Shown in pieces: positions 1 to 53,810 of a stretch of DNA of 53,810 nucleotides (position 1 is the stretch's first letter; each line of letters starts with the position of its first letter). Source of the stretch: Chiloscyllium plagiosum (lineage: Eukaryota). A program made the position numbers and the translations under genes. The notes under the pieces are model-generated. The model ran no database searches, was not told the DNA's origin, and saw only the letters and a program-made list of their open reading frames with translations. The stretch covers positions 97,467,644 through 97,521,453 of the forward strand of contig NC_057718.1 of the NCBI RefSeq assembly GCF_004010195.1, read 5' to 3'.

Positions 1-46
1 AGCTGTTTGTGGTTAAAAAGAATTAATCGCATTTTCTGAATTGGGG

Positions 47-362
47 AAGCACAGTGGCACAGTGGTTAGCACTGCTGCCTCAGAACACCAGGGACCCTGG
101 TTTGATTCCAGCCTTTGGCGACTGTGTGGAGTTTGCACATTCCCCCCCCCCCCCCTGCCGTGTCTGTGCAGGTTTCCTCCAGGTGCTCCAGTTCTTTCCC
201 ACAGTCCAAAGATGTGCAGGTTAGGGTGAATTGGCCATGCTAAATTACCCGTAGTGTTAGGTGCATTAGTCAGAGGGAAATGGGTCTGGGTGGGTTACTC
301 TTCAGAGGGTTGGTGTGGACTGGTTGGGCCAAATGGCCTGTTTCCACACTGTAGGGAATCAA
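47..362 (+). mobile_element. HE1-type tRNA-derived V-SINE
   Basis: Head tggcacagtggttagcactgctgcctca...ggtttgattcc (A/B boxes), core tgtgtggagtttgcac...cccacagtccaaagatgtgcagg, CR1-like tail ggcctgtttccacactgtagggaatc. Confidence 0.85.
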
Positions 363-1520
363 ATTTTAAAAAATGTAGAGTCTCAGCAATCAAGTAGATG
401 AACCCAGATTGCTCAGGACCAAGATGGAAGGAAATTGCATCACTAAAAGCGATTGTGAATCTTTGGAGTTCCCTCCCCAGAGTGCTGTGGATTCTCCATG
501 TTGAATATGGGGTCCAGGTTTCTCAGGGTTAGAGATATTGGAAGCAAGTGAGCAGATAGAATTTAAACCCAAAATCAACTCTTGGTTAATGGAGCGATGG
601 TCTACTTCTGTTCCTGTTTCTTATGTTCTAAGCTGTTGGGGGGAAACGCAAGGAAGAAAATCAGGGACAATTATGACTGCAGCAGATAAGACTGACTAGC
701 GAAGGTCAACATCAGTATGGGGTGTCTAAAACACATTTGATAAAGATGATTAGGTGGGTGTTCAAGTTTATTGCATTCATGTGTTTTTTTTAAGTAAAAT
801 GTTTCTGTTTCTCTCGACCACCTGAACATTTAGATTGTGACAAAGCCTCATTATTTCCTTTTAATTGTTGAGTTCCGGTTAAGGTGCACTTCTTGGAAAA
901 TCACAAAGCAAGGCAAACTGTTAGGTGAAGCAGATAGTTTCAATACTAATTTAATGCAGACCCATCCAGTGCCATACTGTCTGTCGATTGTCTGTCTCTA
1001 TGTATTTAAATAACAGCTGCCTCACTCAAAGCTGGTAAAGAGGGAGTGAGTGACTGACCCAGTGACACTCTAACTGTAAATAAAGATCTTTGTGAAGAGA
1101 TCTGATTGTGTTTCACTTCGGTGAAACTCAAGGGTAAAACAACTCTTGACGACAATATACAAAATAAATAATGCATGCCATAATATTTGCCGTGCATTAC
1201 ATGGCCACTGTACACATCCCAGTGTCCAAGTTTGAATTTGTGTGTGATATATTGGCGTTATTACATATAACTGAATTCAGTATACATTTGGAAAGGCAAA
1301 TTCACCCAAGAACCCTTTATATAAGCCAATTCAGAAGTCAGTATTTGGATATAAAACTGAAAAATGTGGCAATACAAAATTAGTTCATTCTGCATTGTTT
1401 GTGGAATTCTGTCATGGATGGTTTTTGGATTTTATTTAATATATAGGTGTCAAAGAAATGTTTAGCACCAGCAGGAAGTAGATCCATTCTATCAAATAAC
1501 TGTTGCCCGTGTTTTTATAG

Positions 1521-1574
1521 GTACACCAAACTCAAGCTCCAGACAAACCAAGATACCCGGATCCCTGTTAAAAA
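1521..1574 (+). CDS. PLCB1: Phospholipase C beta (PLCB1-like) internal coding exon, 54 nt
   Basis: Acceptor tttttatag at 1512-1520, donor gtaagt at 1575. Reads (phase-2 G) YTKLKLQTNQDTRIPVK+AA, matching the PLC-beta motif YTKLKLQ...RIPxKN. Confidence 0.9.
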
Positions 1575-1744
1575 GTAAGTGCTTTCTCATCATCGATGGA
1601 CCATTTTGTAATCCTACCATCTGCATCGACATTAGCGTAGCAGAAACTGGTCATTATGTTCACTCGTTTTTTCAGTTGGAATCATGAGACTGAGCAGGAA
1701 GATCCCAGGCTGCACTAGGCGACTGTTTACGGTCTGGTCAGACA

Positions 1745-1865
1745 GCAGGAAAGATTAGAGGCATATGGCCAAATGCAGGCAAATGGGACTAATTCTGTTT
1801 GGGAAATCTGGTCGGCATGGATGGGTTGGACCGAACGGTCTATTTCCGTGCTATGTGACTCTGTG
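1745..1865 (+). mobile_element. CR1 LINE 3' end fragment
   Basis: ttagagggcatatggccaaatgcaggcaaatggga...tttccgtgctatgtgactct is shared with other CR1 3' ends in the window. Confidence 0.7.
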
Positions 1866-2218
1866 TGATCACACTTGGCAGGAGATAAAGGGGTTTCATG
1901 AGGCTGTTAACTGGAATGGAAGTTTTAGCAATCACAAATATTTGGATCAGCTAAAGTTGCTTTCTTACTTTGGGGAGATCTAATGAAGATGTATAAAATA
2001 ACGAGGGGACTAGGGCAGGTAGATAGGAAGGAACTGCGATAGAGAGGCCAATAAACAGGTCAGATAGGTTTAAAGTAACCAGCAGTAGGATTAAAATTAG
2101 AGGTGTAACTTTCTCACGCAGAGCAAATAGAAATTTGGAACTCGTTGCTAGTCTATAAGATAGTTGGCCCCTACTTGACGAAACAGACAAGATACTGGAG
2201 AAGTCTCTTTCTTGTAGG

Positions 2219-2343
2219 GAAAGTGGGTACTGCAGATGCTGGAGATTAGAGTCAAGATTAGAGTGGTGCTGGAAAAGCACAGCAGGTCAGGCAGCATCCG
2301 AGGAGCAGGAGAATCGACATTTTGGCCAAAGCCTTACATCAGG
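2219..2343 (-). mobile_element. Penelope-type terminal repeat (family A) with hammerhead-like motif
   Basis: ctgcagatgctggaga...tgctggaaaagcacagcaggtcaggcagcatcc...catcagg, flanked by ttcttgt(a/g)ggga at 2209-2220 and 2344-2355. Confidence 0.75.
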
Positions 2344-2524
2344 TTCTTGTGGGGACCATTCCCTTGAAAAATCTGCACTTACACGAGAAATTAAAAGGGA
2401 ACCAATATTTAGTAAAGAGTTAAATAGCTAGTAGAATTCCAGGACACACAGTGATATACCAAAATGAAAGAATTAATTTCTCATTTCCAAATTGTTGGTT
2501 TCCTCCACAGATTATTGTTTAGAT

Positions 2525-3175
2525 TTAACAGCATGTTACCAGGACTGAGGAGGGTTTGAGTTACTAGGAGAGGCCAGCTAGGCTGGGATCTTTCTTCCTG
2601 GAATGCAAGAGACTGGGGGGGAACCTTATAGAGGTTTATAAAATTACGAGGGGCATGGATAGGGTAAGTAGCCCAGGTCTTTTTCCCAGGGTAGAGGAGT
2701 CCAAAACTAGGATTAAGGTGAGAGGGGAAAGATTTAAAATGGACCTGTGGGGTAACTTTTCACCCTGGGGGTAATGCATGTATGGAGTGAACTTCCAGAT
2801 GAAGTGGTGTAGACAGGCACAATTACAACATTTAAAAGTCAGAAGCCACATGACACCAAGTTATAGTCCAAAAAAATTATTTAAAATTACAAGCTTTCAG
2901 AGCACTGCTCCCTCACCTGACAAAGGGGCAGTGCTTCGAAAGCTTGTGATTTTAAATGACCCTTTCAGATGATAACCTGGTGTTCTGTGACTTCTGACTT
3001 TGTTCACCCCAGTCCAACATCTGCACCTCCACATTACAACATTTGGACAGGTACGTGGATAAGAAAGGTTTAGAGGGATATGGGCTGAATGCAGGCAAAT
3101 GGGACGGGTTCAGTTTGGAAACCTGGTTAGCAGGGATGAGTTGGGCCGAAGAACCTGTTGCCGTGCTGTACGACT
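2525..3175 (+). mobile_element. CR1 LINE 3' fragment interrupted by a Penelope-type fold-back
   Basis: Degenerate ORF2 C-terminus (…NLIEVYKITRGMDRV…) plus 3' UTR. Confidence 0.8.
2834..3032 (+). mobile_element. Penelope-type fold-back element (family B) nested in CR1
   Basis: Inverted arms aaagtcagaagccaca.../...tgtgacttctgacttt, hammerhead-like cacctgacaaaggggcagtgcttcgaaagcttgtg, direct repeat attacaacattt at 2822-2833 and 3033-3044. Confidence 0.75.
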
Positions 3176-4052
3176 GGATTTTGTATTACATTATTTCGAA
3201 ATAAAAACTCCTAAGGTGAGTGCATGGTGCCCTGTGTTAAACGGCAAGCTTTTTGGGCTGTGACTCTGATGTTACTGTGTAACCAGAGGTGAGGAGATTC
3301 TTATGATGGCATGTGGTCTTTTCTGTAATTTTGCTCACCCTGAGGATTGGATAGTCACACATCTGCAGTTAGTTTAGACCAGACTACCAAGGTCAAAAGG
3401 ACACTGAGTGCTGAAGACATGAACATGAGTCATTGTATTGACCATGGATAGTCCACACCTAAATGTCAGATGTTCTCTTGCTTTGGAAATAATTTCTTGA
3501 ACACCTCATCTTTACATTCCTCCTTTCAAATTCAGAAGCCATGAGCTTGCATACAGACTGCTGTCGTTATCCATCCATTACAGGTCAGAGTTGAGTGGGA
3601 AGGATGAGTGAACTCAAGTGACTTTTGTTTTAGAACCTTTGGTGTGTTAGGTTGAGCAGTGTTACCCAATCATTTTCCTGCTCTAACCCCATTTTGAGGC
3701 TTGAACATTGTTGTGATCCTCCCACCATCCCCAGTGAAACTTGAGAGTGCGGGATTTAAGGATTGCAGGACAGGGAGTTGTTATAACTCAGTCAGAGATC
3801 CCCAGAGGCCATTACTGTCCCAGACCTCTGTTTGGATTTTGGACCAAACGTTGAGAAGGGCCTGGTGTGATCTCCCCTCGGTTCAGTAAATGGACGATGA
3901 TAGACTTGGTGAAACAGTCCTTTGTTAAATGGGTTGGGTCGGTCACAGGGATTTTTCTTTTCCTCTGCTATTGTTTTTGATGCAATTAAATGCATTGTAA
4001 GAATGTTTTAACTTCAAGTGTCACAGGTGTTGTCATTCCTTCCTCTGTGCAG

Positions 4053-4128
4053 CATTTTCCGGATGTTTTCTGCTGATCGGAAACGTGTAGAAACTGCGTT
4101 AGATGCGTGTGGTCTTCCATCTGGCAGG
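4053..4128 (+). CDS. PLCB1: PLCB1-like internal coding exon, 76 nt
   Basis: Pyrimidine tract plus cag ending at 4052, donor gtaagc at 4129. AA+C completes Asn, then [25 protein letters not shown]. Confidence 0.93.
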
Positions 4129-4184
4129 GTAAGCACCTTCAGCCCTTACACCTCATTCTGAGCCAATTCTGCACGTGCATTGTA

Positions 4185-5060
4185 AGAGATAGGAGCAGGT
4201 CATTCAGCCCCTCAAGCCTGATGATGGCTGAACTGATTGTTGCCTCAACTCCCCTTTGCCTATCTCTTTAACTCCCTTTAAGTCAAGATTCTGTCTGTGT
4301 CTGCATAAAAACATATTCAATGACCCTTCCTCCAGCGCTGTCTGGGGAAGAGACTTCCAAAGACTCTTGACCCTCACAGAAAAAAATTCCTCATCTCCAT
4401 CTTAAATTGAAGAACCATTATTTTCAAAGTCTACCCCTCAGTATAGTCTCTCCAATGAGGATAAATATCTGTACACCCTGTCAACAGCCCTTGGAATCTT
4501 ATATGTTTCAATAAGATGGCCTTTCATCCTTCTAAACTCCATTTGATACAGACTCAATTTCTCTGTAGCATCAGAGGCTGAGGGGTGACCTGATGGAGGT
4601 TTATAAGATCATGAAGGGCATGGATAGGGTAAATAGACAAGGTATTTTTTTCCCAGGGTAGTGGAGTCCAAAACGATAGGGCACGGTTTTAAGGTGAGAG
4701 GGGAAAGATTTAAAAGGGACCTCAGGGGTAACTTTTTCACGCAGAGGGTGGTGCGTGTATGGAATGAGTTGCCAGAGGATGTGGTGGGGGCTGGTACAGT
4801 TACAACATTTAAAAGGCATCTGGATGGCTAGATGAATAGGAAGGGTTTAGAGGGATATGGACCAAATGCTGGCAAATGGGACTAGATTAGGTTCGGATAT
4901 CTGGTTGGTGCAGATGATTTGTACAGAAGCGCCTGGATCAGTGATGTATGAATATGACTCTCCAAACCCTTCATCCCAGGAATCAGTCAAGTGAACTTTC
5001 TCTGAACTGCTTCTAGTGCAATTAAGTACTTTCTTAAATAATGAGACCGAAATATTCCAC
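4185..5060 (-). mobile_element. CR1 LINE fragment (minus) with a nested plus-strand CR1 3' end at about 4565-4960
   Basis: Minus CR1 tail (ggagcaggtcattcagcccctcaagcctg) resumes at about 4965. The inner copy reads aggctgaggggtgacctgatggaggtttataagatcatgaagggcatggatagg. Confidence 0.75.
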
Positions 5061-5239
5061 TGACACATACAATTAAATACCTATTTCTTTGTTCCAGCTA
5101 GCTACAAAACAGAATTCAGTAAGATCCTTATTATCTCTTCAGAAATATTCTAATGCAATCAGTCACTTTCTAAATAAAACACCCCCACACCATTGTTTAA
5201 AAAAAATCTCAGTTCTCCCCACCTCCCAGTGTTAATAGC

Positions 5240-5930
5240 GAATACAGGAAGAGGTCATTCAGCCCCTTGAACCTATTTCACCATTCAATGAGATCATGGC
5301 TGATATGTGACCTAACTCCATGCCTTTTGCCCATACATCCCTTAACAACTTTGCTTAACACATCCATCTCCGATTTAAAATTAACAACTGACCCAGCACC
5401 CGCTGCCACTTGTGGAAGAGAGTCCCAAACCTCTCCCACCCTTTGTGTGTAGAAGTGCTTCCTCACATCTCTCCTGAACAGGGGCATTTCCTGATGAAGA
5501 GCTTATGCCCAAAATATGGATTCTCCTGCTCCTTAGATGCTGCCTGACCTGCTGTGCTTTTGCAGCACCACACTCTCCACTCCCATCGCTCCTGAACAGT
5601 CTGGCCCTAATTCTCAGACTATGCCCCCTAGTTCTCGAATCCCCAACCAATGGAAATAGTTTATCTACCCTGCCTTTTCCTGTTAATATCGTGTGAAGAC
5701 TTCAATCAGATCATCCATTAACCTTGTGAATTCTAGAGAAAACAGACTAATTTGTCTAATGTCTCTTTATAATTTAGCCCCTGACGTCCAGATATCATTC
5801 TTGTAAATCTATGTCATGCTCCCTCCAAGACCAATACATCCTTCCTAAGGTCTGATGTCCAGGTCTACTCACGGTCTCCAAGTGGGATCGAACCAGAGTT
5901 TTGGATAACTGCATCGTAGCTTCTGCCTTC
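5240..5930 (-). mobile_element. CR1 LINE fragment with nested Penelope-type repeat (about 5481-5583)
   Basis: Minus-strand ORFs MVGDSRTRGHSLRIR and DVRKHFYTQRVGEVWDSLP are CR1 ORF2 C-terminus. The insert is flanked by catc(t/g)ctcctgaacag on both sides. Confidence 0.8.
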
Positions 5931-6479
5931 TCATTCTCCAATTAACTAAACCCATTTAAAAAGTCCCAGGATCTGGATCTAAATCTGCATCTTTGCTCAG
6001 GACTAATCACTTCTTCCCTGGGGCCATTCCCTTTCTGTGTAACAAATCTGATTGAAATCTCTCCCTTGTTTCTTTTGAACTATACTGTTTGCAGTAAAAG
6101 ATTAACTAACCAGGATTAAAATATTACCTCCGCCCACAATCAGTGGAGGAGGTGAAAGACAGACAGACCAAAGGAGAAAATATTTTTTACTTACCTCCCT
6201 GTATAATTCTATTTAATTATCTACCTTAGTGTGCTCAAAAGAGGTTGATTTATTTGGACACTGCTGCAGTGATCAAATCAACTGAAACATCACAGAGTAA
6301 CTTTGATGAATGACAGACCTCACAAACCTATTACTTGTGTGAAAAGAGGGAATATTAGAGGGGACTCTACTAATTGGGTTACACATTGACAAACAGATCT
6401 GCTATGAACTTTTACATTTCTTCTTCACTGATCCAAACAGAATGAACAAATAATTGATTAAATTGGATTTAAATTGACA

Positions 6480-7068
6480 CGACAAGAGCAGGTCAGAGGC
6501 TGGGAATCCTGCAGTGAGTAACTCACCTCCTGACCCCCCAAGGCCTGTCCACTGTCCACAAAGTCTGACTCAGGAGTGTGATGGAATGCTCCTCACTTGC
6601 CCAGATGGTGCAGCTCCAACAACTTGACACCATCCAGGACAAAGCTGGATTGGCACCACATCTACAAACATTCACACCCTCTTCCTCTGACGCTAAGTAG
6701 CAGCAGTGTGTACCAACTGCAAGATGCACTGTAGAGATTCACCAAGGCTCCTCAGATGGCACTTTCCAAACCTACAATAACTCCTATCTAGAGGGACATA
6801 GGCAGCAATACGTGAAAACACCTCCTCCTGCAAGTTCCCCTCCAAGCACTCACCATCCTGACTTGGTAAAACCTCAATGTTTCTTCACTGTCACTGGGTC
6901 AAAAATCCTGGAATTCTTTCCCTAACAGCATTGTGAGTCTACCTACAGCAAGTGGACTGCAGCGGGTCAAGAAAGCAGCTCACTCCTACTTTCTCAAAGG
7001 CAAATAGGGGCAGGCAGTAATTGCTGGCCAGACAGTGAAACCCACATCCCATGAGTGAATAAAAAACA
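6480..7068 (+). mobile_element. CR1-clade LINE (second family) 3' end
   Basis: Translates RAGQRLGILQ*VTHLLTPQGLSTVHKV*LRSVMECSSLA (post-RT LINE motif). Ends ...cccacatcccatgagtgaataaaaaa. Confidence 0.7.
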
Positions 7069-7299
7069 TCCGTCTTTTTCCACTTGAAGCCCTCGCCAAC
7101 TGGTTGGGGCAATAGGAAGTGTTTGAAAGGTGAGGGGAAGTTTTACAATACTGGTAAAAGGAAGACTTGCAGGGACCTGTGCAGGTTGTGTTTGATTCAG
7201 GTCATTCCGCAGGAGACTGGAAGATACAGATGGCACGTCTGATTTACATTCATTCCTGGGAGATGGTGTCACGCAGCAAGGTTTGGTATCTCTTCACTG

Positions 7300-7395
7300 T
7301 CAAAAAGTGTGGCACTGGAAAAGCACAGCAGGTCAGCCAGCATCCAAGGAGTAACAGAGTCGACATTTCGGGCATAAGCCCTTCATAAGGAATGT
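7300..7395 (-). mobile_element. Penelope-type terminal repeat (family A)
   Basis: ggaaaagcacagcaggtcagccagcatcc...gtcgacatttcgggcataagcccttcataagga. Confidence 0.7.
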
Positions 7396-7552
7396 GAATT
7401 CTTCACAATCCCTCGTTACATTTGACCGTTGTTGAACTGTTGCAGGATCTGTGTTGAAGTTTCTGTTGGGTAGATCACCTACAGGCTTTTGGCTGAGTGA
7501 GGTTGAAGGAAAAGGGAAACAAAGACGGAAAGTGCTGGAAAAACGCAGCAGG

Positions 7553-7889
7553 CCCGGTCGGCTCAGTTGGCTGGATGGCTGGCTTGCAATCCGGAATAAT
7601 ACGAAAAGCTTGGGTTCAAATCAGAAACGACTGAGAAAACTCAACAAGTCTGTGGAGGGAAAGCAGAGCAAACATTTCAGGTCTGGGTTCGGTGACCCTT
7701 CTTCAGAAGTAATAGTAGTTAGAGAAAGGTCAGTATGTGTGCGAAAGATGGGTCGCTGGGCCTGAAACATTTGCTCCGCTTTCTCTCCACAGACTTGTTG
7801 AGTTTTCTCAGCCATTTCTGATTTGAACCCAATGTTTTCGTATTACTCTGTATTGCAAGCCAGCCATCCAGCCAACTGAGCTGACCGGG
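7553..7889. repeat. Long inverted repeat (about 128-bp arms): tRNA-like SINE head fused to family C Penelope repeat
   Basis: 7553-7681 is the approximate reverse complement of 7761-7889. Confidence 0.85.
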
Positions 7890-7894
7890 ACTGA

Positions 7895-8685
7895 AGACAA
7901 CGAATGCTGGAGATCACTGTGGGTCAGACAGCATCCACGGAGAGAGAGCAGGCTAACGTTTTGAGTCTAAATGGCTCTTCATCAGAGCTGATTGAACTGG
8001 GGAAGGGATAGGGTTCATGCGATCGTGAGGGGAGGGTGGAGGGTTGGGGGAGAAAAGGGTGTTGTTAGTACAGGATAAGTGATCGGAATGTGACAGTGGC
8101 AGAACAGTAGTGTGTCGAATTGTCAGGCTGGGAAAGACAGCTAATCCCCTGGAGTGGGGGAGGGTGGGAGAGAGGACATGGTGACAGAGAATGTAAGAAG
8201 TCAAGCTAAAAGAAAGGGAAGAAGTGGGAGTGGGTTCACAATCTGAAGGTGCTGAACTCAAAATAGAGGAACCTCGATTATCTGAAGGACACGGGCGGGG
8301 AGTATTTCTTTCAGTTAATCAAATGCTGGATAATCGATGCCGGCTTAGCCACGTATCAGGACCTTGCAATCTTGTTCGGATCATCCGAAATTTGGTTAAT
8401 CACATGCCGGATAATTGAGGTTCCTCTGTATTAAATCCAAAAGGTGATAAAGTGCCCAGTCTGAAGATAAGACATTGTCCCTCCAGTTTACGCTGTGATT
8501 GGCTGAAGCACTGCAGCATGCCGAGGACAGACAAGTGGCCGTGTCAGTCGGATATAACCAGCTACAGGAAAGTCAGGGTCTTGCGTGTGTTCTGCAAAGC
8601 GGTCACCCAGTCTGTGTTTGGTTTCTCCAATGTAGAGTAGGCCACACTGGGTGCAGCAAATAGATTGCACAAGACTGGGGGGAGG
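7895..8685 (-). mobile_element. Penelope-like retroelement 3' fragment: GIY-YIG endonuclease remnant plus terminal repeat (family D)
   Basis: ORF 8488-8670(-) CCTQCGLLYIGETKHRLGDRFAEH is the PLE GIY-YIG motif. Hammerhead-like gctctgatgaagagccatttagactcaaaacgttagc on minus at 7952-7988. Confidence 0.85.
8264..8428. mobile_element. MITE, Tigger/pogo-like (Tc1-mariner), nested in the PLE
   Basis: TIRs tagaggaacctcgattatc / gataattgaggttcctctg, followed by TA at 8429-8430. Internal subterminal repeats. Confidence 0.7.
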
Positions 8686-9417
8686 GGGCTAACCAGTGCC
8701 ACTGTATTGTGTACTCCTTACTGAACTAGGGAGTTCATCACCTATATGGGGATAGAGTGGGGCTATGAGGCATAGATTGTGATGGTGCACCGCTATTGAT
8801 CTGTTTAGCATGAAGGTGTGAGACCTCAGGCAGAAGGCCTTCAGTCACTGTTGAATCCATCCAGGCCACTTGCACCTAACTGTGTCAATGGGGCAGCACT
8901 TCCACCATGCTGGTGGAGGGCTGTATGATTCTGTGAATGTACCTGTAGCTGTAGCTGACTAGTCTGTGAGGCAACTATCCAAACATTTGACATCAGTTCC
9001 TAAGCAATAGTGATAGGGACTTTGTACCGTCAACCTGATCATATTCTGATTTGAAATCTGTTCCTCAACTGAGTGGTCCATTATGGTTTCACTCGTAACT
9101 CTTTTATCGTTCAGTAAAGAGTAAATTGGAGCAGAATGGAACTGGAGTCACTTGTAGGCCAGAGTGTGGAAGGAAGGCTAATTGCCTACTTGTAAGGGCA
9201 TTTGGAACCTTGAGCAGCAATTCCAAAGCTTCCTGGTGGTAATTTGTTACTTCAAGGGAAGAACATTGCAGGAATCTGAACAACGTAGACGAAATTTCTG
9301 GCAGGATGGGATAAGAAGTCCAGTGAAGCCCACCTCCATGCTGGGAACATCTCCAAACACCTTTCGAGAAGTGACGTGGTGAGTTGCCAATTAAGGGGAA
9401 TCACTGCTTATTAAAGA

Positions 9418-9632
9418 CCTTAAGACATAGGAGCAGAAATTAGGCCATTCAGCCCATGGAGTCTGCTCTGCTGTTCAATCATGGCTGATAAGTTTTCAAC
9501 CCCATTCTCCCACTTTCTCCACATAACCCTCGATCCCCTTGACAATCAAGAACCTATCCATCTCAGTCTTCAATACACTCAATGACCTGGCCTCCACAGC
9601 CATCTGAGACAGTGAATTCCAAAGGTTCACCA
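9418..9632 (-). mobile_element. CR1 LINE 3' end
   Basis: taagacataggagcagaaattaggccattcagccc..., same family as the copy at 43100. Confidence 0.75.
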
Positions 9633-10714
9633 TAAATGCCCCAACTTGCCTCATTAATATTCAGTTTTCTCTCTGACCAAACACAGCTAGACATCGAGGA
9701 AGCTCGACGTGAAAGTCTGAGGGGCTAACTGGTGAATTCAGTCCGCTGCTTTCTCCCAAGGACTTAATTTTGGACATTGGGCACCTCACCTCAGGGCATG
9801 CTCCATGGGCATCGGTTACATGTGACCACCCCCCCCCCCCCCCCCCATCCTCAGACATTGGCATCCACCATGTGCCAGCCTCTCAGAACCCTCACGGCAC
9901 ATCTCCGATCCACTTACAGGAGACTTCTGCCTTGCTGGAGCTCCGGCTGCACTGGCACCCATCATTGTAATGTTGCAGCAACGTGCACTCAGGAACATGC
10001 ACCCAGCTCATAGACACGGACAAGCCTGCATCTCCAGACACCTCAGTCTCACGCTCACCTGCTCGGAGCCTACCTGATGGCATCCCTGCCTTGCCGTTTT
10101 GTGCAATGCGCCCTTCACCTGAGATGCCAGGCTCAAATTGCTTCTATCTTGCTTTGCTGTTTCATGCCCACACCAGTGCAGCTCATGGATGTCAGCAGGC
10201 CTTAGTCAAGTCCAGGGCGATCGCCTTGACTCAAGCATCTGGGCATCAAAAGGGAAGGGCAGCCTCCCATGCCAGTCCAGAGACCCGCAGGACATTCCGC
10301 TCATCTCAGCCAGTAAGTGGCTGGCTACTGAACCAGCAAGAGACCAGATGCTCATTCTTCCCATGTGCCCGTGTACGCCAACTGGAACGTTGGCACAGAG
10401 CCCTGGCAGCAGAGGCAGACTCAATGCGCTTCACATGCAATGGAAAGTGTTAGTGAACCCAAGCGTGTCGCCCGTTGTGCATCTACAAGTGGTTTGTCCA
10501 TTTTGCTAACAGAAGGAGTTTGTGCCTCCCTCGATGCCCAGATGGCATGCAGAACAAAGTATGTCAATTGACACTTGCTTGAAAAAATCTTACCAGTCAT
10601 TCCGAGGAAAAGGCATAATTATGACCTGTCGTGGTTTGAAATGCGTTCCTTGATGGGGCCAGATAACGATGCTCAAAGAGGCATTGGACACAAAGGCAAT
10701 GAAGAAAAATCTGC

Positions 10715-11035
10715 AGGTGGTTGTGATGAAGGAGCGGCGCTCCGAAAGCCAGTGCTTCCAATTAAACCACTTGGACTATAACCTGGTGTTGTGTGATTTT
10801 TATCTCTGTGTGAAGTTTGCATGTTCTCCACGTGTCTGCGTGGGTTTCCTCCCAAAATCCAAAGATGTGCAGGTTGGGCTGGACTGGCCAAGCTGAATTG
10901 TCTGTAGTGTCCAGGAATTTGTTGGTTAGATGGATTAGCCATGGGAAATGCAGGGATACAGTAGGATGCTCTTCAGAAGGTTGGTGTGGATTTGTTGGGC
11001 TGAATGGCCTGTTTCCACACTGTAGGAATTCTCTG
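10715..11035 (+). mobile_element. Family B Penelope repeat (10715-10800) joined to a headless HE1 SINE (10805-11035)
   Basis: gatgaaggagcggcgctccgaaagccagtg, then the V-SINE core and tail. Confidence 0.75.
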
Positions 11036-11052
11036 AAACTGTTTATAATTGT

Positions 11053-11328
11053 AGGGCAGATGGTGACTTAGTGGTAATGTCACTGGGCTAGAACTCCACA
11101 GGGACAGGCTAATGGTCTGGGGTAGCAAGTTTGAAACCAGCCACAGCAACCGGTGGAATTTAAATCCAATCCAAAGCAGTTCTTATGAGACTGCAGCCAA
11201 TTGTTATTAAAATTACCTGTTTTGTTATTGCGCATGGAGGAGAGAAATCCTACTGGGCTGACCTGGTCTGGCTAACATGTGACTCCTGTCCCACAGTAAT
11301 GTGGTTGACTGTTAATTGCCCTTCAAAG
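11053..11328 (+). mobile_element. tRNA-derived SINE (second family)
   Basis: tagtggtaatgtcactgg head and cctggtctggc..catgtgactcc..cccacagtaatgtggttgact body, reverse complement of copies at 22850 and 31315. Confidence 0.65.
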
Positions 11329-11614
11329 GCTTTGCATGTTAGTTAAACAATTGGAAAACACCAATGGTTTAGTGGTGGGAGTTAATAGATGAGAAATGTC
11401 ATGGGCGCTTTAGTGGTGGGATACAGACACTGAGTGTCACTCATTACGGCATAGCTCATTATGTATATACTGAGTAATTACTCTTAAAGCAAAGGTATAG
11501 ATAACTCTTTTCAGTGTACAATGTCAAAGATTTCCAAGATAACCTATTCATAGAATGTGAAATGTTCTCTTATTCACCTATCGCCAATCCCCAGAGCCTA
11601 TAGTGAAGTATTCA

Positions 11615-12155
11615 TAGTATCCCTACAGGCCATTTGGCCCAACATGTCTACACCTATCCTCCGAAGAGTAACCTACCCAGACCCATTCCTGTATTACTCT
11701 ACATTTACCCCTGACTACTGAACCTAACCTACACATCCCTGAACACAATGGGCACTTTAGCATGGCCAATTCACCAAACCTGCACAAGTTTGGACTTGGG
11801 GAAGAAGCCAGAGCATCCGGAAGAAAACCTCACAGACACAGGGAGAATGTGCAAACTTCACAGAGATATGATGTGGAGGAGCCGGTGTTGGACTGGGGTG
11901 GACAAAGTTCAAAATCACATGACACCAGGTTTAGTCCAACAGGTTTATTTGGAAGACCTTATGATCTTAAACTCCACAACCACCTGATGAAGGAGCAGCG
12001 CTCAGAAAGCTAGTGCTTCCAAATAAACCTGTTGGACTATAACCTGGTGTTGTGTGATTCTTAATTTTGTCCAAACAGACAGTTGCCCGGGGTAGAATAA
12101 AACCTGGGTCCCTGGTGCTGTGAGGCAGCATTGCTAACCACTGAGCCATTGTGGC
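11615..12155 (-). mobile_element. HE1 SINE interrupted by a family B Penelope fold-back (about 11866-12073)
   Basis: SINE continues on both sides of the insert. The insert has inverted arms and cacctgatgaaggagcagcgctcagaaagctagtg at 11981-12015. Confidence 0.85.
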
Positions 12156-12185
12156 GTGCATCAAGGACAATGACCCAGTCTCACC

Positions 12186-12347
12186 TCAGGTCAGGCAGCA
12201 TCCAAGGAATAGGAAAATCGACGTTTTGGGCAAAAGCCCTTCATCCTTTCCTGATGCCCAAAACATCCTCCGATGCTGCCTGATCTGCTGTGCTTTTCCA
12301 GCCACCAGTCTCGACACTGATCTCCAGCAGCTGCAGTCTTCACTTTC
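12186..12347 (+). mobile_element. Family A Penelope fold-back insertion
   Basis: 13-bp direct repeat acccagtctcacc at 12173-12185 and 12348-12360. Confidence 0.8.
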
Positions 12348-13138
12348 ACCCAGTCTCACCCCACTGAAACCAACCATTTCCTGTCTGACCAGCAGTCTTG
12401 GTAGCTCACCTCTATTTGACTCCCAGCAAACTTACATGTCTTTGACTTCCAGCTTCATCCTGTGAGTTTATGCAGTTTGTAGTTCGCTCTTTGTATTTAC
12501 CAGTTCCCAGTTTTGTACCAAAATGGTAAGCTGATCAACACCTGTGCTTTTAAACCTCAAAGGTTTGATTCCAGCCCCCAATTTACATGAAAGACAGACC
12601 AACAAAAAATAACAATTAAGGTATAAATAAAGAAACTGGCTGGCTTAGTTAAATAGCTTTGGCAATGCTTTGTTTCACTGGCATAAATGTGGACTCCTTG
12701 GCTGCTTTTCAGAAACATTGATCAGGGTCCCCTCAGTTTATTCAGCTAACGACAGCAATACTTCTTACTTGGTTTTCCTCTCTCTGGGCTTCCAGAAGCT
12801 GGTATCTGCAGGGAGCCTTCAAATCTTTGTGCTGTCTCAGAAGTAGCCCAGGAAACATAGTTCAAAATATAACTTCGATCCACCCTGATAGACTGATCAA
12901 CTCTGCCGAGGCCTCATTACCTTTAAACAACTATAACCTGTATGTACATAGGTCTCTTTCAGATTTGCCAGAACCAATTCCCAGGCTCTGACCTTGTTAA
13001 CAGCCAACTCCTGCGCTCTCTTTAAACACAGCGGTCTTCCCAGGGATTTGCTGTGTCTGTTAAAACCTTTTCAATCAAGATTCAGCCTGCAATTAGCTTC
13101 CCGGCCTGACCTCAGAAACAAATAAAGTTTATGTGGTT

Positions 13139-13240
13139 TGTTCTGAGGAATGGTCACTGGACCCAAAAAGTTAACTCTGATTTCTCTCCACAGATGCTGC
13201 CAGACCTGCTGAGCTTTTCTAGCAACGTCTGGTTTGGTCT
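13139..13240 (+). mobile_element. Family C Penelope terminal repeat
   Basis: gttctgaggaatggtcactggacccaaaaagttaactctg...gatgctgccagacctgctgag. Confidence 0.7.
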
Positions 13241-13456
13241 GTTCTTTTCCTTTAAACACAAGCTTTTCAAAAGTCCACAAGTCCTTTCCAGCTCAGAATT
13301 CAAAACTGACAAAAGATGAAAGATAATGAGATATCAGCAAGGGTTCTCACAAGATTCTCGTCATAATTCCCCAGTCCCCGCTGTCCCGTCTTGACACATA
13401 CACAAACAGTTAAAGCATTAGAACTTATCACTTTTAAATATTTTTTAATCAACCTG

Positions 13457-13985
13457 TTTAGAGATGTTTTAACATACCTCTGAATCAGGTGGGACTTGGA
13501 CCCAGGGTTCCTGGCTCAGAGGTAGGGCCACTACCACTGCACAAAAAGAGGCCTTTTCTTATTTAGCTTCTTGAAATTAACAATGAAGAGCTTCTGCCCG
13601 AAACGCCGACTCTCCTGCTCCTCGGATGCTGCCTGACCTGCTGTGCTTTTCCAGCACCACCCCTTTCAACTCGGACTATCCAGCATCTGCAGTCCTCACT
13701 TTCTCCTCCTTGAAATTAATACCCTTGGCTTGTTTCGTTGGTGCAGATTTGACATGAAGACTACACAACCCATTTTTAGTGTTACAGAGGATGCAGCTTA
13801 TAGCAATATCTGGTGAAGGATAAATGTTGAACAGCACCTTTCACTCAACCTCTCAATTGTGAGGGCCTTATAGATACATTCCCAATCAGCCTGTTCAGAG
13901 ATAAGTCACCCTGTGGAGCAGATGGGACTTGATCCAAAGCCTCTGGGCTCAGAGGTTGGAACACTACCATTGTACCACAACAGAG
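13457..13985 (-). mobile_element. Two short tRNA-derived SINE heads (13457-13550, 13895-13985) with a family A Penelope insert between them (13581-13708)
   Basis: Both heads read gggacttg..cc...ggctcagagg....cactacca.tg.ac. The insert is flanked by cttgaaattaa at 13570-13580 and 13709-13719. Confidence 0.7.
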
Positions 13986-14306
13986 AAGGCGTATATAAAT
14001 TAACGAACTAGCATTATCAATCAGTTCCATTACTGTCAGAAAGGCTGTCAGTAACCTTTCTGGTTCTTTGTCCCTATTTTCAGGTTCTTTTCAGCTTAGG
14101 CCTTCACCGTGATGCCCCAGAATAAACAGATGTGAAACTATTAAAGACTTTCAGGGAACAAAACTGTCCTAGTATAATCTGAACCAGAACGTACATTCAG
14201 CTTGCAATAATCAAACTCTTTTCTTTTCCTAAAATTGGGCTCAGGATTTAAGAGCTCATGTACATTTATGATTCATCATAAACTCTTTTAATTATAATGG
14301 TAGTGC

Positions 14307-14600
14307 TGCCACGGTGGCTCAGGGGTTAGCACTGCAGCCTCACAGCGCCAGGGTCCCAGGTTCGATTCTGGCCTCGGGTGACTGTCTGTGTGGAGTTTGC
14401 ACATTCTTCCCCTGTCTGTGTGGGTTTCCTCCGGGCGCTCCGGTTTCCTCCCACAGTCCAAAGATGTGCAGGTTAGGTGAATCGGCCATACTAAACTGCC
14501 CTTAGCGTTGGGTGCATTAGTCAGAGGGGAAATGGGTATGGGTGGATTATTCTTCGGAGGGTCAGTGTGGACTGGTTGGGCCCCACAATGTAGGGAATCT
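14307..14600 (+). mobile_element. HE1 V-SINE
   Basis: Near full-length, with intact A/B boxes (ggttcgattc). Confidence 0.88.
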
Positions 14601-14619
14601 AAAAAATAAATCCTGAGGA

Positions 14620-14960
14620 TGTGGGAGCATTTGTTGCCTGTTCCTGATTGCTCTGGAGGGGTTGGGGTGAACTGCAATGTTGAGCTACAGTCATGTGGGA
14701 CATCCACAGGTACTGTTGGGGAGGGAATTCCAGGCTTTGACCCAGCGACACTGAGGGAACAGCGATATATTTCCCAGTGAGGGTGGTACGTAGCTTAGAG
14801 GAGGAATTTGCAGACGTTGCCATATATCTGATGCCCTTGTCTTTCTAAGGGGTAAAAGTCATGAGTTTAAAAGATGCTATTGAAGGTGGCTAGGTGGGTT
14901 CCTGCAATATGTTTTGTAGATGCTATGTACTGTTGCTACTGTGCATCAGTGGAGGAGGGA
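14620..14960 (-). mobile_element. CR1-clade LINE (second family) 3' fragment
   Basis: Reverse complement of the 6700-7060 sequence (tgacccagcgacactgagggaacagcgatatatttcccagtgaggg). Confidence 0.65.
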
Positions 14961-15659
14961 GCTAATACTGTGCTGTGCTTCTCCTTTGCGTTGCATCTGT
15001 CTGGTTTTATCTGGTTTCCAGTGCACTGTATTCCTCCCACGTTCCAATTACACGTTTCTCTTACAAAAACAGCAGCTGAAGGACTATGACGCGAGAAAGC
15101 TAATGCACCACTCATGTCATTCTAATTGTTAGAGGATGGTTTGTTTACAAAACCTTTACACTGCATCTCACACAAAACACAATGAAAGTAGTTCAGAAAG
15201 TAGGTGCTCGACTGTGTGCACTTTCATGTCGCATTCTGCAAACAGTGGCATGTATTTTTTTAAAAAAAACTATCTTCTTGCAGGATTTCTAACTTTAAGG
15301 TATGTAGAATTACCGCACTTTCTATGTACGGACCTGACAAAGTTAAAACATTGAGCATGTTTGTGATCCATTCTGGTGATCAATTATCACATGAGTGTTT
15401 GCAAAGACGAGGTCAACTATAATCTGTTGTTTGAGGACGCTCTGCACATGTGAGGTAGTAAAGCAGAAGTTTCAATAAAGATTTCCCACGTAATGAAAGA
15501 AAACAGAAGAGCTAAGCTAAACTAAAACAAAGAATAGTGGATGTTGAAGATCTGAAACCAGTCAGAGGTCTGTGGAGAAACCCAGCAGGTCTCCCTGCAA
15601 GGAGAGAAACAGAGTTAATATTTCCAGTTCAGAACAGAATCTAAGCTTCCTGATCCTAA

Positions 15660-15992
15660 GGCCAGCACAGTGGCTCAGTGGTTAGCACTGCTGCCTCACA
15701 GTGGCAGGGAGCCGGGTTCAATTCTATCCTTAGGCAACTGTCTGTGTGGAGATTGTACATTTCCTCCGGGTGTTCCGGCTTCCTCCCACAATCCAAAAGA
15801 TGTGCAGGTTAGGTGTGTTAGTTGTGCCAAATTGCATATCATCCAGGGATATGCAGGTTAGGTAGATTAGCATGGGAAATGCAGGGTTACAAAGATGGAG
15901 TAAGGGTTTGGGTCTGGGTGAGATGCTCTTTGGAAGGTTAGTGTGGACCTGATGAGCCAAATGGCCTAGCTTCCACAGTATAGGGATTCTCT
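15660..15992 (+). mobile_element. HE1 V-SINE, preceded by a family C repeat at about 15535-15635
   Basis: Head, core and tail are recognisable. Confidence 0.85.
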
Positions 15993-16284
15993 GAAAGACA
16001 GCTATCTCTCTACGACATGAAGTCCCCCTCTCCACCCCCTCCAAAGTGTTAATACTCTTCCGTAAGTGCAGTGCCCAGGATTTTGAGGCTAGTTTAATAG
16101 CCAACCTATCAGTATTTTGACCAACTCCCAGAGAAGGTTTACATGCAGTTAGAAGTCAGGAAGGTAGTCTCCAAGATTCCTTCTCCAAACACTTCCCAAA
16201 AATGTCATCTCATCATCCGAGACACCAATCAAATCCATTGAACGATGTGAAATTGCTGACCATAGCTCATACCTCATCGATATG

Positions 16285-17108
16285 GGGGAGCAGCGGATAA
16301 TGAGGAGGATTGCAAGAGGATACAGCAGGATATAGATAGGTGGAGACTTGGGTTGAGAAATGGCAGATGGAGTTTAATCAGGACAAATATGAGTTGATCC
16401 ATTTTGGAAGACTGAATGAAGGAGGGAACTATGCAGCAAATGGCAGAATCTTTAGTACTATCAGCATAAAGAGGGATCTAGGCGTACACATCCATAGTTC
16501 CCTGAAAGTGGCAACACAAGTGGATAAGGTGGTCAAGAAGGTATACAGCATTTTGTCTTCATTGGTCAGGGCCTGGAGTGTAAAAATTGGCTAGTCATAT
16601 TGTAGCTGTAGAGACCTTTGGTTCGGCCACATTTGGAATATTCTGTACAGTTCTGGTCGCCACACTAGCAGAAGGATGTGGAGGCTTTGGAGAGGCTACA
16701 GAAATGGTTTTCCAGGATGTTGCCTGGCTTGCGGAGTACTAGCTGTGGGGAGAGATTGGAAAACTCAGTTTGTTTTCACTTGAACTTTGGAGGCTGAGGG
16801 TCAACCTGATAGACGTTTACAACATTATGAGAGGCACGGATGGAATGGATCGTGATACTCTCCTTCCCAGTGTAGAAATACCAGTCACTATGGAACATAG
16901 GTTGAAGGCAAAAGGAGAAATATTTAAAGGAGATGCAGTAGACAAGTTTTTTACACATGAGTGTAAGTGCCTGGAATGTTCTTCTAGACTCTGTAGAAGC
17001 AGATACAAGAGAAACGTTTAAGAGGTACCTTGACAGAAACACCAAGAGGCAGCAATAGAAGGATACAGACCCTATAGAGGCAAAAGGTTTTGGTTTGGAA
17101 AGGCATGT
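16285..17108 (+). mobile_element. CR1 LINE ORF2 3' fragment; its tail resumes at about 18463-18525
   Basis: ORF WVEKWQMEFNQDKYELIHFG...RDLGVHIHSSLKVATQVDKVVKK. Confidence 0.88.
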
Positions 17109-18265
17109 ATCATAGAGTCATGGAAACCGACCCTTTGGTCCAACTCGTCCATGCTGACCAGATATCCCAACCCAATCTAGTCCCACCTGCCAGCACCTGG
17201 CCCATATCCCTCCAAACCCTTCCTATTCATATACCCATCCAAATGCCTCTTAAATGTTGCAATTGTACCAGCCTCCTCCACATCCTCTGGCAGCTCATTC
17301 CATACACGTACCACTCTCTGCGTGAAAAAGTTGCCCCTTAGGTCTCTTTTATATCTTTCCCCTCTCACCTGACTCCCTGACCCCAAGGAAAAGACTTTGT
17401 CTATTTACCCTTTCCATGCCCCTCATAATTTTGTAAACCTATAAGGTCACCCCTCAGCCTCCCATGCTCCAGGGAAAACAGCCCCAGCCTGTTCAGCCTC
17501 TCCCNNNNNNNNNNNNNNNNNNNNNNNNNNNNNNNNNNNNNNNNNNNNNNNNNNNNCATGACCTCCCAACTCCTGTACTCAATACTCTGACCAATAAAGG
17601 AAAGCATACCAAACGCCTTCTTCACTATCCTATCTACCTGTGACTCCACTTCCAAGGAGCTATAAACCTGCACTCCAAGGTTCAGCAACACTCCCTAGAC
17701 ATTAACATTAAGTGTATAAGTCCTGCTGAGATTTGCTTTCCCAAAAAGCAGCACCTCGCATTTATCTGAATTAAACCATCTGTCACTTCTCAGCCCATTG
17801 GCCCATCTGGTCCATATCCTGTTGTAATCTGAGGTAACCCTCGTTGGTGTCCACAATACCTCCAATTTTGGTGTCATCTGCAAACTTACTAACTGTCTTA
17901 TGCTCGCATCCAAATCATTTATGTAAATGACAAAAAGTAGAAGACCCAGCACCGATCCTTGTGGCACTCCACTGGTCACAGGCCTCCAGTCTGAAAAACA
18001 ATCCTTCACCACCACCCTCTGTCTTCTACCTTTGAGCCAGTTTTGTATCCAAATGGCTAGTTCTCCCTGTATTCCATGAGATCTAACCTTGCTTATCAGT
18101 CTCCCATGGGGAATCTTGTCGAACGCCTTACTGAAGTCCATATAGATCACATTTCTGCTCTGCCCTCATCAATCTTCTTGGTTACTTCTTCAAAAAACTC
18201 AGTCAAGTTTGTGAGACATGATTTCCCATGCACAAAGCCATGTTGCCTATCCCTAATCAGTCCTT
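17109..18265 (-). mobile_element. CR1 LINE with reverse-transcriptase remnant, nested in the previous element; N gap at 17505-17556
   Basis: ORF 17695-18150: YMDFSKAFDKIPHGRL...SGVPQGSVLG..LFVIYINDLD. Confidence 0.92.
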
Positions 18266-18462
18266 CAGTGAAGTTTAGATCAGAGTTGGTGCTGGAAAAG
18301 CACAGCAGGTCAGGCAGCATCCGAGAAGCAGGAAAATTGATGTTTCGGGCAAAAGCCCTTCATCAGGAATAGAGGCAGGAAGTCTCCAGGGTGGAGAGAT
18401 AAATGGGCCCCCACTCTGATCTAAACTTTGGTTTCCAGCATCTGCAGTCCTCACTTTTGCCT
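18266..18462. mobile_element. Family A Penelope fold-back
   Basis: Inverted aagtttagatcagagt / actctgatctaaactt. Minus-strand core ctgatgaagggcttttgcccgaaac. Confidence 0.8.
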
Positions 18463-18980
18463 ATGTGCCAGTGCAGACTTGGTGGGCCAAAGGGCCTGCC
18501 CCCCTGTACTGTACCACTCTTTCTACTTTAATTGGATCAGAAAAGGTTTGTACTTCTTTACCTCAGTCTAAGTACTGTTTTAATAGCTCTCTGAGCCATA
18601 GCTATTGCCAAACAGCCTGAACTGCAGCTAAAATAAACTTTTTCAAGTGCGGATTCCATTTACTTCAGATATTATTTATTGTTGCTGATGTAGAAAACTG
18701 ATCTTTTTCCATTCATTTTTTTTCCTCTTCTACTTAATCCAGTCTTATTTTCCTGTACCTCATTTAACGTCAAAGCCAGCATTCCGTCTGACATGCCAGC
18801 AGTGAATTCAAAGCTTATGCACAGGAGAATGTGTAAATTGTTGTGGTCAGTTGAATTTTGTCCTGATGATTGCAAGGTGAAAACGTTTTGCAACATTTCT
18901 GGATTTCCAGCAACATTCAAGATCTATACTACCAAGTGGCTGTTTAGCATCTCTTTCTTCCTTTTACACGCCATCTGTTG

Positions 18981-19282
18981 AAACTTTATTGCTGGAACAG
19001 CGCAGCAGGTCAGGCAGCATCCAGGGAACAGGAGATTCGACCTATCACCCTCACCTTGTCCTCTTTCCACCTATCACATTTCCAACGCCCCTCCTCCAAG
19101 TCCCTCCTCCCTACCTTTTATCTTCTCCTGCTGAACACTCTCTGCTCATTCCTGAAGAAGGGCCTGTGCCCAAAACGTCGAATCTCCTGTTCCCTGGATG
19201 CTGCCTGACCTGCTGTGTGTTCCAGCAATAAAGTTTCAACTTTGATCTCCAGCATCTGCAGACCTCACTTTCTCCTCGAAGA
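18981..19282 (+). mobile_element. Family A Penelope fold-back with 18-bp TSD
   Basis: tttacacgccatctgttg at 18963-18980 and 19283-19300. Arms about 18977-19041 and 19177-19240. Confidence 0.88.
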
Positions 19283-20165
19283 TTTACACGCCATCTGTTG
19301 TCTTTCAGGAAGCATTATCAATTTGCCTTGCTGCTTCCATAGATTTGTGTGCAAAAGCCCTCAGGGTCTTTCTGTTCCAGGATCCACTTTGGAATTCTTA
19401 TAATTAGGTTGTGATGTTTTTCCCCTCATTCTTGCTGTCAACATGTATCTCTGCTATTGGGAAGGAGAACAATTGCAACAGAACACAGGCTACATTTCCT
19501 TAATGGGGCAAGATTGTAACTGAGTGACGTCATTATTTTTGTTTGTCCATGAGATGGGGTCACCGATTTATCACCGACCTTTACTTGAGTTTGAGAAGAC
19601 GGTGTTGAGCCATTCCTCTTGAACCGCCGTGGTGCATGTGATGTAGGTACACCCAGAGTGTCACTAGTTTCAGGAAGTTGATTCTGCGCCATTAACGGTC
19701 CGGTTACACCTCCGCGTCAGGCGGATCTGTGTCTTGGAGGGGAATCTTGCAAGGGTTGGCAATTCCCATGCCTCTTCTCTCCTTGTTCTTCCAGATGGCA
19801 GAGGTCAGGAGTTTGGAAGATAATTTGAAGGAATCTGGCTTTCATGCTCACTGCTGCCAAAATGATTGAATGGTGAATGCCATGGATGGGTGCCAGTCAA
19901 ATGGGCTGGTTTATCTTGGATGGCGTCAAGCTTATTGAGTGTTGCTGAACAGACTTTGTGGTAGTCTCTCTCTCTCTCTCTCTAGCTGTCTGTCTCTCTC
20001 TTTGTGTTCTTATTTTCTGAGTGTCATTTACAATCGGCCAATAATATTGTGATTATAAATCGTGCAAGTGGAAATGGCAAAGTCCAAGATCCAAATATGG
20101 CAATTGAAACTGAATTGCCTGTGTTTTTAAGTGCCACGTTCTCCCCCAGTGAGTTCACTGGCCTT

Positions 20166-20286
20166 GAAAGCAAAAAATGCTGGAGGTCACAACGGGTCAG
20201 GCAGCATTCAGGGAGAGAAAGCAAGCTAATGGTTTGAGTCAAGATGACTCTTCGTCAGAGCGTCTGCAGTAGTTTGCTCCTACATG
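20166..20286 (-). mobile_element. Family D Penelope repeat with 15-bp TSD
   Basis: gagttcactggcctt at 20151-20165 and 20287-20301. Confidence 0.8.
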
Positions 20287-20669
20287 GAGTTCACTGGCCT
20301 TACTGGGGAATCAAAACTATTGTATAATGAGAAGGGGTATGGTAATGAGATGGTGGTGTGTGCCTTAATTTACCAGTGACACCAGCAGTCATGTGCAGGA
20401 GTGTGTGAAGAAAGGATAGGTTAGTCTATACATGTGAGAAATGCACTCACAGAAAATTGTGTATAAAGTGTGAAAGAGTTTGCAGAAGCCTAATTGTGTC
20501 AGACACCAGTCACACATATGTCAGGGGAAAACCAATATAGTACAACGGGGACAAGGATAGCTGTCTGTTTAATGTGCGGAATACAACTCTGAGCTACCAG
20601 CCTCCATGCCGCACAAACCAAAGCACTACATTATTACACCATCCACTCAGTGGTACTCTTTTAGAGAAT

Positions 20670-20881
20670 AAAGTGAGGTCTGCAGATGCTGGAGATCAGA
20701 GCTGGAAATGTGTTGCTGGAAAAGCGCAGCAGGTCAGGCAGCATCCAGGGAACAGGAGAATCGACGTTTCGGGCATAAGCCCTTCTTCAGGAAGAAGGGC
20801 TTATGCCTGAAACGTCGATTCTCCTGTTCCCTGGATGCTGCCTGACCTGCTGCGCTTTTCCAGCAACACATTTCCAGCTCT
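20670..20881. mobile_element. Family A Penelope fold-back, near-perfect 91-bp-arm palindrome
   Basis: Arms 20698-20788 and 20791-20881. Direct repeat ctcttttagagaat at 20656-20669 and 20878-20891. Confidence 0.9.
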
Positions 20882-22524
20882 TTTAGAGAATGCCATTCAA
20901 GCAAGTTCATGCTTAATATTGTCACCTTCAACAGTTGGTTAGAAACATCGAGCTTTCCCAGGTAACCTGAGACCTAGGGACCCATGAAAGGTGCAAAACT
21001 GATAACATGGCAGGATAAGGTCAAACCAAGGAGGTGAGCCACAAATACAGTTCTGTCAAGTTCGATGGAGGCTTTCAAATTCCAAGCAGATCTTAAAAGA
21101 TAATGAAACGTAATGGATCAACCCACAAGTTCAAACATGGCAGGAACAGTTTGAAGATTTGTATTTGATGAAGGTCCCATCAAAAGAATAATTGATTGCT
21201 GATGCCAAATAAGCCATCGTTGGGGAAGGACAGAAGGACACCTGATAATGCTGGAATTCAGGAAGAGAGCAGACAGGAGGGTACACTTGATCATGTTGGT
21301 CAATGGCCTCTGTAAACATTCGAACCAGAGGACAAGGGCAGATGCTATGTCTGATTCTGGACCTACTTGTGGATTCTGCTGATGGTTGCTCAGTTAGATT
21401 TGATCTCAAAATCAAAGGCACGCAGAGACATAAGATATCAACACAGCTGTACAGCATTTCAGAACAGCAACATTAGAGTTGGCTCCAGGATGACGTTGCA
21501 GAGAGGCTAACAAAGGAAGCAGATCTTGAAAGCAAAATGACCAAGGAAGAAAGTTTTTAAAGATATATACTTAGGGCATTTGGAAGACAGGAATGTGCCA
21601 CGTTCTTCATGCTGAGCTGAAAGCAGATTTTGTTTGGCATTCTGGACTTAGGTTCAAAATCAAGCGGAAATTGTGAGGGTTAAGAAAGGTCCTTTCACAC
21701 TATTATCAGGCTTATCCAGGAGTTGCAAAGTAAAACAAGTCTAAAAAGCCTGCTTTTGAGAACTTGCCAATCCCTTTCGGGACTTTTGTTGAAGACAAAT
21801 TCTGCCTGAAATGTGTTAGTTTTCCTCTGGGAATGAGGTTGTTCTCAGGAAGTTGGTTTGCACCTTCAGCGATAAGTCAGCACTTGGAGCTATTGAAAAT
21901 CTTTCCAAAAGTTCGAGCACATATGGCGTTTCATGCTGCATTCAGATTTCATTCACATAGTTACTCACAGTACCTGATGTAACTGCAGATAGCAACAGTG
22001 CCAATTTTGTCTTTCTGTAACTAACTCTCATTTATAAAAACAAATCCGAGGAAGTGAATTCTATCCTCGCATCTTAGAGCCAGAATTCCTCTGAAGATGT
22101 GGCTGTCAATGAATCACAATTGAGGCAACAGTTGTGCGAAATAGTTCTTCAGACTATTGTCTTTATTAATAATGGGAAACCGTGTTATGAGACAAGCCTG
22201 TGGAACTGAAATGAGAAGATCAATGCAGATAACCCTGAAGCTGTCATCTCTCTGCTCTCAGGCACTTCTACAGAGATATTATCAACACAGAAGACACGTT
22301 CATTAACTGACTCATCGTAACAATATGTTCAGACTCTCAAAATTGCGAGCCGTGGCAGGATACAAAATTTCAAAAAATGTGGAGGACAATTTGTTCCCAT
22401 CAGAGGCACTGAACTAATTATGCTAATTCAGAATGGAATGTCTGTGCACTTTGAAGTAATAGAGAGAGAAATAAAATATGGTGAAGGGAGATGATAAAGA
22501 ATAACTCAGTCTTCAGTTCTTTTT

Positions 22525-23260
22525 TTATTTATTCAGAGAATCAGCTGTACTGGCTGGGCCAGGATTTATTACCTGTCTCTAATTGCCCTTGAGATGGTGA
22601 CAGGAAGTTGCCACCAGTGCAGTTACTTTCATGTAGATACATTCATGGATATTTGACCCAGTGACACTGAAGGAACGGCGATGTATTTCCAAATCAGGAT
22701 GGAGACTGGCTTGAAGGGGAGCTTGCAGGGGGTGGTGTATCTGCTGCCCCAATGGTAGTGGGCATTGGGTTTAGAAGGTGCTGTCTAAAGAAACTTGGTG
22801 AATTCCTGCAGTGCATCTAGTGGCTGCTACACACTACCGCTACAGGATGAAGGCTAGACTACCATTTATTGCCCATCCCTAATTGCCTTGAGGGCAGATA
22901 AGAATCAATAATGTTGCTGTGGGTCTGGACTCACATATAAGCCAGACCAGGTAAGGATGGCAGTTTCCTTCCTTAAAAGGCATCAGTGAACCAGATGGGC
23001 TTTTCCAATAGGCAATGGATACATGGTCATCATTAACTCTTAATTCCAGATTTTAAAAAAAAGAATTCAAATTCCATCATAGCAGGATCTGAACCTGGGT
23101 CCCCAGGATATTGTCCGAGTCTCAGGATTAACAATATCACTAGGCCATCGAGCAATAATATCACTAGGTAATCGCCTCCTCCACCCCACCATGGGAGATG
23201 TTTGTGAATGTGGTACCAATCAAGCAGGCTGCTTTGTCTTGGCTGGTGTAGGCTTCTTCA
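22525..23260 (-). mobile_element. CR1-clade LINE fragment with nested tRNA-SINE (about 22850-23182)
   Basis: LINE 3' end as at 14620. The SINE shares the same 3' tail (catttattgcccatccctaattgcc). Confidence 0.7.
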
Positions 23261-23644
23261 AGGATCTTTAAGCAGTACAATGCTATCGGTTTTGGTGTTG
23301 TGTTTCAGGAAAGGCATGTGCCTGTGATGACCCGTGTAATGGTAGCGAGGAAGAGCAGATACCAGCTACAAGGTAAAAAGGCAAATCCTCTACCTGATGT
23401 ATTCATGCAGTGAAGATGGGAAAACTACAGGCTACCAATGAGGGTTCTTAGCTGAAGGAGAGAGTTTGCATCTGAGCAGATACCAAGGATGTATGAAAGA
23501 AGCCCTACTGGCTCCGCTAATTTTGAGTGAATAATTGAACATCTGGTCCCCATGTGCCTCAGCTAGTGAAATTGGTTCGCTGGAGAAATAGGAAAATGAC
23601 AAACATTGTGATGTTTTGTGGTTCGTTAACTTCTGATTTGCTTT

Positions 23645-24100
23645 GACTTGATTTGTTACTGTCACGTTTACCTGGGTACAGTGAAAAGTTTTGTTTTGCG
23701 TGCAATACAGGCAGATCATACCATACAAAGTGCATTAGGAGCATGGAACAGAGCGAGGAATACAGTGTTGCAGCTGCAGAGAAGGTGCATAGACAGCGAG
23801 ATCAACATTAAATTTGAAATTTAGAAGTCCAGTCAGAAGTCTAATAACAGTGGGGAAGAAGCTGTTCATGAATCTGTTAGTGCGTGAATAAAAACTTTTA
23901 TATCTTCTGCCCAATAGAAGAGGGTGGAAGAGAGTACACCCAGGGTGGGAGGAGTCTTTGATGATGTTGGCTACTTTCCCGAGGCTGTAGGATGGAGTCA
24001 ATGGATGGAAAGCTGGTTTGGGTGACGGACTGGGCTGTGTTCACCACTCTCTGTAGTTTCTCGTGGTCTTGGGAAGAACAGTTGCCAAACCTGACGTGCA
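23645..24100 (-). mobile_element. Rex1/Babar-type LINE 3' fragment
   Basis: Minus ORFs CSSQDHEKLQRVVNTAQSVT and KVANIIKDSSHPGCTLFHPLLLGRRYKS..RTNRFMNSFFP. Confidence 0.75.
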
Positions 24101-24894
24101 TTCTAGAACGTTCTACTGAGCAAACAACTGACATAAGGCGTCATCAGAAGGAGTTTTGCCACAGACTGGATAAACCACAAAATCTAACTTAAATAATTGG
24201 AGCGAAAGAGGGAAATATGGACTGATGTCCCAATGCAAAGGTGTCACAGGCTTGAACTTAGATGAGCCAGAAACCTACATCCACAGTATTGGATGTCTCT
24301 ATGGTAAAATAATTTCATTGGGACAAAATTGACCTAAAGCTGCCAATAATTTCCTGCGCTTTAATTGCAATTAATTTTATCATTCTGCTTAGACTTCACG
24401 CCAATTATCCAATTGTTCCAGCTTTTTACTTCATACATACGCTAGAGTTTGTCTGTTCAGAGGGAGTGGCTACTAAAATTCCTCATTCAGCCTCTGAGAA
24501 TAGTGTGATTCTCATCTCAGTGTCTTTCCCTGATCGAAGCAATTTCACTCATCCTTTTCCAATAACGTAAGGGGGGTGCTGGGCCTCGAACTCTCTCAGG
24601 TAATGGAATCAGAAGGGAACCCAAAGTAAGCGGTCATATTGTCAATATCGTCAGGATCTTCAGCTCACTCGTGCAAGGTACATCCCCAGAAATTTGCCCA
24701 ATCACTGCTCCCTCCGGAAGTCCACCATGGCACTGTGTACTATCAACAAGATGCACTGCAGTGGGTCACCATAGACAACACCTTGCGATTCTACCACCAC
24801 CCTGTGGAACAAGTGCAGCAGTCAACACACACAAGATGCTGGAGCAAAGAACTCAGCATATCTAGTCGCATCTGTGGAGTGAGAAACCTCATTC

Positions 24895-25165
24895 ATCCAT
24901 AGGAGCAGATTTAGGCCATTCAGCCAATCAAGTCTGCTCTGCCACTCAATTAGATCATGGCGGAACTGATCATACTCAAATGCACCTTCCTCCTTTATCC
25001 CCTTTTCCCCTTCCTGATTAAAAATCTATTCCAATTCTCTTAACCAGGTTTCTACAGCCCTCTGAAGTAAAGAACTCCACACATTCATTACTGTCTGAGA
25101 GAGGAATGTCCTCCTCAGCCCTTTCTGAAATGGGTGACCTCTCATTCTGAAATTGTGCCCTCTAA
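24895..25165 (-). mobile_element. CR1 LINE 3' fragment
   Basis: ataggagcagatttaggccattcagcc...tagatcatggc tail. Confidence 0.65.
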
Positions 25166-25579
25166 ACCTAACACCACCCGTATCTTTCACCATCTTCCTC
25201 AGTCATCATCGCTCATTTGAGCAGGTCTGTCCACTGTTTTACTTGCTCCTCACTCTACAACCCAAACAGATTCAAATCATTCATTGGTGAGTTGCCCTTC
25301 CCTCTTGCTGTTTTTGCTTTGCGAGTGCTCTTGTTCAGAAACTGAAATAGATTGACCCAGTTCCACCCTAGCACCATGCCACCCATTCAGAAAGAAATGT
25401 GATTTGCAAAGGTCTGGGTGGGATGTTCTTCAGAAGGTTGGTGAAGGCTTGATGGGCTGAATGGCCTGCTTCCACATTGTAGAGATTCTAGGTTTGCTAA
25501 GATAGACAAAGAAAATCTCGCATTTCTAATGTTACAAGAATCAGGGGGGATACAAATTTAAATTTTTGAGCCAGAAATG

Positions 25580-26317
25580 TGTTGTAGGGAAAATCACCAG
25601 CCTCTGAGTCAGAGTCAGGTTCAATGACAGAGTTTATTGCACAAGGAAATACCGGAGCTCCAGGGAGAGAAAGACACCAACAGCATAGTGGGCAGCTGTG
25701 ATTCTTCTCTTAACTCAGAGCATATGTCAAAATAATTTTATACATTTTGTGATAATAGGTCAGCGATGAGGATATTGTCTCTGTAACATGGTTTGTTTAT
25801 GGTAAACATTACAGAATGGTTAATAGTTTTGATGCAGTCATTGTCAGTTCCAGCGCAACCTTTGTTAATTTCAGTGCGGTCATTGTCAGTTTCAGCGCGG
25901 TCGTTGTCAGTTTCAATGTCTATGCGGAAATCCTTTGCTGTAGTAATGGGTGCTGATCGCTCTTCCTGAAAAGAACGATTACTGCAGCCCTGGCTATTAT
26001 CACTCTGTATTGAGTCTGTATCAAACAGTTAACATTTCTAGCAAAGGTGTTGGCTGGACCCAGACACTACTGCGGGCAGTATACACTACTCATGTGTATT
26101 CTCTCCTCCACTCACCTTAAACTAATCAACTAGGTTGTCAGTGCTTTGTACTGGCATCCTGGTGGCTCCAGGCAGTGTCTGCATTTTCTCTGCTGTCTCT
26201 CTCCATATTGTGGTCCGGTGGCCATCTTGTGTGTCAAGTGGCCAACTGATGGCTCAGCGGCTATCTTAATTGTCCATGTGCCTAGTGTCACCCTCCCCCA
26301 TGCCATCTCCCATTTCA
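25580..26317 (-). mobile_element. Probable solo LTR
   Basis: TG...CA termini, 4-bp flanks aatg/gatg. It interrupts a CR1 fragment that is uninterrupted in the duplicate at about 27490. AATAAA on minus near 25635. Confidence 0.6.
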
Positions 26318-27112
26318 GATGCAAGGGGAATGTCAGCAAGACCTTCTTTTATGCAGCAACTAGCAATGGTCTTGATCTTGCTGCCCACAAGATGATGATG
26401 GGGATGGAAGTGGAATCAGAGGTTGGTTTCAGAAGGAAATTGGATGGGCACTTGATGGAAGTGATCATGCAGAGCCAAGGGGATTGGGCAGGAGGTACGA
26501 TTGACTCAATCGCTCGGCTGGAATTGGACTTGATAGGCCAAATAGGCAGAGGTCTCGCTCCGTCATTGTTTCGGTGTCCTTTTTGCATCCAAAATCTCAA
26601 ACTGTGTTGTGATCATTCCTTTCTTCTCACACAGTCAACCGTCTGACGATAACCACCTTTGACAGCCAAATTCTTACTTATTTATTCCAGCTGGGTCTGG
26701 TCACAGTGTACTGAGCAGTCTTTCAAATTAAATTAGGTTCTGCATTTCAAAGTTGGCCAAGGGCTGGGCAGGACTTTCTACCATCTTCCACTTACTGCGA
26801 TCTCAAGTCCATTGTTTAATGTTACTTCAGCTTCGATCTGTTGTGGTGTCCTTTGCAAAGTGTCTCTAGGTGTATCACAGTAAGGATTCGATACTATTGC
26901 CCTGATTCATTTTCTCAGTGTTAGTTGAGGATTTATCTAACTCTCTCACCCAGGCTGTGGGCTTGTCTTATGATATTTATTCAACTATTTATTGTGTGTT
27001 TTAATGAGTTGATTATTAATGATATTGATCTGATGTTTGGGATGGTGGGGCTTGAGATGCAAGACTAGAATAGAGAGGCTGGCAATTGAAAGGAGTGATT
27101 TGACAGATGTGA

Positions 27113-27385
27113 CTGGGCAACTCAGTGGTTAACTCTGCTGCCTTACAGCACCAGAGACCCAGATTCAATCCCAGCCTCAGGTGACTGTCTGGAGTTTGAA
27201 CATTCTCCCGATGTCTGTTTGGGGGGGTGCTCCGGTTTCCTCCCATAGTCCAAAGGTGTGCAGGTTGGGTGGATTGGCCGTGGGAAATGTGGGGTTACAC
27301 AGGGATGGGGTGGATCTGAGTGGGATGCTCTTTAGGAGATTGGTATAGGCTGAATGGCCTGCTTCCACATTGTGGGGATTCTGTG
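27113..27385 (+). mobile_element. HE1 V-SINE followed by an old CR1 fragment (to about 27725)
   Basis: SINE head, core and tail, then a CR1-like 3' region. Confidence 0.75.
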
Positions 27386-28499
27386 ATTGTAGGTTTTGCT
27401 AAGATAGACAAAGAAAACCTCCCATTTCTGATGTTACAAGAATCGGGGTTGGGCCGGGGTGGGGGGAAATACAGATGTAAAACTTTGAGCTAGAGAGACA
27501 AGGGGAATGTGAGGAAGACCTTCTTTTATTGCAGCAAGTGGCAATGGTCTGGATCCTGCTGCCCACAAGAGGGTGATGAGGGTGGAAGTGAAATCAGTGG
27601 TTGGTTTCAGAAGGAAATTGGATGGGCGCTTGACAGAAGTGATCATGCAATGCCAAGGGATTGGGCAGGAGGTAAGATTGACTCAATTGCTTGGCCAGCA
27701 ATTGGACTCGATAGGCCAAATGGTCTCCTCTTGTAGCAAACAAAAAAACAGAAATTGCTGGATGAACTTGGCAGGTCTGGCAGCATCTGCAGAGAGAAAA
27801 ACACACGTGTACACATGTACGGATAAAAGCCATCTCCCTTAGTGCTGTAAATGACTCTGACTGAAATATTCAACCAAAGGAAGGGTAGAGCAGGCTGCTG
27901 CAAATTGACTATCCACCTGTACATGTGTTGCCCTGTACACCTCGCCTATACCTCTCACCCAGTGCATTGCTGTCTACCTGAACACTTCACTTATGCCTGT
28001 ACACATTGCCTGCATGCCTTTTCATGGTATCCATAGTCCCAGCATGTACACCCTCTCTGTATACTCTCCTTTACAGCTGTGCATGCCAGTATACAAGTAC
28101 ACTTCAGTAAATCATGTCTCTTTTTAGCAAAATTCAAGTTCTGTTCTACCAAAGGACTACATAAATACAAACAGTTGACAATAGAGTGGAGCTTGAGAAT
28201 TGCTGCAAAAGGACATATTTTGTCAAAAGTGTTTGCCTTGTACTCATCAGGACATTTTTCAAGAATGCCACTTTATGACTTTATTTGTACCGCATGACAG
28301 GAGAGCGATAATTGATTGGCTAGTGAACTCTGTTTAGTAGGGATGTTGCCATGGAGAATGCACCAGCTAATGATGATTGACAGTTAACTCAGGCTTTGTT
28401 TAAATAGTAAACCAAGCAGGTTGACTCTGATTGACCAAGGCTTTGCCTTTGGAAATGAACCAGCAAATATTTTAATGTTTTGAAACAGGCACAGTGCAT

Positions 28500-29140
28500 G
28501 CACATAGAGTCATACAGCATGGAAACAGACCCTTCGGTTGAACCAGTCCATATTGAACATAATCCCAAACTAACTAGTCCCACCTGCCTGCTCCTGGTCC
28601 ATATCCCTCCAAACCTTTCCTATTCATGTACTTATCCAAATAGCTTCTAAACATTGTAACTGTACCCAACATCCACTACTTCCTCAGGAAGTTCATTCCA
28701 CACATGAACCACTCTCTGTATAAAAAAATTGCCCATTATGTCTTTTTGAAATCTCCCTCCTCTCACCTCAAATATGCTTGCTAGTCTTGAAATCCCCCAC
28801 CTTAGGGAAAAGATATCTACAATTAACTCTTTCCATACCCCTCATTATTTTATAAGTTTCTATAAGGTCGCCTCTCAACCTCCGAGTGAAAAAAATCCCA
28901 GCCTTTCTTTATAACTCAAACCTGCCATACCTAGCAACATCCTGGTAAATGTCATCTGAACCTCTCCAGCTTAAATATATCCTTTCTATAACTGACTGAC
29001 CAGAACTGGACACAATATTCCAGAAGGGGCCTTATCAGTGACTTGTACAACCTCAACATGACTTCCTAACTCCTATACTCAAAGGATAGAGCAGTGAAGG
29101 CAAGTGTGCCAAGTACCTTTTTAACCACCCTGTCTGTATG
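28500..29140 (-). mobile_element. CR1 LINE 3' fragment
   Basis: catagagtcatacagcatggaaacagacccttcgg tail, then ORF2 reverse complement. Confidence 0.85.
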
Positions 29141-29639
29141 TTCTTTCAGTCTGTGAAGAATGTGTATTATTAACACACATAGATTGCAGTACATACAAGG
29201 GTGCTACACTGCCAGAGAGCCTGATAACTCTGTATTAGTTGTCAGCATAATTTTTCAGACACGCTCTAAAGAAGTAGGCCATGCCTAGGACAGTGACAAG
29301 TCAACCACATTGCTGTGGGTCTGGAATCACATGTAGGCCGCACCAGGTAAGGATGACAGATTCTTTTCTGAAAGGACATCAGTGGGTTTTTCCTGACAAA
29401 CAACCGTGGATGCATGGTCAGCATTTAGACTCTTAATTCCAGATTTTCATTAAGTTCAAATTCCACCCATAAGACCACAGATCATAAGTCTCAAAAACAG
29501 AAATAGGCCATTCAGCCCATCGAGTTTGGTCCACCATTCAATGAGATCATGGCGACTTGATAATCCTTAGTGCCAAGAATCGAAAACATTAAATTTGTAT
29601 TGTTATGATAAAGCTCGTTAGAAGCTCAACAGACTTGTT

Positions 29640-29880
29640 AAGAAAATACAGACTTGCAGATGCTGAAAATCTGAAACAAAAGCAGAAATTACTGGCGAAA
29701 TTCAGCAGGTCTGGCAGCAACTGTGGAGAGAGAAAGCAGAGTTAACAATTTGGATCCGGTGAAGTTTCGAGTTCTGATGAAGAGTCAACGGACTGAAAAC
29801 GTTAACCCTGCCTTCTTCCCACAGATGCTGACAGACCTGCAGAGTTTTGCCAGAAATGTCTGCTTCTGTAACTTTGTTCT
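29640..29880. mobile_element. Family C Penelope fold-back
   Basis: Inverted gcagaaattactggcgaaa / ttttgccagaaatgtctgc. Core gttctgatgaagagtcaacggactgaaaacgttaac. Confidence 0.75.
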
Positions 29881-30894
29881 TGCAGGTCAATGGGACGTGT
29901 TCAGTCTAGGATACATGGTCAGCGCAGACGGGTTGGACTGAGGGTTGTGTTTCCCTGCTGTAGGTCTCTATAATTTGGGACGCTGCTTCCAGAAGAGGCA
30001 GCACGTTCAGTACCTTCTACCGTGATGTTTCTTTTCCTTTGAGCCAGATGTTCTTTATTCAGCCTGGAAACATTTTACTGAAAGACGTTCTCAATGGGAT
30101 TCAGAAGTATGACCTTGTGCAAAAAAAAGCTTAGATCTGGGGAAGGGACGTAATGTGATTTTGCCCGGACTACATCATTTCTTTTGCCTGACATCTGAAA
30201 TAGTATTTCACAGCACTCAAGTGCCTTCAAAACAATGAACAAGGACTTTGGAGGGTGAGCAGAAAATAAAGGCTCATCTGCATGAGCTGCAGGTAGTTTT
30301 GTGCATAGATCTTATTAGAGTGGCCGGGAAAAGTTAGAGCCCTTGACGGATTGTTGGCAGTGATGCATTAATGCGGATACCTTGGAATTTCACAGGACCG
30401 TACTGAGCTGCCAAAATACAGACCTCTTTATCATAAGCGACTCAAATCCAGGAATAGCATAAATAAACATGCGAGAGTAGTTTTGGCATGGAGCATCTTG
30501 TTATCATTGGTTTTCATAGCAAAATAATTGCTACGTTGCTGTGAAGCTTTGGTACATTGTGAGCGCAAACTGCATAGGCTTGAATAATAATTTGAAACAT
30601 CGTATTGTGTTACTCCTTAGAAGTCTGTCTGTGCTGTGAATAACAAAGAAAAGTAGCTTTTTTTTGGTTTTTCTTATTTTATCAGTCTCTGTGTGCTGCC
30701 TTAGTGAAGCTGTTGTATAACATAAGGCACATGCCACCTCCAGAGTATAATACTTGGGCAGAGAAAAAGGAATAAAGTTATCAGAATAAAAACAAAATCC
30801 AAGTTGGATCATATCACTCAGAAATATTCAAAAGTGCCTCCTTTGTTATCATAAATACTGACACTACTGACTAGTCTAAGCAGGGTTGTTGAAA

Positions 30895-31226
30895 GGTGGC
30901 ACAGCGGCTCAGTGGCTGGCACTGCGGCCTCACAGTGCCAGGGGCCTGGGTTTGATTCCAGCCTTGGGTGACTCTCCGTGTGGCGTTTATATATTCTCCC
31001 CATGTCTGTGTAGGTTTCCTCCCACAGTCCCAAAGATGTGCTGGTTAGGTGGTTTGGCCATGCTAAATTGCCCGTAGTGTTCGTGGGTCTGCAGGCTCAG
31101 TGGATTGGCCATGGGAAATGTTGGGCTGCAAGGGTAGGGGAGTGGGCCTGGCTAGGGAGATGGTCTTCAGAGGGATGGCGTGGACCCGATGGGCAGAATG
31201 GTCTGTTTCCCTGCTGTCGGGATTCA
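30895..31226 (+). mobile_element. HE1 V-SINE
   Basis: Head, core and tail. Confidence 0.85.
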
Positions 31227-31311
31227 AAATGGAGGGGACTTTTAACAGAAAGAAAATGGATGGTTTTTGTCCAATTCTGGGTTGTTGGAAACAAAGGGGC
31301 TGAGTTATATT

Positions 31312-32232
31312 TTTCCTCATTCACTCATGGGACGAAGGTGTCACTCGCTAGGCCAGCATTTATTGCCCATCCAGGGGACAGTAAAGAGTCAACCACATTG
31401 CTGTGGGTCTAGAGTCACACGTAGGCCCGACCAGGTAAGGATGGCAGATTCTTTCCTGAAAGGACATCAGTGGGTTTTTCCTGACAAACAACGGTGGATT
31501 GATGGTCATCATTTAGACTCTTAATTCCAGATTTTTATTAAGTTCAAATTCCACCATCTTCCATAACAGGATTTGAACCTGGATCCCTGGGACATTACCT
31601 GTGTTTCTGGGACATTATCTGGATCCCTGGGATATTACCTGGATTCCTGGGACATTACCTGGATCCCTGGGACATTACCTGGGTCTCTGAGACATGACCT
31701 AGATCCCTGGGACATTACCTAGGTATCTGAGACATTACCTGGATTCCTGGGACATAACCTGGATTCCTGGGACATTAGCTGGGTCTCTGGGACATTACCT
31801 AGATCCCTGGGACATCACCTGGATCCGTGGGACATTACCTGGGTCTCTAGGACATTACCTTGATCACTGGGACATTACCTGGTTCTCTGGGGCATTACCT
31901 TGATCACTGGGACATTACCTGGGTCTCTGGGACATTACCTAGATCCCTGGGACATCACCTGGATCCGTGGACATTACCTGGGTCTCTAGGACATTACCTT
32001 GATCACTGGGACATTACCTGGGTCTCTGGGGCATTACCTTGATCACTGGGACATTACCAGGGTCTCTGGGGCATTATCTGGATTCCTGGGACATTACCCC
32101 CCTGGGTCTCTGAGACATTACCTAGATCCCTGGGACATCACCTGGATCTGTGGGACATTACCTGGGTCTCTGGGGCATTATCTGGATCCCTGGGACATCA
32201 CCTGGGTCTCTGGATTAATTGCACTAGGCCAT
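31312..32232 (-). mobile_element. tRNA-SINE (second family) containing an expanded minisatellite
   Basis: SINE body 31312-31580 and head end at 32205-32232. Unexpanded copies at 33435-33625 and 22850-23182. Confidence 0.75.
31579..32213. repeat. 20-bp minisatellite (ggatccctgggacattacct / gggtctctgggacattacct), about 31 units
   Basis: Directly visible tandem array. Confidence 0.95.
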
Positions 32233-32434
32233 TGTTTCCAGTAATTGGTCCCTGAATGAAGCATGCCATGGTGAGAAATCTGGGAGAATCGCGTGAGTTG
32301 TCCAGCAAAATCTAGTTCCATGTCAGGAGTAATTAGCTTCATTTTCCAACCAAGTACCAGGCATCAAATGGAAGAATGGAACCTTAACATTTTTTTTTTG
32401 GCAAAGTGAGTTTAATGGAGGTCTTCTTTCTATG

Positions 32435-32656
32435 AAGTCAGAAGTCACATGACACTGGGTTATAGTCTGACAGGTTTATTTAAAATCACAGGCTTTCAGA
32501 GCGCTGCTCCTTTGTCAGGTGACATCTTCAGCTTCAAATCACCTGACGAAGGGGCAGTGCTCTGAAAGCTTGCGATTTCACATAAACCCGTCTTCAAATA
32601 AACATGTGACTTCTGCCCATGTTCACCTCAGTCCGAGACCGGCACTTCCACATCAT
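32435..32656 (+). mobile_element. Family B Penelope fold-back
   Basis: aagtcagaagtcacatg.../...catgtgacttctg. Core cacctgacgaaggggcagtgctctgaaagcttgcg. Confidence 0.75.
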
Positions 32657-33873
32657 GGCTACCATTCTTTCCCAGAAGCTCTTATTGTATCAGCCCCAAA
32701 CTCCCACCGTTATCCCACCCCTATGGTGCCTCTTGTGCCCATTCTGCCACACTCCGTACCTGAATAATTCACCACTGCTGGATTTCCCCAGTGGTGATGA
32801 GCTCTTCCAGCCTCAAATCCAGCTGGTATTGGAGGAGAGAAACCGCAGAGAGGCAGGGTGACTACTTACTGAAACGCCGTGATAGTGTGAGAAAACCTTA
32901 CGTAGAGGAACCCTCCATGGGACACCGTGAACGTGGCACTTAGCTTAAAAATCAAACACGATTCAGCCCAGGTCCTCTTTCTCAGCTCTAACCCGTCCCT
33001 TTAATTAAAACGAGAAGCGGATGAGAAACCCAAATCCGTTTCACAACGTGGCCTGCAGCTTTAAACATGGCAATGAGAACATGAGTCTCATTATCATGCC
33101 GGTTTTGGAACGGAACCGCCAACTACCGGTTTTGCTTGACCTGTTTGGAGCCCGCTAAGCTCCACAAGGAGAGGTCTCAGCAAATATCTTCACACCTCCT
33201 TCTTGCATCCAGCCGGGAGTCACTGAGGTCAGGCCGAAAGACTCTCGGCCATCCTCGTGCTTCATCAGGACCCTCAATCTCCAATGAGGCCCTCCTCCTT
33301 TCCTCTGAACTCACTCCTTCCTCTCCAGTCACTAGCATCTCTCCTCCAATTAGTCCTTGCTTTTCTTTCTGCCCCATTCATTTTCAGACCAGCATTTCTT
33401 GCCCGTGCCTCATCGCCCAGAGAGCAGTTGAGAGCCTAAAGAACATCAGTGAACCAGATGGGTTTCTCCCGACAATTGACAACGGTTTCATGGTCCTCAT
33501 TAGACTTTTAATTCCAGATTTTTATTGAATTCAAAATCCACCATCTGCTTTGGCAGGAATTGAACTTAGGTTCCCAGAACATTACCTGGGCTTCTGGATT
33601 AAAAGTCTCACTAAGCCATCACCTAGTACACACTGAGTACTCTAATAATTGCCCTCATCCCATTCCCTCCAATCCTACCCTCCACCCCCCTCTGATTAAG
33701 CTCCATCGGAAACTAAGCAGACACCCCCAACATCCAAAATTCTGACTGATCCAACATCTTGTTGATGAGATCAGTGGAAGTTTTATCCAAGCTGTTAACT
33801 GCAACCACAACTCTGGGCCTTCTTCTGTGGAATCTTGTCACTGATCTTTCATTCTCTGACATCTCACCCTCAC

Positions 33874-34006
33874 AGTCGAGAGTGTGGTGCTGGAAAAGCG
33901 CAGCAGGTCAGGTAGCATCCGAGGAGCAGGAAAATTGACATTTTGAGCATGAGCTCTTCATCAGGATTTCATCAGATCGCCAGCATCTGCAGTCCTCACT
34001 TTCTCC
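33874..34006. mobile_element. Family A Penelope insertion
   Basis: Flanked by catctcacc(c/t)tcac at 33860-33873 and 34007-34020. Confidence 0.8.
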
Positions 34007-35598
34007 CATCTCACCTTCACTCTCAACTACAACATTGCAGACCCAATTCTATTGCCACTGTGAGTCAGTGAGTCTTCTTGCTTCTGTAGCCACAGCCATT
34101 GGGTCCATTTAACCTGTTCAATACTTAGGAAAGGTTATGAAACCCTGACAGTATCCTGTTTCAGTCCAATGGGATTGTTAACCTGTCATTGAGTCAAGGA
34201 TCAATGTCAGTGACAATGCAGCACTCCCTCATGTTATGGACCAGACCAGAGCCCCTCGAAATATTGTAGCCTAGACACTAATGTTTACTTATTTTAAAGA
34301 TAGATGTGAAGTGTGTGTTCCAAATGTAATACGACTGGTCAAACTATTCAATGTTAAGCAAAACACACTGCTGTTAAAATATAAACAAAAGAGGAGGAAT
34401 TTAGAATAATGTAACTATTGGAAAACTTAACTGAATAATAGATACAGTAACTATTACTAATTAAATGTTCCAGTATAGTAACATCCCACAAACACACCTT
34501 GACAGATTCTTACATGCAGTTCTCCCATCCAGGAGGAAACAACATCAAGAGATATTAGCAGCTACGAATCATCTACATAAGCCCCAACTTTTCTGGGAGC
34601 CAAAATAACTTCTCACTGCTACATCTAAAAGAATCTGGAAAGCCAGCAATGTGCAAGTTGGCGATTCCCCTTCCAGTGTTCCAACTGTTTAAAAAAAAGC
34701 CTAGATGCCTCCTAAGCTATTTACTTCAGCTAGGTCAGCACCTCTGCCTTTACAACCCCTCTTCAAAAAATACCCAGTACAAAATAATCTATTTAAAGTG
34801 ACAGCAAAATCGCAGTATCATATTGAGGCATCAGCTGTGGTTATGTAATCCAACTCTGACAGGGGCTTTAACCCACAGTCATTCATTGAGAGTTTCCATT
34901 TGTTCCAAGCTAGCATCATTCCTGTCCTGAAGAAATTGGCCCATATTTGGTTACAATACAGTGAGTAAAAAGGCAAAGTTGCCATAATCTTACCAGTCCA
35001 TAGGGCTGCTCTCTCACTAAGAGAGACAGCTGTGTGAGTATCAACAACTGTCTAATACCTACTCCAGAGTCCTGAGAAAGGGCCAACAGATCATTTAATG
35101 AATCATCCAACTGTACTCAAAATGGCTTTTAGAATTCTGTCTGCCAGCTGGATCTTTGAATACATTCAAGGCTGGATTAGACAGATTTTTGACCTGAAAG
35201 CAAGTCAAGCGTAATGAGAACCAGGCTAGAAAGCAGAGTTGAGGCCAAGATCAGATCAGCCATGACCTCACTGACTGGCAGAACAGGCCCGAGGGCCTCT
35301 AATGCTTACTCCTGCTCCTCTTCCTTAAATCCAGAAGAACCTTATCTGAGACACTGAGAAGCTGCCAGGCAAGTTAACTCTTACTGTCAGTCGCGTTGTC
35401 ACAGGATATTATCAAAGCTACAGAAGTATTATTTCTCCCTGTAATATTAGTTGTCCCTGATGATAATGCCACACTGTCATTGTCACACGTGTCTGTTTCA
35501 TCTGCTACATCACCCACAATGCAGGTGTAATAATTCTTTTTGAGAAGGAATGTTTGCCAGTGTTGTTAATATGTTCTTGTTTGCATTTTCGCCTCTAG

Positions 35599-35699
35599 AA
35601 TGACTCCATTCCACAAGAAAATTTCACAACTGAAGTATTCCAAGCTTTCTTGAATAGCATCTGTCCTCGGCCTGAACTTGACGTCATTTTCTCGGAATA
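35599..35699 (+). CDS. PLCB1: PLCB1-like internal coding exon, 101 nt
   Basis: Acceptor ctctag ending at 35598, donor gtaagc at 35700. Phase 0, encodes [33 protein letters not shown]+TA, close to recalled PLCB1 NDSIPQEDFTPEVY...CPRPEID. Confidence 0.93.
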
Positions 35700-36574
35700 G
35701 TAAGCATTTTCTTTTCTTGTTCGGTTTTTAATGTCGGACGTTTGGGAAAATGCCTCTGACTTTATGTTTGGTTTCAAAACATGTACAACATTTTAAAATT
35801 CGGTACGCAGATAGGAAAGGCTTAGAGGGATATGGGCCAACTGCAGGCAAAATGGGACCAGTCCAGTTTCAGAAACGGCATGGCACGGACTAGTTGGGCC
35901 GAAGGGCCTGTTTCCATGCTAAAACCTTTGTGCCATCACGGTATGAATGACTTCCGCAAGCCATGTCCTTTTTGTCTCATCCTGCGTGACACAAATATTG
36001 AAATTAGGGTTTGTGCTTTAGGAATGGGCGCTCAGCTGGAATCTGGTACAGATAGCATTGTAAAACCAACACAAAATTGCTGGAAAAGCTCTGCAGGTCT
36101 GGCAGCATCTGAGGAGAGAAAACAGAGTTAACGTTTCATGTCCAGGATGAGTCTTCTTCAAAACATAGTTCTGAAGAACACATGCTAGACTCATAGATGA
36201 TCGTAGAAGGCCTGGAATGGTGTTCCTCTCCCAACATGGAGGTCTTGTCCCATGGTCGAGGTTTTCAGCAGCTTCTGGGTATTCCAGCAGCCGGGCATGC
36301 AGGTCTCATCCTTGCCTCGGATGGTGCATACAGGTCTTCCAATGGCTCAGTGTCGAGGCCTAGTCCTAATGTTGAGGTCTCGTCTCGGCCCAGAGTATTG
36401 GACTTGGCCCCGTTTCCCTTGTTACGCCGAACACAGGAGTCGTCTATTGAAATGTGATGAGCTTCCACTTTGTTCTCTTCTTATTTGTGACTTCTGTCAT
36501 TCTTTTTGGCACTGTGATATGGCGACTTTTAAAACTTCTCAATGTATTTTTATTTTGTTAAAATGCACATTACA

Positions 36575-37473
36575 ATAGTCAGTAAGTTTGCAGATGACAC
36601 CAAAATTGGAGGTGTAGTGGACAGCGAAGAAGGTTACCTCAGATTACAACGGGATCTTGATCAGATGGGCCAATGGGCTGAGAAGTGGCAGATGGAGTTT
36701 AATTTAGATAAATGTGAGATGCTGCATTTAGCAGGACTTATACACTAATAGTAAGGTCCTGGGAGTGTTGCTGAACAAAGAGACCTTGGAGTGCAGGTTC
36801 ATAGCTCCTTAAAAGTTAGAGTCACAGGTAGATAGGATAGTGAAGAAGGCATTTAGTATGCTTTCCTTTATTGGTCAGAATATTGAGTACAGGAGTCGGG
36901 AGGTCATGTTGGTGCATGACATTGGTTAGGCCACTTTTTGGAATATTGCATGTAATTATGGTCTCCTTCCTATCAGAAGAATGTTGTGAAACTTGAAAGG
37001 GTTCAAAAAAGATTTACAAAGATGTTGCCAGGGTTGGGGGAATTCAGCTACAGGGAGAGGCTGAACAGGCTGGGGCTGTTTTCCCTGGAGTGTCGGAGGC
37101 TGAGGGGTGACCTTATAGAGATCTATAAAATCATGAGGGGCATGGATAGGATAAATAGAAAAAGTCTCTTACCTGGGGTCAGGGAGTCCAGAACTAGAGG
37201 GCATAGGTTTAGGGTGAGAGGGGAAAGATATAAAAAGGACCTAAGGGGCAACTATTTCACATAGAGGGTGGTGCGTATATGGAATGAGCTGCCAGAGGAA
37301 GTGATGGAGGCTGGTACTTTACAACATTTAAAAGGCATCTGGATGGGTATATGAATAGGACGGGTTTGGAGGGATATGGGCCTGGTGCTGGCAGGTGGGA
37401 CGAGATTGCATTGGGATAATTGGTCAGCTTGGACCCAAGGGTCTGTTTCCGTGCTGTACATCTCTATAACTCT
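36575..37473 (+). mobile_element. CR1 LINE 3' portion
   Basis: SKFADDTKIGGVVDSEEGYLRLQRDLDQ and LERVQKRFTKMLPG...RGDLIEIYKIMRG. Confidence 0.92.
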
Positions 37474-38489
37474 AATAAACGGATGTTCTGCCTTTCAATG
37501 CTGCTGTGCTATTCATTATGATAATCGTTCATTGTCTAAAGGCCTGTTCTTGCCTTTCGTGCATATCCTTTGATCCCTTTCACCCTAAGTTCTATATCCA
37601 TCACGTTTTTGAAAGTATAGATACTCGATTCCAGATATTTGTTGAATTAAAATCCACCATCTGCCATGCTAGGATTTGAACCTGAGTCCCCAGAACTTTA
37701 TGTGAGTTTTTCAATTAACAGTCTAGTAATAATTACACTTGGCCATTATCTTGTTCGCCCTCAGCTGCTGTTATGACGTTGATCAGGTTTACTAAACTGT
37801 AGCAAATATATCTTCCCAGTGCCAGACCTGTTTGAATCATAAATTTATTGCTTGCAAAGACAACACTGCTGGTAACCATTGAGAATCTTCCTTTCTCCTG
37901 CATTATCGAAAAGGATAGCTTCCAGCACGATGAACTGTCTCGGAGCTAATTGACGACGTATTCAATGAGTGGGCAGCTTTTCTATGTTCAGATTTAACAT
38001 CAGTAACCCATTAGCAGTACTCTGATTTTGTAGTGGTACTGACAGCCAAAGTGTCAGAGGACACTCTCAGTCCTTGATTGAACCTGACAGTAACTTCTGG
38101 TATGTGCACGCAAACAGAATAAGGCAGTAACCCAGAAGCTATTACCTATGGTTCTCCAAATAGGTATAGTGTTTAAGAATTCCTCAGCACCGCCTTCCCC
38201 ACTCCCGTTCCCAACACCCACTCCCTCTTCCCCCAACCCCTTCATGTCAGGTCTCAAACAATGGGAAACCTTTGGCCTGATGAATACTTCCATTCCTAAT
38301 GCTGACCGCCTCACTGTTAAACCCCTTGGAAAAATACTACTTCCTCACTGAGGTGAAACTTGGTTTATAGTGGTGAACAAACTTCATGATTGCCGCCAAA
38401 CAACTCACTTGTCCTGTCAACCAAATGTGGAGTATCGAATTTTCCCATTTTAATAAATAAATATTCACAGTCTTCAAATGAAGTGATTA

Positions 38490-38590
38490 CATCTGACAAA
38501 GGGACAGCGCTCCGAAAGCTTGTGATTTCAAATAAACCTGTTAGGCTATAACCTGGCGGCGTGTGACTTGTGACCTTGTCCACCCCTGTC
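38490..38590 (+). mobile_element. Family B Penelope repeat
   Basis: ctgacaaagggacagcgctccgaaagcttgtgatttcaaataaacctgtt. Confidence 0.7.
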
Positions 38591-39636
38591 CGAAAAATTG
38601 TTTCTCTTTCATTTTGGCTCCTTTCTTAGTCCAATCAGACACATTTACTCTACTGCCTGACACGTTGAAGTAGAAATTAAGGGATTCAGTGCTTTTAACT
38701 TCCTTGTTCTCTGCTGGTGGGAATAGCTCAGTGCGATTGTCTGCTACTTGACATCACTGTTGTACCTGCCTCGAGATCACCTTGACGTGGCGTTGGACTT
38801 AACCTGCCAATGGGAAGGGGTGAAACCATGTCACAGAGATCACTAGGCTGCAAAATCCCAGACTGTATAAATATACAGAATAAGTTATAAAATAAATAAT
38901 ACAAACTCAGCACAGTTCCGTTGAGAATGCCTCCAAATGGGCAAACACAACCACCTAGCAGGACAGGGGCAGCAAATTCACAGAAACGTGACCATCTAAA
39001 GGCTCCTCTCCGAGCCACACACCATCCTATCTTGAAACGGTGTGAAAGCTCCTTCACTGACAACGGAATCAAAATCCTGAAACTTTTCCCAGCAGCACTG
39101 GTGTAGGTTCACTTCGTGGACTGTGACAATTCATGATGCTGGCTTCTTCCCATCTGGTCACAGGGAATTAAGGTTCAACAATGGCAGGGAAAAGGATGGG
39201 TATGGGTGGGATGCTCTTTTGAGAGTCAGTGTTAACTCGATGGGCCAAATGGCCTGCTGTCACACTGTGGGGATTTTAATCAGTGATGTCCACTTTTCAT
39301 GAACGAGCTCTTTACAAAAAATCTGAATCCAATACTTGAAATCATTCGGTCACGTTCTGAAGTCATTATTTTTTTCTACATTTGTATTATTTAGACTCAC
39401 AACAAAGTAATTTCTTTTGCTGTGCAAGTTTTTAACTTTTTTTCATAATGGGCTGGACCTCTGGCAAAGAGGCAGGGAGGACGAATTGGGAAACCCCTGT
39501 TTCAACAAACCTGTCTCCTTTAAAAGGGTCGGCGCCACCGGCCATATTTTAATTTTGTTGTGACAAAAACGAGATGGAGTCAAGCGTGCCATCGCCAGAG
39601 GGAGTTGAGAGGCAGCACAGAGCTGAGGCAGCATAC

Positions 39637-39845
39637 AGTCATAGAGTCATAGAGATGTACATCATGGAAACAGACCCTTCGGTCCAACCCGTCCATGCTG
39701 ACCAAATATCCCAACTCAATCTAGTCCCACCTGCCCCAGGGAAAAGACTTTGCCTATTTACCCTATCCATGCCCCTCATAATTTTGTAAACCTCTATAAG
39801 GTCACCCCTCAGCCTCCGACGCTCCAGGGAAAACAGCCCCAGCCT
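39637..39845 (-). mobile_element. CR1 3' end with internal deletion
   Basis: (agtcatag)n tail, gaaacagacccttcggtccaac, ggtcacccctcagcctccgacgctccagggaaaacagcc. Confidence 0.8.
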
Positions 39846-40424
39846 GCAGTTGAATTAAAAAAAAACTTTTAATGATCTCATAGAGACTGCATGTAAGCAC
39901 ACTTGATAATACACTATCATTTATGACCCAAGTTAATCATCTCAAGTGGTGAATCTGATGTTAAAAATAATCAGTACACTGGCATCAAGGGTAGCTAATC
40001 CTTTAATGGCCTCTTAAATCTGCCATTCAATATGCCTATTTTCATTTTGTTGTGACAAAAACGAGATGGAGTCAAGCGTGCCATCACCAGAGGTCGCCCT
40101 GCTGACCTTTAGAAACAGAGCCAAGCATTCAGCTATAATAACAAATGTTAGGAAATATTAACAATGGAATTGCAAAACCAAATGGTTGGTGTTTCTTTCC
40201 AGGCTGCAGCAGATTGTTAATCAGTGTATTCCAGGAGCACTGCTCATTTTCTTTAATCTAAATGGTGGCTGCAGACTGATTTTTTTTTCAATGAAGAGTG
40301 TATTTTATTTCGAGTGTATTTTATTTTATTTATTACTTAAAACAGATTTCATATCTGCCCTTTGCAAATAGTTATGCCACCTTCATAAAATTATGATTCC
40401 TATATTTTGGGTTGAGGCTTTTGA

Positions 40425-40722
40425 TTAGATTAGATTCCCTACAGGGTGGAAACAGGCCCTTCGGCCTAACAAGTCCACACTGACCCTCCGAAGAGTAACC
40501 CCTCCAGACTCATTTCCTCTGACTGATGCACCTAATGCTATGGGCACTTTAGCTTGGCCAATTCACCTGACCTGCACATCTTTGGTCTGTGGGAAGAAAC
40601 CGGAGCAAACCCACGCAGACACGGGGAGAATGTGCACTCCACACAGTCACCTGAGGTTAGAATCGAACCTGGGACCGGGGTGCTGTGAGGTAGCAGTGCT
40701 AACCACTGAGCCAACGTGCCAC
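40425..40722 (-). mobile_element. HE1 V-SINE
   Basis: (gatta)n tail and reverse complement of the consensus seen in this window. Confidence 0.88.
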
Positions 40723-43099
40723 CCCAGAGGGGCTGTTTGAACTCAGCACCCATTTCAAATGACCCAACAGACTTGTGTTTCATGCCTGGGAGGTTCATAT
40801 CCCGCTCCTGTCCCCTGCTGGCAAAAGTGAGACTGCTGGAGCTGCAAGTGGACTTGCCACATTGAGGTCCTAGCTCCTTTTTTGAATGGTCCACTGTGTC
40901 AACTCAACTTGGAGATAAACCAGGCCAACATATCATTTCATTGCTGCCAACGTCCACATTGTTTCCTCTCCATTACTCAACGCATTTGGGGTTTTCAACT
41001 TTGCCAATGCTTGCGATTTATTTGCATGCCTGGACTTCTAAAGAATTGCATTTACTCATGACTCATGCAGAACAATTTAGATGTTATTTTCTTGAAAAAT
41101 CCAATAACAAAAGTAAGCAAGAAAGTAAATTCTCAAGATGTGAGTCATGAGAGATCTCTGACTGTTTCCTCATTAATGGCAGTGCATTAAATGTGTCAAC
41201 GTTCTGAGAATCTAGTCAAACATATTGATCTGTAATGTATGATTAGTCAGGTTTGTTGAAGCTCTGGGTCTCAAGCTCTGATATTATCAGAGGTTGTCAG
41301 CACAAAGGTTGGGAAAGGTGTCCCCAAGCTACCCAAGATATTTCACCCAATTCCAACTAAACCTGTTGGACTATCACCTGGTGTCATGTGACTTCTGACT
41401 TTGTCCGAAGTTGTGATACATTTCCGGAAGCACAATGCTCTTGGAAAAGGCAAACTTTGGAGAAGAGGAAGCAACTGAGATGTACGGTGTACCACTCTCA
41501 GGCAGACCAAGAAACAGATACTGGTGCTGGAGTGCATCAGTTGACAGGCCATCTTAGGAAGAAGGTGTTTGCCATCTCTTCTTGCAATTCCACCGTTAAT
41601 TTTCCCAGGGTTTGTTGTTAGAGCTGAGCCCATCATGAATATTTAGTTGAATACCAGGAGGTGTACACTTATCAGCTGGGAGCTGTAAAGGCATTTTGAT
41701 TGATAAATTTAATAGGTTATTAGAGGATGAGCTGTCTCTGATGTGGTTAATGGAGTAGATGTTTATTTTTGTCATTGTATTGTTTTATAATTCTGTACAA
41801 GGGAGAAGTTGTGTAGGTCCCAACCCAGGATTTAGCTAACAAAGCTAATTGTTTCCATAGCTCTGAACATTCTTGAACAGTAATCTAGTCATTTTCTGTT
41901 CTCCCTAAAAGTGAATTAACTATTCAGGCAACATGATGCCATTGTATTATTTTGGTGTGTTGTTACAGGCAGGGCACTGTCTGCCTTAAATATGGAAATG
42001 TGAGCACATTGTCTACTAAAAATGTTGCTTCCATTACTACTAGAGTTTAATTCTTCCATGAACATATGCGAGGCATAATGCCACTTATTGACACGCTGGT
42101 TAAGAATGCATTTGCAATACGGTTTCTGATCGTTTATGTCGGCATTTTGTTTTCATGTGAATTTTAAGATACCTTAAAACCAACACAAAACTGGAGAGTG
42201 GGATCAAGGTGCTTCATAATTTGATGTTCAGCCAATTTTGTGCCTACACTTAATGAAACCTGGTGTTATGATGGAAATAAAATATGCAATCAAAAAGAAA
42301 TGTTCATTAAGAATGATGGAACCACAGGTTAGTCACTGACTCATGTCTGTGCAGTTTCAAAGGATCAAAATGACTCTTCCTCCCTCTCATTGATTCAGTC
42401 TCTACGCTGTATCACAGTCCAGAGTCAATCCCCATTGGGAAGGTTACTGATTGTAATGGATTGACAAAGCCGACGAGCAATTTCCATCTCTCAGCCCTTA
42501 TTTAAATTGCCATAAGCTTCATTTTTCAACCCCGCTCTCACTTGTAAGCATAATGCAGTCATTAAAAGCAGCAGACACCTCTGACAAATTGTTTAGCTGT
42601 GTCCTCGGTCAGAGAATAAATGAAACATCATCCGGCCTGTGTAAAATGGATCCAACAGTATTAAAATGTATCCTGGGATAAGGGGATGGCACAGGAGTAT
42701 GATGTTGAAGTAGATCAACCATGGAATCATAGAATAGAGAAGCTCCTGCAGGCTACTTAGCCTACCACACCCCTACTTCCTAGTTCTGAAGAAGGATCAT
42801 TGACCCAAACCATTGATTCTGCTTTCTTTCTCCATAGATGATGCCAGACTTGCTGAGTTTCTCCAGCAAATTCTGTTTTTGTTTCTGAATCACTCGCCAT
42901 TGTTGACATCTTTAGCTTTGTACCTGCTCGGGTCCTCTATTCTGTGGTCAAATTGAATAACAACAACTTACATTCATGGAACACTGAAAACAGAGTAGGG
43001 AAGTCCGAAAGCACCCGACAGGAGCATTGTCAAACTGAATTTGACACCATGAAGACATTAGGACCGGTAATCAGAGGTTTGACCAAAGGGAGAGGGTTT

Positions 43100-44082
43100 A
43101 AGACCATAAGACATAGGAGCAGAAGTAAGCCATTCGGCCCATCAGGTCTGCTCTGCCATTCAATCATGGCCGCTACGTTTCTCAACCCCATTGTCCCGCT
43201 TTCTCCCCTTGACAATCAAGAACCTATCCATCTCAGTCTTAAATATGCTCAATGGCTTGGCCTCCACAGCCTTCTGTGGCAGTGAATTCCATAGGTCCCC
43301 CACTCTCTGGCTGAAGAAGTTTCTCCTTATCTCCATTCTAAGAAGTCTTCCCTTTACTCCATACTCCATACTTTTTTCCACGTATGGAGTCAGCTATTAC
43401 AAGGGGGCATAGCTTTAAATTAAGGGGGGTTAGGTATAGGACAGATGTTAGGGGTAGGTTCTTTACTCAGCGAGTCGTGAGCTCATGGAATGCCCTGCCA
43501 GTAGCAGTGGTGGACTCTCCCTCATTATGGGCATTTAAGCGGGCATTGGATAGACATATGGAGGATAGTGGGCTAGTGTAGGTTAGATGGGCTTGGATCG
43601 GCGCAACATCGAGGGCCGAAGGGCCTGTACTGCGCTGTATTCTTCTATGTACTCCAAGGCTGTGCCCTCGGGTCCTAGTCTCTCCTACCAATGGAAACAT
43701 CTTCCTAACATCCACTCTGCCCAGGCCAATCAGTATTCTGTAAGTTTCAGTTAGATTCCCCTCATCCTTCTAAACTCCATAGTATAGACACAGAGTCTTC
43801 AAATGTTTCTCATAGGTTAAGCTTTTCGTTACGGGGACCATTCTCTGAACCTCCTCTGAACACGCTCCAGGGCCAGTACATCCTTCCTGAGATATGGAGC
43901 CCAAACCTGCGCACAATACTCCAAATGTAGTCTAACCAGAGCCTTCTAGAGCTTCAGAAGTGCACCCCTGCTTTTATGTTCAAGTTCTCTCAAAATAAAT
44001 GCCAACATTGCATTTGCCTTCTGAGCTACTGACTCAACCTGCAAGTTCACCTTCAGAGAATCCTGGACTAGAACTCTCAAAG
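43100..44082 (-). mobile_element. CR1 LINE (minus) with nested plus-strand CR1 3' end (43362-43649)
   Basis: ORFs RRNFFSQRVGDLWNSLPQK (minus) and RGHSFKLRGVRYRTDVRGRFFTQRVV (plus). tactcca duplicated at 43355-43361 and 43650-43656. Confidence 0.85.
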
Positions 44083-44401
44083 GTTTAAACAGCATAAAAC
44101 AAATAGGAGAGAGACATAAAGAGATGGAGTGGGAAAACCAGAATTTAGGACATTGGCAGAAGGTCCAGTGGGAAGGTGAAAAATTGGAGATATGCAAGAG
44201 CTCAGTGTTGGAAGAGTGCAGGAATCTTGTAGATCTGGAAGAGGGTGGATTGAAAGGGAGGCCAGATCCTGATTACAGCACATGGCTTCTAGACCTCCAG
44301 TTAGTTTAAAGGTCTTGGCCCACTCATGAATGTCTTCACAATTTCTGATCTGGTGTCCAAGGATTTTGCTCAGTGCTTTTCTCTGCAATGTACCAATATT
44401 T

Positions 44402-44707
44402 TTTAGATTCCCTACAGTGTGGAAACAGGCCCTTCAGCCCAATCAGTCCACAGTGACCCTCCGAAGAGTAACCCACCCAGACCCATTTCCCTCTGACTAA
44501 TGCACCTAACACTATGGGCAAGTTAGCATGGCCAATTCACCTGACCTGCACATCTTTGGACTGTGGGAGGAAACCGGAGCACCGGAGGAAACCCACACAG
44601 GGAGAATGTGCAAATTCCACACAGACAATTTCCCGAGGCAGGAATTGAACCTGGGACCCTGGCGCTGTGAGGCAGCAGTGCTAACCACTGAGCCACCGTG
44701 CCGCCCC
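44402..44707 (-). mobile_element. HE1 V-SINE
   Basis: Full-length reverse complement. Confidence 0.9.
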
Positions 44708-45314
44708 ACAAGCAATTCCCACCAGGAGCCCTTCTAGCCTGCCCCCGGAGGTTTATGGCTGAGGGGCAAGCTACAGACTGGCCAGTGAGCTGGCCACTGA
44801 TATTTTCCACACCGCTGCTCTCATTAACATTCTCACTGTGGGACCATCGTAGGGGAATAGAGTTAGGAAACAGATCAACAACGATCAGCTTTTTCTTGTT
44901 CTTCTTTCACAGGATGTGGCCATCAATGCCTAGCAAAGGCTGGGATCTACTGTCCATCCCTTAAATGCCCTTGCACAATGTAGTTTACAAGGGCAGACCA
45001 TACCAATTGTTCACATGTAGCCCAGCCTGGTTACGAACAGCAGCATTCCTACCCTCAAGGACGATATTGAACAAGGCGGAGTTTATAACCAGAACTAGCT
45101 TTCAATTGCAGGTTTATTAATTGAATTGCAATCCCACCAACCAAATGCCTATAAGCCATTTTTTGCATTACATTTATCATATAATTAAAACCATTTCTCG
45201 CTGCCAGTGTAAGAAATGTAATACATGGAAAAATTTGCAGCCAATTACTCAAAAGACCATGAAAATTCTTGATCATGTATTTAATTTATTTAAAGTGTTT
45301 AAAAATAAAGCAAG

Positions 45315-45630
45315 TGGGAGACATGGTGGCTCAGTGGTTAGCACTGCTGCCTCACAGTGCCAGGGATCCGGGTTCGATTCCAGCCTTAGGCGACTGTGGT
45401 TGGCGTTTGCACGTTCTCCCCGTGTCTGCGTGGGTTTCCTCTGGGTGCTCCGGTTTCCTCCCACAGTCCAAAGGTGTGCAGGTCAGGTGAATTGGCCATG
45501 CTAAATTGCCCATAGTGTTAGATACATTAGTCAGAGGGAAAATGGTCTGGGTGGGTTACTCTTCGGAGGGTCAGTGTGGACTGGTTGGGCCGAAGGGCCA
45601 ATTTCCACACTGTAGGGAATCTAATCTAAT
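45315..45630 (+). mobile_element. HE1 V-SINE
   Basis: Full length with (tctaa)n tail. Confidence 0.9.
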
Positions 45631-47369
45631 ATGTATGATTAAAATTGAGCTCCTTGAGATTTCTGGCCTGCTTTCTTCTGTGTTGAAGATCCTTGACATT
45701 TCTTCAATGAACAGAATCTTAAAAGGTAGAGGCCATTTGGCCCATTGTACATGTGCTGGGTTTTTGAAAAAGCTATCTAATTAATTCCAATCTTCTGCTG
45801 TTTCTACAAAGCCTGACAAATTGTGCCTTTCCCATAATGTACATTACTTAGTACTTAATGAATTTGCGGCATGTTATTTTACAAATCACCAATGCTTCTA
45901 ACCTTTATTGTATTCGCTGATTTTCCCTGGATTTCCAACAACAAACTTTAGCGAGTGGCAAATGCCCTTTGACCATGGGTTTGTGACAGGGGGATTTTGG
46001 ATTATACCAATTGAAAGTAGTGCCTTCACAGTCAATGAAGTTTGGTTGAGGTACAGTTACCATTGTAGCATTGGAGACACAGCAACCAATTTATGCACAG
46101 CAAGCACCAAGTAACGACAGTGCGATAGTGACCAGATAATCCATTCTTTGGTGAAGATGTAGAGAGATAAACAGTTTCCAGTTTACTGTTAATTCAAGGA
46201 GTAGAGAGAACTTGACTCTGTATTCATCCCTGTGTTGGCCCTGCCCCAGAGGTGTTGTTTATGGGCAGCATCAAGGGAACTGCACCCTCTGTTAACTTCC
46301 CATCGAAAAAACAGAATGAGCTTTACTCGGTGCTTAATCCCTGTACTGGGAGTGTTTGATAGAGATGGTGTTGAGTCAGCTTTCCTTTTTTGTTTAAGAG
46401 AGGTTGAGGGATAAGTATTGGCCTGGACCCTCCGAAGAACGGCAGTCACAATCATGTTGCCACCTCTGCTCTTGTTATTTTTTGTCGTTAGGACAGAGTT
46501 CTACGTTTCTAGCCAAGAATTCCAATTCCAACACCTTTGGCAATTCGCAGCCTGGCTGAGATCAATCAGGTTAGGCCGTAATACAGGAAAGTTGGGTGGG
46601 AGGGGGGAGCTGGCGATACGAACCAGACTCTCTAAAGGCAGCAATCAGTGCACCGTTCTCCAAGATTGAAAGGTCCAGCATCAGGAAGAGAACCACTTTG
46701 ACGGCTGGGCTCAGGATGGTAATTGGTTCTGGGGTAAGGGTGTCAAGTCTAGTAAAAGGTTGTGTGCAAAGTGCCGGGGTGGGGGGGGAGGGGGGTATAG
46801 TATCAGAGGGCGACGGCAGGGATGGGAGTGGGCAGAGGTGTGGCGTATGCAGTGTCAGGTCTTTGTATAAGGTTGTGTGGAATCACATTGCCTTTGGGGA
46901 GGTTGCTGACCAGGAGTGGTTGTTAGGTCCGGATCCAGGCTGTGTTCAGGGTTAGGGGACATGTAAGTTGCACTGGGGTGAGTTGTGGGGTTAAGTTTAA
47001 CTGTTACCCAGGATTTAGCCTTGGCTTTTAATCCTCTAGCTTTTCCTGGGTAACTATTAGTTTGTCAGAAAGTGGGACTCTCCAATTCCTCAGATCTTGA
47101 TTGACTCTTTTGGAGGGTTCCAAATGCAGGGAAATTGCCCATTGGAACCATCAATGTCCTGGGAATTCTCGTAGAGTCAAGGATCTCACAGGATCTCAAC
47201 TGGCAACTCCAGTTTGTGCTGACCCGACAAGTGTCTGACCCTTGGAATATCGGACTATTGACCAGGACACAGGAGACAACTCCCTGCTCTTCTACACAGT
47301 ATGGATCATACAATTAAGGGCCTGGGCAGAGGTTGCTGTCCTTTGCTAACTGAGTGAGGCCCAATTCCC

Positions 47370-48070
47370 ATGGAAAAATGGTCACTCCCTCGTCAACTTC
47401 ACACTCCCCACCAGCTTCTCCACCACACCTGGTACCTTTCCCTGCAACCACAAGGAATGCAACACCTGTCCCTACCCTCCCCTCTCACCTCCATCCAAGG
47501 CCTCAAATAATCCTTCCAGGTCCAGCAGAGATTCACCTGCAATTCACCCAACCCTCATCTATTGTATCCACTGATCCCCATGTGGTCTTTTCTCTACTGG
47601 GGAGACCAAACACAGACTCAGGATTAGTTCACGGAGAACCTGCGCTCTGCATGCATCAACCAACCCAAGCTTCCAGGTGCTATCCATTTTAATTCCCCAT
47701 CCCACTCCCCAGCGACATATCCATCCTCCGCCTGCTCCACTGTCAGAGTGAGGCTAGATGTAAACTGGAGGAACAACATCTCATATTTCGCCTGGGGACC
47801 CTACAGCCCAATGGCCTCAATATTGACTTCACCAGCTTCAAAATCTCCCCATCCCCAGCCTAATCCCATGTCCAGCTCCTCCCCTCCTCCACCTTCCCAA
47901 CCTGACCTAACCTGCCCATCTTCCTACTCAGCTATCCCCTCCTCCCTTCCCACTCACCAATCACAATAACAACCTAGCTGCATCCACCTATCACCATCCT
48001 ACCGACCCTTCCCCCAACCCCAAAACCCCCCTCCCTCTGTATAATTCTGGGCTCCCCTCCCCCTCCCCAG
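47370..48070 (+). mobile_element. Penelope-like element 3' fragment (degenerate GIY-YIG region)
   Basis: acctttccctgcaac..tgcaacacctgtcc (CxxxxCxxC region), atctattgtatc...ggggagaccaaacacagactc (IYC...GETKHRL), gaggaacaacatctcatatttcgcctgggg (EEQHLIFRLG). Confidence 0.75.
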
Positions 48071-48074
48071 TCCT

Positions 48075-48380
48075 GACTAGGCTGGGGCTGTTTTCCCTGG
48101 AGTATCGAAGACTTAGGGGTGACTTTATAGAGGTCTATAAAATCATGAGGGGCTTGGATAGAGTAAATACCCAAGGAGGGTGGTGCATGTATGGAATGAG
48201 TTGCCAGAGGAGTGGTGGAGGCTGGTATAATTACAGCATTTAAAAGGCGTATGGATGAATAGGAAGGCTTTAGAGGGATATGGGCCAAGTGCTGGCAAAT
48301 GGGACTAGGATATCTGGTCGGCATGGATGAGCTCGACCAAAGGGTCTGTTTCCGTGCTGTACATCTTTATGACTCTATGA
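48075..48380 (+). mobile_element. CR1 3' end, followed by a family A repeat (48380-48480)
   Basis: CR1 tail ending tatgactctatga, running into aagggttttggcctgaaacgttgac. Confidence 0.75.
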
Positions 48381-48504
48381 TAAAGGGTTTTGGCCTGAAA
48401 CGTTGACTTTCCTGCTCCTTGGGTGCTGTCTGACTTGCTGTGCCTTTCTGAGCTCCACATCTGTTGACCCCGGGATCTGTTGCACACACCCTGCCCCCTC
48501 AAAG

Positions 48505-48690
48505 AGAGACAGACAGGGCTTTATTGCTTCATCTGAAAGGCAGCTCTCCCAACGATTCAGCACTCTGTCGGTACTGCTCTGGAAGGTTAGCTGGGGTGTT
48601 TGTGCTTCAGTCCTCCCTGTGGAACTGCAAGTTCTGTGTGTGGGACTATTGACTCGGAGATGGGACTACAAGCAACCGGACCACAATTTG
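48505..48690 (-). mobile_element. Degenerate DeuSINE-like element
   Basis: tcatctgaaaggcagctctcc...cagcactc..tcggtactgc resembles the recalled Deu-domain SINE sequence. Confidence 0.45.
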
Positions 48691-48966
48691 GAATTCCCCA
48701 TGGTGGGAATTCCAAAAAACCGACTATGTAGTTCCCTCCTTAGTTAAAAGTCTCTGGCTGTCCCTTCTTGTGAGCAATGTCTTGTGTTGGGCAGCGAATG
48801 TTGTTTTTCTCAGTGACTGGGTGGGTGCTAGTGGAATTGAACTTGAAAAGGTGCAACTGGGTTGAACTCACAAAAGGAATATCCAATTGCACCTCATTTC
48901 AGAGTATTCCGTAGTTGTTCCAATCTGACTGTAATCTACCGGGCTTTATTCTGTCCCTTCTTTCAG

Positions 48967-49133
48967 TGGTGCAAAGGACATACCGTATCTAACGGTAGAC
49001 CAGATGACAGAGTTCATCAATTCCAAGCAGAGAGACCCGCGTTTGAACGAGATACTGTACCCTCCAGTGAAACCAGAACAAGTGCAACAGCTCATCGAGA
49101 AATACGAACCAAACGCCGCACATGCGAAGAGAG
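48967..49133 (+). CDS. PLCB1: PLCB1-like internal coding exon, 167 nt (EF-hand region)
   Basis: Acceptor cttctttcag ending at 48966, donor gttggt at 49134. TA+T gives Tyr, then [55 protein letters not shown]+G, containing the PLC-beta hallmark [12 protein letters not shown]. Confidence 0.95.
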
Positions 49134-49399
49134 GTTGGTTTAATTTTTGGTTTTTATTCACGTGATTGCCTGCTCATGACGCTGCACAAGGAAGGTGCTT
49201 TATTGGGGTTCCTGTATTGTCAATGGATAGACATTGCATGAGTGATGCAGACTTTGGAGATAATGTATATCAATGTATGCCAACAAACTGGCATCAAAAG
49301 ACTCTGATAATATCCCCAATCGTGAGAACAAAGCTAGGTTAGTTATTAACATCTTTGTTTTCTGTGATATACAAGGAACAATGTAAGATATTCTGCACC

Positions 49400-49606
49400 A
49401 AAAAGAGTGGTGCTGGAAAAGCACAGAAGGTCAGGCAGTATCCGAGGACCAGGAGAGTCAACGTCATCAGGAACATTCCTGATGAAGGGTTTATGCCTGA
49501 AACTTTGACTCTCCTGCTCCTCGGATACTGCCTGACCTGCTGTGCTTTTCCAGCGCCACTCTTTTCAACTCTGACTCTCCAGCATCTGCAGTCCTCACTT
49601 TCTCCA
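49400..49606 (+). mobile_element. Family A Penelope fold-back
   Basis: Inverted aagagtggtgctggaaaagcacag / ctgtgcttttccagcgccactctt. ctgatga at 49479-49485. Confidence 0.85.
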
Positions 49607-49757
49607 TGTAGGCCATTCAGCCCAATGAGTCCACTCCATAATTCTGAGAGATCATGGTTGATCTGATAACCCTCGGCCCCACTTTTCCCCATCACGTTTG
49701 ATTCCCTTACTGATGGAAGGTCTGGCTCTCTCAGCGTTGAATAAACCGGACTACCCA

Positions 49758-50249
49758 GGCAAAAGTAAGGACTGCAGATGCTGGAAATCACAGCCTAGAT
49801 TAGAGTGGTGCTGGAAAAGCACAGCAGGTCAGGTAGCATCGAGAAGCAGGAAAATCAACGTTTCGGGCAAAAGCCCTTCATCAGGAATGGAGGCAGGGAG
49901 CCTCCAGAGTGGAGGGATAAATGGGAGGGGGGTGGGGCTGGGGAGAAGGTAGCCAAGAGTACAATAGGTGGATGGAGGTGGGGATAAAGGTGATAGGTCA
50001 GAGAGGACATGGTTGAGGACATGGTTGAAGAGCTTCAGGGCAGAGGAGATGGCCTGGGAGTTGCAGGGAGAGAGAGACTCACTGAGATCTTTGTAGAGAG
50101 AGGAGGAAAACTTCTTCAAGGGAGGCATAATTGCAAGAGGATTCGCAGTAAGGTTAAAATCAACTCGGCAAAAGTGAGGACTGCAGATGCTGGAAATCAG
50201 AGTCTAGATTAGAGTGGTGCTGGAAAAGCTTTTCCAGCACCACTCTAAT
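49758..50249 (-). mobile_element. Internally deleted Penelope-like element with two direct terminal repeats and a terminal palindrome
   Basis: ggcaaaagt(a/g)aggactgcagatgctggaaatca at 49758 and 50167. Palindrome at 50208-50249. actacccag occurs near both flanks. Confidence 0.75.
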
Positions 50250-50699
50250 TGAGACACCTAACTACCCAGTCTCTACAACCCACTGTGCTTGCTCTGTGTT
50301 CTGTGATATGTTCTACCCGAAGCACATTTCTGTGTTACTCTGTGTAAAATTTCCAAAGAAAGTTATAGCCACATCATGGGGTCGGCTATAGGGGGGGTCA
50401 CTGTCTAAAAGTAAGGGATTCTCCATTTAAGATGAGGCCATTTCTTTCTTTCAGACGGTCATGAGTCTTTGGAACACGGCAGTGGAAGCAAAATCTTTGA
50501 ATATTTTAAGGCAGAAGTCAGCAAATTATTGATGAGTAAGGCCAAGCTGAGATTGCTGACCTGAGCACAGAGCTGGGGATTGAAACTTGGACTCGCTGTG
50601 CAGCATGCTTTCTGAACCCATCCATCCAGGCCCTGATCCTACTCTGTTCCCAGACACAGATCAAGGGCAAGAGGAGTTCTCACATTCACATTTCTGGTC

Positions 50700-51392
50700 A
50701 GGGAATATTATTTAAATGGCGAAGGACTGCAGAGGCTTTTGCACAGAGGGGTTCGGAGGTCCCAGCACACGAATCGCAAAAAGCTAGTGTATCTGAGGTC
50801 ATTGGGTAACAGGGAAGGCAAATGGAAACTTGGCCTGTATTTCAAAGGATTACAAAAATGGAAAGATCTTGGAATAATGAGGACAGTTTATATAAGGAAA
50901 GATGTGCAAACATTGGAGGCAGTCCATAGAAAGTTCAATCGGGTTCATTCGGTGTATGTAGGAATTTTCTGATGAGGAGAGTTGGGCCTGTACTCAGTGG
51001 AGTTTAGGAGAATGAGAGACAGCCTTACTAAAACATGTAAGATTCTTAGGGGCCTTGAGAGAATAGATGCCGAAAGGTTATTTCCCCTTGTGGGAGCATC
51101 TAGGACCAGAGGGCATCCTCTCTGAATAAGGCATCACACATTTCAGGCAGAGATGAGAAGGGGGTTTTCCCTCAGAGGTTAATGAGTCTGTGGGATTCTT
51201 TACCACAGTGGGTTGTGGAGGCTGGGCAGTTTAGTATATTCAAGGCTGAGAGAGACAGACTTTTAATCAGTCGGGGCATCATGGGTTACAGGGAAAAGGC
51301 AGGAGGGTGGAGCTGATGATTATTATATCAGCCATAATCTCTGAGAATGACAGAGTCGACTTGATGGGCTGAATGGCCCACATCTGTTCCTA
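50700..51392 (+). mobile_element. CR1 LINE fragment (degenerate)
   Basis: RKDVQTLEAVHRKF, ggaccagagggcat and the CR1 3' UTR. Confidence 0.75.
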
Positions 51393-51595
51393 CCTCAGAA
51401 TATTTGCCTGAGATTCATAACCTCCCTTGAGAATTGCCTCAAACTGTGCTTTTGCGCACTTTAGATGCCAGGTTTACAATGGTGTCTTCAGCTATCAACT
51501 TTTGTGAAACTGTCAATCATGTCGAAACTATTGATCAGATTTTTCCAGTTTGGATCGACCTGCTCTGGGATTTGTAGCCCTCACAGTTTACGGTA

Positions 51596-52932
51596 GTTAT
51601 AAACAGGAGTGACACGGCTGAAGAGGAAGTTGTAAACAGGAATGACACGGCTAAAGTGGAACTTGTAAACAGGAGTGACACGGCTAAAGAGGAAGTTGTA
51701 AACAAGAGTGACACGGCTAAAGTGGAAGTTGTAAACAGGAGTGACACGGCTGAAGAGGAAGTTGTAAACAGGAGTGACACGGCTAAAGTGGAAGTTGTAA
51801 ACAGGAGTGACGTAGCTGAAGAGGAAGTTATAAACAGGAGTGACACGGCTAAAGACGAAGTTGTAAACAGGAGTGACACGACTAAAGACGAAGTTATAAA
51901 CAGGAGTGACACGGCTAAAGACGAAGTTGTAAACAGGAGTGACACGGCTAAAGTGGAAGTTGTAAATAGGAGTGACGTGGCTAAAGAGGAAGTTGTAAAC
52001 AGGAGTGACACAGCTAAAGAGGAAGTTCTAAACAGGAGTGACACGGCTGAAGAGGAAGTTANNNNNNNNNNNNNNNNNNNNNNNNNNNNNNNNNNNNNNN
52101 NNNNNNNNNNNNNNNNNNNNNNNNNNNNNNNNNNNNNNNNNNNNNNNNNNNNNNNNNNNNNNNNNNNNNNNNNNNNNNNNNNNNNNNNNNNNNNNNNNNN
52201 NNNNNNNNNNNNNNNNNNNNNNNNNNNNNNNNNNNNNNNNNNNNNNNNNNNNNNNNNNNNNNNNNNNNNNNNNNNNNNNNNNNNNNNNNNNNNNNNNNNN
52301 NNNNNNNNNNNNNNNNNNNNNNNNNNNNNNNNNNNNNNNNNNNNNNNNNNNNNNNNNNNNNNNNNNNNNNNNNNNNNNNNNNNNNNNNNNNNNNNNNNNN
52401 NNNNNNNNNNNNNNNNNNNNNNNNNNNNNNNNNNNNNNNNNNNNNNNNNNNNNNNNNNNNNNNNNNNNNNNNNNNNNNNNNNNNNNNNNNNNNNNNNNNN
52501 NNNNNNNNNNNNNNNNNNNNNNNNNNNNNNNNNNNNNNNNNNNNNNNNNNNNNNNNNNNNNCGGCTAAAGTGGAAGTTGTAAACAGGAGTGACGCGGCTA
52601 AAGTGGAAGTTGTAAACAGGAGTTACACGGCTAAAATGGATGTTATAAACAGGAGTGACACGGCTAAAGAGGAAGTTATAAACAGGAGTGACACGGCTGA
52701 AGAGGAAGTTGTAAACAGGAGTGACGTAGCTAAAGAGGAAGTTGTAAACAGGAGTGACACGGCTAAAGTGGATGTTGTAAACAGGAGTGACGTGGCTAAA
52801 GAGGAAGTTGTAAACAGGAGTGACACGGCTAAGGAGGAAGTTCTAAACAGGAGTGACACGACTGAAGAGGAAGTTGTAAACAGGAGTGACGTGGCTAAAG
52901 ACAAAGTTGTAAACATGAGTGACACGGCTAAA
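51596..52932. repeat. 33-bp minisatellite (aaacaggagtgacacggctaaagaggaagttgt) spanning a 500-N gap (52062-52561)
   Basis: Directly visible tandem array on both sides of the gap. Confidence 0.95.
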
Positions 52933-53810
52933 CATAGAACATCGAACAATACAGCACAAAACAGGCCCTTTGGCCCACGATGTTGTGCCGAACATTTGTC
53001 CTAGCTTAAGCACCCATCCATGTACCTATCCAATTGCCGCTTAAAGGTCACCTAAGATTCTGACTCTACCACTCCCACAGGCAGCGCATTCCATGCCCCC
53101 ACCACTCTCTGGGTTAAGTACCCACCCCTGACATCTCCCCTATACCTTCCACCCTTCACCTTAAATTTATGTCCCCTTGTAACACTCTGTTGCACCCGGG
53201 GAAAAAGTTTCTGACTGTCTACTCTATCTATTCCTCTGATCATCTTATAAACCTCTATCAAGTCACCCCTCATCCTTTGCCGTTCCAACGAGAAAAGGCC
53301 TAGCACTCTCAACCTATCCTCCATTCCAGGCAACATCCTGGTAAATCTTCTCTGCACCCTCTCCAAAGCTTCCCCACATCTTTCCTAAAGTGAGGCGACC
53401 AGAACTGCACACAGTACTCCAAATGTGGCCTAACCAAAGTCCTGTACAGTTGCAACATCACTTCACGACTCTTGAATACAATCCCTCTGCCCATGAACGC
53501 TAATACACCATAGGCCTTCTTACAAGCTCTATCCACCTGAGTGGCAACTTTCAAAGATCTATGAACATAGACCCCAAGATCCCTCTGTTCCTCCACCTCA
53601 CTAAGAACCCTACCGTTAACCCTGTATTCCGCATTCTTATTTGTCTTTCCAAAATGGACAACCTCACACTTGGCAGGGTTGAACTCCATCTGCCACTCCT
53701 CAGCCCAGCTCTGCATCATATCTAAGTCACTTTGCAGCCGACAACAGCCCTCCTCACTATCCAAACTCCACCAATCTTCGTATCATCTGAAAATTTACTG
53801 ACCCACCCTT
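52933..53810 (-). mobile_element. CR1 LINE 3' portion, runs off the window
   Basis: ORFs WAEEWQMEFNPAKCEVVHFG...LYRTLVRPHLEYCVQFWSP and ERVQRRFTRMLPG. Confidence 0.93.

Follow-up and report, generated by a model that had tools for sequence, protein, structure and literature searches.

Minimal hammerhead ribozymes are already known as motifs of Penelope-like elements (PLEs). As described in the founding paper (Cervera and de la Pena 2014, PMC4209133), they combine CUGANGA, a nucleotide after A9, a G10.1–C11.1 pair and GAAA with a palindromic 15.1–16.1, UH and a short helix I. They form multiple families per genome, are mostly solitary, and include dual motifs on opposite strands, 100–700 bp apart. 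All of these features recur in the shark copies described here, and the layout of the Acropora Neptune and Nematostella rows in Fig. S3 of that paper is nearly identical to theirs. No chondrichthyan row is present in its Table S1 or Fig. S3, and among the papers listed by shark-directed literature searches none, judged by title and abstract opening, describes PLE minimal hammerheads in sharks.

For endonuclease-bearing (EN+) PLEs of the Neptune and Nematis kind, PMC8557442 and PMC3846280 describe 5' truncation, an adjacent inverted copy, a tail of 30–40 bp on one of the arms, partial tandems, target duplication, microhomology deletion, and a CX2-5CXXC linker ahead of GIY-YIG, each with a counterpart here. 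Compared with the unit described there, the shark copies are very short and dense, with duplications of 11–18 bp. PAc, a Poseidon element of Anolis (PMC11167929), resembles the shark copies in having two 3' ends ~30 nt apart with a hammerhead upstream, and in showing no RNA reads that end at the cut site; its ORF starts inside stem II, whereas the putative shark ATG lies ~40 nt past the tail. Non-LTR retrozymes, as outlined in a preprint (bioRxiv 10.64898/2026.07.22.740005), share the type I hammerhead and pLTR-derived sequence, but their head-to-tail two-hammerhead tandems are absent from the shark window.

Host gene and composition of the window

The window is a 53,810-nt stretch of the Chiloscyllium plagiosum genome (contig NC_057718.1, 97,467,644–97,521,453), and coordinates below refer to it. 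The span 2219–50249, which a preliminary description had taken for one intron, crosses four introns of a bamboo-shark-type PLCB1 gene. Four coding exons were located on the plus strand, at 1521–1574 (tblastn with P0003, 100% over 17 aa, AG/GT ends), 4053–4128 (tblastn, AG/GT ends), 35599–35699 (tblastn, 100% over 33 aa) and 48967–49133 (PDB PLC-beta matches, E 1e-18). The best named match of the last exon is Chiloscyllium PLCB1 (100%), and one contig spans exactly that exon and no more. Repeats and endonuclease remnants occupy 29 loci, or ~11% of the window. A Pfam search of 22 stop-to-stop frames gave significant matches to LINE RT pieces only, and ARAGORN found no tRNA in the window.

Architecture and decay of the hammerhead motifs

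All six stretches quoted in the preliminary description were found in the sequence at their positions, and the common architecture proposed for them, a minimal type I hammerhead, exceeds chance. A search with a relaxed type I descriptor yielded 10 matches with at most one core mismatch, compared with a mean of 0.33 and a maximum of 2 in 12 second-order Markov simulations; three of the 10 (20680+, 47093− and 19261−) are not hammerhead copies. The published descriptor, which requires a helix I of at least 3 bp, gave no matches in the window and none in 60 simulations. Its failure to find any copy is due to decay and to family A, which has a 2-bp helix I followed by a mismatch, as in the Drosophila and Culex rows of Fig. 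S3 of PMC4209133, and so fails the 3-bp requirement. An Rfam covariance-model scan (E up to 10) returned 15 matches, none to a hammerhead family; its miRNA matches are the fold-backs described below. None of eight copies adopted the hammerhead fold as a monomer.

The stems pair and covary, as had been proposed. Among 13 copies of families A, C and D, 85.7% of stem cells pair and both sides change in five of seven pairs, with a covariation score reached by none of 500 shuffles, although this score is inflated by relatedness (a warning of the tool) and most of the covarying changes distinguish one family from another. The motif-anchored table of 23 copies and the shuffle test agree that helices I and II covary, mostly across families; pairs I.1, I.2 and II.1–II.4 are kept in 19–21 of the 23, and pair I.3 in just 14. 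An A is present at 9.1 in every copy, and G-C or G-U at 10.1–11.1 in 20. The 15.1–16.1 palindrome is perfect in 14 copies, reading ACGU in A, C and D versus AGCU in B.

CUGANGA and GAAA are each intact in 14 of the 23 copies. Both boxes together with UH are retained in six, every one of family A or B. Most copies are decayed, and a reading of the motifs as intact was not confirmed. The C11.1–G12 step reads CG in eight, CA in eight, TG in five and otherwise in two, consistent with the CpG decay (GAAA to AAAA) suggested earlier; in this the copies differ from the min-HHRs of PMC4209133.

Relationships among the four families

The four families had been described as unrelated-looking. Over the 55 nt that follow the ribozyme, A, C and D align with one another (mean z 6.0–8.9, lowest 4.1), but B does not align with them (mean z −0.4 to 0.5). 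The families form two lineages, with A, C and D homologous past the ribozyme and only B unrelated. A covariance model built from A, C and D did not recover B at E up to 5, so the common architecture of B rests on the anchored table.

Of the 11 family A copies, the one quoted at 19148 alone has a 4-bp stem I, the majority having 2 bp followed by a U-U or U-C mismatch. G12 is missing from this copy and from the quoted examples of C and D, and the quoted B and C examples carry a mismatch at 10.1–11.1. The majority core of family A is intact, with C at H17 in most of the contig depth. GAAA is retained in one of four C copies and neither of two D copies, and we infer an intact hammerhead form for these two families. 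Neither the family A nor the family B pattern matched metagenome contigs; in viral contigs the B pattern likewise had no match, and a PLE protein query gave a single weak one.

Structure of the insertions

Thirteen insertions are head-to-head fold-backs, and 11 of these carry the PLE tail on one arm, a count obtained by correcting an automatic test by eye (wrong matches at 29774+, 36161− and 33964+); those lacking a tail lie at 7550–7890 and 36068–36190. Measured from C3, tail-bearing arms are 116–131 nt long and short arms mostly 86–93 nt. Target duplications of 11–18 bp flank 10 of 28 units (duplication score of at least 9), a score reached by just 1.25% of 400 random pairs. Inverted pLTRs, one-arm tails and target duplications occur in A, B and C units alike. 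For PLE insertions, PMC3846280 reports inverted pLTRs, tails and target duplications of 8–10 bp; several of those found here are longer.

Family A is represented on the minus strand by a pLTR end with tail, decayed hammerhead and 12-bp duplication (2217–2345) and a short copy with a mutated core (7294–7394), and on the plus strand by a tailless short copy that has lost G12 (5488–5586, 16-bp duplication) and a tailed copy starting inside the core (13576–13706, 14-bp duplication). Its fold-backs lie at 12183–12349 (tail on the plus arm, target duplication), 18275–18460 (minus arm extending 44 nt into the upstream pLTR, plus arm with tail only), 33870–34006 (tail piece on the plus arm, 14-bp duplication) and 49388–49605 (plus arm with tail, both boxes and a broken palindrome). 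In the fold-back at 18977–19282 (18-bp duplication), the plus arm (C3 19152, G12 lost) has ~105 nt of upstream sequence and a tail, and the minus arm starts near the cut site. A near-perfect fold-back at 20668–20881 (arms of 91 nt, 99%; 14-bp duplication) is centred in the core, its minus arm having both core boxes, a 2-bp stem I and a tail.

Family B comprises fold-backs at 2835–3030 (head-to-head, tail on the plus arm, 12-bp duplication), 11880–12075 (plus arm with C3 11984, both boxes and G-A at 10.1–11.1; tail on the minus arm) and 32432–32660 (plus arm with both boxes, a stem I mismatch and a tail), and plus-strand sequences at 10722–10809 (short copy), 38488–38590 (G8 lost) and 41350–41406 (fragment whose start lies just past the cut site). 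Family C comprises plus-strand copies without G12 (13138–13239 and 42780–42884), a minus-strand fragment (15562–15632), two minus-strand fragments without a hammerhead (24832–24891, C-like, and 27745–27799), a fold-back with the tail on the minus arm (29650–29871; C3 29774, G12 lost), a minus-strand copy with a short inverted core stub (36068–36190), and a C-like fold-back with a 77-nt tRNA/SINE-head-like piece on both arms (7549–7893). Family D has two minus-strand members, both without G12: a copy at 20161–20265, and a hammerhead (C3 7985) with pLTR end at 7891–7992, downstream of an endonuclease remnant.

Many copies begin at the front edge of the hammerhead rather than at the cut site. Judged by eye, nine of the 13 family A arms with core sequence start from about −10 to +3 of C3, and the other four reach 44 to ~700 nt upstream, one of them into an endonuclease. 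Such clustering of 5' ends at one point is not explained by random truncation.

Endonuclease remnants and the link to Penelope-like elements

The assignment of the motif to PLEs agrees with its architecture, which matches the consensus and Fig. S3 rows of PMC4209133. In addition, GIY-YIG remnants lie on the same strand as, and just upstream of, the hammerheads at 7985(−) of family D and 48073(+) of family A. The first, at 8230–8690 (−), is a frameshifted PLE endonuclease recognized by profile search (iE 1.6e-10 and 2.8e-5; Pfam GIY-YIG E 0.026, below the cut-off), with a MITE inserted at 8265–8428. The second, at 47386–47860 (+), is a frameshifted Neptune-type PLE 3' remnant with a CX4CX2C linker and the GIY-YIG endonuclease end (tblastn E 7e-24 with P0002; profile iE 3e-10 to 3e-6). 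Its CX2-5CXXC linker, at ~47430, is present in all 20 long relatives, of 21, that reach this region, and the relatives carry RVT_1 and DKG. The 3' pLTR of this remnant (47861–48485, +) contains a family A hammerhead from 48073, its core split by a LINE 3' fragment (about 48077–48378); the part downstream of the LINE matches the family A profile at E 3.3e-17.

A profile search found no RT remnant or full-length PLE in the window, which precludes tree-based clade placement. No ORF is attached to families B and C within the window. Family C would belong with PLEs through its homology to A and D, and B solely through its architecture.

The partial tandem PLE unit at 49759–50258 (−, 11-bp duplication) contains an inverted stub, a pLTR end with tail, a putative ORF start, a 3' untranslated part, a hammerhead that retains both core boxes (C3 at 49884) and a tail. 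The tail ends are ~408 nt apart, with only one hammerhead. The putative ORF starts with an ATG at 50128 and extends ~40 codons; it is the best match in the window to the PLE N-terminus profile, with a weak iE of 0.055 (next best 0.14). In two runs, contigs extend past the tail into this putative ORF start. A microhomology junction lies near 50003–50028, and this 500-bp unit, alone in the window, looks internally deleted; none of the 16 contig pieces listed spans the deletion junction.

Origin of the repeats

We consider it probable that the repeats are 5'-truncated insertions, that is pLTR ends, of endonuclease-bearing PLEs, of Neptune type for A, C and D, and that the hammerhead is a motif of their pLTR. 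Directly seen in the window are the hammerhead architecture, the endonuclease remnants upstream of A and D hammerheads, the inverted arms, tails and duplications, and the CpG decay. By analogy with published PLE biochemistry, the PLE protein would nick the target. Reverse transcription may then begin at two internal sites ~30 nt apart, giving the short end or the tail end; two start sites are reported in PMC11167929. Synthesis would mostly halt after 90–130 nt near the hammerhead front edge, and the outcome would often be a head-to-head pair. For cutting, the ribozyme of an active element probably needs either to dimerize via the 4-nt palindrome or to act with the protein of the element.

The preliminary description had instead proposed PLE-mobilised non-autonomous ribozyme elements; as separate mobile families, these are not established. 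Endonuclease remnants are joined to families A and D, only 49759–50258 looks internally deleted, and the inverted-plus-tail structure is the reported form of truncated autonomous PLEs. In a rival reading, which we regard as unlikely, the mobile unit is a ~120-nt non-autonomous RNA that spans the hammerhead front edge through the tail, has a 5' end of its own fixed by either a start site or a splice junction, and is copied in trans by PLE protein. The clustered 5' ends and the one apparent internal deletion are in its favor, and immediately ahead of the hammerhead summed contig depth drops ~12-fold, from 5.2 million to 0.42 million, but depth is no copy number and, at 85% likeness, the drop may stem from upstream sequence that is specific to subfamilies. 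A pyrimidine tract and an AG ending 2 nt before C3 occur in three of nine copies examined, and a D. virilis intron end maps to helix I; however, stem I requires the G of this AG in any case, and AT stands there in the three main-type A copies that have sequence upstream. The four family A arms that extend upstream also oppose it. Read ends did not pile up at the hammerhead in one RNA run, a weak test with a polyA single-cell library.

It is much less probable that the repeats are non-LTR retrozymes, in which tandem hammerhead repeats self-cleave, circularise and spread by rolling circle. The hammerhead class is the same, the preprint (bioRxiv 10.64898/2026.07.22.740005) reports retrozymes in one chondrichthyan and as PLE derivatives, and 49759–50258 is a partial tandem. 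That unit has a single hammerhead, however, no hammerhead tandem array is found among the 10 tandem repeats listed for the window, paired hammerheads are head-to-head on opposite strands, and the copies mostly retain the whole ribozyme at their 5' end rather than starting at the cut site.

Least credible is the implied role of some intronic copies as active ribozymes cutting or regulating PLCB1 pre-mRNA: although 13 of 23 motifs are sense and three sense copies have both core boxes (C3 at 11984, 32543 and 49479), strand bias is absent (p = 0.68), and each of the three is stem- or palindrome-defective. A distance of 20.5 kb separates the two whose palindromes match, and none of the eight folded copies forms a hammerhead alone. 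Minimal hammerheads do not cleave as monomers and cleave only at a low level as dimers, and the anole PLE ribozyme requires its protein (PMC11167929). No copy in the window looks fully intact; the copies are very probably decayed passengers that do not cut PLCB1 pre-mRNA, and an effect on PLCB1 is unlikely.

Significance

For the host gene PLCB1 the significance is small. With these copies the known range of PLE minimal hammerheads comes to include a shark, whereas the tables of the founding paper (PMC4209133) have no sharks, and the dense natural set of junctions bears on the inverted ends and tails of PLEs and on the purpose of the ribozyme. Only tentatively, and with rather low confidence, we suggest that in bamboo sharks the hammerhead front edge, not the cut site, sets the ends of PLE copies. 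Either a short RNA would start at stem I, at a start site or splice acceptor, as a very abundant ~120-nt non-autonomous element, or the folded ribozyme would halt reverse transcription and seed the fold-back. If the front-edge reading is true, the role of the motif as a structural landmark for transposition would outweigh its role as a cutter, which fits the reported dispensability of cleavage in vitro for the anole PLE element (PMC11167929).

Hammerhead repeats in the PLCB1 introns

The Chiloscyllium PLCB1 protein maps to four plus-strand exons with AG/GT ends (1521-1574, 4053-4128, 35599-35699 and 48967-49133), and the repeats therefore span four introns of a bamboo-shark-type PLCB1, not the single colonised intron of the preliminary description. 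Among protein structures, the frame at 48962-49129 matches those of PLC-beta (E 1e-18), and its closest named relative is Chiloscyllium PLCB1 (100%). CpG stands at 0.30 of expectation across the whole window, which is vertebrate DNA.

All of the example sequences quoted at the outset are present in the window. A relaxed hammerhead descriptor gave 10 matches there, whereas 12 simulated sequences averaged 0.33. Profiles of the four families of short repeats (A-D) detected 19 A, 9 B, 10 C and 2 D pieces, plus one separate A stub; the pieces fall into 29 loci, which together with the endonuclease remnants occupy ~11% of the window. Twenty-three pieces, in which the motif is complete from the core to stem I, were treated as anchored copies, and pieces that lacked the core, were split or were badly gapped were excluded. 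The anchored motifs are distributed over the four introns as 1, 17, 3 and 2.

The CUGANGA box is kept in 14 of the 23 anchored copies, as is the GAAA box (14/23); both core boxes and UH are kept in 6, and an extra A follows A9 in every one (23/23). The C11.1-G12 step is changed in 15 of these copies, in 13 of them by a CpG-type transition, which supports the CpG decay that had been proposed. The proposed stem covariation was also observed, since stem-closing pairs, next pairs and palindromes differ between families yet still pair. The closing pair of stem I is C-G in A and B and U-A in C and D, the second pair is U-A in A and C, A-U in B and C-G in D, with either ACGU or AGCU as the palindrome. 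No copy in the window passes a published hammerhead descriptor, an Rfam scan of the window returned no hammerhead match, and none of the 8 copies tested by monomer folding adopts the hammerhead alone.

The 55 nt behind the ribozyme are common to A, C and D (mean z 6.0-8.9); in the same comparison B does not match these three, and a covariance model built from A/C/D misses B. Four separate families had been claimed; A, C and D are homologous beyond the ribozyme, and only B stands apart. On sequence comparison, the repeats form two lineages, one of them with three subfamilies.

Other repeats are present in the window. A tRNA-derived-looking SINE family (repeat families D5, D6, D13 and D19) is abundant (50-145, 14310-14405, 15666-15761, 27113-27208, 30900-30995 and 45322-45417, plus inverted copies), and LINE ends have its 3' part in common with it. 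LINE RT fragments lie at 17100-18165, 36956-37434, 39707-39846 and 53052-53782, and the segment 17698-18165 matches Pfam RVT_1 (E 1e-13). A 33-bp minisatellite (51595-52932) reads open in several frames and crosses an assembly gap of ~500 N, and a 20-bp minisatellite (31577-32213, ~32 copies) has a unit like the dispersed repeat at 23062, 33533 and 37649.

Probable association with Penelope-like elements

A frameshifted, MITE-interrupted GIY-YIG endonuclease remnant (8690-8230, minus strand) lies upstream of the family D hammerhead at 7985(-). A second endonuclease remnant (47386-47860, plus strand) contains a CX4CX2C linker and has a pLTR, the end repeat of Penelope-like elements (PLEs), directly behind it; this pLTR holds a family A hammerhead at 48073, split by a LINE fragment. 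The window's own endonuclease piece reaches only E 0.026 against Pfam GIY-YIG; its protein relative P0001 attains the Pfam cut-off, and long relatives bear DKG, RT, linker and GIY-YIG. According to PMC8557442, linkers of the CX4CX2C type belong to the Neptune and Nematis clades. No RT remnant of the PLE kind was found within the window.

The ~1 kb upstream of the second remnant (46300-47350) is single-copy in the window and has no PLE-profile match. The MITE within the first (8265-8428, minus strand, ~165 bp) has terminal inverted repeats and a TA duplication, and no second copy was found in the window. The LINE 3' fragment at 48077-48378 (plus strand), which we take to be CR1-like, interrupts the CUGANGA core of a hammerhead.

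Structure of the insertions

The window contains 13 fold-back units, their arms inverted head to head, and in 11 of them the tail (extra 3' end sequence, 30-40 bp in PLEs) is on one arm only, as scored by an automatic test with three matches corrected by eye. Measured from C3 to the duplication, tail-bearing arms are 116-131 nt long (6 arms) and tailless arms 86-93 nt (4 arms), with a fifth, truncated arm of 59 nt. Target duplications of 11-18 bp with a score of at least 9 were found in 10 of 28 units, compared with 1.25% of random pairs. This anatomy agrees with the PLE insertion unit as presented in PMC3846280 and PMC8557442, and the two arm ends in the window correspond to the pair of internal sites at which reverse transcription of the anole element starts (PMC11167929).

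In reading order, the 500-bp partial-tandem family A insertion at 49759-50258 has a stub and a tail before a putative ORF start; beyond a microhomology junction come the 3' untranslated part, the hammerhead and a second tail. The putative ORF start is the best, weak match in the window to a PLE N-terminus profile (iE 0.055). Both inner parts are highly repeated in the contig alignment, and elsewhere in the contigs the tail runs on into the ORF start; none among the 16 contig pieces listed spans the junction.

In the fold-back at 7549-7893, both arms hold a 77-nt piece that is fused, in antisense, with a family C-like pLTR. By our reading, it contains A-box- and B-box-like motifs; ARAGORN found no tRNA in it, and no other copy was found in the window. 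This piece could have arisen by 3' transduction of a SINE head, or it could be a Pol III head from which antisense RNA of the pLTR is transcribed.

By eye, 9 of the 13 family A arms with core sequence start at ~-10 to +3 of C3 and 4 reach further upstream, and about three pieces, all families together, start near the cut site. Summed contig depth drops ~12-fold just upstream of the motif, a drop for which subfamily divergence could account. Of 9 copies examined, 3 have a pyrimidine tract and AG right next to stem I; on thin evidence, this arrangement resembles the D. virilis intron end, which maps to helix I (PMC2377424).

Possible role in PLCB1 and ribozyme class

Hammerhead orientation is unbiased with respect to PLCB1 (sense in 13/23, p = 0.68). 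Both boxes survive in three sense copies, each of which is flawed: one has a broken palindrome, another a mismatch at 10.1-11.1 and the third a mismatch in stem I. Paired hammerheads point in opposite directions and are unable to dimerise within a single transcript. In one RNA run, 3167 reads aligned, on both strands and just 233 at 99% or above, and no read-end pile-up was observed; as a polyA single-cell library, the run is a weak test of cleavage.

As described in PMC4209133, minimal hammerheads recurrently have a nucleotide between 9 and 10.1, a G10.1-C11.1 pair and a palindrome; coelacanth and Xenopus contain thousands of copies, mostly solitary and in several families, and cleavage is absent in monomers and low in dimers. 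For the anole element, PMC11167929 reports that protein is needed for cleavage and that cleavage is dispensable for insertion in vitro. Shark-directed searches of partly accessible literature, with subscription papers, Repbase/Dfam and preprint supplements outside their scope, listed no paper whose title or abstract opening describes these motifs. The repeats are real and well explained. Judged by its sequence, the window motif is the minimal hammerhead motif of PMC4209133, in line with the Penelope-type minimal hammerhead originally proposed.
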